This document shows positions 1 through 64,000 of a DNA stretch of 64,000 nt, one piece after another (the stretch's first letter is position 1; each line of letters opens with the position of its first letter). The stretch spans positions 2,272,001 to 2,336,000 of the forward strand of contig OY759974.1 of NCBI GenBank assembly GCA_963662945.1. The letters are read 5' to 3'. The stretch comes from Arcobacteraceae bacterium. GTDB taxonomy: Bacteria; Campylobacterota; Campylobacteria; Campylobacterales; Arcobacteraceae. The notes beneath the pieces are model-generated. The model was not told where the DNA came from, ran no database searches, and was given only the letters and a program-made list of their open reading frames with translations. A program made the translations under genes and the position numbers.

Positions 1-32
1 ATCTTAGTTTTAAATAAACTAGTGATTTATAT

Positions 33-905
33 TTAGGAGTAACTTATAGGAATATAGTAACTTACTTTAAATTTTTCATCTTCTTCTAAAAAATGATTTT
101 TTTCATAGATGGCATAGGGTGGATTAGTAGTGGTTTCATAACCACTATTAATAAGCCAACTAAAATAAACCCAATTCATAAATTTTAAAATATCGCCATA
201 TTGTCCTTCAAAATTAAATTGTGCGTAAACACCGCTTGGTATGATAAGTGTTGGAAGCGTAGCTTTTGGTATCTCTTTTTCTACTATGATACAAGCGATA
301 TATTGACATTCACTAAGTGGAGTGATAGTTGGATTATCGTGGTGAAGTCCTAATTGTTTGTAGTCTTTGATATGATTACATAAAAGCCATGTTTGAAGTT
401 TTTGCCAAGTTTGTTTTATAGATATATTATATCCTTTATGTCTGATGTAATAAGCCCTCATTGTAGGCATCTCAACAATTTTTGGCATAAGATTTGAAAA
501 ATCAATGGTCGCACTTGAAGCAGTAGGTGAAGTGGTTAAAATATCATTTGTAAACTGTTTGTATTCTCCATTTCGCCATTGTTTTGGTGTGATGTGAAAC
601 TTTTGTTTAAATACCCGTATAAAAGCTCCTTGAGAACTATATCCACACATTTTTGCTATCTCTGTTATAGTAGAGTTTTTATTTGTAAGAAGTAGTGTGG
701 ATGCTTTTTGGAGTCGTATAGATTTTATTGTTTCATAAATATTTTGTCCAAATTCTTCTTTAAAGAGTCGTTGCATATGAAATCTACTTGTATGTAAATC
801 AAGACTTAACTCATCTATATTGATATCTATATCAATATGTTTATAAATATAATACATTATATCATTGGCTATTTTTTTATGTTTTTCTAGAGTATCTTTT
901 TTCAT
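33..905 (-). CDS. AraC-family transcriptional regulator with C-terminal GyrI-like effector domain
   Basis: N-terminal double HTH (SRFHMQRLFK; ITEIAKMCGYSSQGAFIRVFK) plus GyrI-like C-terminus (HHDNPTITPLSECQY). ATG at 905 preferred over TTG at 944 because it lies 7 nt after TGCTATAAT. Confidence 0.9.
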   Translation of the reverse strand: MKKDTLEKHKKIANDIMYYIYKHIDIDINIDELSLDLHTSRFHMQRLFKEEFGQNIYETIKSIRLQKASTLLLTNKNSTITEIAKMCGYSSQGAFIRVFKQKFHITPKQWRNGEYKQFTNDILTTSPTASSATIDFSNLMPKIVEMPTMRAYYIRHKGYNISIKQTWQKLQTWLLCNHIKDYKQLGLHHDNPTITPLSECQYIACIIVEKEIPKATLPTLIIPSGVYAQFNFEGQYGDILKFMNWVYFSWLINSGYETTTNPPYAIYEKNHFLEEDEKFKVSYYIPISYS

Positions 906-916
906 AAGATATATTA

Positions 917-982
917 TAGCAAAAATTAGTATATTTTTAAGCAAAAATAGTTTATTTTATTAGCAAATATAGAGAAGAATAA
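917..982 (+). promoter_or_regulatory. Three direct repeats (t/a)AGCAAA with 22-bp period; candidate AraC-type operator
   Basis: AGCAAA starts at 918, 940 and 962 in the divergent araC/aminotransferase spacer; -10 TATAAT at 998-1003. Confidence 0.55.
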
Positions 983-1030
983 AATTTTTAAATCTCCTAT
1001 AATGACGAAAATTTAGAAAAAAGGGATAGT

Positions 1031-2134
1031 ATGAAACGATCATTTATAAGACAAATACTAGAATCAATAGACAATGAAACAATCTCATTTGCAGGTGGAT
1101 TACCTGATGAACATTTGTTCCCTATTGAAGATTTAGCAAAAGCTAGTGCTATAGTGTTGCAAAATAAAAAACATTTCCAATATACAATCAGTAATGGTAT
1201 TACACCTTTAAGAGAAAAAATTGCAAAGTTTTACAATGACGAGGGATTTGAAACAAAACCATCAAATATATTAATAACTACAGGAAGTCAACAGGCACTT
1301 TTTATTATTGCAAAATATTTTGAAAACAAAGAAATATTGATAGAAAAACCATCGTATTTGGGTGCTGTAAATATTTTTAAGATGAATAACTTAGCAATGA
1401 GACCTGTATCTTTGGAGTATGATGGTATTGATATAGAAGAGTTTAATTCTTTGTATCCTGCTACGAAATTGGCTTATTTAATACCTGATTTTCAAAATCC
1501 AAAAGGTTCTTTATATTCTCAAAGTAAAAGAGATGCCATAGCAAAAACAGTATTAGAACACAAAGGTTATATCATAGAAGATGCTCCTTATAGTGAACTT
1601 TATTTTGAAGAGAAATCAAAAAGCATCAGTAGTGAGATACCAAATAACAGTTTCCATTTAGGTTCATTTTCTAAAACATTAACACCAAGTTTTAGAATAG
1701 GGTGGGTAAGAGCAAATGAAGAGATAATATCAGCATTAACTATGATAAAAGAGACAATAGATTTGCATAGTAGTGGGATATCTCAATATATTTTGGATGA
1801 ATATTTAAAAGATGAAACCAAATATAAAAAGCATTTGGAACTTTTAAGATATGAGTATAAAAATAAAATGGAATATTTTGCAGAAGCCTTAAAAGCAGAG
1901 TTACCAGAATTTCATTTTGAAAAACCAAAAGGTGGAATGTTTGTATATGGAAAACTTGAAGGAGTTGACACTAAAGCCTTAGTGTATGAAGCTTTGAAGA
2001 AAAAAGTTGTATATGTACCTGGAAGTGAATTTTATCTTGAGAATACTTTGTGTGATGAGATACGATTTAATTATACACATTCATCAAAAGAGGAAATGAA
2101 GATTGGTTTACAAAGATTAAAAAGTATACTGTAA
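1031..2134 (+). CDS. PLP-dependent aminotransferase class I/II (LysN/ARO8-like)
   Basis: ISFAGGLP, TTGSQQAL, FQNPKG, IEDAPY and GSFSKTLTPSFRIGW (PLP lysine). Confidence 0.9.
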   Translation: MKRSFIRQILESIDNETISFAGGLPDEHLFPIEDLAKASAIVLQNKKHFQYTISNGITPLREKIAKFYNDEGFETKPSNILITTGSQQALFIIAKYFENKEILIEKPSYLGAVNIFKMNNLAMRPVSLEYDGIDIEEFNSLYPATKLAYLIPDFQNPKGSLYSQSKRDAIAKTVLEHKGYIIEDAPYSELYFEEKSKSISSEIPNNSFHLGSFSKTLTPSFRIGWVRANEEIISALTMIKETIDLHSSGISQYILDEYLKDETKYKKHLELLRYEYKNKMEYFAEALKAELPEFHFEKPKGGMFVYGKLEGVDTKALVYEALKKKVVYVPGSEFYLENTLCDEIRFNYTHSSKEEMKIGLQRLKSIL

Positions 2135-2143
2135 GGAAGAACT

Positions 2144-2977
2144 ATGAATGTATTAAAAAATATTGTGTTTGTTACTATTGGTTCTTTTTTTATAGCGTAC
2201 TCAACAGTTGCTTTTCTAAATCCAAATAGTGTAATCACTGGTGGTGGAGTAGGGTTAGCACAACTTTTTTATGCACTTTTCCCAACTATTACTTTGGGTG
2301 CTTGGATAGCTATTATTAGTATCCCATTGATTATTGTTGGTATGAAGTTTTTTGGAAAAAGCTTTGTTATTAAAACTTTTATCTCGATTGGACTTATCTC
2401 TTTGTTTACAGACATATTAAAAGAGGTTTTAAAAATATCTCCAACTACCCATGAAACTATACTTGCCTCTATCTTTGGTGGACTTTTGATAGGGTTAGGA
2501 GTTGGACTGGTGATGCTTGGTCGTTCTTCAACTGGAGGTACAACAATCTTAGCAGAAGTAATAGCTATGAGGACTAGATATAAAACATCACAAATCATTT
2601 TAGTGATTGATGCTATTATTATGTTTGCTTCAATTTTTGTGTATGGAGATGTTGAAAAAGCATTATTTAGTATTATTGGTGTATATGTTACTTCAAGAGT
2701 TGTTGATCTTTTACTTTCTGGAAAACCAGCTCAAAAAGCTGTGAGTATCGTAGCAAACAATGTTGAGGTGTTATCGGAACAAATTTTAAATCAACTAGGG
2801 GAACATGGAACAATTTTACAAGGTATAAACTTAAATCAAAAAGATTCAAGGACTTTAATACTTGTGATTGTAGATATATCTAAGTTACAACTTTTACGAG
2901 AAATTATTAAAGAATATGACCCAGAGGCTTTCCTTGTGATACAAGAAGCTTCTGAGTTATATGGGAGAGATTTTTAG
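2144..2977 (+). CDS. YitT-family membrane protein
   Basis: TGGGVG and SSTGGT motifs, multiple TM segments, C-terminal DPEAF (DUF2179-like). Confidence 0.88.
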   Translation: MNVLKNIVFVTIGSFFIAYSTVAFLNPNSVITGGGVGLAQLFYALFPTITLGAWIAIISIPLIIVGMKFFGKSFVIKTFISIGLISLFTDILKEVLKISPTTHETILASIFGGLLIGLGVGLVMLGRSSTGGTTILAEVIAMRTRYKTSQIILVIDAIIMFASIFVYGDVEKALFSIIGVYVTSRVVDLLLSGKPAQKAVSIVANNVEVLSEQILNQLGEHGTILQGINLNQKDSRTLILVIVDISKLQLLREIIKEYDPEAFLVIQEASELYGRDF

Positions 2978-3028
2978 ATACATATTTCTGCAGAGATTTA
3001 TTATTTTTTAATAGATAGTTTTTATAAT

Positions 3029-3045
3029 TGTATATTTTTTATATA
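3029..3045 (+). promoter_or_regulatory. TGTATA-N5-TATA(C/T)A box upstream of the EAL gene
   Basis: TGTATA TTTTT TATATA, 31 bp before TATAAT (3077-3082). Confidence 0.5.
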
Positions 3046-3146
3046 TAAATGCGAGTTTTTTCTTGTTATTTTTTTATATAATGGTAACTTGTTTTACAAT
3101 ATGGTTTAGTGGTAAAACAGTAATTAATGGTAAATGTGGAAAAATA

Positions 3147-4349
3147 ATGTTAGATAAATTAATAAATGAAGATAGGATAGAGATACATTTTCAACCTATT
3201 GTATCTATGAAAGAAAATAGGATATTTGCATTTGAAGCACTCACTCGTGCTTATGATGAAAATAATGATTTTATATCTCCTCTTTTTCTTTTTGAACATG
3301 CAAGGAAAGAAAATCGTTCAGTTGAATTAGATGATTATGTAAGAAAGTTAGCATTGTATAAGTTTGTAGAGTATTATAGTAAAGATAACACATTATTACT
3401 CTTTTTAAATTTTGAAGCTTCTATGATAGATGAAGATGTAGGTTCTAGTTTTTTACAAAATATAGATAACTGTAAAATACCTTATCAAAATATAATAATT
3501 GAGATAAAAGAAGATAGTGTTCGAGATAACTATTTTCTGGAAAAATTTGTTTTAAAATACAGAAAATTAGGTTTTTTGATTGGTGTAGATGACTTTGGTA
3601 CTGGATATTCAAGTTTTGATAGACTTGCTTTGATTAAGCCAGATATTGTGAAGCTTGATAGGTCTTTAATCTATAATATTCAAAACAATTATATTAATTC
3701 TGAGATTCTTACTTCAATCTCAAATATGTGTCATAAAATAGGTGCAGTAGTATTAGCAGAAGGTGTTGAACAAAATGATGAGATACTCACTTGTATGACA
3801 AAAGATATTGATATTTATCAAGGTTTTTTCTTTTCTAAAGCACAAGATATTATTGATACAAAGATTATACAATTAGTAGAAAATAAGATAAATGAGATAC
3901 AAAAAGGGTATAAATTACTTTTACAAGACTATTATGAAAAAGAAAAAAAGCTCTTAAAAAGATCAAAAAAGATTATCAAAAAAACTTTAGATATTTTAAA
4001 TAGTGATACAAAAGATTATAGAAAACAAATAACAAAAATCATTCAAAATGACAGTCATATAGAAGCGATTTATCTCCTTGATTTGGAGACAGGATTACAA
4101 ATTGGTGATACGATTATAGAAGAAATAAATCAAAGATTATTATACAGTCCTACAAATGATGGTCATGACCATAGTTTTAAAGAATATTACTTATATACAA
4201 AAGATTCTAAAAATAAAGAATATTTGACAGATAAATATATTTCTAAAGCTACAGGTAATATGTGTAATACATATTGTTTAAAAATTAAGCTGCAAGAAGT
4301 AGATTATATCTTATGTTGCGATATTGTTGATGAAAAAAATATGATGTAG
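3147..4349 (+). CDS. EAL-domain c-di-GMP phosphodiesterase with C-terminal PDC/Cache-like domain
   Basis: HFQPIV, FEALTR, DDFGTGYSS, KLDRS, AEGVE and QG motifs; no GGDEF. ATG at 3147 is more plausible than TTG at 3063. Confidence 0.85.
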   Translation: MLDKLINEDRIEIHFQPIVSMKENRIFAFEALTRAYDENNDFISPLFLFEHARKENRSVELDDYVRKLALYKFVEYYSKDNTLLLFLNFEASMIDEDVGSSFLQNIDNCKIPYQNIIIEIKEDSVRDNYFLEKFVLKYRKLGFLIGVDDFGTGYSSFDRLALIKPDIVKLDRSLIYNIQNNYINSEILTSISNMCHKIGAVVLAEGVEQNDEILTCMTKDIDIYQGFFFSKAQDIIDTKIIQLVENKINEIQKGYKLLLQDYYEKEKKLLKRSKKIIKKTLDILNSDTKDYRKQITKIIQNDSHIEAIYLLDLETGLQIGDTIIEEINQRLLYSPTNDGHDHSFKEYYLYTKDSKNKEYLTDKYISKATGNMCNTYCLKIKLQEVDYILCCDIVDEKNMM

Positions 4350-4358
4350 TTAGCTACA

Positions 4359-5933
4359 TTATAGAATCTCCTCAATTGAAAGTTGTGATAAAACTCTATT
4401 ATCAAAACTTTCAAAACTTTCAAACTCCTCTTTTTCATCTCTATATTTTATCATGAGTGTTTTTACAATATATTTTGCTTTTTCCAAAGGAACTGCTTTT
4501 GCTAATACTCTTGCTTCTTTAGCTTCAAGTGTTGCTTTTCCACCTAAAAAGATATGAACTCCATAACACGAGTTGCCATCTTCATCTTTTGCTTTACAGC
4601 CTTCAAAACCTATATCTGCAACTCCATGAATTCCACAACCTTTGACACATCCTGACCAATACATTCTTACTTTTCCATTTTTTATAGGAACTTCATGGGC
4701 TAAAAAGTTTGCCATCTCTATGGCATCTGGTTTATTTGGTATTACTGCAAATGCACAAGTTGCCGTTCCTGCACAAGCTATTTGATGGTTGAAATAGATA
4801 TTATTATACGGTTTATATTCTTTGAATAAATCACTATTTTGCACAATTTCAGTGTGATTTTTATCTGTGATAATATATAAACTTTGTTCAACAGAAAGTC
4901 TTATTTTCCCATCAACCATTGAAGATAAATGACCAATTTTTGTTAAATCAGAACCTTTAAAAATACCACTTGGAATACTGAAGTGTACTGCTTTTAAATT
5001 TTCACTTAAATTAAATATTCCACTTTCATCTAGGATATATTCCTCTTTCGCCAATATCTCACCACTATTTTGATAGTTGATATTTGTTGTTTCTTTTATA
5101 GCGTTTACAAATTCATTCATACCTACAGCTTCTAGTAAAAAGTGTAATCTATTTTTATTTCTATTGTCTCTAAATCCATATTTTTTAAATAGTTCTACTA
5201 CAGCTTTAAAGGTTGGTATAATCTCATCCTTTTTTATAAAAAGACCTGTATTTGTTGCTTGGACACCAACTTTCCCACCAAGATAAAGATTAAAACCTAT
5301 CTCTTCATCTTTTTTAGCAACGATAAAACAACAATCGTGTCCATAAATATTACAATCATTTGTATCTGTTCCCAAGATTGCTGTATTAAATTTTCGTGGC
5401 AGTGTCGCTATCCACTCCTCTTTTTTGAAAAATATTTGTTGCAGTTCATCAATGATTGGTTTACATACTATAATATTTTTATCTCCTAAACCATCAAAAC
5501 TACTAGTAACAATATTTCTAAAGTTATCAACACCAGTTTGAAAAGTAGAAATCCCCACACTATCAAGTTCTTGTAATACTGTATTTAAGTGTTTTAGTTC
5601 TAAAAATCTAAATTCAAGTTGTTGTCTAGTTGTTATATCTATATAATCTTCCCCATATTGAGTGGATATTTTACCCAGTTTTATAGCTTGCTCTGGAGTT
5701 AATTGACCTGCTGGGATACGAATACGAAGCATAAACTTTCCATCTTTTTTTAAAAACAGTCCAAAACATTTTAAGAAAAAACTACTATCTTCATCAGACA
5801 AATTTTCTAAACCATTAGCACAAATTGTATCTAGCTTTTCATAGACACTCATAGGTGTTTTTAGTTTTTTAATATCTTCTATTTTATTGATTTTTTTATT
5901 TCTAAGCGTATATGCTTCTTCTAATACTTTCAT
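4359..5933 (-). CDS. nirA: Ferredoxin-dependent nitrite reductase (siroheme/4Fe-4S)
   Basis: MLRIRIPAG, TTRQ, LPRKFN; Cys motifs CAGTATC and SGCVKGC; nitrate-assimilation context. Confidence 0.85.
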   Translation of the reverse strand: MKVLEEAYTLRNKKINKIEDIKKLKTPMSVYEKLDTICANGLENLSDEDSSFFLKCFGLFLKKDGKFMLRIRIPAGQLTPEQAIKLGKISTQYGEDYIDITTRQQLEFRFLELKHLNTVLQELDSVGISTFQTGVDNFRNIVTSSFDGLGDKNIIVCKPIIDELQQIFFKKEEWIATLPRKFNTAILGTDTNDCNIYGHDCCFIVAKKDEEIGFNLYLGGKVGVQATNTGLFIKKDEIIPTFKAVVELFKKYGFRDNRNKNRLHFLLEAVGMNEFVNAIKETTNINYQNSGEILAKEEYILDESGIFNLSENLKAVHFSIPSGIFKGSDLTKIGHLSSMVDGKIRLSVEQSLYIITDKNHTEIVQNSDLFKEYKPYNNIYFNHQIACAGTATCAFAVIPNKPDAIEMANFLAHEVPIKNGKVRMYWSGCVKGCGIHGVADIGFEGCKAKDEDGNSCYGVHIFLGGKATLEAKEARVLAKAVPLEKAKYIVKTLMIKYRDEKEEFESFESFDNRVLSQLSIEEIL

Positions 5934-7189
5934 ATTATTTCCTTATTAAAAATTGAATTAAATTTTACTACATCCCCAAAAACCAAGATAGCTGGTCTCT
6001 CCATCTCTTCTGAATCAGCTACAAGATTTTTTAAAGTTGTTGTAACTACTTTTTGATTTTGTCTACTTGCATTTGAAACAACTGCACAGAGTTTATTTTG
6101 TGAAATATCTAGTTTTAAAGACTCTTGTACTATCTCTTTTGCACGACTAAGTCCCATCAAAACTACAACAGTATGATTTTCTTTTTTGAGAAGCTCTACC
6201 CAGTCAAGATTTATACTATTTCCTTTTAGATGTGCAGAAACTACAGTAAAACCAGCTGCATATCCACGAGCTGTTATGGGAATACCTGCTGTTGAACATC
6301 CACTGATACTTGAACTAATACCAGGAATAACTTCTGTAGGTATTTGTTCATTGATTAAATCTTGTAATTCTTCAGCACCTCTACCAAATACAAAAGGATC
6401 TCCACTTTTAAGTCTTGCTACACTTAATCCCATTTTTGCATATTTGATGATGAGTGCATTTATCTCTTCTTGAGATTTACTATGAAAATCTTTTTGTTTC
6501 CCTACAGATATTTTAAGTGTGTCTTTTGGAACTATTTGCATAATTTCATCACTAATTAAATGATCATATAAAACTACATCAACAGTTTTAATGATATTGT
6601 GTGCTTTGATTGTCAAAAGTTCTACATCGCCTAAACCGCAACCTACTAAATACACTTGTGTTTTTAAAGTGTTTAGCTCTTTTTGTGTTTGTTGAACATC
6701 AATAATTCCAGCATCTCTTTGCTGTTGTTTTTTTTCTAAATAGCTTTTTATATCTTTTGGGATAAGTTTTGCACATTCATCACGAAAATATTTTGCAGCA
6801 GTTGGTGAAGCTCCATTTGATGATACAGCTATTTGTAAAGGCTTATTTGGGGTTAATGCCATAAAATAAAAGTCACAATATTCTGGTACATCCACTACAT
6901 TAAGTAAAATATTATGAGTTTTTTTATAGTTTAATAATTTGTCGGCTACTTTAGGATTGCCCGTTGCATCTATAATAATATAGAACTCTTTTATATCCTT
7001 TAATATAAACTTTTTTTTGATGATATTATTTGTAGTTTCTAAAATTTCATTTTTAAAAGTATTACTAATAATAGTAAACTCTATATCATTCTCTTTTAGT
7101 ACAGTAGCTTTTTGTAAAGCTACATTTCCTCCACCAATTAGTAAAATCTTTTGATTTTTTAAAAGTATTGGTAATGTTTTATTTTTCAC
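5930..7189 (-). CDS. cysG: Siroheme synthase (precorrin-2 dehydrogenase/ferrochelatase plus uroporphyrinogen-III methyltransferase)
   Basis: N-terminal IGGGNVA and NVVDVP; C-terminal RLKSGDPFVFGRGAEE and PGISS. Confidence 0.88.
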   Translation of the reverse strand: MKNKTLPILLKNQKILLIGGGNVALQKATVLKENDIEFTIISNTFKNEILETTNNIIKKKFILKDIKEFYIIIDATGNPKVADKLLNYKKTHNILLNVVDVPEYCDFYFMALTPNKPLQIAVSSNGASPTAAKYFRDECAKLIPKDIKSYLEKKQQQRDAGIIDVQQTQKELNTLKTQVYLVGCGLGDVELLTIKAHNIIKTVDVVLYDHLISDEIMQIVPKDTLKISVGKQKDFHSKSQEEINALIIKYAKMGLSVARLKSGDPFVFGRGAEELQDLINEQIPTEVIPGISSSISGCSTAGIPITARGYAAGFTVVSAHLKGNSINLDWVELLKKENHTVVVLMGLSRAKEIVQESLKLDISQNKLCAVVSNASRQNQKVVTTTLKNLVADSEEMERPAILVFGDVVKFNSIFNKEII

Positions 7190-7249
7190 AACTTTTCCCT
7201 TAAGTAATATTGAACTATAATAATTTAGTAAGAGTATTCTAACATTAAT

Positions 7250-7290
7250 TTAATGTAAAATTAATATTATATTGTATATTAAATATATAA
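7250..7290 (+). promoter_or_regulatory. 41-bp conserved block containing the TGTATA-N5-TATATA box (narK promoter)
   Basis: 34/41 ungapped identity by hand alignment to 12372-12412; box at 7273-7289; TGnTATACT -10 at 7321-7326. Confidence 0.7.
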
Positions 7291-7374
7291 ATTATTTGAT
7301 AATAATTTAAAAATAGCTGTTATACTTACAATATCAAATAATATTTAATGATAAATTAAGATTAGGAATGAAAA

Positions 7375-8655
7375 ATGGCAGGATTTAAAGATTTAAAAGG
7401 ACAAGGACATGCACCAACGCTGTTTATGGCTTTTTTGTATTTCGATATGAGTTTTATGGTTTGGACTATGTTAGGTCCTTTAAGTACAGAGATAACAGAA
7501 GCTTTAGCAATGGCAGGTCATCTTATGACAGCAGGAGAAAAAGCAACACTTTTATCACTTCCTATATTAGCTGGTGCAATTTTACGAATAGTGTTAGGAT
7601 TTGGTGTAGATAAGTTTGGTGCTAAAAAAACAGCACTATTATCACAAGGTATTGTAATAGCTGCTCTTTTAACAGCATATTTACAAGGAAATAGTATCAC
7701 ATACAATCAACTTCTTATAGTTGCTCTTGGACTTGGATTTGCTGGGGCTAGTTTTGCTGTTGCATTACCGCAAGCTGGACAATGGTATCCTCCAAAACTT
7801 CAAGGGGTTGTTTTAGGAATTGCAGGGGCAGGAAATATTGGAGTAGTTATTGACTTCTTGTTTGCACCAAAAATTGCAGAACTTTGGGGATGGGAGTCTG
7901 TATTTGGCGTAGGTGCTTTGATGGCTATTATTGTATTTGTAGCATATTTCTTTTTAGCACAAGATGCACCAGAATCTGTATATAAAGCAAACCCAAAAAG
8001 ATTAAAAGATTATGTTAAACTTTTAAAAGATAAAGATACTTGGTGGTTCAATTTATTCTATGCTGTAAGTTTTGGTGGATTTGTAGGGTTTGCGGGATAT
8101 ATGAAAGTATATTTGATGAATACTTATAGTGTAGATATGTCTGCATTTGGATTAGATTTTCTTGATGAAGGAAATGTAAAAGTTGTTGCTGGATATTTTG
8201 GAGCATTATGTATCTTTGCAGGAGCTGTTTTAAGACCTGTTGGTGGTGCCGTTGCTGATAAATTAGGTGGGGTAAAATCTTTATACTTTTTCTATGGAAC
8301 TGTGGCATTATTGGCTATAATTAATGCAACAATTACACTTCCTTTTGGTATAGCTATTTTTGTATTGTTTTTAATTATGGCAAATCTTGGTATGGCAAAT
8401 GGAGCAGTATTTCAACTAGTACCTCAAAGATTTGGAAAAGATATTGGAATTATGACAGGTATTGTTGGATGTGCTGGTGGTTTAGGTGGAACAGCACTTA
8501 TTAAAACTCTTGGGTGGTCAAAAGGTGCTTTTGATGGATATACAGCTGGACTTATAATATTTGCTTGTGTTGTTTTAGTTGCAATCGCAGGAATTAGTTT
8601 GGTAAAAACAAGATGGAGAACAACTTGGGGAGTATCTGCTGGAGGAAGAATATAA
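7375..8655 (+). CDS. narK: Nitrate/nitrite MFS transporter (NarK/NasA family)
   Basis: Nitrate signature GFAGASFAV..., GAGNIG, LRPVGG, GMANGAVFQLVP. Confidence 0.88.
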   Translation: MAGFKDLKGQGHAPTLFMAFLYFDMSFMVWTMLGPLSTEITEALAMAGHLMTAGEKATLLSLPILAGAILRIVLGFGVDKFGAKKTALLSQGIVIAALLTAYLQGNSITYNQLLIVALGLGFAGASFAVALPQAGQWYPPKLQGVVLGIAGAGNIGVVIDFLFAPKIAELWGWESVFGVGALMAIIVFVAYFFLAQDAPESVYKANPKRLKDYVKLLKDKDTWWFNLFYAVSFGGFVGFAGYMKVYLMNTYSVDMSAFGLDFLDEGNVKVVAGYFGALCIFAGAVLRPVGGAVADKLGGVKSLYFFYGTVALLAIINATITLPFGIAIFVLFLIMANLGMANGAVFQLVPQRFGKDIGIMTGIVGCAGGLGGTALIKTLGWSKGAFDGYTAGLIIFACVVLVAIAGISLVKTRWRTTWGVSAGGRI

Positions 8656-8674
8656 AAAATAATAGTAGGTTAAA

Positions 8675-10309
8675 ATGAAAAATACAAATATGCATATTTC
8701 TGGATTCACACTTGCTAAAGGAAAAGAACTAGTAGGGGATGATTTTTATGATGTAAAAAACATAGAAAATCTTACTATTGGAATAGTTTGTGACGGTGTT
8801 GGAAGTGCCCAAGAGGGAAGAGTTGCTGCAAAAAGAGTAGTGAATCACCTTATGACAAACTTTAAAAATAGACCACAGGCGTGGTCTATAGAAAAATCTA
8901 TTAAAAAATTTATAACTTCAATTAATGCAATTTTATATCAAGAATCTATGGTAAATTATGAAAGACCAGAACTTGTAACAACGCTTACTATTATTGTAAT
9001 AGAGGGAAATAGACTTTATGGGGCAAATGTTGGAGATAGTAGAGTATATCTTTTAAGAGAAGAAAAACTTACGCAACTTTCTCTAGATCATTCAATGGAA
9101 GAATCAGGATATGAAAATGTTCTTACCCAAGCAATAGGAATAGAAAAAGATGTAGCACCTTATTATTTTGAAAATATAATTCAAAAAGATGACAAAATTC
9201 TTCTATGTAGTGATGGTTTATATAACATTATGAGTGAAAATAGACTTGAATCTGGAATACCACTTGGAGCAAATTCACTCGTAAAAAAAGCAAGTTCTCT
9301 TATGGAAGATAATCTCCCTGATGATACAACAGCTGTTATTTTACAAGTACAAGAAGTGAGTTTACTAGAAGAATTAAAAAAACAAAAACTAGCAATACCG
9401 ACAATCCTAAAAGCTGGGGATGAAATAGATGGTTATATTTTAGAAAAATCTCTTATTCAAAATAATAGAACATGGTTATGTACTAAAAATAAAAAACAAT
9501 ATGTTTTGAAATTTGCTCCAACGGAGGCACTTGAAGATAAAGCTATCTTAGACCTTTTTGTACAAGAAGCTTGGAATGCCAAAAGATTAAAAGCTGGATT
9601 TTTTCCAAAAGCAGTTATTCCGAAAAAAAGAACATGCAGATATTATGTCATGGAAGCTCTTGATGGAGTTGATTTAAAAACATATTTGAAAAAAAGAGTT
9701 TTAAGTGTAGATGAGTCGATAAATCTCGCTAAAACACTTTTAAAAATGTCTCAATATCTTATAAAATTTGATTTAGTGCATGGGGATATAAAACCTGAAA
9801 ATATTATGATTACAAAGAGAGCTGATAAAAAATTCTTTAAAATTATAGATTTTGGAAGTATCACAGAAGTATATAGTATCAACTCAAAAGCAGGAACTCC
9901 CTCATATCTTTCTCCTCAAAGATTTCAGGGGGATGCGATAAGTGAAACAAGTGAAATTTTTTCTATAGGGGTAACTCTTTATGAATCTTTGACAAAAAAG
10001 TTTCCATACGGAGAGATAGAACCTTTTCAAAATCCTACTTTTAAACAAGCAAAATCATTAAAAGAGTTAAATAATAAAATTCCACATTGGCTAGATAGTG
10101 TGATATTACGAAGTATAGCTATAGAGGAACAAAACAGATATAAAAACTATTCAAATATGATGTATGAGTTAGAAAATACTCAAAAGGTAAAACCGTATTT
10201 TAATAAAAATGCGCCACTATTAGAAAAAAATCCACTTATGGTGTATAAAGTTGGATTTTATTTGATGTTAGTTATAAATTTTTTTATGTTTTTAATGTAT
10301 CACAAGTAG
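8675..10309 (+). CDS. Bifunctional PP2C-type phosphatase / Ser-Thr kinase with C-terminal TM
   Basis: PP2C motifs CDGVG, NVGDSR, CSDG, DDTT; kinase motifs HGDIKPEN, DFG, GTPSYLSP. Confidence 0.9.
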   Translation: MKNTNMHISGFTLAKGKELVGDDFYDVKNIENLTIGIVCDGVGSAQEGRVAAKRVVNHLMTNFKNRPQAWSIEKSIKKFITSINAILYQESMVNYERPELVTTLTIIVIEGNRLYGANVGDSRVYLLREEKLTQLSLDHSMEESGYENVLTQAIGIEKDVAPYYFENIIQKDDKILLCSDGLYNIMSENRLESGIPLGANSLVKKASSLMEDNLPDDTTAVILQVQEVSLLEELKKQKLAIPTILKAGDEIDGYILEKSLIQNNRTWLCTKNKKQYVLKFAPTEALEDKAILDLFVQEAWNAKRLKAGFFPKAVIPKKRTCRYYVMEALDGVDLKTYLKKRVLSVDESINLAKTLLKMSQYLIKFDLVHGDIKPENIMITKRADKKFFKIIDFGSITEVYSINSKAGTPSYLSPQRFQGDAISETSEIFSIGVTLYESLTKKFPYGEIEPFQNPTFKQAKSLKELNNKIPHWLDSVILRSIAIEEQNRYKNYSNMMYELENTQKVKPYFNKNAPLLEKNPLMVYKVGFYLMLVINFFMFLMYHK

Positions 10310-10324
10310 ACAGAAGATATAGTA

Positions 10325-12304
10325 TTATATCTTCTCAATCTTCACAGCACTATGATTATAGTCAGGCTCTAGTGAATCTTTATCTAGTAAGTCATTTGTT
10401 AAATAGTTTACATCTCTATTACTTATGGGGATAAAAAGTGTTTTTTCTCTGATAGTATCAGTGATAAGTGCTTTTGTGAGAAGTTCTCCTCTACTTGAAA
10501 GTACTTTTATTTCATCGCCATCTTTTATATTAAGTTCTTCTGCATCATTTGGATTAATTTCACAAAAATTTAGTTCTTTAAACTTTAAAAGTGTTGTAGG
10601 AAGATTTGTTTTTGTTCCAGAGTGCCATTGGTCTCTTGTACGACCTGTTAGAAGTATAAAAGGGTATTTTAATGAGGCTTTTTCACTTAAAAGCTTATTT
10701 TCTACAAAGTGAAGATTTCCTTTTTTGTCAGGTGTTAGAAACTCCTTAATTCTTTGTCCCCAAATAAATGGCTCATTTGAGAGAGTATCATAAGAAGCTT
10801 CATGGATATTCATATATGAGTTTAGTTTTGTCATTGCTTGGAACTCTTCAAATATCTCTTTAGGACTATTGTAATTAAAATATCTTTTGAAGCCAAGTTT
10901 TTGAGCAATAAGTTGAAAAATTTCCCAATCTGGTTTACAATCTATAGATATACGGGTAAGTTTTTCTTGTTTTGTGATAGTTCTATCAAGATTTGTTTGT
11001 GTTCCCTCTTTTTCTCCCCAAGGAGCAGCTGGAAGTCTTATATGTGCATATTTTGCAGTTTCACTATTTTCATAAGCATTGATTTCTACGATAAATGGTA
11101 TTTTCTTGATAAGTTCTTCACTTCTGTTTCTATTTGGAAGATGATAAATAGGGTCTGTGTGACACACTATTAAAACATCTAAGTTGGCTTCTAGCATCTG
11201 AGTTGCTGTGAGTCCTGCTTTATTGTCAATTTTATCTGTTTGCCAAAATTCACTCACTTTTTTGATACTTTCATTATCAAACCCTAGATGAACAGCCAAC
11301 ATTGTAGATAATCCACCAACTTCTCGTCCACCCATAGCATTTGGCTGTCCAGTTAAACTTAAAGGACCATTTCCAGCTTTAAAAATTTTCCCAGTAAGAA
11401 GATGTGTATTGATAAGACTTAAGTTTTTATCTACCCCTTGACTTGATTGATTCAGTCCCATAGTCCAAGCAGTGATAATATTGGGACTATTTTTATATAG
11501 AGTCCAAAATTCTTCAAACTGTTCAGCTGATAAACCTGTTCTTTTTAACATTTTAGTTACAGGTACTCTTTTGAATTTATTTTTGAGAAGTTCAAAATTA
11601 TTAATATAATTTTCTACAAATTCTTTATCATAAAGTTCTTCATCTATCAATCTTTTACTTACAAGATTAAAAAAGTCTATATCACTTCCTACTCTTAAAG
11701 GGATATATATATCTGCAATTTTTGCAGTTTCAGTATATCTAGGGTCAATTACGACAATTTTTAAACCCTCTTTTTTTGCTTTTTTTATTTGATTGTGAAA
11801 AACTACATGAGCTTCAGCAGTATTTGCCCCTGCAAGGATAAGTAAATCACTTTTAAAAATATCATTCATTCGTACAGGTACAAAGTCTGCACCTATAGAT
11901 TTTTTATAAGCTACAACTGCAGATGCCATACAAGTTCTACTATTTGTATCTACATTATTTGTTCCTATGAAACCTTTACAAAGCTTGTTTGCTATATAGT
12001 AATCTTCTGTTAAAAGCTGTCCTGAAAGATAAAAACCTATTTTATCTTTTGGTGTAGTTTTGATTTTGTCTGCAATTATACTAATAGTATCTTCCCAAGT
12101 TGATATTTTATATTCATCGTTTATATCTTCTCTTATATGAGGTCTTAAAAGTCGTGTTGGTGTTTGGATACTTATAAGTTCAGAGATTCCTTTACTACAA
12201 AGTTTTCCTTCATTAGTTGGATAAGTGACATCTCCTAATAGTTTATGTTCATCATATTCTAACCCACAACCTACACCACAATATCCACAAACAGATTTAA
12301 TCAT
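10325..12304 (-). CDS. Assimilatory nitrate reductase, Mo-bisPGD catalytic subunit (NarB/NasA-like)
   Basis: CGYCGVGC...C 4Fe-4S motif, NSRTCMASA, GQPNAMGGRE, TGRTRDQWHSGTKT. Confidence 0.9.
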   Translation of the reverse strand: MIKSVCGYCGVGCGLEYDEHKLLGDVTYPTNEGKLCSKGISELISIQTPTRLLRPHIREDINDEYKISTWEDTISIIADKIKTTPKDKIGFYLSGQLLTEDYYIANKLCKGFIGTNNVDTNSRTCMASAVVAYKKSIGADFVPVRMNDIFKSDLLILAGANTAEAHVVFHNQIKKAKKEGLKIVVIDPRYTETAKIADIYIPLRVGSDIDFFNLVSKRLIDEELYDKEFVENYINNFELLKNKFKRVPVTKMLKRTGLSAEQFEEFWTLYKNSPNIITAWTMGLNQSSQGVDKNLSLINTHLLTGKIFKAGNGPLSLTGQPNAMGGREVGGLSTMLAVHLGFDNESIKKVSEFWQTDKIDNKAGLTATQMLEANLDVLIVCHTDPIYHLPNRNRSEELIKKIPFIVEINAYENSETAKYAHIRLPAAPWGEKEGTQTNLDRTITKQEKLTRISIDCKPDWEIFQLIAQKLGFKRYFNYNSPKEIFEEFQAMTKLNSYMNIHEASYDTLSNEPFIWGQRIKEFLTPDKKGNLHFVENKLLSEKASLKYPFILLTGRTRDQWHSGTKTNLPTTLLKFKELNFCEINPNDAEELNIKDGDEIKVLSSRGELLTKALITDTIREKTLFIPISNRDVNYLTNDLLDKDSLEPDYNHSAVKIEKI

Positions 12305-12371
12305 TTTCTTTTCCCTTTATATCTTTATTATTATATCTTTAAAAAATTATAAAATGATTATACCATACTAA

Positions 12372-12412
12372 TTAATGAAAAATTAAGAATATAATGTATA
12401 TAAATTATACAA
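12372..12412 (+). promoter_or_regulatory. 41-bp conserved block containing a perfect TGTATA-N5-TATACA box (nrtA promoter)
   Basis: Box at 12395-12411; TATACT -10 at 12444-12449; near-copy of 7250-7290. Confidence 0.7.
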
Positions 12413-12490
12413 TAAAGCTGTATATTCTTTTTTAAAATTAATGTATACTTCCCTTATTAAACATTTATAATGTAAATTTAAGGAGAAAAA

Positions 12491-13870
12491 ATGTTAAAAA
12501 CAGTTTTAAAAGTTGGTCTTGGGATTTCAGTTGTAGCTTCTACACTTTTAGCAGCACCAGAAAAAACAAAATTAAAAATAGGGTTTATTGCACTAACAGA
12601 TTGTGCACCATTGGTTATTGCAAAAGAGAAAGGTTTTTTTAAAGCAGAAGGTTTAGATGTACATGTTGCAAAAGAGGGTGGTGGATGGCCAGGTATTCAG
12701 CAAAAAGTAATAAGTGGAGAATATGATTTCTCACATGCATTAGCTGGTATGCCAATAGCTGCAACTTTAGGGATAAATGGAGATGCACATTTACAAGCAT
12801 TGTTAAGTTTAGATTTTAATGGTAATGCAATTACTTATGGTAATAATATTATTAAAGAGATGCAAAAATATGGTTTAGATAAAACATCAAGACCTGTAAG
12901 TGCAGATAGTTTAAAAAAATATATTGATGAAAAACATAAAACAGAAGGGTCAAATTATGCACCACTTGCTTTTGGTATGGTTCATCCAGTTTCAACACAT
13001 AACTATGAATTAAGATATTGGATGGCTGGGTCTGGTATAAAACCAGATGAAGATTGTACAATCAAACCATTTCCACCACCTACAATGCCACAAAATTTAA
13101 TAGCTGGTAACATTGAGGGATATTGTGTAGGGGAACCTTGGAATTCAAGAATTGTACTTAAAGGTGCAGGAAGTGCCCTAGTAACAAACTATGATATTTG
13201 GAACAATAATCCAGAAAAAGTTTTACAAGCAAGAGCAGATTTTGTAGAAAAATATCCTGAAACTACTAAAGCAGTTATGAGAGCAGTTATAAAAGCACAA
13301 ATGTGGTTGGATGAGTCTTGGGAGCATAGAGAAGAAGCGCTGAAATTTTTAGCACAAAATAACTATGTAAAAGCACCAGTTGATGTCTTGAGAAAATCTA
13401 TGTCTGGAACATTTCTGTACAATAAAGGTGTAGATTCTGAAAATCCAATGTTTAATGTATTTGCAAACTACTATGCTTCTTATCCATTTTATTCTCATGG
13501 TATGTGGTTTATTACACAAATGTACAGATGGGGACAACTTGACAAACCAGTTGATATGAAAGCAACAATTGAAAAAGTTTATAGACCAGATTTATTTGCT
13601 CAAGTTGCAAAAGAAGTAGGGTATACATTACCACCAAGTCCTTGGAAAAAAGATGGAGTTGATGAATACAATAAATTCATTGATGGAAAAGTATGGGATC
13701 CTAATAAAGCTGTTGAATATATTTATGATACATTTAGTGTAACTACACCTAAAGTATCTAAAGAAGAATTAGCAAAAGTAAACAAATGGCAAGTTGAAAC
13801 AAAACAACCAAAATATGTATGTCCTTATGGACCAGCTGGATGTGCTGATCCAAAATATGTTACGAAATAG
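12491..13870 (+). CDS. nrtA: Nitrate ABC transporter substrate-binding protein (NrtA/CmpA family)
   Basis: Signal peptide; GFIALTDCAPL, STHNYELRYW, YCVGEPWN, PEKV. Confidence 0.88.
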   Translation: MLKTVLKVGLGISVVASTLLAAPEKTKLKIGFIALTDCAPLVIAKEKGFFKAEGLDVHVAKEGGGWPGIQQKVISGEYDFSHALAGMPIAATLGINGDAHLQALLSLDFNGNAITYGNNIIKEMQKYGLDKTSRPVSADSLKKYIDEKHKTEGSNYAPLAFGMVHPVSTHNYELRYWMAGSGIKPDEDCTIKPFPPPTMPQNLIAGNIEGYCVGEPWNSRIVLKGAGSALVTNYDIWNNNPEKVLQARADFVEKYPETTKAVMRAVIKAQMWLDESWEHREEALKFLAQNNYVKAPVDVLRKSMSGTFLYNKGVDSENPMFNVFANYYASYPFYSHGMWFITQMYRWGQLDKPVDMKATIEKVYRPDLFAQVAKEVGYTLPPSPWKKDGVDEYNKFIDGKVWDPNKAVEYIYDTFSVTTPKVSKEELAKVNKWQVETKQPKYVCPYGPAGCADPKYVTK

Positions 13871-13947
13871 TCTTTTGACTATTTTGTAATCGTAAAAGGT
13901 ATATTTTAATATGTATCTAGGTTAGATGTATATTAAAGATATATCTT
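13860..13947 (+). other. Two intercistronic hairpins between nrtA and nrtB
   Basis: TTACGAAATAGTC-TTTT-GACTATTTTGTAA, then a long imperfect stem around ATGTATCTA-GGT-TAGATGTAT. Confidence 0.55.
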
Positions 13948-13975
13948 AAAATTCAAATCAAAGTAAAGGAAAAAA

Positions 13976-14791
13976 ATGAATAAAGAAATTCTAAAAAAAA
14001 TACTGTTACCACTTGTGGTATTTATAGTAATCATTCAGATTTGGTCTGGTATAGCACAAGTTGTTAATGGCTTTCCAACACCAACAAATACTTATGTTGC
14101 AGCTTTTGGTGGAGAAACAACTGATGGAGAGGTATTAAAAGGTGTTTTAGCGGATCCATTTTATATAGAAAACCAAGATGATAAAGGGATTTTTTGGCAA
14201 ATCTTAGAATCACTTAAAAGAGTATTTGGAGGTTTTGCATTAGCTATTATTGTAGGTGTTCCTGTTGGATTATTTATAGGTATGAGTAAAAGTGCTCAAT
14301 ATGCGTTTGACCCATTCATACAAATACTCAAACCAGTGTCTCCACTTGCTTGGTTGCCATTATTGTTGTTTATTTTCAAAGATATTAATTTAACAGCAAT
14401 TTCAACTATATTTATTACTTCTATTTGGCCAATTATTATTAATACAGCTTTAGGTGTACGAAGTGTCAATGAAGATTATATGAATGTTGCAAAAGTTTTA
14501 AGATTTACACCTTTAGAAAAAGTCATTCAAATAATTTTACCAGTGGCTATTCCATTTATCTTTACAGGTATGAGACTAAGTCTTGGTATTGCTTGGCTTG
14601 TTATTGTCGCTGCTGAGATGTTAACAGGTGGTATAGGTATAGGTTTTTGGATATGGGATGAGTACAATAATTTAGCCTATGCAAATATTATTATAGGGAT
14701 TATTATAGTTGGTATAGTTGGATTTATGTTGGATTTAGTTATGGGTAAAATAGCAGATTTCTTTGATTATAGAAAAAAAGGTAGAGCGTAA
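13976..14791 (+). CDS. nrtB: Nitrate ABC transporter permease
   Basis: KPVSPLAWLP, WPIIINTALGV, WLVIVAAEM. Confidence 0.9.
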   Translation: MNKEILKKILLPLVVFIVIIQIWSGIAQVVNGFPTPTNTYVAAFGGETTDGEVLKGVLADPFYIENQDDKGIFWQILESLKRVFGGFALAIIVGVPVGLFIGMSKSAQYAFDPFIQILKPVSPLAWLPLLLFIFKDINLTAISTIFITSIWPIIINTALGVRSVNEDYMNVAKVLRFTPLEKVIQIILPVAIPFIFTGMRLSLGIAWLVIVAAEMLTGGIGIGFWIWDEYNNLAYANIIIGIIIVGIVGFMLDLVMGKIADFFDYRKKGRA

Positions 14792-15585
14792 TGGAAAAAA
14801 AGTTTTTAAGTTTAGAAAATATTGAGAAAAGATTTCCAATTCCAGGAAAAGATGATTATGTGGCTGTTACAAATGTAAATTTAGAGATTAGAAAAGATGA
14901 GATTATCTCTATTATTGGACACAGTGGATGTGGAAAATCTACTTTATTAAATATGATATCAGGTCTTGATGCACAAACTGATGGTCACATCATATTAGAA
15001 AATAAAGAGGTAAAAGGACCAGGTCCAGATAGAGCAGTTGTATTTCAAAACCATTCATTACTTCCATGGTTAAGTGTATATCAAAATATTGAAATGGCTG
15101 TGAAAAAAGTGATGCCAGAACTTTCTAGTAAAGAGTTACGAGATAGGGTAGAAAAATATATTTCTATGGTCAATCTTGATCATGCAAAAGATAAAAAACC
15201 AGATGAGATAAGTGGTGGTATGAAACAAAGAGTTGGTATTGCTAGAGCATTATCAATTTCTCCAAAAGTATTACTTATGGATGAACCATTTGGTGCTTTA
15301 GATAGTTTAACAAGAGCAAATCTTCAAGAACATCTTATGAGAATACAAGAGAAAGCAAAAAATACAGTTATTATCATAACACATGATATTGATGAAGCTG
15401 TACTTTTAAGTGATAGAGTTATTATGATGACAAATGGTCCAGAAGCTACTATTGGTGAAATATTGGAAGTTAATTTAGAGAGACCAAGAGACAGAGTAGC
15501 TTTACAAACTGATCCAGAATATATTAGATGTAGAGAAGCAATCTTAAGTTTTCTTTATGAAAAATTTGCAAAAGAGGATGAGTAG
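14791..15585 (+). CDS. Nitrate ABC transporter ATP-binding protein (NrtD/NasD-like)
   Basis: Walker A GHSGCGKS, ISGGMKQR, MDEPFGALD. Confidence 0.9.
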   Translation: MEKKFLSLENIEKRFPIPGKDDYVAVTNVNLEIRKDEIISIIGHSGCGKSTLLNMISGLDAQTDGHIILENKEVKGPGPDRAVVFQNHSLLPWLSVYQNIEMAVKKVMPELSSKELRDRVEKYISMVNLDHAKDKKPDEISGGMKQRVGIARALSISPKVLLMDEPFGALDSLTRANLQEHLMRIQEKAKNTVIIITHDIDEAVLLSDRVIMMTNGPEATIGEILEVNLERPRDRVALQTDPEYIRCREAILSFLYEKFAKEDE

Positions 15586-15607
15586 AACGAACTTAGATAG
15601 GTTCGTT
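15586..15607. terminator. Hairpin between convergent genes
   Basis: AACGAACT-TAGATA-GGTTCGTT fills the gap between the two stop codons. Confidence 0.5.
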
Positions 15608-15796
15608 TTATGAAAGTTTTATCTCTTTTAACATTACCGTTAAGTCATTATTTAAACTATTGATTTTAGAGATGATTTCATTTCTTTGTTTTTCATCTAG
15701 TTTAAATCGTGTATCAATAAATTCGTAGATTTTAAAAGTATCTGTAAATATTTCACTCATCAAATCTTGTTTGATTTTATCTTCTATTTTTCCCAT
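15608..15796 (-). CDS. Small hypothetical protein (62 aa)
   Basis: ATG with AGGA SD, own sigma54-type promoter, sits in an intergenic gap. Confidence 0.7.
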   Translation of the reverse strand: MGKIEDKIKQDLMSEIFTDTFKIYEFIDTRFKLDEKQRNEIISKINSLNNDLTVMLKEIKLS

Positions 15797-15832
15797 GGTG
15801 TTTTGTCCTATATAATTATATAGAAGTACTTA

Positions 15833-15848
15833 TGCAATATGTATACCT
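15833..15848 (-). promoter_or_regulatory. sigma54 (-24/-12) promoter
   Basis: Minus strand reads AGGTATACATATTGCA (GG-N10-GC). Confidence 0.65.
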
Positions 15849-15859
15849 TGCGTATGAAG

Positions 15860-16759
15860 TTATAATAATTTCTTCTTTATAGCTTCAATCATCACTTTTG
15901 TAGCTTTATATCCCGCTTCAATAGACTCTTCTTTAGAATCAAAGCTACTAAAACTTTTTGGCTCAAAATTTGGTCTTATGATAAAGTCTGCTTCACTTTG
16001 CTCCTCTTTACTTATCTCACAACTTTGTAATCGAAGCGTTGCCATGGCAATATTGAGCATCTCTTCTTTTGGTTTGTTTTTTTTACCACAATAAATATCA
16101 ACACCAACTACAATATCAGCACCCATTGCCTTTGCAAATCGTATAGGAATGAGAGATAAAATTCCACCATCAATATAAATATTTCCATTGGAATTTATAG
16201 GTACGAATGCCACTGGTACAGTTGAAGATGTTTGAACCGCTTTACCCATATCTCCTTTTGTGATAAGAAGTGGTTTCCCATCTGTTAAGTCTGTAACAGC
16301 TATACCTAGTTTTATGGGAGTATTTTCTATGTCAATATTATTTGTATTTTGTTGTATCCAAGTTGAGAGTTTTTTCCCACCTATTAATCCACCATCGGAA
16401 AATAGATTTATATCAGCTAAATCTTTCTCTTTAAGAGATGTGACTATTTTTTCAATTTCTCTATATTTCATGCCAGAAGCATACAAAGAAGCAGCAATAG
16501 AACCTGCTGAACTTCCTGTAACAATATCAGGTTTTATACCAGCTTCCTCTAAAGCTTTGATAACACCTAAGTGCATAAAACCTCTCACACCACCCCCACC
16601 AAATGCTATACCTAAAGTTTTATTTTTTGTTATTTCAATTTTTTTGATACTTTCTAATGGAGTAGCATTTAAGTCATCATATTGATTTTTTGAGGCATAA
16701 TGATTGAATATAAAAAGAATGATGATAATGGTAAGAAGGGAAAGAAAGAGTTTTTTCAT
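15860..16759 (-). CDS. Patatin-like phospholipase with N-terminal anchor
   Basis: GGGGVRG, GSSAG nucleophile motif, DGG. Confidence 0.9.
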   Translation of the reverse strand: MKKLFLSLLTIIIILFIFNHYASKNQYDDLNATPLESIKKIEITKNKTLGIAFGGGGVRGFMHLGVIKALEEAGIKPDIVTGSSAGSIAASLYASGMKYREIEKIVTSLKEKDLADINLFSDGGLIGGKKLSTWIQQNTNNIDIENTPIKLGIAVTDLTDGKPLLITKGDMGKAVQTSSTVPVAFVPINSNGNIYIDGGILSLIPIRFAKAMGADIVVGVDIYCGKKNKPKEEMLNIAMATLRLQSCEISKEEQSEADFIIRPNFEPKSFSSFDSKEESIEAGYKATKVMIEAIKKKLL

Positions 16760-16835
16760 ATTTTAAACCTTTTAGTATCTCTTAGTTTAGGGCTTTATTT
16801 TATCATAAGATTTTGTAGCAATCAAGGATTGTTGT

Positions 16836-16881
16836 GTAACCATAATGTAGCTTACCATATTTAGATAAGCTACATGGTTAC
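16836..16881 (-). terminator. Hairpin directly after the 16882-17763 stop
   Basis: GTAACCAT-AATGTAGCTTA ... TAAGCTACATGGTTAC bulged inverted repeat. Confidence 0.5.
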
Positions 16882-17763
16882 TTAAAATTCATCTGCTTGT
16901 TTTTTTTCTAAAATTGAACTTTGGGTTATACTTTTATAAAAATATGCCAAACCTATAAACATAATCGTTGTACCAAACAATAAATAAAAAGCAGAATCCA
17001 TATTTTTATAGTCATCTAAAGTGATTTTAAAAACAACCATTAAAGTTTCAATAGATAAAGCAATAATAATTGAGATTAAAAATTTCCCCAAAACCTTATA
17101 TTGTCTATCATTTGCATGACTAAAAGAGTGAAAAATAACCTCATGTTCAAATATTTGTTTTGCCAAATCAAAAATAGCAATCCCCAATGTAACTGATATT
17201 ATAGCTTTAAAGGTTGTTTCAAAAAAGTCAAAACCTAGAGGATTTGTTGTCATTGTCATAAAAGTATATCCACCATGACCAATTAAAACAATAGAAATAA
17301 TCCCTAACATAAAAGAACCGAAAATATAAATGAGTCTTTTGAACTTGTCATAGGTACTGTTATAATCAATAAGTTTTAATTCTTCAAGTAAATGTATCAA
17401 ATTAAAATCAAAGATATAATAACTGTCATTTTGTTTTTTTACAACTGATAAACTTGCTTTTCCCGTCCTATAATGGATATATGGATTTGAGATATAAATA
17501 TTGTCTTTATTTAAATCTAATCTCATAAAATAGTGACTTTTATCACTTTCCAAATGCATCTCATCGACACTTTTTCTACAAATCACTGGGCTACTTTGTT
17601 TATAGTTTTCATCTACACTATAAAGTAATTGAATATATCTGTTATTATCTAAAATATATTTAGAGTTTTTGATATAATCATCTGGCAAAGTTTTAATAAC
17701 AATTGAAATAAAATTGTCAACATTTATCTTGTGCTTTTTGTATATGTTTATCACTTCTCTCAT
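16882..17763 (-). CDS. Membrane protein with N-terminal PDC/Cache-like domain and four C-terminal TM helices
   Basis: ISNPYIHYRTGKASLSV Cache-like motif; hydrophobic C-terminal half; AAGGAG SD. Confidence 0.7.
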   Translation of the reverse strand: MREVINIYKKHKINVDNFISIVIKTLPDDYIKNSKYILDNNRYIQLLYSVDENYKQSSPVICRKSVDEMHLESDKSHYFMRLDLNKDNIYISNPYIHYRTGKASLSVVKKQNDSYYIFDFNLIHLLEELKLIDYNSTYDKFKRLIYIFGSFMLGIISIVLIGHGGYTFMTMTTNPLGFDFFETTFKAIISVTLGIAIFDLAKQIFEHEVIFHSFSHANDRQYKVLGKFLISIIIALSIETLMVVFKITLDDYKNMDSAFYLLFGTTIMFIGLAYFYKSITQSSILEKKQADEF

Positions 17764-17846
17764 GGTATCTCCTTTGTAGTATTTTGTTCAAAGATACGCA
17801 AGAATTTCTAAATAAGACATAAACTATCTTATTTAATTTAATTTTA

Positions 17847-18308
17847 TTAGTTTGAAGATTTTTTTTTGAGAAGCTGTCTATAAACAATCATATCAGAAAA
17901 TTGAAAATTTAGATTTTCATAAAATTGATGTGCTTTATAGTTATCTTTATCTGTTAGAAGTGTGATTCTTTGTATTTGTTTTTTTGTGAGATATTTTATA
18001 GTATATTGTAAAAGTTTTGTTCCCACAGACTTTCCTCTGTGTTTAGGTGTTATTATCATATCTTCTAGAAGTGCAACAGTACCTCCAAGTGCAGAACTTA
18101 TCGTATAAAGTATATTTACACAACCTATGATTTTTTCTTTTTTAACTACAACAAATATCTCACCAATATCATTGTTATTGATTATTTTTCGTAAAGCTTT
18201 TTTATGAAGTTTTTTATTGAAAACAAATTCTACCTCTTGGGTAAAAAGATGATATAAAAGCTTTGTAATAGCTTTGATATCTTCTGATGTAGCTTTTCGT
18301 ATTGTCAC
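17847..18308 (-). CDS. GNAT acetyltransferase
   Basis: IRKAT; acetyl-CoA motif HRGKSVGTKLL; AHQFYE. Confidence 0.88.
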   Translation of the reverse strand: MTIRKATSEDIKAITKLLYHLFTQEVEFVFNKKLHKKALRKIINNNDIGEIFVVVKKEKIIGCVNILYTISSALGGTVALLEDMIITPKHRGKSVGTKLLQYTIKYLTKKQIQRITLLTDKDNYKAHQFYENLNFQFSDMIVYRQLLKKKSSN

Positions 18309-18739
18309 TATTTTAACATTTTAAAAATTTTTGGAGTTACTGCTAAATCGATAGCTTTAAATCCATCAAGATTTTCGATAGTTTTGTTCGCACCAGCTTC
18401 AAGAAGTAGTTTTACCATATCTTCTTTCCCTGCACTTGCACTATACATTAAAGCGGTAACTCCATTGTCATTCATTTTATCTAGATTTATTCCTGCATTT
18501 ACCAGTAATTCAACACAAGTGTAATCTTGTCCAAAACAAGCATTCCAAAGTGCTGTATTTCCATCTACATTTGTAATTTCTAAGTCTGGTTTTGTATCTA
18601 GTATCTCTTTTGCTATATCACTTCTAGCTTCTCTTACAGCTTTCATTAAAGCACTGTTTCCATGTTTTCCAACTTTGTTGATATCATTTTTATCGTAGTC
18701 ATTTTCTTCTAGCCATTGTAGTGTTGTGTTACTAAACAT
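18308..18739 (-). CDS. Ankyrin-repeat protein
   Basis: GNSALMKA, GNTALWNA, GVTALMYS, GFKAIDLA repeats. Confidence 0.9.
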   Translation of the reverse strand: MFSNTTLQWLEENDYDKNDINKVGKHGNSALMKAVREARSDIAKEILDTKPDLEITNVDGNTALWNACFGQDYTCVELLVNAGINLDKMNDNGVTALMYSASAGKEDMVKLLLEAGANKTIENLDGFKAIDLAVTPKIFKMLK

Positions 18740-19139
18740 TTTGTTCCTTTAAAGGTGTTTTTTTTAAGTGATGAGAGAGATCACTATCCATACTAATAAG
18801 ATGCAAATCAAACCAATGTGGTATTTTTTCTTTATAATAAGCTTTTAACATATTGATACCAAATCTATTCTGAGATAAGTTAATAAAATAGTTCATCTCT
18901 GCTAATACTTTACAATGTTCATCTTTGTGTTCTTTAGATGTTCTATATCCAGATTCATCCATGAGTTCCTCTTCAATACGAAAATGTATTTTAGAGTGTT
19001 CATAAAGTTTTATTAAATAGGTTCTATAGCTGTTATCATCAGTGATATCAACACCATTATAAATATCTAGAAATTCTTTATGTAAGGTGTCTATATCTTC
19101 ATTATGAAGGAGATGTTTTTCATCTTCAAAGTGTTTCAT
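18732..19139 (-). CDS. Single-domain bacteriohemerythrin
   Basis: Ligand pattern H...HFRIEE...HKDEH...HLISMD. Confidence 0.85.
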   Translation of the reverse strand: MKHFEDEKHLLHNEDIDTLHKEFLDIYNGVDITDDNSYRTYLIKLYEHSKIHFRIEEELMDESGYRTSKEHKDEHCKVLAEMNYFINLSQNRFGINMLKAYYKEKIPHWFDLHLISMDSDLSHHLKKTPLKEQNV

Positions 19140-19145
19140 AATGAG

Positions 19146-19643
19146 TTACACGCCCATCCAGTTTTCATGGGTGTGTCCTTTTTGCTTAAATTTGATTGCA
19201 GCATCTAAAGCTGTATCAAAATTTTCGATATCAAATTCAGTTGTTAAATTTGGTACAATCTCTTTATATACGATTTCACCCTCTTTGTTGATGATAAAAA
19301 TTGATTTTGCACAAAGGGTATCGTTAACATTCACACCCATTTTAAGACTAAAATCTTTAAAATCACTAGAAGTGTCAATATTCTCTAACATTTTTGTAAT
19401 AGGTTGCGCACTAATAATGTAAGTTAATGATTTTGCAATATGTTTATTTATAACATTAAGAAAATCATCTGTAAGGCTTTCTTCATTTGGTACAGAGATA
19501 AGAACTTGTACTTTACTTGCCATCATTCCAATTACTTTTGTTTCTCCATTATCCATTTTTACTCGTATTGCAGGTGCTTCACTTCCTATAGATCGCTCTT
19601 TTTTTTGTAAAACAACTTTTTGATTATCTATTTCTATTTCCAA
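19146..19643 (-). CDS. Thiol peroxidase (Tpx)-like redoxin lacking the peroxidatic Cys
   Basis: IGSEAP, VLISVP, SIFIINKEGEIVYKEIVP resemble Tpx. Start reassigned to TTG 19643 (AAGGA SD; the longer ORF would run over the promoter). Confidence 0.7.
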   Translation of the reverse strand: MEIEIDNQKVVLQKKERSIGSEAPAIRVKMDNGETKVIGMMASKVQVLISVPNEESLTDDFLNVINKHIAKSLTYIISAQPITKMLENIDTSSDFKDFSLKMGVNVNDTLCAKSIFIINKEGEIVYKEIVPNLTTEFDIENFDTALDAAIKFKQKGHTHENWMGV

Positions 19644-19680
19644 ATTATTATCCTTTTCATAATTTACTATACTTAAGTTA

Positions 19681-19696
19681 TGCAATATATGTACCA
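19681..19696 (-). promoter_or_regulatory. sigma54 (-24/-12) promoter of the Tpx-like/hemerythrin/ankyrin/GNAT operon
   Basis: Minus strand reads TGGTACATATATTGCA (GG-N10-GC). Confidence 0.75.
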
Positions 19697-19697
19697 A

Positions 19698-19713
19698 TGG
19701 AATAGATTTTGTA
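19698..19713 (+). promoter_or_regulatory. Candidate sigma54 promoter for the ferredoxin pair
   Basis: TGGAATAGATTTTGTA (GG-N10-GT; imperfect -12). Confidence 0.45.
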
Positions 19714-19727
19714 TATATCAAAAATGT

Positions 19728-19860
19728 AAATGAGTATATTGGCAAACAAATCCGCAGTTACCATATACTAAAACTAAACTTCAATATACTCATTTTACCA
19801 AACTAATTAGATAAATCTTAAAATGAATATGAAATATGATTGATTTTGAGATTTATCTAA
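19728..19860 (+). other. Structured leader or possible ncRNA with two long stems
   Basis: AAATGAGTATATTG (19728-41) pairs with CAATATACTCATTT (19782-95); TTAGATAAATCTTAAAAT (19807-24) pairs with ATTTTGAGATTTATCTAA (19843-60). Confidence 0.5.
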
Positions 19861-19881
19861 AATCAAAAACAGGAGAAAAAT

Positions 19882-20268
19882 ATGGCAGTATTAATAACAG
19901 ATGAATGTATAAATTGTGAGGCATGTGCAGGTGAGTGTCCTGTTGCAGCAATTTTAGAAGATTCTAACGAAAAAAATCCAAGTGATGATAAATTTTATGT
20001 AAAACCTGAGTCTTGTGTTGAGTGTGTAGGTCATGCTGATGCACCAAGATGTGTTGAAGCCTGTCCAACAGAAGGTGCAATCGTATGGGATATGCCATAT
20101 ACAGCAGAGTTTAACGAATACTTCAAAGAGAGAAATGAAGCTGGTATTTACAATATTAGAGAACACAAGAAAAAAGGTCTTATGCTTCCAGAAGTAAAAG
20201 CGCAACCATATATGGAAGAGATTTCAATGAGTGATAGAGAATCTCATGCAAATATAGGAGAATGGTAA
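19882..20268 (+). CDS. 2[4Fe-4S] ferredoxin with C-terminal extension, copy 1
   Basis: CxxCxxCxxxCP and CxxCx8CxxxCP motifs. Confidence 0.88.
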   Translation: MAVLITDECINCEACAGECPVAAILEDSNEKNPSDDKFYVKPESCVECVGHADAPRCVEACPTEGAIVWDMPYTAEFNEYFKERNEAGIYNIREHKKKGLMLPEVKAQPYMEEISMSDRESHANIGEW

Positions 20269-20269
20269 G

Positions 20270-20650
20270 ATGTCAGTATATATTACAGACAGTTGTATAA
20301 ACTGTGATGCATGTATAGAAGAGTGTCCAGCAACTGCGATCGTAAGTGCGGATGAATCACCATTAGCAGATGCTGAATTTACTTATGTAAAACCTGAAAA
20401 ATGTATTGAATGTGTAGATACAACAATACCAAAATGTGCTGAAGTATGTCCTACAGAAGGGTGTATTGTATGGGATATGCCTTATACTGAAGAATATGAC
20501 TCATACTATTTAGATGGACAAGAAAATGGAATCTATAGTATTAGAGTTCATAAGAAAAATGGGATTTTAAGCCCAGCAAATCAACCTCGACCTTTTAGAG
20601 AGTCTATCTCTATAGAAGACAGAGAAGCTAAAATGGCTGTAGAGGTTTAA
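20270..20650 (+). CDS. 2[4Fe-4S] ferredoxin with C-terminal extension, copy 2
   Basis: Same Cys spacing; shares YVKPE, CPTEG, VWDMPYT and GIYxIR with copy 1. Confidence 0.88.
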   Translation: MSVYITDSCINCDACIEECPATAIVSADESPLADAEFTYVKPEKCIECVDTTIPKCAEVCPTEGCIVWDMPYTEEYDSYYLDGQENGIYSIRVHKKNGILSPANQPRPFRESISIEDREAKMAVEV

Positions 20651-20662
20651 TTATAAACTTCA

Positions 20663-20688
20663 ACTAGATAGTTTTCAAACTATCTAGT
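20663..20688 (+). terminator. Hairpin after the ferredoxin pair
   Basis: ACTAGATAGTTT-TC-AAACTATCTAGT; weak U-tract. Confidence 0.6.
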
Positions 20689-20712
20689 ATAAATTCTTCC
20701 CATTATTTTTAT

Positions 20713-20729
20713 TGTATAAAATTTATTCA
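20713..20729 (+). promoter_or_regulatory. TGTATA-N5-TATTCA box upstream of the GPG phosphatase gene
   Basis: 31 bp before TGnTACACT (-10 at 20761-20766). Confidence 0.55.
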
Positions 20730-20772
20730 TGATTCTCTTGGATATGTAACTCTATTATGTTACACTTTTATC

Positions 20773-21567
20773 ATGAAAAATATAATATTTACAGATCTAG
20801 ACGGAACATTTTTAAATCATCATAACTATTCTTTTGAAGAAGCACAAGAAGCACTTGCTATTATAAAGAAAAAAAAGATACCACTTGTTTTTACTACAAG
20901 TAAAACAAAAATTGAGGTAGAACAGTTACAAAAAAAAGTTGGTATAGTTGAACCTTTTATTGTAGAAAATGGTGCAGCACTTTTTATACCTAAAAACTAT
21001 CAAAACTTAGAGTTGGACTTTTTGAAAGACTTTGAAGAGTATAAAGTTTTAATATTTGGAAAGACTTATGAACAAATTTTGAACTTTTACAATCAATACA
21101 AAGATGAGTTTGGTATGCTTGGTTTTAGTGATATGGATGAAGATGAGATTGCTAAAGTTACTGGGCTTGAAATTCAAAATGCCAAATTTGCAAAACAAAG
21201 AGAATTTACAGAACCTTTTATTTTAAAAGATATTACAAAACTAGAAAAACTCAAAAATCTAGCTTCAACTTATAAAATTAAAATCACTCAAGGTGGTAGA
21301 TTTTTTCATCTTATTGGAGAAAAACAAGATAAAGGAATAGCAGTCAAAAAAACTATAGAACTTTTTGAAAAACTTTATGATGAAAAGATACACTCTCTTG
21401 CTCTAGGTGATGGAGAAAATGATATTAAGATGTTAGAAGTTGTAGATACCCCTATAGTAATCAAAGATTATAAAAATGAATATCTTAATATAAATTTACC
21501 CAATATGCAACAATCTACTTATCAAAGTAGTCAGGGATTTAATGAGATGATTTTAAAAAATGTGTAG
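20773..21567 (+). CDS. Glucosyl/mannosyl-3-phosphoglycerate phosphatase (HAD-IIB, MpgP/GpgP family)
   Basis: FTDLDGT, TSKT, IVENGA, REFTEPF, QGGRFFH, LGDGEND. Confidence 0.88.
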   Translation: MKNIIFTDLDGTFLNHHNYSFEEAQEALAIIKKKKIPLVFTTSKTKIEVEQLQKKVGIVEPFIVENGAALFIPKNYQNLELDFLKDFEEYKVLIFGKTYEQILNFYNQYKDEFGMLGFSDMDEDEIAKVTGLEIQNAKFAKQREFTEPFILKDITKLEKLKNLASTYKIKITQGGRFFHLIGEKQDKGIAVKKTIELFEKLYDEKIHSLALGDGENDIKMLEVVDTPIVIKDYKNEYLNINLPNMQQSTYQSSQGFNEMILKNV

Positions 21568-22681
21568 AAAAGAAGAGCTAGAAAAAATCTATTTTCAAGC
21601 TGTAAAAGCAGTATTACCAAAAACGATTGTAAAAGAAAATCTACTTAAATATAAAGATAAAAAAGTCTATGTTTTTTCAATAGGAAAAGCTGGATTTGAT
21701 ATGGCAAAAGAGGCTGAGAAAGTATTGAAAAACAATATTTTAGGTGGTGTTGCTATCTCTAATAAAGAAGGTAAGTTAAAAAAGATAAAACATTTTACTT
21801 CTACACATCCACTTGTTTCTCAAAAAAGTGTTAAATCAGCTAAATTACTGCTTCAAGAGATTAAAAAACTCAAAAATACTGATAGTTTTATTTTCTTTCT
21901 AAGTGGTGGTGCTTCTGCTATGGTTGAGCTACCCAAAGATGGTATGAGTTTAAATGAATTTAAAAAAATATCTTCCAAACTTTTAACTTCTGGTATTGAT
22001 ATAAAAGAGTTAAATAAAGAGAGAAAAAAACTCTCACAAATAAAAGGTGGAAAGTTAGCAGATAAATTTAAAACCAAAAAAGGTGTTGTATTTGTTTTAA
22101 GTGATGTAATAGGGGATGATATGAACACTATAGGTTCTGCTCCTATGAATAATGGAAAGTTTACACATACACTTATAGGAAACAATACAAAAGCACTTCA
22201 AGAAGCTAAAAAATATATTTCATCTAAAGTAGAACATACAAAAATCATAACAACAACTTTGGATATGAATACTTCAGATGCTTCAAAATTTATTGAAAAA
22301 TGTATCAACAAATATGATAAACGATATAAAAGTTTTTCTTTACTTTTTGGTGGCGAAACAACTACAAAAGTAAAAGGAACTGGTAAAGGTGGAAGAAATC
22401 AAGAGTTAGCTTTAAAGCTACTAGTACAAAAAAGTATTACGAAAGATATCTCACTTTTATGTGCTGGAAGTGATGGTGGAGATGGAAACTCTGATGCTAC
22501 GGGTGCATTTGTTGATTTTGATATTTATAAAAAAATTGAACAAGAGAAGTTAAATCCAAAAGATTATTTAAAAAATAGTGATAGTAATACATTTTTTCAT
22601 AAATTAGGGTACGATTTTGTAACAGGAAAAACTGGTACAAATGTAATGGATTTTATAATAGTATTAAAAAAGCCTAATTAG
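21560..22681 (+). CDS. Glycerate kinase, class II (MOFRL/TtuD family)
   Basis: IGKAG, LSGGASA, LSDVIGD, GGETT, GGRNQE, TGTNVMD. Confidence 0.9.
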   Translation: MCRKEELEKIYFQAVKAVLPKTIVKENLLKYKDKKVYVFSIGKAGFDMAKEAEKVLKNNILGGVAISNKEGKLKKIKHFTSTHPLVSQKSVKSAKLLLQEIKKLKNTDSFIFFLSGGASAMVELPKDGMSLNEFKKISSKLLTSGIDIKELNKERKKLSQIKGGKLADKFKTKKGVVFVLSDVIGDDMNTIGSAPMNNGKFTHTLIGNNTKALQEAKKYISSKVEHTKIITTTLDMNTSDASKFIEKCINKYDKRYKSFSLLFGGETTTKVKGTGKGGRNQELALKLLVQKSITKDISLLCAGSDGGDGNSDATGAFVDFDIYKKIEQEKLNPKDYLKNSDSNTFFHKLGYDFVTGKTGTNVMDFIIVLKKPN

Positions 22682-22718
22682 TTTTTCTTGCATAATTATT
22701 ACAAGTTGATTACTGAAA

Positions 22719-22735
22719 TGTGTAGATTTTATACA
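22719..22735 (+). promoter_or_regulatory. TGTGTA-N5-TATACA box upstream of the GPG synthase gene
   Basis: 32 bp before TGnTATAAT (-10 at 22768-22773). Confidence 0.55.
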
Positions 22736-22805
22736 TCTCTTCTATTTTCTATAGAGGTTAATGTTGTTATAATCTATACATAAAAAAATGTAAGGTGAAT
22801 ATATT

Positions 22806-24029
22806 ATGGCAGATTTTTTTCAAAACGGTAGTATAACTACATTACAAAATGTTTCTAATTTAAATTTAGAAAGTATGGAAAAAGAATTAGAAAAGTTTAG
22901 TAAAAGAAGAAATATGGTTCTTCTTTTACCAGCTCTTTATAGTGAGTTTGAAACGCCAGCTATGAAGAAAATACTTCAAGAACTCAAAGGTGTAAAATAT
23001 CTTTATAAGATTATCTTAGGTTTAGACAGAGCTACAAAAAAACAATTTGAAGATGTTAAAAAAATTATGGCAACTTTGGGTGTGAAAGTAGATGTTTTGT
23101 GGAATGATGGTCCACAAATGAAAGCAATGTATAAAAAGTTTGATGATAATGACTTTAGAAGTACTAATATAAAAGGAAAAGGTAGGAATGTTTGGACTAT
23201 GATAGGTTATGCCTTATCTGATCCAGATGCTTATGCTTTTGCTCTGCATGATTGTGATATTGTAAATTATACAAGAGAAATACCAGCAAGACTTTTTTAT
23301 CCTATAGTTCATCCAGCATTAGATTTTGAATTTAATAAAGGATATTATTCTAGAGTTACAGATAAGCTTCATGGAAGAGTTACACGGTTGTTTTATTCTC
23401 CTCTTATTAAAGCTTTGAAAAAAACTTATGGTACAACTGAATATCTTGATTATATGGATAGTTTTAGGTATTCACTTTCTGGAGAATTTGCATTTATACG
23501 AACACTTGCACGAGGTATAAGAATCTCTCCAACGTGGGGACTAGAAGTTTCAACATTGAGTGAAGTGTATGAAAATACTTCAGTGAGAAGAATTTGTCAA
23601 ACTGAAATTATGGAAACCTACGAACATAAACATCAAGAGTTAAAAAATATAGAACCATCAAAAGAGTTAGAAGGTGGTGTTGCAAAAATGGCTATTGATA
23701 TAGCACAAACTATGTTTAGAATTATGTCTCAGAGAGGTGTAACTTTTTCAAAGGAATCTTTAAAAACATTACGAACATCATTTTTTCAAGAGAGTCGAAG
23801 AGCTATATCAAGATATGATGCACTAGCAAAATTCAATTCACTTCATTTTGATAGAAAAAAAGAGATTGAAGCAGTTGAGACTTTTGATAAAGCATTAAAA
23901 CAAGCTTGTAAAGAGTTTTCAAAAGACCCTTTAGGTGTTCCTTCTCTTTCAGCTTGGATTAGTGTTCGTTCTGTACTTCCTGAGTTATCAGAAGAGTTTA
24001 TAAATATTGTGAATAAAGATAATAAATAA
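22806..24029 (+). CDS. gpgS: Glucosyl-3-phosphoglycerate synthase (GpgS-like glycosyltransferase)
   Basis: MADFFQNG start, GKGRNVW, HDCD, KGYYSR, GRVTRL, YSLSGE, WGLEV, YEHKHQ; gene context. Confidence 0.8.
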   Translation: MADFFQNGSITTLQNVSNLNLESMEKELEKFSKRRNMVLLLPALYSEFETPAMKKILQELKGVKYLYKIILGLDRATKKQFEDVKKIMATLGVKVDVLWNDGPQMKAMYKKFDDNDFRSTNIKGKGRNVWTMIGYALSDPDAYAFALHDCDIVNYTREIPARLFYPIVHPALDFEFNKGYYSRVTDKLHGRVTRLFYSPLIKALKKTYGTTEYLDYMDSFRYSLSGEFAFIRTLARGIRISPTWGLEVSTLSEVYENTSVRRICQTEIMETYEHKHQELKNIEPSKELEGGVAKMAIDIAQTMFRIMSQRGVTFSKESLKTLRTSFFQESRRAISRYDALAKFNSLHFDRKKEIEAVETFDKALKQACKEFSKDPLGVPSLSAWISVRSVLPELSEEFINIVNKDNK

Positions 24030-25798
24030 TGGCAACAGAAGAACACTATACTATGCACACTACAGAAGATAGAATCAAGTTTATCAAAGAGTCATTGTTT
24101 GCTATTTATAATGAACATGATGCAAAAAAAGCCTATAGTTCAATATTGTTAATGATAGAGATTTATAAGCAAAAAATAGAAAGTAAGCCTTATATACTTA
24201 GTCAAAAAGATGTTATCTTAATCACTTATGGAGATCAAATATTTCACGAAGGTGAAACAGCACTTGCTACACTGAATAGATTTTTAAACGAGTATGTACA
24301 AGATTGTATCAATACAGTACATATTCTCCCTTTTTACCCTTACTCTTCAGATGATGGTTTTTCTATTGTAAACTATAAAGGGGTTTGTCCATTAAAAGGT
24401 TCATGGAAAGATATTAAAAAACTCTCTGAAAACCATAGATTAATGTTTGATGGTGTTATAAATCATGTAAGTCATCTCAGTCGTTGGTTTAATCATTATT
24501 TAGAAAATGATCCAGAATTTGCAGAATTTTTTATAGATTTAGATCCTCTTACAGATTTAAGCAATGTTGTAAGACCAAGAACATCTCCTCTTTTAACAGA
24601 GTTTACAGATATTGAAGGAAAAATTCGACATATCTGGACCACGTTTAGTAATGATCAGGTGGATTTAAATTACGCAAATTATAAAGTACTTTTAAAAGTT
24701 TTAGATGTATTGTTATTTTATGTGGAACATGGTGCAACTCTTTTACGACTTGATGCTATTGCTTTTATTTGGAAAGAGATAGGAAGTAGTTGTGTTCATC
24801 TTCCTCAAACACATGAATTGATTCAATTAATGCGTCAAGTAATTCATGAAGTTGCACCTGAAGTTTTTATTATCACTGAAACAAATGTACCTCATGATGA
24901 AAATATCTCTTATTTTGGAGAAGGTGATGATGAAGCGCAGATGGTTTATAATTTTGCTTTACCTCCGCTTTTAGCTTTTTCTGTGTTAAAAGGTGATACT
25001 ACAAAACTTACTGCATGGGCAAAAACTTTAACACTTCCTAGTGATAAGGTGTGTTTTTTCAACTTTACGGCAAGTCATGATGGAGTAGGGGTTCGAGCTG
25101 TTAATGATATTCTTGATGATGAAGAGTTAAACTTTTTAGTAAAATCTTGTGAAAACCATGGTGGATTAGTTTCTTATCGTGCTGTAGGTGATGAAGAAAA
25201 ATCACCGTATGAATTAAACTGTAGTTATATTGATATTTTAACTGACCCAAAAGAGAGTATTGCTTTACGAATAAAAAGAATGCTTCTATCTCAAGCAGTT
25301 GTACTTTCAATGCCAGGAGTTCCTGGGATTTATTTCCATTCTTTGGTTGGTTCAGAAAGTTATCATGAAGCCGTACGAAAAACAAGAAGAAATAGGGCAA
25401 TTAATCGAGAGAAATTAAATTTTGATAATATTAAAGAACAATTAGAAGAAGATGGGAGCTTAAGAAAGTTACTTTTTAAGAAATATAAACAACTTATCTC
25501 TATAAGAATTAATGAAGCAGCTTTTAATCCTTTCTCAAAATTTGAGTTTTTAGATTTTGGAAAAGACATCTTTGCCATAAGACAATATGCTGAAGATGAA
25601 GATGAGTCGATCTTAGCATTACATAACTTTGCGAATCATGAAGTAGAAGTTGATTTAAGACAAGTTACTTCTGAGATATTAATAGATATAATTGCACACA
25701 ATATTGGTATTAAAAATAAAGTTATTATGCAACCGTACGATGTATTATGGTTGAAAAAAGATAAAAAAGAAAAACAGAATCAGAAGGAGAAAAAATGA
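24029..25798 (+). CDS. GH13_18 sugar phosphorylase, probably glucosylglycerate phosphorylase
   Basis: LITYGD, SSDDGF, WTTFS.DQ.DLN, RLDA nucleophile, ITETN, ASHDG, PYELN loop. Confidence 0.8.
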   Translation: MATEEHYTMHTTEDRIKFIKESLFAIYNEHDAKKAYSSILLMIEIYKQKIESKPYILSQKDVILITYGDQIFHEGETALATLNRFLNEYVQDCINTVHILPFYPYSSDDGFSIVNYKGVCPLKGSWKDIKKLSENHRLMFDGVINHVSHLSRWFNHYLENDPEFAEFFIDLDPLTDLSNVVRPRTSPLLTEFTDIEGKIRHIWTTFSNDQVDLNYANYKVLLKVLDVLLFYVEHGATLLRLDAIAFIWKEIGSSCVHLPQTHELIQLMRQVIHEVAPEVFIITETNVPHDENISYFGEGDDEAQMVYNFALPPLLAFSVLKGDTTKLTAWAKTLTLPSDKVCFFNFTASHDGVGVRAVNDILDDEELNFLVKSCENHGGLVSYRAVGDEEKSPYELNCSYIDILTDPKESIALRIKRMLLSQAVVLSMPGVPGIYFHSLVGSESYHEAVRKTRRNRAINREKLNFDNIKEQLEEDGSLRKLLFKKYKQLISIRINEAAFNPFSKFEFLDFGKDIFAIRQYAEDEDESILALHNFANHEVEVDLRQVTSEILIDIIAHNIGIKNKVIMQPYDVLWLKKDKKEKQNQKEKK

Positions 25799-26634
25799 TC
25801 AAAAAATGTTTATTTCCAGCAGCAGGATATGGTACAAGATTTTTACCAGCAACAAAAGCTATGCCTAAAGAGATGTTGCCTATCTTAACAAAGCCACTTA
25901 TTCAATATGGAGTTGAAGAGGCTATGGAAGCTGGATGTGATGTTATGGCTATTATTACAGGACGTGGTAAGAGAGCTATTACTGATCATTTTGATATCTC
26001 TTATGAATTAGAACATCAAATAAAAGGGAGTTCTAAAGAAGAGCTTCTGGGTGATATTAGAAATATTATGGATAAGTGTACTTTTACCTATACGAGACAA
26101 AATGAGATGAGAGGTTTAGGTGATGCTATTTATAAAGGAAATGTACTTGTAGGATTTCAAAATCCATTTGCTGTTATCCTTGCTGATGACCTTTGTGTTA
26201 ATCCTGATGGTGATGGAATATTAAAACAGATGGTTGATTTGCATTATAAATACAAATGTTGTGTAGTAGCAACTATGGAGGTACCAAACGAAGATGTTCA
26301 TAAATATGGTGTAATTGAGGGTAAAGAGATTGAAGAGGGTGTTTATATGGTTTCAAATATGGTTGAAAAACCAGACAATGATAAGGCACCTTCTAATTTA
26401 GCTGTTATTGGAAGATATATTTTAACTCCAGATATTTTTGATATGATTAAAAATGTAAAGCCTGGTAAAAATGGCGAGATTCAAATTACAGATGCTTTAT
26501 GTGAACAAGCGAAAAAGGGGATGGTAATAGCATACAAATTTAAAGGGAAAAGGTTTGATTGTGGAAGTGTTGATGGTTTTGTAGAAGCTACAAACTATTT
26601 TTATAATAAATTAAATACAAAAGAGAAAAAGTAG
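25795..26634 (+). CDS. galU: UTP-glucose-1-phosphate uridylyltransferase
   Basis: PAAGYGTRFLPATKAMPKEMLP, VEKP, GEIQITD. Confidence 0.95.
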   Translation: MIKKCLFPAAGYGTRFLPATKAMPKEMLPILTKPLIQYGVEEAMEAGCDVMAIITGRGKRAITDHFDISYELEHQIKGSSKEELLGDIRNIMDKCTFTYTRQNEMRGLGDAIYKGNVLVGFQNPFAVILADDLCVNPDGDGILKQMVDLHYKYKCCVVATMEVPNEDVHKYGVIEGKEIEEGVYMVSNMVEKPDNDKAPSNLAVIGRYILTPDIFDMIKNVKPGKNGEIQITDALCEQAKKGMVIAYKFKGKRFDCGSVDGFVEATNYFYNKLNTKEKK

Positions 26635-26640
26635 TATATT

Positions 26641-27897
26641 ATGATTCAATTTAAACAAAATTTCAAACAAGAACTTGGGAAAAAAGAGAAACAACGAATC
26701 GAAGAAGTTTTTCATACGTTAGAAGAAGAAAAAAACTCTGGAAGAGTTGGTTATTATAAATTGTATGAAACATCAAAAACTATTCTAAAAGAGATTAAAG
26801 AATATAAAAAGAATAGTAAGGCTTTAAAAAATAAAAAAATAAAAAACATTGTAGTTATAGGTATTGGTGGTTCTAGTTTAGGAACAAAAGCTGTATATGA
26901 ACTATTGAAACTGAAACAAAAATCTTCAATAGATATAACTTTTTTAGAAAATGTTGATCCTTTAGATATAGCTTCAAAAACAAAAAATTTAAAGAAAACA
27001 GATTCTATTTTTATCATCATATCAAAATCAGGTTCTACAATAGAAACTACTTCTATTTTTAAATATATACTTGAAAAATTTAAATTAGATTTGAAAAAAG
27101 ATAACAATAAAATAATAGCTATAACAGATAAAGATTCAAGTCTTTCAAAATTGGCTTTTAAAAATAATATACCACAATTTAATATACCACTAAATGTTGG
27201 AGGAAGATTTTCTGTATTAAGTGCAGTTGGTGTTGTTCCTTTAACACTTGCAGGGTATAAAGTGGAAAAAATTTTAGAAGGTTCTCAAGATTTTATTGAA
27301 TCATTTTTTAATAAAAATGAAAATCATATACTTGAAAAAGGATATTTTTATTTTAAAAATAAAGAGAAATATTGTATTAATACTTTATTTAGTTATTGTA
27401 CATATTTTTCATATTTTAATGATTGGTATGTACAACTTTGGGGAGAAAGTTTAGGAAAAATAGATAGTTGTAATAAAAAAGTAGGACTAACTCCTGTTGG
27501 GCTTGTGGGTTCAATAGATCAACATTCATTTTTGCAGCTTATTATTCAAGGTGTAGAGAATAAGACAGTAAGTTTTATTCAAATTAAAGATTTTGAAAAA
27601 GAGTTACAAATACCAAATATGAATCTAGATTTCTTAGAAAAAACAAATTATATCAATGGGCATAGTTTTGATACACTTTTAAATGCTGAGTGTAATGCTA
27701 CAATTGAGAGTTTAATTGATGAAAAAATTCCAACAGATTTAATACTTTTAGATACATTAAGTGAAAAAAATATTGGTATACTCTTGAGCTATTATGAGTT
27801 ACTTACTTCTTGTGTTGGAGCTTTTTTAGATATTAATACTTATGATCAGCCCGGAGTTGAATTTGGGAAGAAAAAACTAGTAAAAAGATTTAGTTAA
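26641..27897 (+). CDS. pgi: Glucose-6-phosphate isomerase
   Basis: GIGGSSLG, SKSGSTIET, GGRFSVLS, QLWGESLGK, DQPGVEFGK. Confidence 0.93.
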   Translation: MIQFKQNFKQELGKKEKQRIEEVFHTLEEEKNSGRVGYYKLYETSKTILKEIKEYKKNSKALKNKKIKNIVVIGIGGSSLGTKAVYELLKLKQKSSIDITFLENVDPLDIASKTKNLKKTDSIFIIISKSGSTIETTSIFKYILEKFKLDLKKDNNKIIAITDKDSSLSKLAFKNNIPQFNIPLNVGGRFSVLSAVGVVPLTLAGYKVEKILEGSQDFIESFFNKNENHILEKGYFYFKNKEKYCINTLFSYCTYFSYFNDWYVQLWGESLGKIDSCNKKVGLTPVGLVGSIDQHSFLQLIIQGVENKTVSFIQIKDFEKELQIPNMNLDFLEKTNYINGHSFDTLLNAECNATIESLIDEKIPTDLILLDTLSEKNIGILLSYYELLTSCVGAFLDINTYDQPGVEFGKKKLVKRFS

Positions 27898-27948
27898 AAT
27901 TTATAGTCATTTTCTAATTCCTAAATTTAAGTTTTAATAAAAAACTTA

Positions 27949-27964
27949 TGGAACACTTATTGAA
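27949..27964 (+). promoter_or_regulatory. sigma54-like promoter of nifB
   Basis: TGGAACACTTATTGAA (strong -24; -12 is GA instead of GC), 35 bp before the ATG. Confidence 0.6.
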
Positions 27965-27999
27965 TATACCTTCTTATATTAAATAAAAAGGATTATGAT

Positions 28000-29466
28000 A
28001 TGAGTTGTTCAACAGGAGGATGTGGTACTACTAATGATATGGGATTTGACCCAAATGATCCAGTAGCAGCAGACATCCATGCAAAAATCAACAATCACCC
28101 TTGTTATAGTGAAGGTGCTCATCAGCACTATGCTAGAATCCACGTAGCAGTAGCACCTGCATGTAATATCCAATGTAACTATTGTAACAGAAAATACGAC
28201 TGTTCAAATGAAAGTCGACCAGGAGTTACAAGTGGAAAACTTAGTCCAGAAGAAGCAGTAAAAAAAGTACTTTATATTGGTGGAGAGATTCAACAACTTT
28301 CAGTTGTAGGAATCGCAGGACCAGGTGATGCATTAGCAAATCCACAAAAAACTTTTGATACTTTTAGAATGCTTCAAGAAAAGGCACCAGATTTAAAACT
28401 TTGTTTATCTACAAATGGTCTTAGAATTGCAGATTATATTGATGAGATAGAAAAATATAATGTAGATCATGTTACTGTAACAATTAATACTGTTGATCCA
28501 ACAGGTGAAATAGGTGCACAAATATATCCTTGGGTACACTGGAATCATAAAAAAGTATGGGGTGCTGAAGGTGCTAAACTTCTTTTAGAAAAACAACTTG
28601 AAGGGATTAAAGCATTAACAGATAGAGGAATTTTAGTTAAAGCAAATTCAGTTTTAATTCCAGGTATTAATGATAAAGATTTACCAAATGTTGCTAAAAA
28701 ATTAAAAGAGATGAATGTATTTTTACATAACATTATGCCATTACTTTCTGCACCAGAATTTGGAACTAAATTTGGTTTAGAGGGAGTTCCAAGTGCCACA
28801 GACCAAGAAACTATGGCTGTACAAGAAGCGTGTGGTATGGATATGAAACTTATGAAACACTGTAGACAATGTAGAGCAGATGCTGTTGGACTTATAGGTG
28901 AAGATAGAAGTGATGAGTTTGGAAAAGAGATGTTTGCAGCATTAAGTTTTGAAGAGTTAGAGAAAAAATACAATATAAAAGCCAGAGCTCAAAAACATGA
29001 GATGATAGAAAATTGGAGAACTCATTTAGAAGCTGCTAATGAGAGAATTAAACTAGAACAAGCTACTAAATTAGAACTTAGCTCAACTGGTGAAACAAAA
29101 CTTGTTGCAGTTACAACAGCTGGTGAGGGTATGATTAATATGCACTTTGGTTCAGCACAAGAGTTTTTAGTATATGAGGCAGGTGATAAAGCAATTAAGT
29201 TTGTAATGCATAGAAAATTACAAAGTTCATACTGTTCTGGTCCAGAAAATTGTGATGGAACAAATCCAATAGAAGAGATAAAATACACACTGAAAGATTG
29301 TGATATTTTATTAACTGAAAAAATAGGTGATTGTCCTATGTCTGAATTACAATCAATTAATTTAATTGCAGATGAATCTTATGCAAATATGCCTGTTGAA
29401 AAATCTGTTTTTGAAGCAGTTAAAAAACACTTTTTTACAAATACACATGAGAAAGAACTAGGATAA
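28000..29466 (+). CDS. nifB: Nitrogenase FeMo-cofactor biosynthesis radical SAM protein with C-terminal NifX-like domain
   Basis: HPC, CNIQCNYC, ESRP, AGPG, TINT, CRQCRADA; HFG in the C-terminal domain. Confidence 0.95.
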   Translation: MSCSTGGCGTTNDMGFDPNDPVAADIHAKINNHPCYSEGAHQHYARIHVAVAPACNIQCNYCNRKYDCSNESRPGVTSGKLSPEEAVKKVLYIGGEIQQLSVVGIAGPGDALANPQKTFDTFRMLQEKAPDLKLCLSTNGLRIADYIDEIEKYNVDHVTVTINTVDPTGEIGAQIYPWVHWNHKKVWGAEGAKLLLEKQLEGIKALTDRGILVKANSVLIPGINDKDLPNVAKKLKEMNVFLHNIMPLLSAPEFGTKFGLEGVPSATDQETMAVQEACGMDMKLMKHCRQCRADAVGLIGEDRSDEFGKEMFAALSFEELEKKYNIKARAQKHEMIENWRTHLEAANERIKLEQATKLELSSTGETKLVAVTTAGEGMINMHFGSAQEFLVYEAGDKAIKFVMHRKLQSSYCSGPENCDGTNPIEEIKYTLKDCDILLTEKIGDCPMSELQSINLIADESYANMPVEKSVFEAVKKHFFTNTHEKELG

Positions 29467-29500
29467 TTCCTAGTCTTTTTCATTACTAAACTATAATCTT

Positions 29501-29782
29501 ATGAAAACAAATCCTAAAATAATATTGTTAAAAGGGAATGGACCTATAACTATCAATAGTGAAATGATGGAACTTTTCACAATTACAACTTCTCATGGAA
29601 TGATAGGATTACCTTTAAAATCATTGCATGCTGATAAAGTATATATTGTAGATGATTTAGAGAAATTTTGGAATATTCACAAAATGATTAAAGAAAAACC
29701 TTGTTGTTTTATTTATTCTTATGACAAATTGGAAAAAGATGATTTGGAGAAAATTAAAGCGTTAGAGATGAATTATATTTAA
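29501..29782 (+). CDS. Hypothetical protein (93 aa) downstream of nifB
   Basis: Co-oriented ORF between nifB and a terminator; no recognised motif. Confidence 0.6.
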   Translation: MKTNPKIILLKGNGPITINSEMMELFTITTSHGMIGLPLKSLHADKVYIVDDLEKFWNIHKMIKEKPCCFIYSYDKLEKDDLEKIKALEMNYI

Positions 29783-29811
29783 TTTGAGAAAACAATTTTG
29801 TTTTCTCAAAT
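29782..29811. terminator. Hairpin between convergent genes
   Basis: ATTTGAGAAAACAA-TT-TTGTTTTCTCAAAT perfect 14-bp stem. Confidence 0.7.
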
Positions 29812-29826
29812 AGTTGTAACTTTTAT

Positions 29827-32685
29827 TTAAAAGCTTGACCATTCATCATTAGAACTTTTATCTTCTATAACAGTTTCAAGCTTTGTTGTAGTATTTTTTG
29901 TTTCATGATGAACAGATTTTTTGCTTTTATGTTCTACTTTTTGATGTCTAATATTTTGATGTGCAGGAGCACCCAACTTACAATTTGCAAATTTAAGTTC
30001 GTTAAGAATATCAAATATACTTGATATGTCTTGTTCTACTTGGTTCGAAAATTTTGTTAATTGTTGATTTGTTTCACCTTTAGCATTATGATCTAAATAG
30101 TCTTGTACACTTTGATGATATTTTGCATGAATCTTTTTTAAAGATGACCAAGCTGATGTTTTTGTAAATGGTGTTTGATTACTTTCTTCTATTGCTATCC
30201 ATTTACCAATTTTACATTCAGTTGGTTTTTGAACACTCCATGTTTTCTTTTCATCAAGTGATTTGAAGTAATCTCGTTTAAAAATAACATGGTCAAAAAA
30301 TAAATCATTTAATTCGTACACTAATCCAACATCACAAATTTGACCAATTGTATTTTCATCAAATTTTGCATTCGCAGCTACATCTGTAAGATCATCAGAT
30401 AGTCTTTTAACACCTTTTGCTAACTCAGCAATATCTGTTGCATTTGAAGCATTTTGTTGTGTAGCTTTATCAAGAGTACTTACAGCATCATTGATTTGTA
30501 CGATTCCTAACTCTTGTTCTTTCGATGCAGTTGTGACATTATCTATAATAACTTTAGTATCTGTAATTATAGTATTTAATGATTCATAACCAGTAATCAT
30601 TTTTGTAGCTATATTTCTACCTTCGTTTGCTTTTGTTGTAGCACTTTGAACCATTGCTTTAATCTCATTTGCAGCATCTGCACTTCTAGAAGCTAAGTTT
30701 CTTACCTCTTGTGCAACAACGGCAAATCCTTTACCAGCTTCCCCAGCAGTTGCAGCTTCTACGGCTGCATTAAGTGAGAGAATATTTGTTTGAAATGCAA
30801 TTTGATCAATAACACTAATAGCTTCATTGATAGCAGTTACTTGAGCATCAATTTGTGACATTGATTCAGCAGTTTGATTTGCTAATTCTTGACCTGTAGT
30901 TGCCGAATGTGTTAAATCATTTGCAATTGTAGACATTTTAACAATATTTTCACTATTTGTTTTTATGCTACTTGTTATCTCTTCTAATGCTGCCGCTGTT
31001 TCTTCTAGTGAAGCTGCTTGTGCATTAGCAGCAGTTGAGAGTTCAGTTGAAGAATTTGTTAATGAAACAATATTATTTGCTAGTTCATCACCACTTGTTT
31101 GAATCATAGCAAAAATTTCTGATACATTATTCCCAATAGCTTTTGTTTGAGTAATAACTGTACCGATTTCCCCACTAACATTATCAATTGATAATTTATG
31201 TGAGAAATTTGCTTTACCAAACTGCATTAAAGCTTCATTAATAGTAATAAGTTGCACTTTCATAGTAGAAATCATATTATTTAATACATCTTTTAATTCA
31301 TTAATGTTTTTATTATTAGCTTGACCTTTTACTTGATAAACAAAGAAACCACTACCAACTCTATCCACAACTTCTTTAATCTCATCAATCACAACTTGAT
31401 CTTCTTGGAGCCCTTTTTGTATTGAATCCATATATTGATTAAACAATTCTGAAGCTTTTCCTATCTCATCGTGTGCTGTCACAGATAATCTTGTTGTAAT
31501 ATCATTTGAAGTTAAAAGTTTCTCAAATCCAATTTGTAAACTATGAAGAGGGTTAATTACACTTTTAATGATAGCAAAATAGAGTAATGATAATGCAATA
31601 GTTAACAATATAAGTGTTAGGATAATAAAAGATGCCATTAATGTAGCTACATTATTTGATGCTTCATTTTCCATATTTGCAATCTCTTTTTCTATATCAT
31701 CTACATAAACACCTGTTCCTACTATCCAATTCCATTCTTTAAAATAAGCTACATAAGAAATTTTATTTTGAGGTTTATCAAATCCTGGTTTTGCCCATTG
31801 ATAATCAATGTAACCACTTCCTTTTGTTTGAGCTACTTTTACCATCTCTACAAATAATTGTTTCCCATTAGGATCTTTTAAATTTGCAATATTTGTATTA
31901 TTTAATGAAGGTTTAATAGGATGCATAATCATTTTTGGTTCAGTATCATTTATCCAAAAATAATTATCACCTTCTTTTCCATATCTCATTTTTGCAATAG
32001 TTTTTAAAGCATCTTTTTGCATATTTGCCGTAACATTGTCGACGTATTCACCAGTACCAATAATCCAACCAAATGGTTTAAATGTAAATATATAAGAAAC
32101 TTTATCTTGTGGTTTATCAAAGCCAGGTTGTGGCCATTGATAGTCTACAAAGCCTTTTGAATTATTTTTAGAAAGATTCACCATCTCAATAAAAAACTTT
32201 TTACCATTAGGATCTGTTAAGTTTGATAAATCTTTTCCATCAAGACTTGGTTTAATAGGATGCATAACCATTTGTGCATTCGTATTGTGTATCCAAAAAT
32301 ATCCCGTTTTTCCATATTTACTATTTTTAACTATCTCAATGAGTTCAGACTGTATAGTTTTACTGTTTTTATTTTTAAGATAATATTGTTCTAAAATATT
32401 TTCTAACATTTGTGCTTGAGTAACAAGTTTTTCTTGAACTTCAACTTTTACTTTCTCTTTTGATGTTCTTTCATAAAAAGACTCAATTGTTTTAAGAACA
32501 ATATCTACATTTGATTTTAATTCATCTTGCTTAGCACTAAATGCTTTCTCTTTAAAAAGTGCAACATCTTGTGCCGAAGTTTTTTTGATGTTATATATAC
32601 TGATGCTTACTAAAATCGTAGACATGGTTAATACAATAACTGCTATTGCAACGGTAAGTTTCCATTTGATTGATATATTATTCAT
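29827..32685 (-). CDS. Methyl-accepting chemotaxis protein with tandem Cache_2 domains, HAMP and C-terminal CZB domain
   Basis: Two YFWI...MHPIKP...GTGxYVD repeats; [20 protein letters not shown] ligands DH, CKIGKW, HAKYH; ends EWSSF. Confidence 0.92.
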
Positions 32686-32837
32686 AATATAGGCTCTCTT
32701 ATAATTTTTGTTATTATATTTAATATGAATAGCAAATAAATAGCATAAATAGTAAAAATAATAATATTAATAATTTTAAAGGTATAAACTTAAAATAATA
32801 TTTTTAGCTGTATATATGTAAATTTTTGTTTGATGAG

Positions 32838-32853
32838 TGGAATAATTCTTGCA
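32838..32853 (+). promoter_or_regulatory. sigma54 (-24/-12) promoter of the nifV operon
   Basis: TGGAATAATTCTTGCA (GG-N10-GC). Confidence 0.75.
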
Positions 32854-32881
32854 TTATAAATACTATATAAAGGTTAGTATT

Positions 32882-33988
32882 ATGGCAATTATAAATGACA
32901 CAACATTACGAGATGGCGAACAAGCTCCATATGTATCTTTTACACTTGAAGAAAAACTTCAAATTGCACAATTACTCTATGAATCAGGTGCTGATGAACT
33001 TGAAGTTGGGATTCCTGCTATGGGTAGTAAGGAACAAGAAGAGTTAAAAGAGATATTACAATTACAACTTCCAATTCAAATTATGAGTTGGAATAGGGCA
33101 ACTATGGAAGATTTAGAAGCATCGATAAACTGCGGTGTGAAAGCTGTTGATCTTTCTATTCCTGTATCCCAAATACTCATAGATGTTAAATATAAAAGTA
33201 ATATTGACATAATGTTTAAAAACCTTGAAGAGGTTATATTAGCTGCCAAAAGAGAAAATCTTTTCGTCTGTATTGGTGGTGAAGATGCAAGTAGGGCTGA
33301 TAATGAACTCTTAAAAGAGATTATGAGTTTTGGAAAAACTTTAGGTGCTGATCGTTTTAGATATTGTGATACTGTTGGAATTTTAACGCCTCATAAAACT
33401 TATGAAAATATTTCTTATTTAAGTGAGCTTAATTTACTTGATATAGAGATGCATACACACAATGATTTTGGTATGGCAACTGCAAATAGTATTGCAGGTA
33501 TAGAAGCAGGTGCAAAGTCTGCAAATACTACAGTTATTGGTTTAGGAGAAAGAGCTGGAAATGCTTCTTTTGAGCAAGTACTTATGAGTTTAGTGCATCA
33601 ATTTGGTGAAAAGAGAGTTATTAATTCTCAGAAATTAAAAGAATTGGTGAGAAAAGTTTCAAAAGCTGCTAATAGAAAAATAGATAATAATACACCAATC
33701 ATAGGAAAACATATCTTTTCTCATGAATCAGGTATTCATGTAGATGGTATGATAAAAGCTAAAAATGCATATGAAGCTTTTGATCCAAGTGTTGTAGGAT
33801 TAAATAGATATTTTCCAATAGGAAAACATAGTGGTAGTGCGACACTTTTATACCATCTTAAAGCTATAGGAATAGAACCTTCTAAAGAGAAGGTAAAAGC
33901 ACTTTTACCAAAGGTAAGAGAGCTTGTGACAAATAGAAAAAAAGTGTTAAATCCTCAAGAATTAAAAGAGTTATACTTATGTTCATAG
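32882..33988 (+). CDS. nifV: Homocitrate synthase
   Basis: DTTLRDGEQ, LEVGIP, EDASRAD, HTHNDFGMA, HESGIH, GKHSG; no LeuA regulatory domain; nif context. The track's TTG start at 32849 lies inside the promoter. Confidence 0.9.
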   Translation: MAIINDTTLRDGEQAPYVSFTLEEKLQIAQLLYESGADELEVGIPAMGSKEQEELKEILQLQLPIQIMSWNRATMEDLEASINCGVKAVDLSIPVSQILIDVKYKSNIDIMFKNLEEVILAAKRENLFVCIGGEDASRADNELLKEIMSFGKTLGADRFRYCDTVGILTPHKTYENISYLSELNLLDIEMHTHNDFGMATANSIAGIEAGAKSANTTVIGLGERAGNASFEQVLMSLVHQFGEKRVINSQKLKELVRKVSKAANRKIDNNTPIIGKHIFSHESGIHVDGMIKAKNAYEAFDPSVVGLNRYFPIGKHSGSATLLYHLKAIGIEPSKEKVKALLPKVRELVTNRKKVLNPQELKELYLCS

Positions 33989-34797
33989 GCTGGATAAGAA
34001 AAGATACATTTCAAGATGATTTAGAAAAATTATCTACTAATGTGACATTAGATAAAAATCTTGTCTCAAAAACGGTACAAGAAAATCAAAGTTTATCTTT
34101 TGGTGCATATAACAGTGAGAGTGATTTAGAAGCAATTATCACAGCATATAGCTTTAAAAACTCAATACTTATAAATAATCTGTATTATTTGAAAGATATA
34201 GAGTTAGATATTATAAGAAGGTTGTTTACAATACTTTTAAATAATATTGACCAAACAACTTTGCCTGTACTTTTTATGGCAAATCAAATGGAACAATCTT
34301 TTTTAAAAGAATTAGGCTTTAATAAATATGCAAATTTTAAAAAAGCAGTACACAAAGGTGCAGCAGTTGCTTTTAACTTTTCAAATGCAACCTCAAAAAG
34401 TATTAGTAATCCAAATTATATACCAACAGTGACAAAACTTGATGTGGATACTTTTAAAGAAAATAGAGTAGAGTATATATTACATATAGTTGCAAAGCAA
34501 TCTTCACTTATGTTATCAACACAATTTGGGTATCAGCACTCTTATGCACTTAGTAAAGAGATAATAAAAATATCTCCATGGATTATGGTTGATGAAGCAT
34601 TTACAGATGCAGAAAAACTTATGAGAGGAGTCTTATACCATCGTGGTTTAAAAACTATTGTCTCTTTTATACCTTCAAGTGCAAAAGAGATAGTAGAACT
34701 TTACAAATCTTATAAGTTTGAATTTGTAGAAGAGTTTGGTTTAATGTATTTAAATAAAAAACCAAACATTAACTTAGATTCAATCTATGGGTTTTAA
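33979..34797 (+). CDS. Hypothetical protein, possibly a degenerate tandem-GNAT fold
   Basis: Overlaps the nifV stop; weak GNAT-like segments (LKELGF; LYKSYKFE). Confidence 0.6.
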   Translation: MFIGWIRKDTFQDDLEKLSTNVTLDKNLVSKTVQENQSLSFGAYNSESDLEAIITAYSFKNSILINNLYYLKDIELDIIRRLFTILLNNIDQTTLPVLFMANQMEQSFLKELGFNKYANFKKAVHKGAAVAFNFSNATSKSISNPNYIPTVTKLDVDTFKENRVEYILHIVAKQSSLMLSTQFGYQHSYALSKEIIKISPWIMVDEAFTDAEKLMRGVLYHRGLKTIVSFIPSSAKEIVELYKSYKFEFVEEFGLMYLNKKPNINLDSIYGF

Positions 34798-34817
34798 ATT
34801 TAAAAAAGGGGAATAAA

Positions 34818-35024
34818 ATGGGATTAACAGAAGAAGAAAAAGAGATCAAAAAAGAGTTTGCTGGATATAAAAGAAAAGTAACTGAAGTTGCTGGAGAGAT
34901 ACATGATATTGTTGAAGATAGTATATGGACTGATTATGTAAAACTACCAGAATTAAGTGCTAAAATCGGTGTTTTAATGGATGAATTAAATGCCTTTAAA
35001 GCACAACATGACTTTTTAAAATAG
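34818..35024 (+). CDS. CCE_0567/Rop-like nif-associated small protein
   Basis: Helical 68-aa protein with IHDIVED-like motif; GGGG SD; nif context. Confidence 0.65.
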   Translation: MGLTEEEKEIKKEFAGYKRKVTEVAGEIHDIVEDSIWTDYVKLPELSAKIGVLMDELNAFKAQHDFLK

Positions 35025-35033
35025 TGTGTTATT

Positions 35034-35267
35034 ATGGAAGATAAAACTTTAAAAATCATTTGCGAGTGTGGGAATAAAAATGTTGCCCAAGCAGTTGAAA
35101 TATTTAAAGCAACAGATCTTCCATATAAAAAAGCAAAAAAACTAGTAACTGAATGTAATAAAACCTGTTGTAGAAGACCATTAATGGCATTGTATAATAT
35201 GGTTGAATTTGGTAATATAGATTATGAAGAGATTGATTTTTTAATTGATCAGATGAATGAAAGGTAA
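35034..35267 (+). CDS. Small Cys-rich protein, BFD-like [2Fe-2S] candidate
   Basis: ICECG ... CNKTCCR. Confidence 0.6.
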   Translation: MEDKTLKIICECGNKNVAQAVEIFKATDLPYKKAKKLVTECNKTCCRRPLMALYNMVEFGNIDYEEIDFLIDQMNER

Positions 35268-35275
35268 GGTATAAA

Positions 35276-36268
35276 ATGGATAAATCAATGGAAGATTTTA
35301 TAAGATGGTTAAAGTCAAATAGTCTTTGTTCAAATATACCTACAGACAAAGAGCAATTAAAAAATTTATCTATACTTGATTTAAGTAAGAAAAAAATCAG
35401 GGAATTACCAAGTAGTATAGAAGCTTTAGAGAATTTACAAATATTAAAACTTTCTAGTAATCGATTAAAAAAATTACCAAATGAGATAGGAAAACTTAAA
35501 AAACTTAAAAATCTACAATGTGAAAATAATCTTTTGGAAGAGTTGCCTACAACTATTGGAGATTTGAGTTCATTATTGGTTTTAAATATCAATGGAAATA
35601 AGATAAAAAATTTACCAGAAGAGTTTTATGAACTTAAAAAGCTTACAAGGCTTACTATTGCTGCAAATTCTTTAGAATATTTATCTCCAAAGTTAGCAAA
35701 TTTGAGTAAACTTTTATATCTTTCATTAGATACAAATTGTTTGAAAGAGTTACCAGATGTATTTAATACGATGAATTCTTTATATTATTTAGATATTTCA
35801 TATAACGAATTTAAAGTTTTACCAGACTCTATTGGAGATATAGATGAACTTGAAACATTACTATTAGAGGGAAATGAGATTGAAAATTTACCATCTTTAG
35901 AATCTCATGATATGTTAATGAGGTTAAATCTTAATGATAATAATATCAATGAACTCAATTTTGATATAAGTAGCTTAGAAGATTTACAAATATTAACTCT
36001 AGACAATAATAATTTAAAATACCTTCCAGATAACATATGTAAATTAAAACATCTTAATCACTTAAGTGTTTCAGCAAATCAGTTACAAGAGTTACCAGAG
36101 TGTATTGGTGAATTAGAAAATCTTTTAGAATTAGATATTGAAGAAAATGAAATTAGTGTTTTACCTTCAAGTTTTGAGAATCTAAAAAAACTAAAAAATC
36201 TTTATATAGATAATAATAAAAATTTAGAAAGACCTCAGTTAGATTCTTTAGAGTTTTGTGATATATAA
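35276..36268 (+). CDS. Leucine-rich repeat protein
   Basis: About 12 repeats of ~23 aa, LxxLxLxxNxLxxLPxxIxxL. Confidence 0.92.
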   Translation: MDKSMEDFIRWLKSNSLCSNIPTDKEQLKNLSILDLSKKKIRELPSSIEALENLQILKLSSNRLKKLPNEIGKLKKLKNLQCENNLLEELPTTIGDLSSLLVLNINGNKIKNLPEEFYELKKLTRLTIAANSLEYLSPKLANLSKLLYLSLDTNCLKELPDVFNTMNSLYYLDISYNEFKVLPDSIGDIDELETLLLEGNEIENLPSLESHDMLMRLNLNDNNINELNFDISSLEDLQILTLDNNNLKYLPDNICKLKHLNHLSVSANQLQELPECIGELENLLELDIEENEISVLPSSFENLKKLKNLYIDNNKNLERPQLDSLEFCDI

Positions 36269-36286
36269 GATTTAAGTGGGAAGTTA

Positions 36287-38332
36287 TTAAAAACTTGCCC
36301 ACTCATCGTCATCACTGGAGTTAGATACTACAGGTTTTATTGTTTTATCTATATTTACTTTTGTAGTAGGTGTTTTTTCATTAGAGTGTGGTGAAGGGAT
36401 TTTTTCTGTAGGTATACTTTTTGGATTATTAGTAGCATTTATAGTTTTTGCTCTTACCGTATCTTTACCTACAAACTCTTTTTCATTTGCACTTTGTACT
36501 GCTTGTTGAGCGATGCCATCTGTTTGCAGTGCTATCTCATTTGTTTGTGATGCAATATTAGCATTTTGTTGTGTTTGTTTATCAAGTGAGTTAACTGCAT
36601 CATTAATTTGAACTATACCATTCTTTTGTTCTTTTGAAGCAGTTTCTACATCTCTTATTAGTTGTATGGTTTGAGAGATATTATTATTGAGGTGTTCATA
36701 TCCCTTAATCATACTATCAGATATTTTTTTACCTTCAGTTGCTTTATTAGCTGCATTTTCTACTAAGGTTTTTATCTCATTAGCAGCATCAGCACTTCTA
36801 CCTGCTAGATTTCTCACTTCTTGTGCAACAACAGCAAAACCTTTTCCTGCTTCACCAGCTGTTGCTGCTTCTACTGCTGCATTTAAAGAAAGTATATTTG
36901 TTTGGAATGCAATTTGATCAATAATTGTTATCGCTTCATTTATTGAAGTTACTTCATTATTAATCTCATCCATAGCAGAAGTTGTTTGATTTGCAAGGTT
37001 TTGACCAGCTTCAACTGATGTTGTAACTTCATTTGCAAGATTTGCCATTTGAATAATACTATTTGTTGTACTTGAAATATTACTTGTTAACTCTTCAAGT
37101 GCAGCGGCTGTTTCTTCAAGTGCCGCTGCTGCTTGATTTGAGTTTGTATTAAGATTTTTTACATTCTCTAATAGTTTTTGAGAACTATTTTGAAGGGTAA
37201 GTCCACTTGTTTTATTTTCAACCAACATTTCTGTTATAGCATTTCTAAGTTTGTTAATATCAATTAATAATAGTTCAAAAACGCCTCCTTTTTCAATACC
37301 TTCAATAGAAAGAGAATTTCTATAATCTAAATGTGCATATTGTTCAAGTATTAAATTAATATTTGTAAAATGTTTTTTTGTTTCACTTATCATCTCATTA
37401 ACATTATTTTTGAATTCATTTAAAGAAGTATTTGAAGTTGAAGATTTAATGTGCTCTGAATACCATCCATGTTTTACTCTATTAATAACACTTTTTGCTT
37501 CCTCTATAAGTTTATTATCCTGATCAATTTCAGTTTGTAAAGTATTGATATTTTGATTAATGATTTTAGCCATTTGACCAATCTCATCATTTGCACTATC
37601 ATCTAAAAGTTCGGTACTTGATTGTTTTCGATTAAGATAATTAAAAAATGATAATAAACCATTTTGTAAGGCATTGACAGAGTTAACTATTCTATCACTT
37701 AATAATTTGAAAATAAGTCCTAAGAATAGAATAAGTGCTATACCAAATATTAGTATTTCCATCTCTACTGTATCTATAGAGTTTTCAATATTTTTTCCTA
37801 GTAGGTTATTTTCATTTCTATGCTCTTTTATCCATATTTCCAATGCATTAGAAAGTTTTTCTGCAAATGGATCTAATTGTAACATCATTGTATTACCAGC
37901 ATCAGTTCCTTCATGAATATAACTATTAGCCATTTTGATACCTATGTTATAATAGTTTGAAAAATTATCTTTAAAATCTTCCAATTCTTTTACCATCTTA
38001 GGCTCATTATATTTTTTATGCTCTCTAATAAGGTAATCTAATATTTTATTTCCATCTTCATAATATTTTTTAGCTTCAACAAATCCATCATCAAAACCCT
38101 CTTTGGCTTTTGTAGCAGAGATATCTGTAAGCCATTGTTGTACTTGTATCACATCAAGCTTAAGATATAAAAAATTGAATGCATGAGGTAATACTTCTTC
38201 TTCTTTGTCTTTAATTGCATTTTTTATATGAGCAATTTGTGAATAGTTTATAAAAACATTTACTATATTTAACAATATAACAATAGTACTAATACTTATG
38301 AGAACTTTTCTGATGGAGATATTTTTTAGCAT
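36287..38332 (-). CDS. Methyl-accepting chemotaxis protein (helical-bundle sensor)
   Basis: Two [12 protein letters not shown] sensor motif, [17 protein letters not shown]; ends EWASF. Confidence 0.92.
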
Positions 38333-38344
38333 ATTTTCCCTTTT

Positions 38345-39973
38345 TTATTGTAATGGCAGTATGATGTTAAAGTTAGCACCTAAATATTCTTTTTCATTTA
38401 TCTTAAAAGTTTGATTGTTTACTTCTATTTGACCATTCATACCTTCTACAACCATTGTGTATGTCATATGAAGACCAAGACCTGTTCCTGTTTTTTTATC
38501 TTTGGTTGTAAAATAAGGATCAAATATTTTTTCTAAAATATTATCTGCTATTCCACCACCACTGTCTTGAAAACTTATTATGATTTTATCATTATTAACT
38601 TTAGAACTAATTGCAATAAATCTATCATCTTCATCAATAGTATCTAGTACATCTTTAGCATTATTAAAAATATTCATATAACATTGTATAAGTTCATTAG
38701 GATATGAGTTAAGAGTAATGTTTTTTTCTAAATGAAAAATCATAGTGATGTTATGATTTTTAATAGATGCTTCAACTAATTTTAAAAAGCTATTAATATT
38801 TTCTTCCAAATCAAAATGAATTTTAATTCTATCACCTTTTATAAAGTTTCTAAAATCATCAATAGTTTTTGAAAGATATTGTGCATTATCATTTATCATA
38901 TCACATGTAGTATTGAATTCTTGATCACTGAGTGTTCCAAATTGTTTTTGCATTTTCATACCAGTTGCACCTGTTGAAATTATAGAAAGAGGTTGTCTCC
39001 ATTGATGAGCAATATTTCCAATCATCTCCCCCATAGATGCCATTTTTTCTGATTTGAAAAGTTGTTTTTGGGTTTTAATATTTTTTTCAACTTCCTCTTT
39101 TACTCTTTGTTCTAAATTTGCATTTAAAAGTTGTAATTCGTGGTCATTCTCTTCTAGTTCTCTATTTTGTCTCTCTAATGCGATAGTTTTTTCGTATACT
39201 TTTTCTTCTAGATTTTTGTTTAATAATATAAGTTCTGATTCATTTTCTTTTATTTGTTCAAGCATATTGTTAACTTCTTTTGATAATAAACCAATTTCAT
39301 CAACTCTATTTGTATCAACCTTAATATCTCTTTCTCCATTACTAATTTTGTTTGTTATAGAAATTAGATTGTAAAGGTTTTTTGTTAAATTTGTTGAGAG
39401 AAGATACGCAATGAAAACTCCTAAAATAATTGCTAGTATTGTATATATGATACCATTTTGTGTTATTTGATTAAGAATTTGCGTATTATTTTTTAAAGAG
39501 ATAGAAACTCTTGCCCAACCAATAAATTGAGATTGTCTTAATATTGGTACTGCAATATCTATAATATGTTGATTGTCAATCAAAATTAAAGTAATAGGTT
39601 TTGATTTTAACATAGAAATACTGGTTGTATCACTTAGATATTTATTAAGATAGCTTTTATCTGTATGGGCAATTACTTTTCCATTTGTATCAATTATCAT
39701 GGCATATGTTAGATTGGGATAAAGAATAATTGATTTAACAATCTCTTCTAATCCTATATAGTCATTCGCTAGTACCCAAGATGTTGCATTTTTAGAAAGT
39801 GTCGTTGTTAGACTAATAGCTTGGATTAAACTTTGATTGTGTAAAAATTCTTTTTGGTTATTTGTAAGTTCAATAATAAATAAAGTCATAAACAGTATAT
39901 TTGTTATAACAATTGCAACCATAAGCTGTCGTTTAATTGTTTTTGTAAAAAAATTATTAATAGTTTGTATCAT
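38345..39973 (-). CDS. Membrane sensor histidine kinase (Cache-like sensor, HAMP)
   Basis: IAHQWRQP, NNAKD, DSGGG, FDPYFTTK, GTGLGL. Confidence 0.92.
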   Translation of the reverse strand: MIQTINNFFTKTIKRQLMVAIVITNILFMTLFIIELTNNQKEFLHNQSLIQAISLTTTLSKNATSWVLANDYIGLEEIVKSIILYPNLTYAMIIDTNGKVIAHTDKSYLNKYLSDTTSISMLKSKPITLILIDNQHIIDIAVPILRQSQFIGWARVSISLKNNTQILNQITQNGIIYTILAIILGVFIAYLLSTNLTKNLYNLISITNKISNGERDIKVDTNRVDEIGLLSKEVNNMLEQIKENESELILLNKNLEEKVYEKTIALERQNRELEENDHELQLLNANLEQRVKEEVEKNIKTQKQLFKSEKMASMGEMIGNIAHQWRQPLSIISTGATGMKMQKQFGTLSDQEFNTTCDMINDNAQYLSKTIDDFRNFIKGDRIKIHFDLEENINSFLKLVEASIKNHNITMIFHLEKNITLNSYPNELIQCYMNIFNNAKDVLDTIDEDDRFIAISSKVNNDKIIISFQDSGGGIADNILEKIFDPYFTTKDKKTGTGLGLHMTYTMVVEGMNGQIEVNNQTFKINEKEYLGANFNIILPLQ

Positions 39974-40887
39974 TTTGTTCCACCTATAGTTCTTACTTCC
40001 TTTTCAAATTTTTCTAAAAACCATTCTACTTGATTATATGTTTCTGTATTAGCTTTTTCAAATTTACTTAACTCCATAGGTTTTAATATATCTTTTCCCT
40101 CTTGGGTTGTATGAAGATTAAAAAGTAAAGTTGCAATCTCATTTACTAGTTCTTTAGGCATACTATTTTTAGCTACTAATCCATTATTTGGTAAACTTTG
40201 TGTTTCCCATTTAACGGTTAGTTTATTTGCTATTGTTGGTCTATCTTTTTTGAAAGCTTCCCATGGTGGAGGCCATGTTGCAGCTGCTACTGATTTTTTT
40301 AGAAATAAATTCATAATTGAAGATTCTTGAGAACCTACATAACTATTCTTAATATCTTTATTTACATCTATACCATGTTTGTATAAAAAGTATTGAGGTA
40401 ACATTGTTGCTGCTAATGCAGTGGCAGCAGGATAACTAACAGTTTTCCCTTTTAAATCTTCAATAGTATGAATGTTACCATCTTTTCTTACAAGAATGAT
40501 TCCTTTAAAGTTTTCATCATCCCCCATTTTCCCAAAGATAGTATATCCATGTTTTAATGACTGAACTGTTTGATATGGGTTGGGAAGTGCTAAGTCAAAG
40601 TAGCTAGAAAAAAGTTTTTTATTATATGCTTCATAATTTCTTGATGCTTCAAGTTTTAAATTAATTGAGGGAATATTATGATTAATATAGTCAACTAAAG
40701 GTTGATATACTTCAAATAATTTTTTAGGATTATGTAAAGGATGGACTCCAAAGATATAAGTTTGTTTTACAAATATTGGTTTCTCTGAATACTTGGGTGA
40801 ATATTCATCATTTTTAGTATCACTACAACCACTCAAAAATATTATCAAGAAACAATATACGATAAAAAACTTTAATCTGTTTGACAT
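39970..40887 (-). CDS. PhnD-like phosphate/phosphonate-binding lipoprotein
   Basis: Lipobox LSGC; FKGIILVRKD...IEDLKGK; overlaps the kinase start. Confidence 0.8.
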   Translation of the reverse strand: MSNRLKFFIVYCFLIIFLSGCSDTKNDEYSPKYSEKPIFVKQTYIFGVHPLHNPKKLFEVYQPLVDYINHNIPSINLKLEASRNYEAYNKKLFSSYFDLALPNPYQTVQSLKHGYTIFGKMGDDENFKGIILVRKDGNIHTIEDLKGKTVSYPAATALAATMLPQYFLYKHGIDVNKDIKNSYVGSQESSIMNLFLKKSVAAATWPPPWEAFKKDRPTIANKLTVKWETQSLPNNGLVAKNSMPKELVNEIATLLFNLHTTQEGKDILKPMELSKFEKANTETYNQVEWFLEKFEKEVRTIGGTK

Positions 40888-40979
40888 TTTATGACTCTTA
40901 ATTTTATTTAATACGATTTTATCTAAATATTGCTTTTGTTACGAAATATCTATAATATTTTATTATAATAATATCAAGA

Positions 40980-42920
40980 CTACTTAAGAACAAAGTCTTT
41001 TTTTAATTGTTGCATAATAGTAGTGATTATTTCCATTTCACTAATATTTACAGTTTCAGCTTTTAATTTTTCTATATTTTTTAACAATGGAGAAAACTTT
41101 TTTATTGCAGCTTGTGAAATTGATTGATCAGTTTTAATTTTTGATTTTAACTCAACAAAATAGAGCAGGACACTTTTATTTCCAATAAGCGCAGCATAGA
41201 TACTAGGAAGTATACCATAGTGATCAGGTATATTTTTTATATCACTATCAATATGATTAATCAATTTAATTACTTCTATATTATTTGACCAAACTGCACT
41301 ATGTATTACACTACGACCAAGTTTATCAACTATTTTATAATTAAATCTTACTCTTTTAAGAAGTGCTTTAAAAAGTTTTTTATTACAAGGTGTTTGTGCA
41401 ACTATCTTACTAACAACAGTCCATCCTGTTTTATCTTGAACATTATGGTCTACTTTTGCACTTATTAACATACTCAATCCAGTTTCAAAATCAATATCTG
41501 GATTGTCTTGTTGAAAAGCATGAAGCACATATTCAAAAAAGAGGTTACTTCCATCACTATTAACCATTTTCAAATCAACACCAGCTTTCAGGTAAAGTTT
41601 AAATAAGGGAATATTATCATAAATTAGAGGTTTAAAGAAAATAGGATTTCCTTCAGAATCAAAGAAGTCCAGCTCTCTTTTATAGTATTTGAATATTGCT
41701 TTAAGTACATTCATAAATCGTGTATGTCCAACTGCATATTTCATCACATCATTGTCTATGAAGTCCATTTGCCCATGGTTACTTAATACAAGATTATTTA
41801 AAATTTCAAAAACTGTTTGACCTTTATTGTTTTTTAGAGTTGGATTTGCACCATGTTTCAATAATAGGATTGTAATTTCAAGTTTTTCTATTCCCCCATA
41901 ACAAGCATAAAAGAGAGGTGTTTCACCATTTTTATTTTGTAAATTTACATCAATTTTTTTTTCTAATAACATTAATGTGGATTGTAATTCACTTGATTTA
42001 ATAGTTTGAAAAAGAGCATGTTCATTGTTTTCATTTACTGCATTTATATCCAGTCCAATTTCGATAAGTTTTTTGCTCATTGATAAAAGACTATTTCTTT
42101 TAGCTTCATCAGCAGGATCTATATTTGATAAGGCAGAGAGTACTTCCATAAGAATTGTATTTTTATTTGCAACTCTTGAATTTATATCAAACCCATTTTC
42201 TAAAGCTACTTCTATGATATTAAAAGCTTCAATACCTCTTTGTGCAATAATTGATAAATAGGTATTACCCTCTTTGTTTCTATGGTTTGGACTTGCACCA
42301 TTTTTAATAAGTTTCAACGCAACTTCATCATTAGATAAAGCAAAAGCATGGTGTAAAATATTGTTATTCTCTTTGTCAATATTATTTATATCTAGCTCTT
42401 TGAGCGTTAAAAGATATTCTATAAAATCTATATGACCGTATGATAAAGCATCATATAAAATATTTTGTCCTTTATTATCTTTTGAATTTATATCAGCACC
42501 ATGTTCTATAAGAATTTTCGCCATCTCATGGTCACCCAACATTACAGAGTCTTGTAGTTTTGTTCTTCCATGAATATCTTTTTTATTGATATCTGTTTCA
42601 ATTTTAGAAAGGATAACTTGTACTACTCTATGGTATTGATTTTCTATTGCAATGTCAAAAGGAGTAAATCCATTTTTATTAGCCACATCAATTTCAATTC
42701 CTTTTTCTATTAGCCACAGTGCTGCCTCAGTTTTTCCGTTGTAGATAGCAAGGTATAAATAGTTTTCACTGTTAGTATTTAAATGGTTTATGTTGATTTC
42801 ATATTTAGTAAATGCTTTTTCTAATTTTGTTTTGTTAAAATTATTATTAATTAGTTCATTCAAAAATAATTCATTTGTATTCGTATTGTTTTGTATTTTT
42901 TGAACGAGTTTTTTTATCAT
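40980..42920 (-). CDS. Large ankyrin-repeat protein
   Basis: Many ANK repeats (GFTPFDIA, GETPLFYA, GRSVIHSA). Confidence 0.88.
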   Translation of the reverse strand: MIKKLVQKIQNNTNTNELFLNELINNNFNKTKLEKAFTKYEININHLNTNSENYLYLAIYNGKTEAALWLIEKGIEIDVANKNGFTPFDIAIENQYHRVVQVILSKIETDINKKDIHGRTKLQDSVMLGDHEMAKILIEHGADINSKDNKGQNILYDALSYGHIDFIEYLLTLKELDINNIDKENNNILHHAFALSNDEVALKLIKNGASPNHRNKEGNTYLSIIAQRGIEAFNIIEVALENGFDINSRVANKNTILMEVLSALSNIDPADEAKRNSLLSMSKKLIEIGLDINAVNENNEHALFQTIKSSELQSTLMLLEKKIDVNLQNKNGETPLFYACYGGIEKLEITILLLKHGANPTLKNNKGQTVFEILNNLVLSNHGQMDFIDNDVMKYAVGHTRFMNVLKAIFKYYKRELDFFDSEGNPIFFKPLIYDNIPLFKLYLKAGVDLKMVNSDGSNLFFEYVLHAFQQDNPDIDFETGLSMLISAKVDHNVQDKTGWTVVSKIVAQTPCNKKLFKALLKRVRFNYKIVDKLGRSVIHSAVWSNNIEVIKLINHIDSDIKNIPDHYGILPSIYAALIGNKSVLLYFVELKSKIKTDQSISQAAIKKFSPLLKNIEKLKAETVNISEMEIITTIMQQLKKDFVLK

Positions 42921-42978
42921 TACTTATCGCTTTTTAAAAAGTTATTTATTTTAAAGTATAATAACATTTTATCTAAAA

Positions 42979-43734
42979 CTACTTAATCTTAGGTAGTTTT
43001 AAAACCATATCTTCACCTATCATTATTCTATTGCAATGACCAGCTATTTGTTTATCTTTTGTAATAAAGTTCATATTCATATAGGAATATTTATGAGTGA
43101 TTTCTCCTCTTTGTAAACTATGAAATCCTAGAATAGTTACAGGTGTATTTAACATGGTATCTTGAAATGTAGATGAAATATATTTTTTGGAAGATGCTTG
43201 TTTTTCATCTTGTGGTTTAAAGGAACAAGTTCCGGTACTACATCTAATTGAATCATTTTTATTATAGGTAAAAATTCTATACTCGTTAGCTTTTATATTC
43301 CCTTCAAGTATAAAAGGAAAAGGTTTGTAGGTATTTATGCCATACTCATGAGCAATATTATCTAAGTATTCCTCAAATTGTTTTTCTGTGTAGATAGTAT
43401 TTGGAACTTTAAAAGTTGCCCATTGTGGGACATTACTATAGAGCAAAAATGAGGCTTTTTTATTGAATGTTTTGTCAAATTTAATCCATTTGTGTGACAT
43501 AGAAGTAATATAAGGTTGTTGATTAAAAATTTGAATTTCCCCTTGTAAATTTTCTACTAAACCTATGGCATAGAGCGAGTTTTTATTTTTTATTTTGTTT
43601 AAATCAATGGTTTGATTTGTTTGTTGATATTCTAAAAGTGATGTTAAGTTTCCAAATGAATATACCTTTTGATCCCATATTTCATTGGCAAAAAAGTTAC
43701 TTACAATTAAGATGAGTGCTAAGACTATTTTCAT
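42979..43734 (-). CDS. Exported alpha-acetolactate decarboxylase-like protein, degenerate
   Basis: Signal peptide; LYAIGLVENLQGEI, PFPFILEG, ILGFHS, FITKDKQIAGH. Confidence 0.6.
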   Translation of the reverse strand: MKIVLALILIVSNFFANEIWDQKVYSFGNLTSLLEYQQTNQTIDLNKIKNKNSLYAIGLVENLQGEIQIFNQQPYITSMSHKWIKFDKTFNKKASFLLYSNVPQWATFKVPNTIYTEKQFEEYLDNIAHEYGINTYKPFPFILEGNIKANEYRIFTYNKNDSIRCSTGTCSFKPQDEKQASSKKYISSTFQDTMLNTPVTILGFHSLQRGEITHKYSYMNMNFITKDKQIAGHCNRIMIGEDMVLKLPKIK

Positions 43735-43735
43735 A

Positions 43736-45151
43736 TTAACTAGAACAACTACACTTTAAAGCTTTGAAATTTTTGTTTGGTTGTGTATATTTTTCAAATG
43801 CCTTGTGTTCATTATAGGGATTGTGTGCAATTTTTAGTAAATCATTTACTAAAGAATAATCCCCATTTTCAGCTTGGTCAATAGCATCTTGAAGCATATA
43901 GTTTCTTAAAATATATTTTGGATTTATGGTTTTCATTTGGGTCAATCTTTCTTCTTTTGAAACAACTTCTTTCTCTAATCTTGTTTCATAAAGTTCAAGC
44001 CAAGCTTTTAATTGATGTGTAGTTATAAAAGAAAATTCTTCACAGCTTATATTCCAAAAAAATGAGGTGTAGTCTATATTTTCTGAGTGTAAGGCACTAA
44101 AGAGTCTTAAAATAAGTGAAGTATCGTCTATCTTTGTATTGTACAATCCTAATTTTTCTTTGATAAGTGAAAAATATCTTTTTTTGTATTTTCCTATAAA
44201 AGTATCATTGTAACTCTCCATAAGTTTGTGATCAGCAATTGGAGATAAAACTTTTGCTAAAACACTTAAATTCCATTGTGCTATAAAAGGTTGATTTTCA
44301 AAAGAATATCTTCCCTCATGGTCAGATAAATTACATACAAATCCTTTATCAAACTCTTCCATCATAGCATAAGGACCATAATCTATCGTAAGACCTTCGA
44401 TAGACATATTATCTGTGTTCATAACTCCATGCATAAATCCAATACTTTGCCACAAGGCTATCATCTCCATAGTTTTATCAACAATTGCAAAATAGAGTTC
44501 TTCATATTTATTATTGAGATTTTGAAGTTTTGGATAACTCTCTTCTATAACGAAATCAGCAAGTTGTTTAAGATTTTGTTCTTTATCTTTTCCAATATAG
44601 GCATATTCGAAACTTCCAAATCGTATCCAAGAGGTTGAGGCTCGTAATACCATAGCACCTTGTTCATATTCATAATCTCGTAAAACTTTTGTATCAGAAG
44701 TTATCATAGCAACAGCTCTTGTTGTAGGAATACCTAATCCATACATCGCTTCACTTAAGAGATATTCTCTTATTGTTGAGCGTAAGACAGCTCGTCCATC
44801 ACCGTTTCTAGAATAAGGTGTTAGTCCTGCCCCTTTGAGTTGTAAATAATAATTATTGATTTTCCCAAGATTGATTGCTCGTCCATCACCAAGATTTGGT
44901 ACAAAGTAACCAAATTGATGTCCTGAATAGGCTTTTGAATATGGAATAGCTCCTTTAGGTAAGTATTCTCCATTTAAAAATTGTAAAAATTCTTTTGTTT
45001 CTAAACATTCATCGTCAAAGCCTAATTGATGTGCTAAAGATTTGTTAATACTTACGAGTTTAGGATTTGTAAGTGGTGTTATTTTTAATTCAGAATAAAA
45101 AGTTTTATTCAGTTGAGTTAAAATATTGCAATTGAGTTGTATCTTGTTCAT
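43736..45151 (-). CDS. selO: Protein adenylyltransferase SelO (YdiU)
   Basis: YSGHQFG, LGDGR, QLKGAG, DGRAVLRS, HGVMNTDN, IDYGP; C-terminal CSCSS. Second ATG preferred. Confidence 0.93.
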   Translation of the reverse strand: MNKIQLNCNILTQLNKTFYSELKITPLTNPKLVSINKSLAHQLGFDDECLETKEFLQFLNGEYLPKGAIPYSKAYSGHQFGYFVPNLGDGRAINLGKINNYYLQLKGAGLTPYSRNGDGRAVLRSTIREYLLSEAMYGLGIPTTRAVAMITSDTKVLRDYEYEQGAMVLRASTSWIRFGSFEYAYIGKDKEQNLKQLADFVIEESYPKLQNLNNKYEELYFAIVDKTMEMIALWQSIGFMHGVMNTDNMSIEGLTIDYGPYAMMEEFDKGFVCNLSDHEGRYSFENQPFIAQWNLSVLAKVLSPIADHKLMESYNDTFIGKYKKRYFSLIKEKLGLYNTKIDDTSLILRLFSALHSENIDYTSFFWNISCEEFSFITTHQLKAWLELYETRLEKEVVSKEERLTQMKTINPKYILRNYMLQDAIDQAENGDYSLVNDLLKIAHNPYNEHKAFEKYTQPNKNFKALKCSCSS

Positions 45152-45155
45152 TTTA

Positions 45156-45605
45156 TTAACTATTCTCTTCTTTATACTGTTCAATAAAATCAGAAAGGAG
45201 ATAGTTTATAACAGATTCATAAATATCAGTTTGTATCTCCTTAGAATTTGAATCAAAAAAATCATCTTTATAGTATGTAATACCCATATTTTCTATAGAT
45301 TTATTTCGTGTAGGAATTGTATCTTCGACAATAAACATACTGATATGCATTACATATTTTTCATTGATTTGTATTCCTTGAATTTTAACTATAAAATTTG
45401 AAAAATGTTTCGTAGTAGTTTTAATATGTAGTTTATCTAGGGTTTGTTCTAGGTCATATGTTATTTTTTCTAAGTTTGTTTTGGTTGTAAGTTTACTTTT
45501 ATCAATTACTTTGAGGTTTACCTCAGTTATCCCTTCCAGTGAAAAAGGAGATAGTGCGAATAAGTTAGTGACTATAAATAAAGTTATAAAGAGAAGTTTT
45601 TTCAT
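45156..45605 (-). CDS. Exported hypothetical protein
   Basis: Signal peptide MKKLLFITLFIVTNLFA; operon-like overlap with the upstream gene. Confidence 0.7.
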   Translation of the reverse strand: MKKLLFITLFIVTNLFALSPFSLEGITEVNLKVIDKSKLTTKTNLEKITYDLEQTLDKLHIKTTTKHFSNFIVKIQGIQINEKYVMHISMFIVEDTIPTRNKSIENMGITYYKDDFFDSNSKEIQTDIYESVINYLLSDFIEQYKEENS

Positions 45606-46030
45606 GATTTTCCTTTACTCTTGAGAATAGTTTCATCTAATACATTTATAAATTTTTTCTTGGTTTTGTATCCAAAAGAAGTATTAATAATTTTTTCGTT
45701 TTTAGAATCAATAAAAAAGATTGAAGGGACAACTTTTGCAACAAATTTATCAGAAGGATAAAGTTTAGTATCTCTATTAAGAATTAATGGAGTGAAATTT
45801 TGCATCACTACATTACTAATCTCTTTTTTACTTAGTGTTTGTTTTTCTAGTTTTTCACACCAAGGGCAAGTATTGGTCACTAAAACTAGCATTAAAGGTT
45901 TATTTGTTTGTTTGGCATTTTCTTTAGCTTTTTCATAATTTGTAAAGTAATGGTTTTTTTGAGCAAAACTATCCATTGATGCAAAAACAAATGATGAAAG
46001 TAAAGCAATAAAAAAAATATTTTTTAACAT
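45602..46030 (-). CDS. Exported thioredoxin-fold protein (SoxW-like)
   Basis: Signal peptide, CPWC, cis-Pro motif VVP. Confidence 0.82.
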   Translation of the reverse strand: MLKNIFFIALLSSFVFASMDSFAQKNHYFTNYEKAKENAKQTNKPLMLVLVTNTCPWCEKLEKQTLSKKEISNVVMQNFTPLILNRDTKLYPSDKFVAKVVPSIFFIDSKNEKIINTSFGYKTKKKFINVLDETILKSKGKS

Positions 46031-46155
46031 TAGAAATCCTTATTTAAGTTATGAAACACTATCAAAACTTTTTTAAAGTTTATTTAATATAAACTTGTAA
46101 TGTAAAATATTTTAATGGTGAAAGTTTAGATCAATATTAATTATGAGGGGATGTT

Positions 46156-46644
46156 ATGAAAACATTGTATATTATAAGACATGCAAAATCTAGTTGGAAA
46201 GATATTGCTTTAGATGATTTTGATAGACCTTTAAAACAAAGAGGAAGAGATGATACTATTCTAATGGCGAAGAAACTAATTGAATTGAATATCTCTCCAG
46301 ATTTAATTATTTCAAGTCCCTCTAAAAGAACAAAATGTACAGTTGATATAATGACAAAAGAGATGGGATATAGCAAAGAAATTTTATATGAAGATAAAAT
46401 TTATGAATCAAATATGATTAATTTAAAAAATGTCATTAAAAACATCAATAATAAATATAATACTGTTTTTCTTTTTGGACATAATCCTGGATTAAATATG
46501 TTGGCTGAAGACTTATGTGATTTTGTTAAAAACATAGCTACAACAGGTATAGTAGAAATTCATTTTGACTGTGATAATTGGAGTGAAATATCCAAACAAA
46601 ACAGTCATTTTATTAAGTATATCTATCCAAAAAAATATAAATAA
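46156..46644 (+). CDS. sixA: Phosphohistidine phosphatase
   Basis: RHAKS, DFDRPL, SSPSKRT, GHNPG. Confidence 0.88.
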   Translation: MKTLYIIRHAKSSWKDIALDDFDRPLKQRGRDDTILMAKKLIELNISPDLIISSPSKRTKCTVDIMTKEMGYSKEILYEDKIYESNMINLKNVIKNINNKYNTVFLFGHNPGLNMLAEDLCDFVKNIATTGIVEIHFDCDNWSEISKQNSHFIKYIYPKKYK

Positions 46645-46712
46645 TATAGGTTGATAATTTAACTTATTTAAAGACCATATAAAGTAAAATTGAAAAAAAG
46701 AAGGATTTATAA

Positions 46713-46901
46713 ATGAGATTGATTTTAGCTATTTTAATACCTTGGTTAAATTTTTTTACCATAGGAAAACCAATTGCAGGTATTATTTGTTTGATTTTAC
46801 AACTTACACTTATTGGTTGGTTGCCAGCTGCCATTTGGTCTGTATACTCTTTAAGCCAATACAATACAGATAAAAAAATAAAAGAAGCTTTGAAAAAATA
46901 A
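46713..46901 (+). CDS. YqaE/Pmp3-family small membrane protein
   Basis: LAILIPW...LTLIGWLPAAIWS; AAGGA SD. Confidence 0.8.
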   Translation: MRLILAILIPWLNFFTIGKPIAGIICLILQLTLIGWLPAAIWSVYSLSQYNTDKKIKEALKK

Positions 46902-46961
46902 TTTTAGAAAATAAGTTCCTTTTGTGTACAATCTAGTTTATTATGACAAAAGGTATGTAAC

Positions 46962-49058
46962 TTGGACGACAAATATACAATACTTTCAAAAGTATTTGGA
47001 CACAAAAGCTTTAGACCTTTTCAAGAGGAAGCTATTGAGAGCTTGCTTAATCACAGAGATTTACTGACGATTATACCAACAGGTGCTGGAAAATCACTTT
47101 GTTATCAACTTCCCGCTTTACTTATGGAAGGTATATGTGTCGTAATCTCTCCACTGATTGCTTTGATGCAAGATCAAGTGACTGCGCTCAAGGCAAATGG
47201 AATGAATGCAGTTATGATAAACTCTTCATTAACTGAAGAACAAATCAATGAAACTTTTACTCAAATTCAACAAGGCGAAATAAAATTTTTATATATCGCT
47301 CCTGAGAGATTTGCTGCTTTTGGTTTTATTGAGTTTTTACAATCAATACAAATCTCTTTTTTTGTAATTGATGAAGCGCATTGTGTAAGTGAATGGGGAC
47401 ATGAATTTAGAGTAGATTATAGGAAGTTACGATTACTAAAAGATAACTTTCCAAATATTCCAATAGCCGCATTTACAGCAACAGCAACTGCAAAAGTTCA
47501 GTCTGATATTATTTCAAATTTATTACTTCACAATCCTACTGTTTTAAGAGGAGAAACAAATAGAACAAATCTTTTCATAGAAGTAAGAAATAGAGTTGGA
47601 AATGGAAAAGAACAGTTGTTGGAGTTTCTTAAAAATAAAAAACAAACTACTGGAATAGTATATACATATACAAGAAAAGAGACAGAACAAATTGCATTGT
47701 ATTTACAGGAAAAAGGTTATCATGCAAAAGCATATCATGCAGGGCTTAATGCTGGTGTAAGAGAAGAAGTATATAAAGAATTTATAAATGATAAGTTAAA
47801 TATAGTAGTAGCAACCATAGCTTTTGGTATGGGGATAGATAAAAGCAATATTCGATTTGTAGTACACACCTCTATGCCTAAAACTATGGAAAACTTTTAT
47901 CAAGAGATAGGCCGTGCTGGAAGAGATGGACTTGATTCTCATACTCTTTTACTCTATACCAAAGCAGATCAAATAAGTAAACTAGCACAGATAGATGATA
48001 CTATGAGTTTAGAGTATAGAAAGGTTTTAGAAGATAAATTACAAAAAATGTACCAGTTTTGTAGTTCTTCTCAATGTCGTCATCAATCAATTGCCAAATA
48101 TTTTGATGATGAGATACTTCCTTGTAAAACAATGTGCGATAATTGTACAAAAGAGAAAGTAGAACAATTCGATATTACGGTAGAGGTACAAAAGTTTTTA
48201 TCTGCTGTATATAGAACAAATCAAAGTTTTGGACAAAATCATATTATAGATATCTTGCGAGGTTCAAATAATCAAAAAGTATTTCAATTTAATCATAATG
48301 AGTTAAGTGTTTATGGCATAGGAAAAGAAAAAAGTAAAAATGAATGGAATGCAATAATAGATAGACTTTTTGATATAGAAGCAATAACTGTAGGAGAATA
48401 TCGTTCAATCAAGCTTACTTCTTATGGTATGGAAATACTAAAAGGACAACATAAAGTTTTTATAGACAGTGATAAAGTTGGTATTTTAGAGATACAAGAA
48501 ACAACAACTACTAATGAGAAAGTATATTCTCAGTTTTTTGAACAATTCAAATTATTAAGAACACAAATAGCTTCTCAAGAAAAAGTTGCTCCTTATATAG
48601 TATTTAGTGATAAAATTTTGGTAGAATTAAGTGATAAATTACCTCAAACTAAAGAAGAGATGTTAAGTATTAGTGGAATAGGTGAGTTAAAATATGAAAA
48701 ATATGGAGAAAAGTTTTTAAATCTTTGTAGAGAATTAAAACCAAATCAAAAGAAAAAACTTACTAAAACATATTTAGATACATTAAACTTGATAGAAGAT
48801 AATAAAGATATAGATGAAATTGTAACCATACGGCAACTTCAAAAAGCTACAATTATTTCACATATAAAACTTTTAAAAGAGTATGAACAGTTAGAGCAGA
48901 TTCAAGTTGATAGATTAATAGAACCTTTAAAAAAAGATTATCCAAAAGATATGAAAGTTTGGATTGAAGAGAGATTAGAAAAATATAGTATAGAGGAACT
49001 CAAATCTTTAGTTTATTTATATGAAGTTTTATTTGAAGAAGAAAGGATAGTTGAATGA
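46962..49058 (+). CDS. recQ: ATP-dependent DNA helicase RecQ
   Basis: PTGAGKS, DEAH, QEIGRAGRDG; Zn Cys cluster, RQC, HRDC and C-terminal HTH. Confidence 0.95.
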   Translation: MDDKYTILSKVFGHKSFRPFQEEAIESLLNHRDLLTIIPTGAGKSLCYQLPALLMEGICVVISPLIALMQDQVTALKANGMNAVMINSSLTEEQINETFTQIQQGEIKFLYIAPERFAAFGFIEFLQSIQISFFVIDEAHCVSEWGHEFRVDYRKLRLLKDNFPNIPIAAFTATATAKVQSDIISNLLLHNPTVLRGETNRTNLFIEVRNRVGNGKEQLLEFLKNKKQTTGIVYTYTRKETEQIALYLQEKGYHAKAYHAGLNAGVREEVYKEFINDKLNIVVATIAFGMGIDKSNIRFVVHTSMPKTMENFYQEIGRAGRDGLDSHTLLLYTKADQISKLAQIDDTMSLEYRKVLEDKLQKMYQFCSSSQCRHQSIAKYFDDEILPCKTMCDNCTKEKVEQFDITVEVQKFLSAVYRTNQSFGQNHIIDILRGSNNQKVFQFNHNELSVYGIGKEKSKNEWNAIIDRLFDIEAITVGEYRSIKLTSYGMEILKGQHKVFIDSDKVGILEIQETTTTNEKVYSQFFEQFKLLRTQIASQEKVAPYIVFSDKILVELSDKLPQTKEEMLSISGIGELKYEKYGEKFLNLCRELKPNQKKKLTKTYLDTLNLIEDNKDIDEIVTIRQLQKATIISHIKLLKEYEQLEQIQVDRLIEPLKKDYPKDMKVWIEERLEKYSIEELKSLVYLYEVLFEEERIVE

Positions 49059-49528
49059 CTTTACAGACAGATGACAGATATAAAATGGTTGAAAAAACGA
49101 TGAAAAAGTTGGGGTATGATAGAAGTGCTTTAATTGAAACACTGCATACAGCACAAGAAACTTTCGGATATTTAGAGAATGAAACTTTAAAGTTTATCGC
49201 TAGAAGATTAAAATTACCATTTTCAAAAGTATATGGTGTTGCAACGTTTTACCATTTTTTTAGGCTTAAACCAAAAGGGAAACATACGGCAGTTGTTTGT
49301 ATGGGAACAGCTTGTTATATAAAAGGTGCCACTGCTATTTTAGAAAGCTTAGAAAGTAGATTTGGTATTAAAGCTGGAGAAACTACAAAAGATGCTTTAA
49401 TCTCTGTTTTAACTGCTCGTTGTGTTGGGTCATGTTCTCTAGCACCAGTTGCCATATATGATAATAAATCTGTAGGAAAACTTACCCTAGAAGAAGCAGA
49501 AAAAACTATACAGGAGCTTATCAGATGA
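49055..49528 (+). CDS. hoxE: Bidirectional hydrogenase diaphorase subunit E
   Basis: GVATFYH, CMGTAC, CVGSC (NuoE-like). Confidence 0.88.
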   Translation: MTLQTDDRYKMVEKTMKKLGYDRSALIETLHTAQETFGYLENETLKFIARRLKLPFSKVYGVATFYHFFRLKPKGKHTAVVCMGTACYIKGATAILESLESRFGIKAGETTKDALISVLTARCVGSCSLAPVAIYDNKSVGKLTLEEAEKTIQELIR

Positions 49529-51144
49529 TACAATCATTAGAAGATTTAGAAGAGATAGCTAATAAGAAAAAATGTACTGAACAAAGTTGTAAAGATGAAC
49601 TAAGAATTTGTATAGGGAGTAGTTGTGCAGCTTTAGGTTCTCAAGAGATGCAAAAATCTTTAACTAAAAAAGTAAAAGAGAAAGAGTTACAAACGAAATG
49701 TAAAGTAAAAGGTGTAGGATGTAATGGCTTATGTTCTGCTGCAATTATGGTATCTTCTTATGATAAGTCTAATAATAAAGAAGTGATTTATGGTGGTATA
49801 GAGACTACTGATGAGGATAGATTATTAGATTTAGTTGAAAATAATGTCGAGTTAACAGATAAACTTCTTGATACAAATACACCATTTTTTACACAACAAA
49901 AGAAAATTGTATTAGAAAATGCAGGTATTATTGATCCAAATGATATTGATGATTATATTGCACATGATGGTTATAGAGCATTATTTACAGCATTAGAAGA
50001 GATGACACCGATAGAAGTTATAGAAGAGGTAAAAATATCAGGACTTCGAGGTAGAGGTGGAGGAGGGTATCCTACAGGATTAAAGTGGGAAACTGTCTTA
50101 AAAGTTGAAAGTGACCAAAAGTATATTGTATGTAATGGTGATGAGGGAGACCCAGGGGCTTTTATGGATAGAGCAGTAATGGAAGCAGATCCACATAAGA
50201 TACTTGAAGGTATGGCAATTGCTGGATTTGCTTGTGGAGCTAGTAAAGGCTTTATATATGTAAGAGCAGAATACCCAATAGCAGTTGAAAAATTAAATAA
50301 AGCAATAACACAAGCAAGACAAAAAGGTATCTTAGGAAATAAGATTGCAAATAGTAATTTTGATTTTGATATAGAGATACGACTTGGTGGTGGAGCCTTT
50401 GTATGTGGTGAAGCAACAGCATTGGTAGCTTCTATTGAGGGAAATAGGGGAAATCCTAGACAAAAACCACCACATTTAAGTGATTATGGTCTTTGGGGTG
50501 AACCTACTATTTTAAACAATGTGGAAACATTTGCAAACATAGCACCAATTATAAGAAATGGTGGAGAATGGTATAAAGCAATAGGAACTGAAAAATCAAG
50601 TGGTACAAAAGTATTTGCTTTAACTGGACATATTCAAAATACTGGATTGGTTGAAGTACCTATGGGTATTTCCTTACGAGATTTAATTGAAAAAATTGGT
50701 GGTGGCGTTCCAAATGGTGGCAAACTTAAAGCTATTCAAACTGGAGGACCAAGTGGAGGTTGTATTCCTGATGAGATGCTTGATATTCCGGTAGATTATG
50801 ATTCCTTGAAGGCTGTAGGTTCTATTATGGGAAGTGGTGGACTTATTGTTATGGATGAGAGTTCAAATATGGTTGAGGTAGCACGATTTTTTATGGACTT
50901 TAGTAAAAGTGAGTCTTGTGGAAAATGTGTACCTTGTAGAGTTGGAACTACAGAACTAACAGAACTTCTTGACAAGTTTATTAAAAAAGAGGCAAAACAA
51001 AGTGATTTTGAACTTTTAAAAGAGATGTGTGTAGTTGTAAAAGATGCAAGTCTTTGTGGTCTTGGACAAACAGCACCAAATCCTGTATTAAGTACTATTA
51101 AGTATTTTGAAAAAGAGTATTTAGAAGGAATCAAAAATGATTAG
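49525..51144 (+). CDS. hoxF: Bidirectional hydrogenase diaphorase subunit F
   Basis: N-terminal 2Fe-2S Cys; GRGGGG, NGDEGDPG, CGEAT, CGKCVPC...C. Confidence 0.9.
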   Translation: MIQSLEDLEEIANKKKCTEQSCKDELRICIGSSCAALGSQEMQKSLTKKVKEKELQTKCKVKGVGCNGLCSAAIMVSSYDKSNNKEVIYGGIETTDEDRLLDLVENNVELTDKLLDTNTPFFTQQKKIVLENAGIIDPNDIDDYIAHDGYRALFTALEEMTPIEVIEEVKISGLRGRGGGGYPTGLKWETVLKVESDQKYIVCNGDEGDPGAFMDRAVMEADPHKILEGMAIAGFACGASKGFIYVRAEYPIAVEKLNKAITQARQKGILGNKIANSNFDFDIEIRLGGGAFVCGEATALVASIEGNRGNPRQKPPHLSDYGLWGEPTILNNVETFANIAPIIRNGGEWYKAIGTEKSSGTKVFALTGHIQNTGLVEVPMGISLRDLIEKIGGGVPNGGKLKAIQTGGPSGGCIPDEMLDIPVDYDSLKAVGSIMGSGGLIVMDESSNMVEVARFFMDFSKSESCGKCVPCRVGTTELTELLDKFIKKEAKQSDFELLKEMCVVVKDASLCGLGQTAPNPVLSTIKYFEKEYLEGIKND

Positions 51145-51856
51145 AGAAAAAGCTAGAGTAAAAACCTTTAAAATAGATGATATAGATGTTACTGGAAGAT
51201 CAAATAGTACAATCTTAGAGATAGCAAATGAACATAATATCAAGATACCAACTTTGTGTTATCTAGAAGGATTAAGCTGTGTTGGTGCATGTAGAATGTG
51301 TTTGATTGAAGTAAAAGGAAGTTCTAAACTAATACCAGCTTGTACTGCAAAGATTAAAGAAGGAATGGAAGTTATTACAAATTCTCCAAGAATAGAAAAA
51401 CACAGAAAAATGATACTTTCTATGATATTTGCAGAAAGAACTCATACGTGTAGCGTGTGTGTCTCAAATGGTCATTGTGAGTTACAAGATTTATCTGTTG
51501 AGTTAAATTTAGAACATAGTGTTGTTCCATATATTCATAAAAATTTTGATATTGATGCTTCCCATAAAGATTATATGTATGATCCAAATAGATGTATTTT
51601 ATGTACTCGATGTGTAAGAGTATGTGATGAGGTTGAAGGTGCTCATGCTTTAGATATCTTAGGGCGTGGAATTGATTCAAAAATTATTCATGATATGAAT
51701 GAGCCTTGGATCGATAGTGAAAGTTGTACAAGTTGTGGAAAATGTGTTCAAGTGTGTCCAACTGGTTCACTGTTTGAAAAAGGTGTTAGTGCAACAGAGA
51801 TGGTGAAAAAGAAAAATATAGTTACAAACTTAATCCAAATGAGGAAAGATAGATGA
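51137..51856 (+). CDS. hoxU: Bidirectional hydrogenase subunit U
   Basis: IPTLC, CRMC, HTCSVC, CILCTRC, CTSCGKC. Confidence 0.9.
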   Translation: MIREKARVKTFKIDDIDVTGRSNSTILEIANEHNIKIPTLCYLEGLSCVGACRMCLIEVKGSSKLIPACTAKIKEGMEVITNSPRIEKHRKMILSMIFAERTHTCSVCVSNGHCELQDLSVELNLEHSVVPYIHKNFDIDASHKDYMYDPNRCILCTRCVRVCDEVEGAHALDILGRGIDSKIIHDMNEPWIDSESCTSCGKCVQVCPTGSLFEKGVSATEMVKKKNIVTNLIQMRKDR

Positions 51857-52389
51857 AAAAGTTGCGAGTAGGAACTATTTGGCTTGATGGATGTTCTGGA
51901 TGTCATATGTCTTTTTTAGATATGGATGAAAGACTAGTTGAATTATCACAATATATGGATGTGGTCTACAGTCCGTATGTGGATGCAAAAGAGATACCAA
52001 GTGATATTGATCTGTTTATCGTTGAGGGTGCTTTAAGTACAGACCATGATATTAAAATTATTAAAGAGATTAGAAAAAATTCTAAATTGATTTTAGCATT
52101 AGGTGATTGTGCCGTTACTGGAAATATTTCAGCTATGAAAAATCTTTTTGGAACAGATGCTGTTTTAGAGAAAGGATATTTTGATTTAGCAGATGAAAAT
52201 AAAGGGCAATATCCAAGTGAAGTTGTACCAACACTTTTAGATAAAGTTATCCCCCTAAACGAAGCTATTGATGTAGATTATTTTGTGCCAGGTTGTCCAA
52301 CTCCTGCTGATGCAATCTATGAAGTTATAAAAGCGATTATTGAAAATAGAGAGATAAAAATAAGTGATTATACAAGGTTTGGTAAATAA
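51853..52389 (+). CDS. hoxY: [NiFe] hydrogenase small subunit Y
   Basis: GCSGC, GDCA, PGCP. Confidence 0.9.
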   Translation: MKKLRVGTIWLDGCSGCHMSFLDMDERLVELSQYMDVVYSPYVDAKEIPSDIDLFIVEGALSTDHDIKIIKEIRKNSKLILALGDCAVTGNISAMKNLFGTDAVLEKGYFDLADENKGQYPSEVVPTLLDKVIPLNEAIDVDYFVPGCPTPADAIYEVIKAIIENREIKISDYTRFGK

Positions 52390-52390
52390 T

Positions 52391-53821
52391 ATGGAAAAGA
52401 AAAAAATAGTAATCAGCCCCGTAACAAGAATAGAAGGTCATGCAAAAATCACAATAGACTTAAATGAACAAGGAAGTGTTGATGATGCAAGAATCCATGT
52501 GACACAGTACCGTGGTTTTGAGAAGATGTGTGAAGGTCGTCCTTATACAGAGATGCCAGCACTTACAGCTCGTACATGTGGTATTTGTCCTGTGAGTCAT
52601 GTTATCTCTTCTACAAAAGCATGTGATAATCTTCTTGCAGTTCGTCCACCTAAGGCTGCTAGAAATTTAAGAAGAATTATAAATTTAGCACAAATTATTC
52701 AATCTCACGCTTTGAATTTTTACCATTTAAGTAGTCCTGATTTTGTGTATGGATTTGATGCAGCTCCTGAAGATAGAAATATCTTTAAACTGATGCAGAC
52801 ACATCCTGATATGGCAAAAGATGGGATAGCATTAAGAGCTTTTGGACAAAAGATTATTGAAGAACTTGGTGGAAAAAGAATACATCCAACGTGGATAGTT
52901 CCAGGTGGAGTAAGTCACAAAATTACACAAGAACAAAAAGATAATATATTGGCACAAATTCCACACGCTATGGAGATAGCACAAAAAACATTGAAATACT
53001 TTGTTGAAAATCTTCATAAATTTCAAAAAGAGATTGAGAGTTTTGCTTCATTTCCATCCTTATTTATGGGACTTGTCAATAAAAAAGGAAATTTAGAACA
53101 CTATGATGGATTTTTACGATTTATTGATAGTGAGGGAAAAGTGTTAGAAGATGGTGTTGATCCAATATCATATAAAGATTATATTGGAGAAGCAGTTGAA
53201 AAAGATAGTTATTTAAAATCTCCATACTATAAACCACTAGGATATCCAAATGGTATGTATAGAGTTGGACCATTAGCAAGACTGAATGTAGCAAATGCTT
53301 GTGGCACACCATTAGCTGATAAGGAGTTTGAAAGATTCAAAAACTTAAATAATGGGAAGCCAGTGTTAAACTCTTTTTATTATCATTATGCAAGAATTAT
53401 TGAGATTATTTACGGTATTGAGAGAATAGAAGAGTTATTAAATGAACCAGAAACATTAAGTGATAATATTCGTTCTCATGCAGATATAAATAGAAATAAA
53501 GGTGTAGGTTGTAGTGAAGCACCGAGGGGAACTTTGTTTCATGATTATGAAGTAACTAATGATGGAATTATTACAGGGGTGAATCTTATTATTGCTACAG
53601 GAAACAATAATCTTGCTATGAATGCAGGGTTAAAACAAGTGGCACAGACATTTGTAGATGGAAACAATATTACAGATGGAGCTTTAAACAGAGTAGAAGC
53701 TGTAATAAGATGTTTTGATCCTTGTTTAAGTTGTTCAACTCATGCAACAGGAATTGTAACTTCAAGAATAGAAGTGAGAGACCACAATAAACAAATTATA
53801 GATGTAATACATAGGAATTAA
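52391..53821 (+). CDS. hoxH: [NiFe] hydrogenase large subunit H (group 3d)
   Basis: TRIEGH, RTCGICP, DPCLSCSTH plus 25-aa cleavable tail; ATG at 52391. Confidence 0.92.
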   Translation: MEKKKIVISPVTRIEGHAKITIDLNEQGSVDDARIHVTQYRGFEKMCEGRPYTEMPALTARTCGICPVSHVISSTKACDNLLAVRPPKAARNLRRIINLAQIIQSHALNFYHLSSPDFVYGFDAAPEDRNIFKLMQTHPDMAKDGIALRAFGQKIIEELGGKRIHPTWIVPGGVSHKITQEQKDNILAQIPHAMEIAQKTLKYFVENLHKFQKEIESFASFPSLFMGLVNKKGNLEHYDGFLRFIDSEGKVLEDGVDPISYKDYIGEAVEKDSYLKSPYYKPLGYPNGMYRVGPLARLNVANACGTPLADKEFERFKNLNNGKPVLNSFYYHYARIIEIIYGIERIEELLNEPETLSDNIRSHADINRNKGVGCSEAPRGTLFHDYEVTNDGIITGVNLIIATGNNNLAMNAGLKQVAQTFVDGNNITDGALNRVEAVIRCFDPCLSCSTHATGIVTSRIEVRDHNKQIIDVIHRN

Positions 53822-53825
53822 AAGT

Positions 53826-54245
53826 TTGAGAGTTATTGTTGGTTTTGGAAATGATTTAAGAGGTGAAGATGGTTTTGGAGTTGATGTGATAAAAGAACTT
53901 CAAAAATATACTTTAGCAAATACAAAACTAATAAGTATTTTTCAACTTACACCTGAGTTGGCACTTGATTTAAAAGATTATGATGAAATTATATTTTTAG
54001 ATGCAGCTTATAGTGAAACAGAACATTATGCATTAGCTTGTAATCTTGAAAAAAATTATAATAATAGTAGTATTACACATCATATTAGTATTTTTATGAT
54101 TGTTAATATTTTAAATAATCTTTATAATCATTTTCCTAAATTTACAGTATATTCTATGCTAACTAATAGCTTTGAGAACATCAAAAGTGAAAAAGAATAT
54201 CAAAAAAACATAAAAACTATAGTAAAACATATAAAAAACTTATAA
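53826..54245 (+). CDS. hoxW: Hydrogenase maturation protease
   Basis: GFGNDLRGEDGFG, DAA, THH. Confidence 0.82.
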   Translation: MRVIVGFGNDLRGEDGFGVDVIKELQKYTLANTKLISIFQLTPELALDLKDYDEIIFLDAAYSETEHYALACNLEKNYNNSSITHHISIFMIVNILNNLYNHFPKFTVYSMLTNSFENIKSEKEYQKNIKTIVKHIKNL

Positions 54246-54309
54246 TATAAGTCTTTTTTAAGACTATATAATGCTATAATGACGCTCATTAATTTTATAA
54301 AGGAAAAAA

Positions 54310-54582
54310 ATGAACAAAACAGAATTAATTGAAGCTATTGCTTCAAAGTCAGGGTTAACAAAAAAAGATGCAGGTCTTGCACTTGATGCAACATTAGTAA
54401 GTATAACAGATGCACTTGTAAAAGGTGATAGCGTTCAACTTATTGGTTTTGGTACATTTAGTACTTCTAAAAGAGCTGCTAGAGAAGGTAGAAACCCATC
54501 AACTGGTGCTACTATGAAAATAGCTGCATCTACAGTAGCAAAATTTAAAGTAGGTGCAAAATTAAAAGACGCAGTTAAATAA
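54310..54582 (+). CDS. hup: DNA-binding protein HU
   Basis: MNKTELI, GFGTF, GRNPSTG. Confidence 0.95.
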   Translation: MNKTELIEAIASKSGLTKKDAGLALDATLVSITDALVKGDSVQLIGFGTFSTSKRAAREGRNPSTGATMKIAASTVAKFKVGAKLKDAVK

Positions 54583-54599
54583 TTTAACTCTCTTCTAAT

Positions 54600-54637
54600 A
54601 AAAAAGGCCTCTTCAAAATTGAAGAGGCCTTTTTTTT
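54600..54637. terminator. Bidirectional intrinsic terminator
   Basis: A6-GGCCTCTTCAA-AA-TTGAAGAGGCC-T8. Confidence 0.9.
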
Positions 54638-54645
54638 AATGACTA

Positions 54646-55990
54646 CTAAATATCTGACATAATTGTATTGATATCTTTTTTAGTTATATTTGTTTGTAAA
54701 ACTTTATCCCAAGTTTTATTTTCTGCTTTATTTATAATTGAGTATTGAAAATTATTTGAATATTTGTAAATTTTTTTATTTCCATATCTAGATTCTAAGA
54801 TTAAAGGAGGAAGGTTTTGTTTATAAAAATATGCTAATGCAATATTCTCTTCTGATATTTCATTCTTTGAAATTTTCAAAGGTTTATCCATAGATATAAT
54901 TTTTAATTTATTAGGTGATATTCCTAATTTTACTAAGAATAAATATTTTAATAGGGCATATTCTTCACTATCTCCATATCCAGTTCCTATAAACTCTAAA
55001 GGTGTAGACCAATAGTTGTTCTTTTTCCAATGTTTGTTATCGCTTAAAAAATGAAGATTATTTACTAATTAATGTACTTTTACAAGTTTATAGACGTTAT
55101 CTTTTTTTACGAGTTGCTCTAGGTTGTTATTGACAAAATCAAGTCTTACAATAGCTTTATTCCCATATTTTCTATTATATGCAATTAAAGTTTCACTATT
55201 TAATGAAATCATATAAAAGTAGTTTGACTGTAAATCAGTATTTTTAGCCATACTTTTTAATTTATCAATATCATTAGAATCTTTTTTCCCAATAATAAGA
55301 CTTTTTATAGCATAAGTTTTTATATCATTATGAAGAAAAGTATATGTTGATTTAGAAAGAGTGGTTGTATGGATATGTTTGTTAGTGGTTATCTCTTTAT
55401 CAACTTCTAATAATTTTAAATTTTGGTATTTTAATAGTAAACTTGATGGTGCTCTAGTTACATAAAAAACAACATCAATTTTTCCTTTTTCAAGTAAATC
55501 TAATCCTTCTTTGATGGAAAGTTCTAATGTTTTTCCAAATTCAATATTATAATTTTGTTCAACATAAGCAGCAGTAACACTATTACCACTTTTTTTACCA
55601 CCACAAACCATTGTTTTCCCATTTAAATCTTCAATAGTATTAATTTTACTTTTTTTATTTACAATAATATGGAGAGTTTCTTCATAATCTTCATTGAGTA
55701 TTTCAACTAAATCACTTGCTTTCTTATTATATTGTTTATAAAAAATATCTAACATTGCCAAAGCATCTGATTGTACTATTGCTACATCTGCTTTTTTTTT
55801 CTGCAATTAAAAGCATATTTTCTACAGAACCTGATGTTGTGATAACTTTAGCTTTTCCATCAAATAGTTTTTGATTAAGTTCTAAACCAACTTTATAATA
55901 ATTTCCAGTTTTTTCGCCTGTTGCAATTATTTTGTCATTTGCTTGTAAAAATACAAAAGTCAAAAAAAAGAAAATGATTCCATACCTCAT
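54646..55990 (-). pseudogene. Broken fusion of a TAXI-like periplasmic binding domain and a degenerate LapG/BTLCP domain
   Basis: One extra A in an A9 run (55792-55800) splits the TAXI part. In-frame TAA at 55069-55071 is followed by an open frame (LVNNLHFLSD...YWSTPLEF...GDSEEYALLKY) that joins the 54646-54891 ORF. Confidence 0.8.
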
Positions 55991-56019
55991 TGATTTCCTT
56001 TAATGTAAAATTTTAATCA

Positions 56020-57201
56020 TTATAATTTTATCGTAATAATAAATTTTACTCCATTTTCAATATTTTCTACATTAATTGAGGCATTAATCTTTTCTAAAAT
56101 CAATTTTGAGATATGAAGTCCAATACCTGTTCCTTCGTTATGTGATTTTGTTGTAAAGTTAGGGATAAAGACTTTATCCAAAATTTCAGGAGCTATTCCT
56201 CCCGCGTTGTCTTGTGTTGAGAGTTGAATGCAATCTTCATATTTTTTTACATCAATAAGTATTTTTCTATTTTTTATGTTTCTTTCAATAAATGCATCTT
56301 TGGAATTTGTAATAAGATTAAGTAAAACGTGTTTAAATTCATTTAAAATGATATCTATAGTAATACTAGTATCACCTGTTATCTCAATTGAGATATTGTG
56401 TTTTATAAGTTCATCTTTAACTAACGTTGTGACAGATTGTAAAAGATTTTTAATTGATACATTACTTCTTTTTGTATCTATTCTAAAAAAGTCTTTAAAT
56501 TCATTAATTGTACTTAAAGCATGTTCAACTTGATTATTTATACTTTCTAAAGATTCTTGAAGATAACTTTTATCTAAATCATTGTGTATTAGTTCATTTT
56601 GAACCGATTGTGTTCTTAGTTTAATAATAGATAATGGTTGTTTGAATTGATGTGCAATACTATCGATCATTTCCCCCATTGCAGCAAATTTTTCTCGTTC
56701 TTGTATAAATTTATTTTTTTCAAGAACTTCTTCTAATTGTTCCTGAACTTTGTGTTCTAAATAGAGATTATATTCTTCTAGTTTCTTTTTATTTTTTATT
56801 TTTTCAACACTTTTATATATTAGCGCTGTAAATTGCTGAAAGTCTAAAGGTTTAATAATATAACCATCTATACCAAGTTTTATTGTTTCTATAAAATATT
56901 CTGGTTTAATATATGCCGATAATATCAATATAACTACATCTGAAGACATCTTTCTAATTTCTGAAATCATGTTGATCCCATTCATATTTGGCATATCTAT
57001 ATCAGAAATGATAAGATCAAATGAAGTGTTTTTGAATTTTTCTAAAGCATCGATTCCATCATTAGCAGTAGTTATATTTGTAAAAAATTCAGATAAAATA
57101 TCAATTGTAATTAGTTGTAAGTTTTCATCATCTTCTACATACAGTATATTAAGATGATTACTAAAGTTTTTTACTTTAATTAGTTTTTCCATATTTATCA
57201 T
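56020..57201 (-). CDS. Cytoplasmic hybrid protein: receiver domain plus histidine kinase
   Basis: YVEDD, SDIDMP, KP; IAHQFKQP, DNAGG, GTGIGL. Confidence 0.9.
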   Translation of the reverse strand: MINMEKLIKVKNFSNHLNILYVEDDENLQLITIDILSEFFTNITTANDGIDALEKFKNTSFDLIISDIDMPNMNGINMISEIRKMSSDVVILILSAYIKPEYFIETIKLGIDGYIIKPLDFQQFTALIYKSVEKIKNKKKLEEYNLYLEHKVQEQLEEVLEKNKFIQEREKFAAMGEMIDSIAHQFKQPLSIIKLRTQSVQNELIHNDLDKSYLQESLESINNQVEHALSTINEFKDFFRIDTKRSNVSIKNLLQSVTTLVKDELIKHNISIEITGDTSITIDIILNEFKHVLLNLITNSKDAFIERNIKNRKILIDVKKYEDCIQLSTQDNAGGIAPEILDKVFIPNFTTKSHNEGTGIGLHISKLILEKINASINVENIENGVKFIITIKL

Positions 57202-57292
57202 TATTAATATCCTTTTTTAAGCAAAATATAATGTTTTGAAAATATAACATAAATTCTGTTAATATAAAGAAAAAAAAGATACAATTCGTCTG

Positions 57293-59239
57293 ATGAAAAA
57301 AACACTATTAGCAATAACATGTATTCTAATTTTATTTGTACTAATAAACTATAATTATTATCAAACTAAAATAGAAGAAAAAAATATTGAAATTTATAAA
57401 ACTAACACTAAAAAAATCAAAAATATCTTTAGAGAACTCGTTGCACATAAACAAGGAAGAACAGCTGCAATAACCTATATCCTTAGTCAAGATACAAAAA
57501 TAATAGAAGCCTTAGTTACAAATGATAATTCTCTTATCAATTATACAGATACAATTAAGGGAATAGAACAATATGATAATTATAAAAACTTATGGATACA
57601 AATTATAGATAAAAATGGAAAAAGTTTCTATAGAAGTTGGACACACCATGTTGGAGATAGTGTAACAGCAGTACGAGATGATATAGTGTCAATGATAAAA
57701 AATCCAAGAGCTATGAATCAAATAAGCACTGGTAGATTTGATATGACATTTAAAACAATTCTTCCTTTATATAAAGGGAAAGAGTTTGTTGGGATGATGG
57801 AAACAATTTCTCATTTTAATTCAATTGCAGATGAATTGAATTTAATGGGTATCAACAGTGTTATGCTTGCCGATAAAAGTTATAAAAAAAGATTTATAGA
57901 ACCATTAACGGGATTATTTATTCATGATTATTATGTTGTAAATAAAGATGCATCAAAAGAGTTAATGAATCTTATTAACAATCATGGAATTGATAAATTT
58001 ATCAATAATAAAGATTATTTTATATTAAAGAACTATTTAGTAGTAACAGATGAAATTAAAAATATTGAAAATAAGCCTATGGGATATTTTATACTTTTTA
58101 AAAATTTAGATGATATTGATATGTCTCAAATTCATGAGTTTAAAATATCTTATTTTAAATTGTTAATAATATTAGGTGTTTTTACTACTCTTTTATTATT
58201 ACTTTATATCAATAGAAAGTTTGTGAAAGCTTTAAATAAAGAAGTTCGACAAAAAACAAATAAAATAAATAAACAAAAAGAGTATTTAAAGTCATTGCTA
58301 GAAATATATGATAAACATGTCATTTTTTCAAAAACAGATTTAAGTGGAGTGATTACCCATGTAAGTGAAGCTTTTTGTAAAATAAGTGGATATACAAAAG
58401 AAGAACTTATAGGACATAATCATAATATTATTCGACATCCAGATATGCCAAGTATTACCTTTACGTATTTATGGGAAGAGTTAAAAAAAGAAAATAGAGT
58501 TAATCTCGAGGTGAAGAACCTTAAAAAAGATGGTGGATATTATTGGGTTGATGCGGAAATAGAACCAGAATATGATAAAGAGGGTATCCTTATAGGTTAT
58601 AACGCTGTAAGGGAAAATATTACGGCAAATAAGGATATTGAAGATATTCAAAAAGAGATTATTTTTACTATGGGATCTATAGGAGAAAGTAGAAGTAAAG
58701 AAACAGGAAACCACGTACGAAGAGTTGCAGAGTATTCAAAATTATTAGCGACTCTGTATGGCTTAAATGAAGAAGAGTGTGAAATATTAAAACAAGCAAG
58801 TCCAATGCATGATATTGGAAAAGTTGCAATTCCTGACTCTATACTTAATAAAGCTGGTATTCTTGATGATGAAGAGATGTTCATAATGAAAACACATGTT
58901 GATAAAGGTTATGAAATGTTAAAAACATCAGATAGACCTTTGTTAAAAACAGCAGCAATCGTAGCATTAGAACATCATGAAAGATGGGATGGAAATGGTT
59001 ATCCAAAAGGGCTAAAAGAAGAAAACATTAGTATTTATGGAAGAATAACAGCTATTGCAGATGTTTTTGATGCATTAGGTAGTGATAGATGTTATAAAAA
59101 AGCTTGGAATGATGATGCGATTTTTCAATATTTTCAAGAAGAAAAGGGAAAACACTTTGATCCAAAATTAGTAGAATTATTTTTTGATAACTTAGAACAG
59201 TTTCTAGAAATTCGAGAGATTTATAAAGATAAACTCTAA
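57293..59239 (+). CDS. Membrane HD-GYP phosphodiesterase with Cache-like sensor and PAS domain
   Basis: Two TM; PAS (SGYTKEELIG, RHPDMP); HVRRV, HDIGK, HHERWDGNGYP. Confidence 0.92.
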   Translation: MKKTLLAITCILILFVLINYNYYQTKIEEKNIEIYKTNTKKIKNIFRELVAHKQGRTAAITYILSQDTKIIEALVTNDNSLINYTDTIKGIEQYDNYKNLWIQIIDKNGKSFYRSWTHHVGDSVTAVRDDIVSMIKNPRAMNQISTGRFDMTFKTILPLYKGKEFVGMMETISHFNSIADELNLMGINSVMLADKSYKKRFIEPLTGLFIHDYYVVNKDASKELMNLINNHGIDKFINNKDYFILKNYLVVTDEIKNIENKPMGYFILFKNLDDIDMSQIHEFKISYFKLLIILGVFTTLLLLLYINRKFVKALNKEVRQKTNKINKQKEYLKSLLEIYDKHVIFSKTDLSGVITHVSEAFCKISGYTKEELIGHNHNIIRHPDMPSITFTYLWEELKKENRVNLEVKNLKKDGGYYWVDAEIEPEYDKEGILIGYNAVRENITANKDIEDIQKEIIFTMGSIGESRSKETGNHVRRVAEYSKLLATLYGLNEEECEILKQASPMHDIGKVAIPDSILNKAGILDDEEMFIMKTHVDKGYEMLKTSDRPLLKTAAIVALEHHERWDGNGYPKGLKEENISIYGRITAIADVFDALGSDRCYKKAWNDDAIFQYFQEEKGKHFDPKLVELFFDNLEQFLEIREIYKDKL

Positions 59240-60144
59240 ATAAACTCTTGGGCGATAGTATCTCCAAATTCCCAAAAAAGTTTTTGAATGATTTTTTTAT
59301 CTTTTATTTTACTATCAAATTCTTCAAAATCCTGATTAAATCTTTCAATATAATTAAATATATCTCTTAAAACAAATTCTTTTTGAGTATGATATTTTTC
59401 ATTTTTAAGTGCCGCTTTTATAATGGTTTCATCGAAAAGGTCTGTTTTTTGCAGTATGCTTATATCATATTGTACAGCATTTGTTATATATTCTAAATCA
59501 CCATGAAACTTTTCACATAAATTATCAAAACATCCTAGCTTACTCACAAATCTTTTATCACTTAAAAGATCTCTATCAATATATTTTAAAATTTTTTGTT
59601 TCATATCATGATCAAAAGTATAATTCATAATATCAATTATAAAATATTTATTTCTTCTGAGGTTTTGTGCATAGCGTAAGTTTTCGATGTTTCTTGTAGT
59701 TGCCATAAGAGCTATCTCGTGATCTAGTTGGTAAACTTCTGGCATATGTTGTAATATAGCTGGTTTGAATTTAGCTGGATCATCTAAGTTCTCTTCTTTT
59801 GATGCTGCTAAAAGTGCTAACTCTCTACTGGCTTGTAGACTTTTATCTAAATAGATGTATGTTCTATTATATTTAGCTATGGCATCTCTTGCAAATTCAA
59901 AATCTTTTAAAAGATTTTTATCTATATTATTTAATATATCATCACCCATACCATTATTTATATGATGATTCCACATATCTTTTTTTGCTGCATTTTGAGG
60001 TGAAGTACTATGTGAAGTTACTCCTAGAAGTCGTATCATAATATGCTTGTTTGAGTAGTATTCATAAGGGATAGCTTGTAGTAATAACTTTTTTTCTTGC
60101 CAATACTTAACATTATCAAATATACTATCAATTATTTTTGTCAA
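59236..60144 (-). CDS. Hypothetical protein with DUF4116-like helical repeats
   Basis: Repeats such as LLKDFEFARDAI, LQASRELALLA, YQLDHEIALMA, LLSDKRFV. Confidence 0.6.
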   Translation of the reverse strand: MTKIIDSIFDNVKYWQEKKLLLQAIPYEYYSNKHIMIRLLGVTSHSTSPQNAAKKDMWNHHINNGMGDDILNNIDKNLLKDFEFARDAIAKYNRTYIYLDKSLQASRELALLAASKEENLDDPAKFKPAILQHMPEVYQLDHEIALMATTRNIENLRYAQNLRRNKYFIIDIMNYTFDHDMKQKILKYIDRDLLSDKRFVSKLGCFDNLCEKFHGDLEYITNAVQYDISILQKTDLFDETIIKAALKNEKYHTQKEFVLRDIFNYIERFNQDFEEFDSKIKDKKIIQKLFWEFGDTIAQEFI

Positions 60145-60214
60145 GAATACCCTTTATCATATTTGTATTATATTCTTAAATAATAACATAAAAGTTACAA
60201 AATAAAAATTAATA

Positions 60215-60706
60215 TTAATATATTGTACCAATTTTTTCAATAAGAATATCATTATGGTCTACAAATCTATCACATTTTATGCCACCAACATCAAAGCAAA
60301 ATTTTTGCCATAAAGTTGTATGTCCACCATTTTCCTCTTCAAATTTACCAAAATAGAACATAAGTGCATGGGCATATTCATGGGGTAAAACATAATTTAT
60401 CATGTAATTCTCATTTTCTTGAAATCGTTTTTTATTAAGTTCGATTTTGATTTTTCCATGTTTATAACTAGCAAGTCCATAAAGATTAATAGGAAGTTCA
60501 TTTGTAACTATTATGGGGATGTTAAAATGTATATTGTATTTGTTGAGTATTTGTTGTTTTATAAGCTTATTTTTATGGTTTAGTTTTGAAATAATCGCTT
60601 GTGGTAATGGATTGTCTCTAAATTGTATATCTTTATATGTGATATACATAAAGAGTAGAAGTGATATTACTGTTATTGCGAGAAATATTTTAAAAATTTT
60701 ATTCAT
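60215..60706 (-). CDS. SprT-like zinc metalloprotease with N-terminal anchor
   Basis: HEYAH followed by GH...W. Confidence 0.78.
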   Translation of the reverse strand: MNKIFKIFLAITVISLLLFMYITYKDIQFRDNPLPQAIISKLNHKNKLIKQQILNKYNIHFNIPIIVTNELPINLYGLASYKHGKIKIELNKKRFQENENYMINYVLPHEYAHALMFYFGKFEEENGGHTTLWQKFCFDVGGIKCDRFVDHNDILIEKIGTIY

Positions 60707-60830
60707 TTTTATATTAGATAGTAATCTCTTGTACTTTTTCTTTAACTTTAGAATTTTCTTTTTCCATTTCAGTACCTATTTTTATAATAATATTAGTATA
60801 ATACCGAAAATTTATTAAAGGTGAAAGCTC

Positions 60831-62030
60831 ATGGAAAAAAAAGGTATTTTGATAATTGGGGCAGGTGGTGTAAGTACAGTTGCTACAACCAAATGTGCTA
60901 TGAACATAGATACATTTGAACATATTACATTAGCAAGTAGAACAGTAAGTAAATGTGAAGATATTGCTGCAAGTGTAAAAGAGAAAACAGGTGTAACTAT
61001 AGATACTACTTCAATTGATGCAGACAGTGTTCCAGCCCTTATAGAGCTTATAGAAAAAATCAATCCAAAAGTTGTATTAAATGTGGCATTACCATATCAA
61101 GATTTAACTATCATGGATGCGTGTAGTGCAACAAATACACATTACATAGATACAGCAAACTATGAACATCCTGATGAAGCAAAATTTGAATACAAAGAGC
61201 AATGGGCTAGAGATGAAGATTTCAAATCAAAAAACCTTACAGCACTTTTAGGAAGTGGGTTTGACCCAGGTGTAACTGGAGTGTTTGTAAAATATATTGA
61301 GCAAAACTTTTTAGATACTATTGAGTTTATCGATATTATGGATTGTAATGCAGGGGATCATGGATATCCTTTTGCTACAAACTTTAACCCAGAAATTAAC
61401 CTTAGAGAAGTAAGTGCAAACGGAAGATATTGGGAAGATGGAAAGTGGGTTGAGACAAAACCTTTAGAGATAAGAGTTGATTGGGATTATCCAGAAGTTG
61501 GAGTAAAACCATCATATCTTTTATACCATGAAGAGTTAGAAAGCTTATCAAAAAATATCAAAGGTTTAAAAAGAATTAGATTTTTTATGACTTTTGGTGA
61601 TAGTTATATCCAACATATGAACTGTTTACAAAATGTTGGTATGTTGGGAATTGAACCTGTTGAACATAAAGGGATGATGATAACTCCAATAGAGTTCTTA
61701 AAAACACTTTTACCAGATCCAGCTAGCTTAGGACCAAGAACTCATGGGTTGACAAATATTGGATGTATTTGTGAAGGTTTAAAAGATGGTGTTAGAAAAA
61801 AATACTACATCTACAATATTTGTGACCACCAAGAGTGTTACAAAGAAACAGGAGCACAAGCTGTAAGTTATACTACAGGAGTTCCTGCAATGATTGGTAC
61901 TAAACTTGTTTATAATGGAACTTGGGATTTAAAAGGTGCTGTAAATGTTGAAGAGTTTGACGCAACTCCTTACATGGATGAACTAATGACTCAAGGGCTT
62001 CCTTGGAAAGTTATTGAACTAGATATCTAA
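60831..62030 (+). CDS. Carboxynorspermidine/carboxyspermidine dehydrogenase (saccharopine dehydrogenase family)
   Basis: IGAGGV, NVALPYQDLTIMDAC, GSGFDPG, FATNFNPEINLRE, YHEELESL. Confidence 0.88.
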   Translation: MEKKGILIIGAGGVSTVATTKCAMNIDTFEHITLASRTVSKCEDIAASVKEKTGVTIDTTSIDADSVPALIELIEKINPKVVLNVALPYQDLTIMDACSATNTHYIDTANYEHPDEAKFEYKEQWARDEDFKSKNLTALLGSGFDPGVTGVFVKYIEQNFLDTIEFIDIMDCNAGDHGYPFATNFNPEINLREVSANGRYWEDGKWVETKPLEIRVDWDYPEVGVKPSYLLYHEELESLSKNIKGLKRIRFFMTFGDSYIQHMNCLQNVGMLGIEPVEHKGMMITPIEFLKTLLPDPASLGPRTHGLTNIGCICEGLKDGVRKKYYIYNICDHQECYKETGAQAVSYTTGVPAMIGTKLVYNGTWDLKGAVNVEEFDATPYMDELMTQGLPWKVIELDI

Positions 62031-62052
62031 GTTTTCATATTCTATTTATTAC

Positions 62053-62083
62053 AAAGCTCTATCATTTTGATAGAGCTTTTTTT
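62053..62083 (+). terminator. Intrinsic terminator
   Basis: AAAGCTCTATCA-TTT-TGATAGAGC-T7. Confidence 0.85.
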
Positions 62084-62154
62084 ATTTCCAAAACAATACC
62101 ACCAAATGGACACTTTTAAAATATAAACTTCTAAAAATCAATTAAGGAGCTTAT

Positions 62155-63495
62155 ATGAGTTACACAAAAAAAAGATATATCACTTATATCTTAATTAGTG
62201 CGTTTATTATGGTGGTGCCATTTATTACAATAGATGGAAATCATCTTTTACTTTTATCTTTTGAAAAGTTGCAGTTTCATTTTATGGGATTTGCATTTAA
62301 TGTGGATGAGTTGTTTATTATGCCATTTTTACTTATGTTTTTATTTATAGGTATATTTGCTATTACTGCAATGTTTGGTAGAGTTTGGTGTGGTTGGGCA
62401 TGTCCTCAAACAATATTTAGAGTTATCTATCGAGATTTAATCGAAGGCACACTACTTGATTTAACAGAGATAAAAAACAAACAAAAAATTGCAAATTATT
62501 CTTCTGTATCTAATCTTGTAAGAAAAGCTGTTGCTATATTGTTGTGGTGTGTTATATCTGTAGTTATCTCTACAAATTTTATCTTGTATTTTGTACCAAC
62601 AGAAGATTTTTTCTTATATATGCAAAATCCAAGTGAACATATATTTATGATTTTATTTATTTTAAGTGTTGCTGGTTTTTTAGTGTTTGATATACTTATA
62701 ATGAAAGAAAACTTTTGTGTATATGTATGTCCATATTCACGAGTTCAAACAATACTTTATGATGATGATACAAAACAAGTTATATATGACACAAACAGAG
62801 GTGGTGATATATATAATAGTGGAGAAAAAAGTATATTTAATGTAAAACAATGGTCATCAAATGAGGAGTGTACCACTTGTGAAGCATGTGTAAAAGTTTG
62901 TCCTACACATATAGATATTAGAAAAGGTTTACAAATTGAGTGTATAAATTGTTTAGAGTGTTCTGATGCATGTAGTACAGTTATGGGAAAACTTGGTAAA
63001 AAATCATTAATAAACTGGGGAAGTACAAATAGTGTATTAAACAAAGTTATAAACTCTATATTTACTAAAAGAAATAATATGTATTTTATCGCATTAATTT
63101 TAACAGTTATACTTGCTAGTGTATTTGCAAACAAACAAGAGCCAATATTAGCACATATAAATAAAACAACAACTCTGTATAGTATAAAACAAGATGCAAC
63201 AGTAACAAATAATTTTATTTTAACAATACATAACAATAAAAATAAAGCCTACACTTATGATATAAAATTAGATGATGAAAGGTTTTTTGTAAAAAGATTT
63301 GCAAATAAAGAGATAAAAGCAGGGAAAGAATCTAAATTTGTATTGATACTATCTTCTAAAGATAAATTATCTTTAGATAAAAAGAAAGATAGCATATTAA
63401 AATTAAATGCAACAATATACGCTAAAGAAGATAACTCAATAGCTATATCAAAAGAACTTTCATTTATATATCCTAGTGATGATAGTTTTAAATAG
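62155..63495 (+). CDS. ccoG: Cytochrome c oxidase accessory 4Fe-4S membrane protein (CcoG/FixG family)
   Basis: CGWACP, CVYVCP, CTTCEACVKVCP, CINCLECSDAC. Confidence 0.88.
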   Translation: MSYTKKRYITYILISAFIMVVPFITIDGNHLLLLSFEKLQFHFMGFAFNVDELFIMPFLLMFLFIGIFAITAMFGRVWCGWACPQTIFRVIYRDLIEGTLLDLTEIKNKQKIANYSSVSNLVRKAVAILLWCVISVVISTNFILYFVPTEDFFLYMQNPSEHIFMILFILSVAGFLVFDILIMKENFCVYVCPYSRVQTILYDDDTKQVIYDTNRGGDIYNSGEKSIFNVKQWSSNEECTTCEACVKVCPTHIDIRKGLQIECINCLECSDACSTVMGKLGKKSLINWGSTNSVLNKVINSIFTKRNNMYFIALILTVILASVFANKQEPILAHINKTTTLYSIKQDATVTNNFILTIHNNKNKAYTYDIKLDDERFFVKRFANKEIKAGKESKFVLILSSKDKLSLDKKKDSILKLNATIYAKEDNSIAISKELSFIYPSDDSFK

Positions 63496-64000
63496 TTTTT
63501 TCTAAGAGGAGGGTAAAGACAACCCCTTCCTCAATATTTTTTACTTTAATATCCCCACGAAAACTTTTCTCTAAAATTATTTTAGAGAGATATAGTCCAA
63601 TACCAGTACCATCACTTTTAGTTGAAAAATATGGTTCAAATATTTTATCTATAATTTGTTTCTCTATCTGTTTCCCATTATTTTTTATATCTATAATAAC
63701 TTCTGCTTCATTACTATGTACAATTATATCAATTTGTGGAGATTCAATGTCACTAAGAGCCTCAGAAGCATTTAGTAAAATAGACAAGATTACTTGAGAC
63801 AGTTCATTTTTTATCCCCTCTATCTTTACATTTTCATTAATTTTAAAGTCACAAGATAATTGAATATTTTTTCTTTTTAGTTCAGCACTTAAGACTGCAA
63901 TACTATTATTGATAGCTTCTTTTAATGTAAAAGTTTCAAATTTTTTTGATGGTGTATAAAACTCTTTAAAGTGATCTATTGTGGTTGACAAAAATTGTAA
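63488..64000 (-). CDS. Sensor histidine kinase, C-terminal part (continues beyond the window)
   Basis: TIDHFKEF, LNASEA, FEPYFSTK, GTGIGL. Confidence 0.85.
   Translation of the reverse strand, partial: LQFLSTTIDHFKEFYTPSKKFETFTLKEAINNSIAVLSAELKRKNIQLSCDFKINENVKIEGIKNELSQVILSILLNASEALSDIESPQIDIIVHSNEAEVIIDIKNNGKQIEKQIIDKIFEPYFSTKSDGTGIGLYLSKIILEKSFRGDIKVKNIEEGVVFTLLLEKTI

Follow-up and report, generated by a model that had tools for sequence, protein, structure and literature searches.

The 17-bp palindromic box found at five promoter regions of a 64-kb window (the whole stretch of Arcobacteraceae DNA analysed, 64,000 nucleotides) is likely to be the operator at which a dimeric, two-fold symmetric transcription factor controls the nitrogen assimilation of free-living Campylobacterota. 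All five boxes were located where the first-pass annotation had placed them, and each lies, as it had described, 31 or 32 bp upstream of a sigma70-type −10 hexamer. The boxes, their −10 elements and the genes served are given below; scores are those of a weight matrix built from related genomes and trained on nrtA sites chosen by likeness to the half-sites.

3029..3045, no strand: box 1, TGTATATTTTTTATATA (TGTATA-N5-TATATA), matrix score 13.9
3077..3082, plus strand: −10 hexamer TATAAT of the EAL promoter, gap 31 from box 1
3147..4349, plus strand: YkuI-like EAL and PAS-like protein (listed ORF begins at 3063)
4359..7189, minus strand: operon of cysG (siroheme synthase) and nirA (ferredoxin-nitrite reductase), divergent from narK
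7236..7244, minus strand: extended −10 TGT-TAGAAT of the cysG-nirA promoter, gap 31 from box 2
7273..7289, no strand: box 2, TGTATATTAAATATATA, common to cysG-nirA and narK, matrix score 14.9
7318..7326, plus strand: extended −10 TGT-TATACT of the narK promoter, gap 31 from box 2
7375..10309, plus strand: narK (nitrate/nitrite MFS transporter) and a PP2C phosphatase-Ser/Thr kinase fusion
10325..12304, minus strand: assimilatory nitrate reductase, nasA/nasC-like, divergent from nrtA
12357..12365, minus strand: extended −10 TGG-TATAAT of the nasA promoter, gap 32 from box 3
12395..12411, no strand: box 3, TGTATATAAATTATACA, a perfect palindrome common to nasA and nrtA, matrix score 23.3
12444..12449, plus strand: −10 hexamer TATACT of the nrtA promoter, gap 32 from box 3
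12491..15585, plus strand: nrtA-nrtB-nrtC, nitrate ABC transporter
20713..20729, no strand: box 4, TGTATAAAATTTATTCA (TGTATA-N5-TATTCA), matrix score 17.6
20758..20766, plus strand: extended −10 TGT-TACACT of the GPG phosphatase promoter, gap 31 from box 4
20773..22681, plus strand: glucosyl/mannosyl-3-phosphoglycerate phosphatase and glycerate kinase, ORFs overlapping
22719..22735, no strand: box 5, TGTGTAGATTTTATACA (TGTGTA-N5-TATACA), matrix score 7.1
22765..22773, plus strand: extended −10 TGT-TATAAT of the gpgS promoter, gap 32 from box 5
22806..27897, plus strand: gpgS, a sucrose-phosphorylase-like GH13 enzyme, galU and pgi

Two divergent promoter pairs are spaced equally on both sides of a single box, at gap 31 for the box at 7273 and at gap 32 for that at 12395. 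This double use (cysG-nirA/narK and nasA/nrtA, respectively) was missed in the first-pass annotation. Alignment with 11 homologues makes the ATG at 3147 the probable start of the EAL protein. Only 6 nt separate the extended −10 of the GPG phosphatase promoter from the ATG at 20773, and the mRNA of this gene is thus probably leaderless. Sigma54-like matches in the window were observed before nifB and nifV and not before the box genes.

The whole window holds 6 matches to the box with no more than one mismatch against 0.74 expected, a count reached in none of 100 dinucleotide shuffles. The sixth of these matches (60632) lies inside an SprT-like ORF, has a matrix score of −3.8 and is not a site. 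With up to two mismatches the excess is gone (14 matches in the window versus 10.9 expected, with 22 of 100 shuffles reaching 14), which is what might be expected if the boxes were functionless palindromes that arise by chance where the genome is AT-rich. One of the 2-mismatch matches, at 13927, failed with a matrix score of −1.4. When the comparison was confined to AT-rich intergenic sequence (3637 bp, 21.6% GC), four matches with a score of at least 13.8 were observed versus 0.023 expected (0 of 300 shuffles). The proposed scan for box plus spacing against shuffled intergenic controls was run within the window, and gave 5 occurrences of a box (score of at least 7) with a −10-like hexamer at gap 31 or 32, versus 0.052 expected in intergenic DNA (0 of 500 shuffles). 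When this composite scan was applied to the whole window at a score of at least 3, the five known sites were returned together with a weak match in an ORF (54101). The shuffle controls at one mismatch, in intergenic DNA and for box plus spacing refute a chance origin, as do the conservation of the box across families and its constant spacing, and the probability of this explanation is negligible.

Conservation was assessed at related loci gathered around nrtA. The strict pattern, with at most one mismatch, was present within 300 nt upstream of nrtA in 38 of 79 loci. The half-site alternates between TGTATA and TGATTA, a feature that had escaped the first-pass annotation, and the consensus reads T-G-(T/A)-(A/T)-T-A-N5-T-A-(T/A)-(A/T)-C-A. 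With the TGATTA/TAATCA variants counted, 66 of the 74 testable loci have the box before nrtA, and positions T1 G2 T5 A6 / T12 A13 C16 A17 are constant and mirror-symmetric in 49 aligned nrtA sites, both results being partly by construction because the matrix training sites were picked by half-site likeness. The footprinting suggested for Arcobacteraceae and Sulfurimonas relatives gave a box before nrtA in 23/24 Arcobacteraceae and 15/19 Sulfurimonadaceae, alongside 14/14 Sulfurovum and 1/1 Sulfurospirillum; 8 of the 74 testable loci fell below the matrix threshold. Among matches with a score of at least 11 in the related loci, 142 of 149 are intergenic.

Outside nrtA, in a sample biased toward nitrate and nitrite genes since the collection is centred on nrtA, the box was observed before nasA (43 matches in 40 loci), narK (35 matches in 19 loci), nirA (7 matches), a DmsB/DmsC-like Fe-S protein (8 matches), nirB (4 of 6 full genes and 2 of 2 fragments) and a histidine kinase-response regulator operon (2 of 2). 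The first-pass annotation had predicted amt and cyanate genes as further carriers. The box precedes amt in 6 of 6 testable genes, with PII (glnK) next after each, and an FNT (nitrite/formate) transporter in 2 of 3, with cyanase next in both of those loci. Its link to the EAL gene is likewise kept in other genomes, although several EAL homologues have a half-box only (scores 0.7–7.3). Among 116 box-gene pairs that do not involve nrtA, the gap to the −10 is 31 in 58 and 32 in 10; among 64 nrtA pairs, these values occur in 27 and 21, respectively. Of 45 sites located elsewhere than upstream of nrtA, 33 have a −10-like hexamer at gap 31 or 32 and 12 do not.

The combination of amt and PII with genes for alternative nitrogen sources (nasA, narK, nirA, nirB, nrtA, and the FNT transporter with cyanase) is that of a global nitrogen-control regulon. 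Given this content, which would take in transporters for nitrate, nitrite, cyanate and ammonium as well as PII, the reductases for nitrate and nitrite, and the synthesis of siroheme, we infer that the signal is nitrogen limitation rather than nitrate itself. Additional members would be the YkuI-like EAL/PAS protein, conserved elsewhere, and two glucosylglycerate operons, which are seen in the window only. Placement 31–32 bp upstream of a sigma70-type (TGn)TAnAAT −10 would put the box centre near −52/−53 from predicted transcription starts, between the class I and class II positions of classical CRP-type activators. Activation through direct contact between the bound factor and RNA polymerase is the most likely mode of action, and at two places in the window one box would activate in both directions. 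The idea of a nitrogen-limitation activator near −52 with a sigma70 regulon, already put forward in the first-pass annotation, thereby gains from the recurrence of box and spacing before nitrogen-uptake genes of relatives. Sigma70 promoters of Campylobacter jejuni and Helicobacter pylori are described as gnTAnaAT with no −35 (PMC3847290), which fits a need for an upstream activator. Searches of the literature found no published description of the box, in agreement with the earlier remark that no regulator is described for it in Campylobacterota, and no transcriptome work on nitrogen-starved members of these genera.

A conserved second element, termed element E, flanks the nitrate promoters and is confined to nitrate and nitrite genes.

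7249..7265, minus strand: upstream copy of element E (minus-strand sequence ATTAATTTTACATTAAA), separated by 7 bp from box 2 and located within the −35/spacer region of the cysG promoter
7344..7360, minus strand: second copy, situated in the 5′ leader of narK at a distance of 95 bp from the copy above
12371..12387, minus strand: upstream copy, separated by 7 bp from box 3 and located within the core promoter of nasA
12466..12482, minus strand: copy in the nrtA leader, ending 8 nt before the ATG and overlapping the Shine-Dalgarno sequence

Element E was not recorded in the first-pass annotation. In the nitrate/nitrite promoters it probably gives additional, pathway-specific control.

Three other readings accept at least some of the sites as real. 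In one, the box would be a repressor operator at which a nitrogen-excess repressor shuts promoters that otherwise run on a strong extended −10. Several near-consensus extended −10 elements (TGTTATAAT, TGGTATAAT) could indeed work without an activator, and promoters of the phylum need no −35 (PMC3847290). However, no part of the box, at about −60 to −44, reaches into the core promoter, and a site centred at −52 does not occlude polymerase; its distance to the −10 holds to within a single base pair, and two divergent promoters are served symmetrically from it, a phasing that repressors do not need. Repression is improbable. A similarly low probability attaches to a box that answers nitrate or nitrite through a pathway-specific regulator rather than general nitrogen status. 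Most sites do precede nitrate and nitrite genes, in what is a biased, nrtA-centred sample, but the box is also found at all six testable amt genes with PII adjacent, at the FNT transporter and cyanase of two loci, and at the glucosylglycerate and EAL promoters of the window, and element E, present only at nitrate/nitrite genes, is the better candidate for pathway-specific control.

It is somewhat less improbable, though still unlikely, that the nitrate and EAL sites are real while the two glucosylglycerate sites are AT-rich look-alikes with no link to compatible solutes. Box 5 (gpgS), with its score of 7.1, is clearly the weakest of the five sites by the weight matrix and has G at two positions where none occurs in the training set. 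Among the 80 related loci none has a gene of the gpgP or gpgS family, which deprives their putative regulon membership of comparative support. Against this, the gpgP site scores 17.6 and has an extended −10 at gap 31, and a box scoring at least 7 with the right spacing is expected only 0.052 times in all intergenic DNA of the window. Both variant half-sites also occur in bona fide sites elsewhere, TGTGTA (as in box 5) before an amt gene at a related locus (L004) and TATTCA (as in box 4) before three nirB genes. Furthermore, accumulation of glucosylglycerate under nitrogen deprivation is documented for bacteria of other phyla (PMC5381378).

The operator reading was compared with known nitrogen-control sites. 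TnrA and GlnR of Bacillus are MerR-type nitrogen regulators with the consensus TGTNA-N7-TNACA and activating sites ∼50 bp upstream of sigma-A promoters. The box resembles these in being a 17-bp palindrome (here 6-N5-6) with outer TGT...ACA and in the regulation of nitrate, nitrite and ammonium uptake genes. Of the likeness that had been proposed, the 17-bp length stands and the consensus letters do not: TnrA/GlnR requires A5/T13, whereas T5/A13 is found in 49/49 of the aligned nrtA sites, a set selected on half-sites, and the TGATTA variant (A3 in about one fifth of the 49) breaks the TGT. The phylum is also different, and no MerR-type protein was found among ORFs of the 64-kb window or gene families of the related loci. 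NtcA of cyanobacteria, a CRP-family protein, binds GTA-N8-TAC centred at −41.5, replacing the −35. It too is a global nitrogen activator of sigma70-type promoters with a −10 and without a −35, its regulon takes in nirA, nrtABCD and amt, and element E may act as does NtcB, the second, nitrite-specific factor at nitrate promoters. By contrast, the box has GTA (2–4)-N9-TAC (14–16), one base longer, and its centre lies near −52/−53 by the predicted −10. NtcA therefore fails on both spacing and centre, and the exclusion of NtcA and NifA sites in the first-pass annotation holds from sequence.

The NtrC enhancer, TGCACC-N5-GGTGCA, shares with the box the 6-N5-6 geometry, the 17-bp length, a nitrogen regulon and TG.A ... 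T.CA (6 of 12 half-site positions). NtrC acts at a distance on sigma54 −24/−12 promoters, whereas the box is paired with a sigma70-type (TGn)TAnAAT at a fixed 31–32 bp, and this assignment was rejected. A LysR-type T-N11-A is present as noted earlier, T3 and A15 being 11 nt apart, a low-information feature of any such palindrome. LysR-type regulators have this motif in a dyad, with a recognition site near −65 and an activation site near −35, and the LysR gene itself is divergent. The box, centred near −52, does not have this layout, and a LysR gene was found neither in the window nor among the gene families that recur across the 80 loci. Actinobacterial GlnR, an orphan OmpR-type protein, is similarly a global nitrogen-limitation regulator; it belongs to another phylum and uses direct-repeat sites without sequence likeness to the box. 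The GlnR regulon of Mycobacterium smegmatis is the subject of one paper, and glucosylglycerate during nitrogen starvation that of another.

Within the phylum, HP1043/HsrA of H. pylori binds TTTAAG-5bp-CTTAAA as a symmetric head-to-head OmpR-type dimer and activates transcription, with hexamer centres one helical turn apart (PMC8345958). The two hexamers spaced by 5 bp are common to HsrA sites and the box. However, TTTAAG is unrelated to TGTATA or TGATTA, and HsrA sites extend over the −35 region, which the box, upstream of −44, does not reach; an HsrA-type site was thus rejected for the box, and the likeness in letters and position belongs to element E.

No regulator gene consistently linked to box loci was found among the related loci. 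A more tentative proposal, possible but doubtful, is that the box is bound by a Campylobacterota-specific global nitrogen regulator from a family without a prior tie to nitrogen control, which from about −52 would activate sigma70 promoters on either side. An example of such a candidate would be an OmpR-type dimer that resembles HsrA, is phosphorylation-independent and binds head-to-head. If this is true, nitrogen limitation would be coupled both to the turnover of c-di-GMP and to the production of glucosylglycerate, a solute free of nitrogen.

The first-pass annotation had reported that five boxes, each a 17-bp palindrome close to TGTATA-N5-TATACA, link nitrate uptake, glucosylglycerate synthesis and a c-di-GMP phosphodiesterase. 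All five were confirmed in the window, each with a −10-like hexamer 31 or 32 bp downstream; a TGn extension is present on three of the five hexamers.

Boxes in the window and the genes downstream of them
3029: EAL-domain gene
7273: narK and a PP2C-Ser/Thr kinase fusion
12395: nrtABC
20713: phosphoglycerate-sugar phosphatase (gpgP) and glycerate kinase
22719: gpgS, sucrose-phosphorylase-like enzyme, galU and pgi

Six matches with no more than one mismatch to the strict pattern were found in the window; 0.74 were expected, and 0 of 100 shuffles reached six. At up to two mismatches the strict pattern shows no excess (14 matches, 10.9 expected), so that threshold is useless in this DNA. Given that the window is very AT-rich, the chance control was rerun with only the intergenic DNA (21.6% GC; 3637 bp, as delimited by crude gene calls), using a weight matrix trained on nrtA-upstream boxes of related genomes. 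Here, four intergenic places scored at least 13.8 (0.023 expected; 0/300 shuffles), and the combination of a box scoring at least 7 with a −10-like hexamer at a gap of 31 or 32 bp occurred five times (0.052 expected; 0/500 shuffles). A composite scan of the whole window at a score of at least 3 returned the same five sites and one weak match within an ORF at 54101. Two matches to the strict pattern were rejected as sites: 60632, the sixth one-mismatch match, which lies within an SprT-like ORF and has a matrix score of −3.8, and 13927, a two-mismatch match with a score of −1.4.

Conservation was assessed by an NrtA scan of species-representative genomes, which gave 416 relatives; the best 80 loci of these were taken with up to 10 kb on each side. 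The window's NrtA shares 90% identity with its counterpart in Arcobacter nitrofigilis DSM 7299, which makes the source organism an Arcobacter-like representative of the Arcobacteraceae. Of the 79 loci examined, 38 have the strict pattern within 300 nt upstream of nrtA, one mismatch being allowed, and the remaining loci mostly carry TGATTA for TGTATA or TAATCA for TATACA. Alignment of 49 sites, which had been picked by resemblance to the half-sites, revealed T1, G2, T5, A6, T12, A13, C16 and A17 to be constant or nearly so, with A and T alternating at positions 3, 4, 14 and 15 and the middle five positions occupied by A or T. The constant positions mirror each other, and the box is thus a true palindrome; a direct-repeat reading is ruled out by the constant G2 and C16, which mirror each other instead of standing in register. 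The derived matrix located a box upstream of nrtA in 66 of 74 testable loci (six of the 80 are too short upstream). The link to nitrate uptake is strongly supported. By group, the nrtA box was found in 23/24 Arcobacteraceae, 14/14 Sulfurovum, 15/19 Sulfurimonadaceae and 1/1 Sulfurospirillum loci, in 0/1 uncultured Helicobacteraceae bin and in 13/15 unclassified bins. In one locus (L043:9106-9919), an IS200/IS605 transposase gene lies between narK and nrtA, and perfect boxes scoring 22.2 and 24.5 flank the spacer.

Two of the window's boxes sit in divergent intergenic regions, a feature that the first-pass annotation had not remarked.

Promoters on either side of the divergent boxes
7273, narK side: TGT-TATACT, gap 31
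7273, cysG-nirA side, other strand: TGT-TAGAAT, gap 31
12395, nrtA side: TATACT, gap 32
12395, assimilatory nitrate reductase gene side: TGG-TATAAT, gap 32

Since the gaps to both −10 hexamers are equal at each site, one palindrome is placed symmetrically between two promoters, twice. Promoters of nrtA also have a third half-site, TG(T/A)(A/T)TA, 7–8 bp past the box (12419-12424 in the window and at the equivalent place in the loci).

The spacing was then examined in box-gene pairs. Of the 116 pairs other than nrtA, with boxes scoring at least 13, 58 have a −10-like hexamer at gap 31 and 10 have one at gap 32; most other gaps between 10 and 54 have no more than 10 such hexamers. For the 64 nrtA pairs the corresponding counts were 27 and 21. 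Side peaks at gaps 14–15 and 19–20 arise from the conserved TACATT within element E, a second conserved element at nitrate and nitrite promoters. Outside the nrtA upstream regions, 33 of 45 sites have a −10-like hexamer at gap 31 or 32, five of them on both sides. Taken together, the box is a genuine operator, deeply conserved and fixed in its promoter geometry. Sigma70 promoters of Campylobacter jejuni and Helicobacter pylori are described, in the accessible part of PMC3847290, as having gnTAnaAT 4–8 nt from the start without a −35 element. When the hexamer is set at −12 to −7, the box extends from about −60 to about −44 and is centred at −52 or −53. These properties point to an activator contacting polymerase: the box would be bound by a dimeric activator rather than a repressor, because the spacing is constant to one base pair, the box lies wholly upstream of the core promoter and divergent promoters are served symmetrically. 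The nif promoters had been proposed to be of a different type, and this agrees with sigma54-like −24/−12 matches just upstream of nifB (27949-27964, TGGAAC-N5-TTGAA) and nifV (32838-32853, TGGAAT-N5-TTGCA).

At a matrix score of at least 11, the window and the 80 loci together gave 149 matches, of which 142 are intergenic; three of the remaining seven lie within two short ORF calls overlapping spacers. As the loci were chosen around nrtA, the sample is biased towards nitrate genes.

Genes other than nrtA with upstream boxes
nasA: 43 box matches, 40 loci
narK: 35 box matches, 19 loci
DmsB/DmsC-like Fe-S protein gene adjoining nitrate reductase: 8 box matches, 7 loci
nirA: 7 box matches
456-aa protein, possibly a porin: 6 box matches
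Ammonium transporter genes: boxes at 6/6 testable genes, 3 loci; PII after each
nirB: boxes at 4/6 full genes and 2/2 fragments
FNT nitrite/formate transporter: boxes at 2/3; cyanase next in both boxed loci
Histidine kinase-response regulator operon: boxes at 2/2
cysG: 2 box matches

The amt genes form tandem duplicated pairs (amt-PII-amt-PII) downstream of nrtABC in L004, L032 and L041, and each amt there has its own box 60–67 nt upstream of the called start. The first-pass annotation had named amtB and cyanate genes as expected members, and boxes do precede both amt-PII and the FNT transporter with cyanase. On sequence grounds, this gene content is that expected for a general nitrogen-limitation regulon. 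We infer that the signal would be nitrogen limitation because amt-glnK and cyanase genes carry boxes, and the box is predicted to define a nitrogen-assimilation regulon in environmental Campylobacterota.

Element E has the consensus CTTAAwwTTTACATTAA, with TTAAT-N5-ATTAA as an alternative reading. In the nasA, nirA, cysG and Fe-S gene promoters it starts 7 bp past the box and thus covers the −35/spacer region. It recurs in the narK and nrtA leaders, shortly ahead of the start codons; in nrtA it lies over the Shine-Dalgarno sequence and ends 8–9 nt before the ATG.

Copies of element E in the window
narK region: 7249-7265 and 7344-7360, 95 bp apart
nrtA region: 12371-12387 and 12466-12482, 95 bp apart

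Corresponding positions are occupied in most of the related loci (L002–L080). An E matrix gave 140 matches, 130 of them intergenic and nearly all at nitrate or nitrite genes; none of the 140 precedes amt. Within the window, E is confined to the narK and nrtA regions and does not precede the EAL or gpg genes. The element is similar in letters and position to the H. pylori HsrA consensus TTTAAG-5bp-CTTAAA, as given in the accessible part of PMC8345958. We infer that E is bound by a second factor, one specific to this pathway.

The regulator was sought by linkage, with 87 recurrent gene families and several singletons annotated in the 80 loci; no regulator gene was consistently linked to the box loci among these families. 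Sporadic regulators comprised two OmpR-type response regulator families (four and three loci), Crp (two) and Fur (two). A histidine kinase and response regulator adjoin nasA in L009:5618-7698 and L018:401-2642, with a box before a −10 at gap 31 in L009 and a box 25 nt upstream of the called start in L018. The response regulator is OmpR-type in L018, and the L009 ORF call spans the receiver domain only. The kinase does not have a nitrate-sensing domain; its sensor domain is Tll0287-like in both loci. The EAL protein is ruled out as the box binder on the basis of its structural model, in which the C-terminal part has the YkuI PAS-like fold without a DNA-binding fold.

Three further conserved genes accompany these loci. 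A 293-aa protein (window 16882-17763, minus strand; 11 loci) matched no family above the cut-off; its gene directly follows nrtC in Sulfurovum and Sulfurimonas loci. The 456-aa protein (L047:3290-4660 and 14 other loci) likewise had no family above the cut-off, with a weak Alginate_exp match alone; its gene adjoins nrtABC in Sulfurimonadaceae, with an upstream box in six loci, and the protein is perhaps an outer-membrane channel. The PP2C phosphatase-Ser/Thr kinase fusion gene is conserved immediately after narK (window 8675-10309; 27 members in the loci), which hints at phospho-control of nitrate transport.

The proposed link to the EAL gene is supported by homologues at nrt and nas loci. A homologue of 395–419 aa immediately follows nrtC in eight loci and adjoins nasA or nrtA in four more; in L077 and L079 the nrtA box is shared divergently with the EAL gene. 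In L010, L017, L020 and L062 the EAL gene has a half-box, TGTATA-N5-TTTGCA, 31 bp before TATAAT, and in L007 and L011 a TATACA right half-site stands 31 bp upstream of TATACT or TATAAT. The window protein, with a probable start at the ATG at 3147, retains the EAL catalytic residues. Its model (pLDDT 83) matches full-length Bacillus subtilis YkuI, comprising EAL and PAS-like domains, with TM scores of 0.76–0.80 to 2w27/2bas over about 406 columns.

A link between the box and glucosylglycerate is plausible. The gpg gene families were found in none of the 80 related loci. The gpgP box is strong (matrix score 17.6) and the gpgS box weak (7.1); both variant half-sites have precedents, TGTGTA upstream of an amt gene and TATTCA upstream of three nirB genes. 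Directly after gpgS lies a sucrose-phosphorylase-like GH13 gene (24029-25798), which we presume may encode glucosylglycerate phosphorylase; if so, genes for synthesis and breakdown would lie within one operon. An inverted repeat at ∼20662-20690, upstream of gpgP, looks like the terminator of the tandem ferredoxin genes that it follows. Within the gpgP promoter (20758-20775), only 6 nt separate the −10 hexamer from the ATG, and the mRNA is therefore probably leaderless; leaderless mRNAs are known in C. jejuni and H. pylori (PMC3847290, in part). Nitrogen deprivation leads to glucosylglycerate accumulation in other bacteria, according to an excerpt of PMC5381378.

The box was compared with known operators. 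The TnrA/GlnR box has the same length but needs A5/T13, which the constant T5/A13 contradict. Compared with the NtcA site, the box is one base longer and its centre lies ∼11 bp farther upstream. With the NtrC site it has in common the 6-N5-6 geometry and 6 of 12 half-site positions, whereas its partner promoters are sigma70-type; with the HsrA site it shares geometry alone. By these comparisons, the box resembles the operators of global nitrogen activators in its likely working and is a member of no family tested.

Literature searches combining the box letters with nitrogen gave no relevant paper; no regulator of this kind came up in those on nitrogen regulation in Arcobacter, Sulfurimonas, Sulfurovum and Campylobacterota, and those on glucosylglycerate in these taxa gave nothing relevant among the top matches listed. 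The accessible part of a 2019 review of regulation in the phylum (PMC6682613) contains neither "nitrate assimilation" nor "NtrC" and states that most Arcobacter regulators have no reported function. As far as the search reached, with subscription journals and curated regulon databases outside it, the operator is apparently undescribed.

Arcobacteraceae, Sulfurovum and Sulfurimonas play a major part in nitrogen and sulfur cycling at vents, seeps and redoxclines, and the literature searched does not describe how these groups perceive nitrogen supply or react to it. With its fixed geometry, the operator makes it possible to predict their nitrogen regulon from any of their genomes or metagenome bins. 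It could also serve as bait for the regulator, and transcripts of the box genes could report nitrogen limitation in the field. Given the conserved association with the EAL gene, and the possible one with glucosylglycerate, nitrogen status may feed into second-messenger signalling and osmolyte choice.
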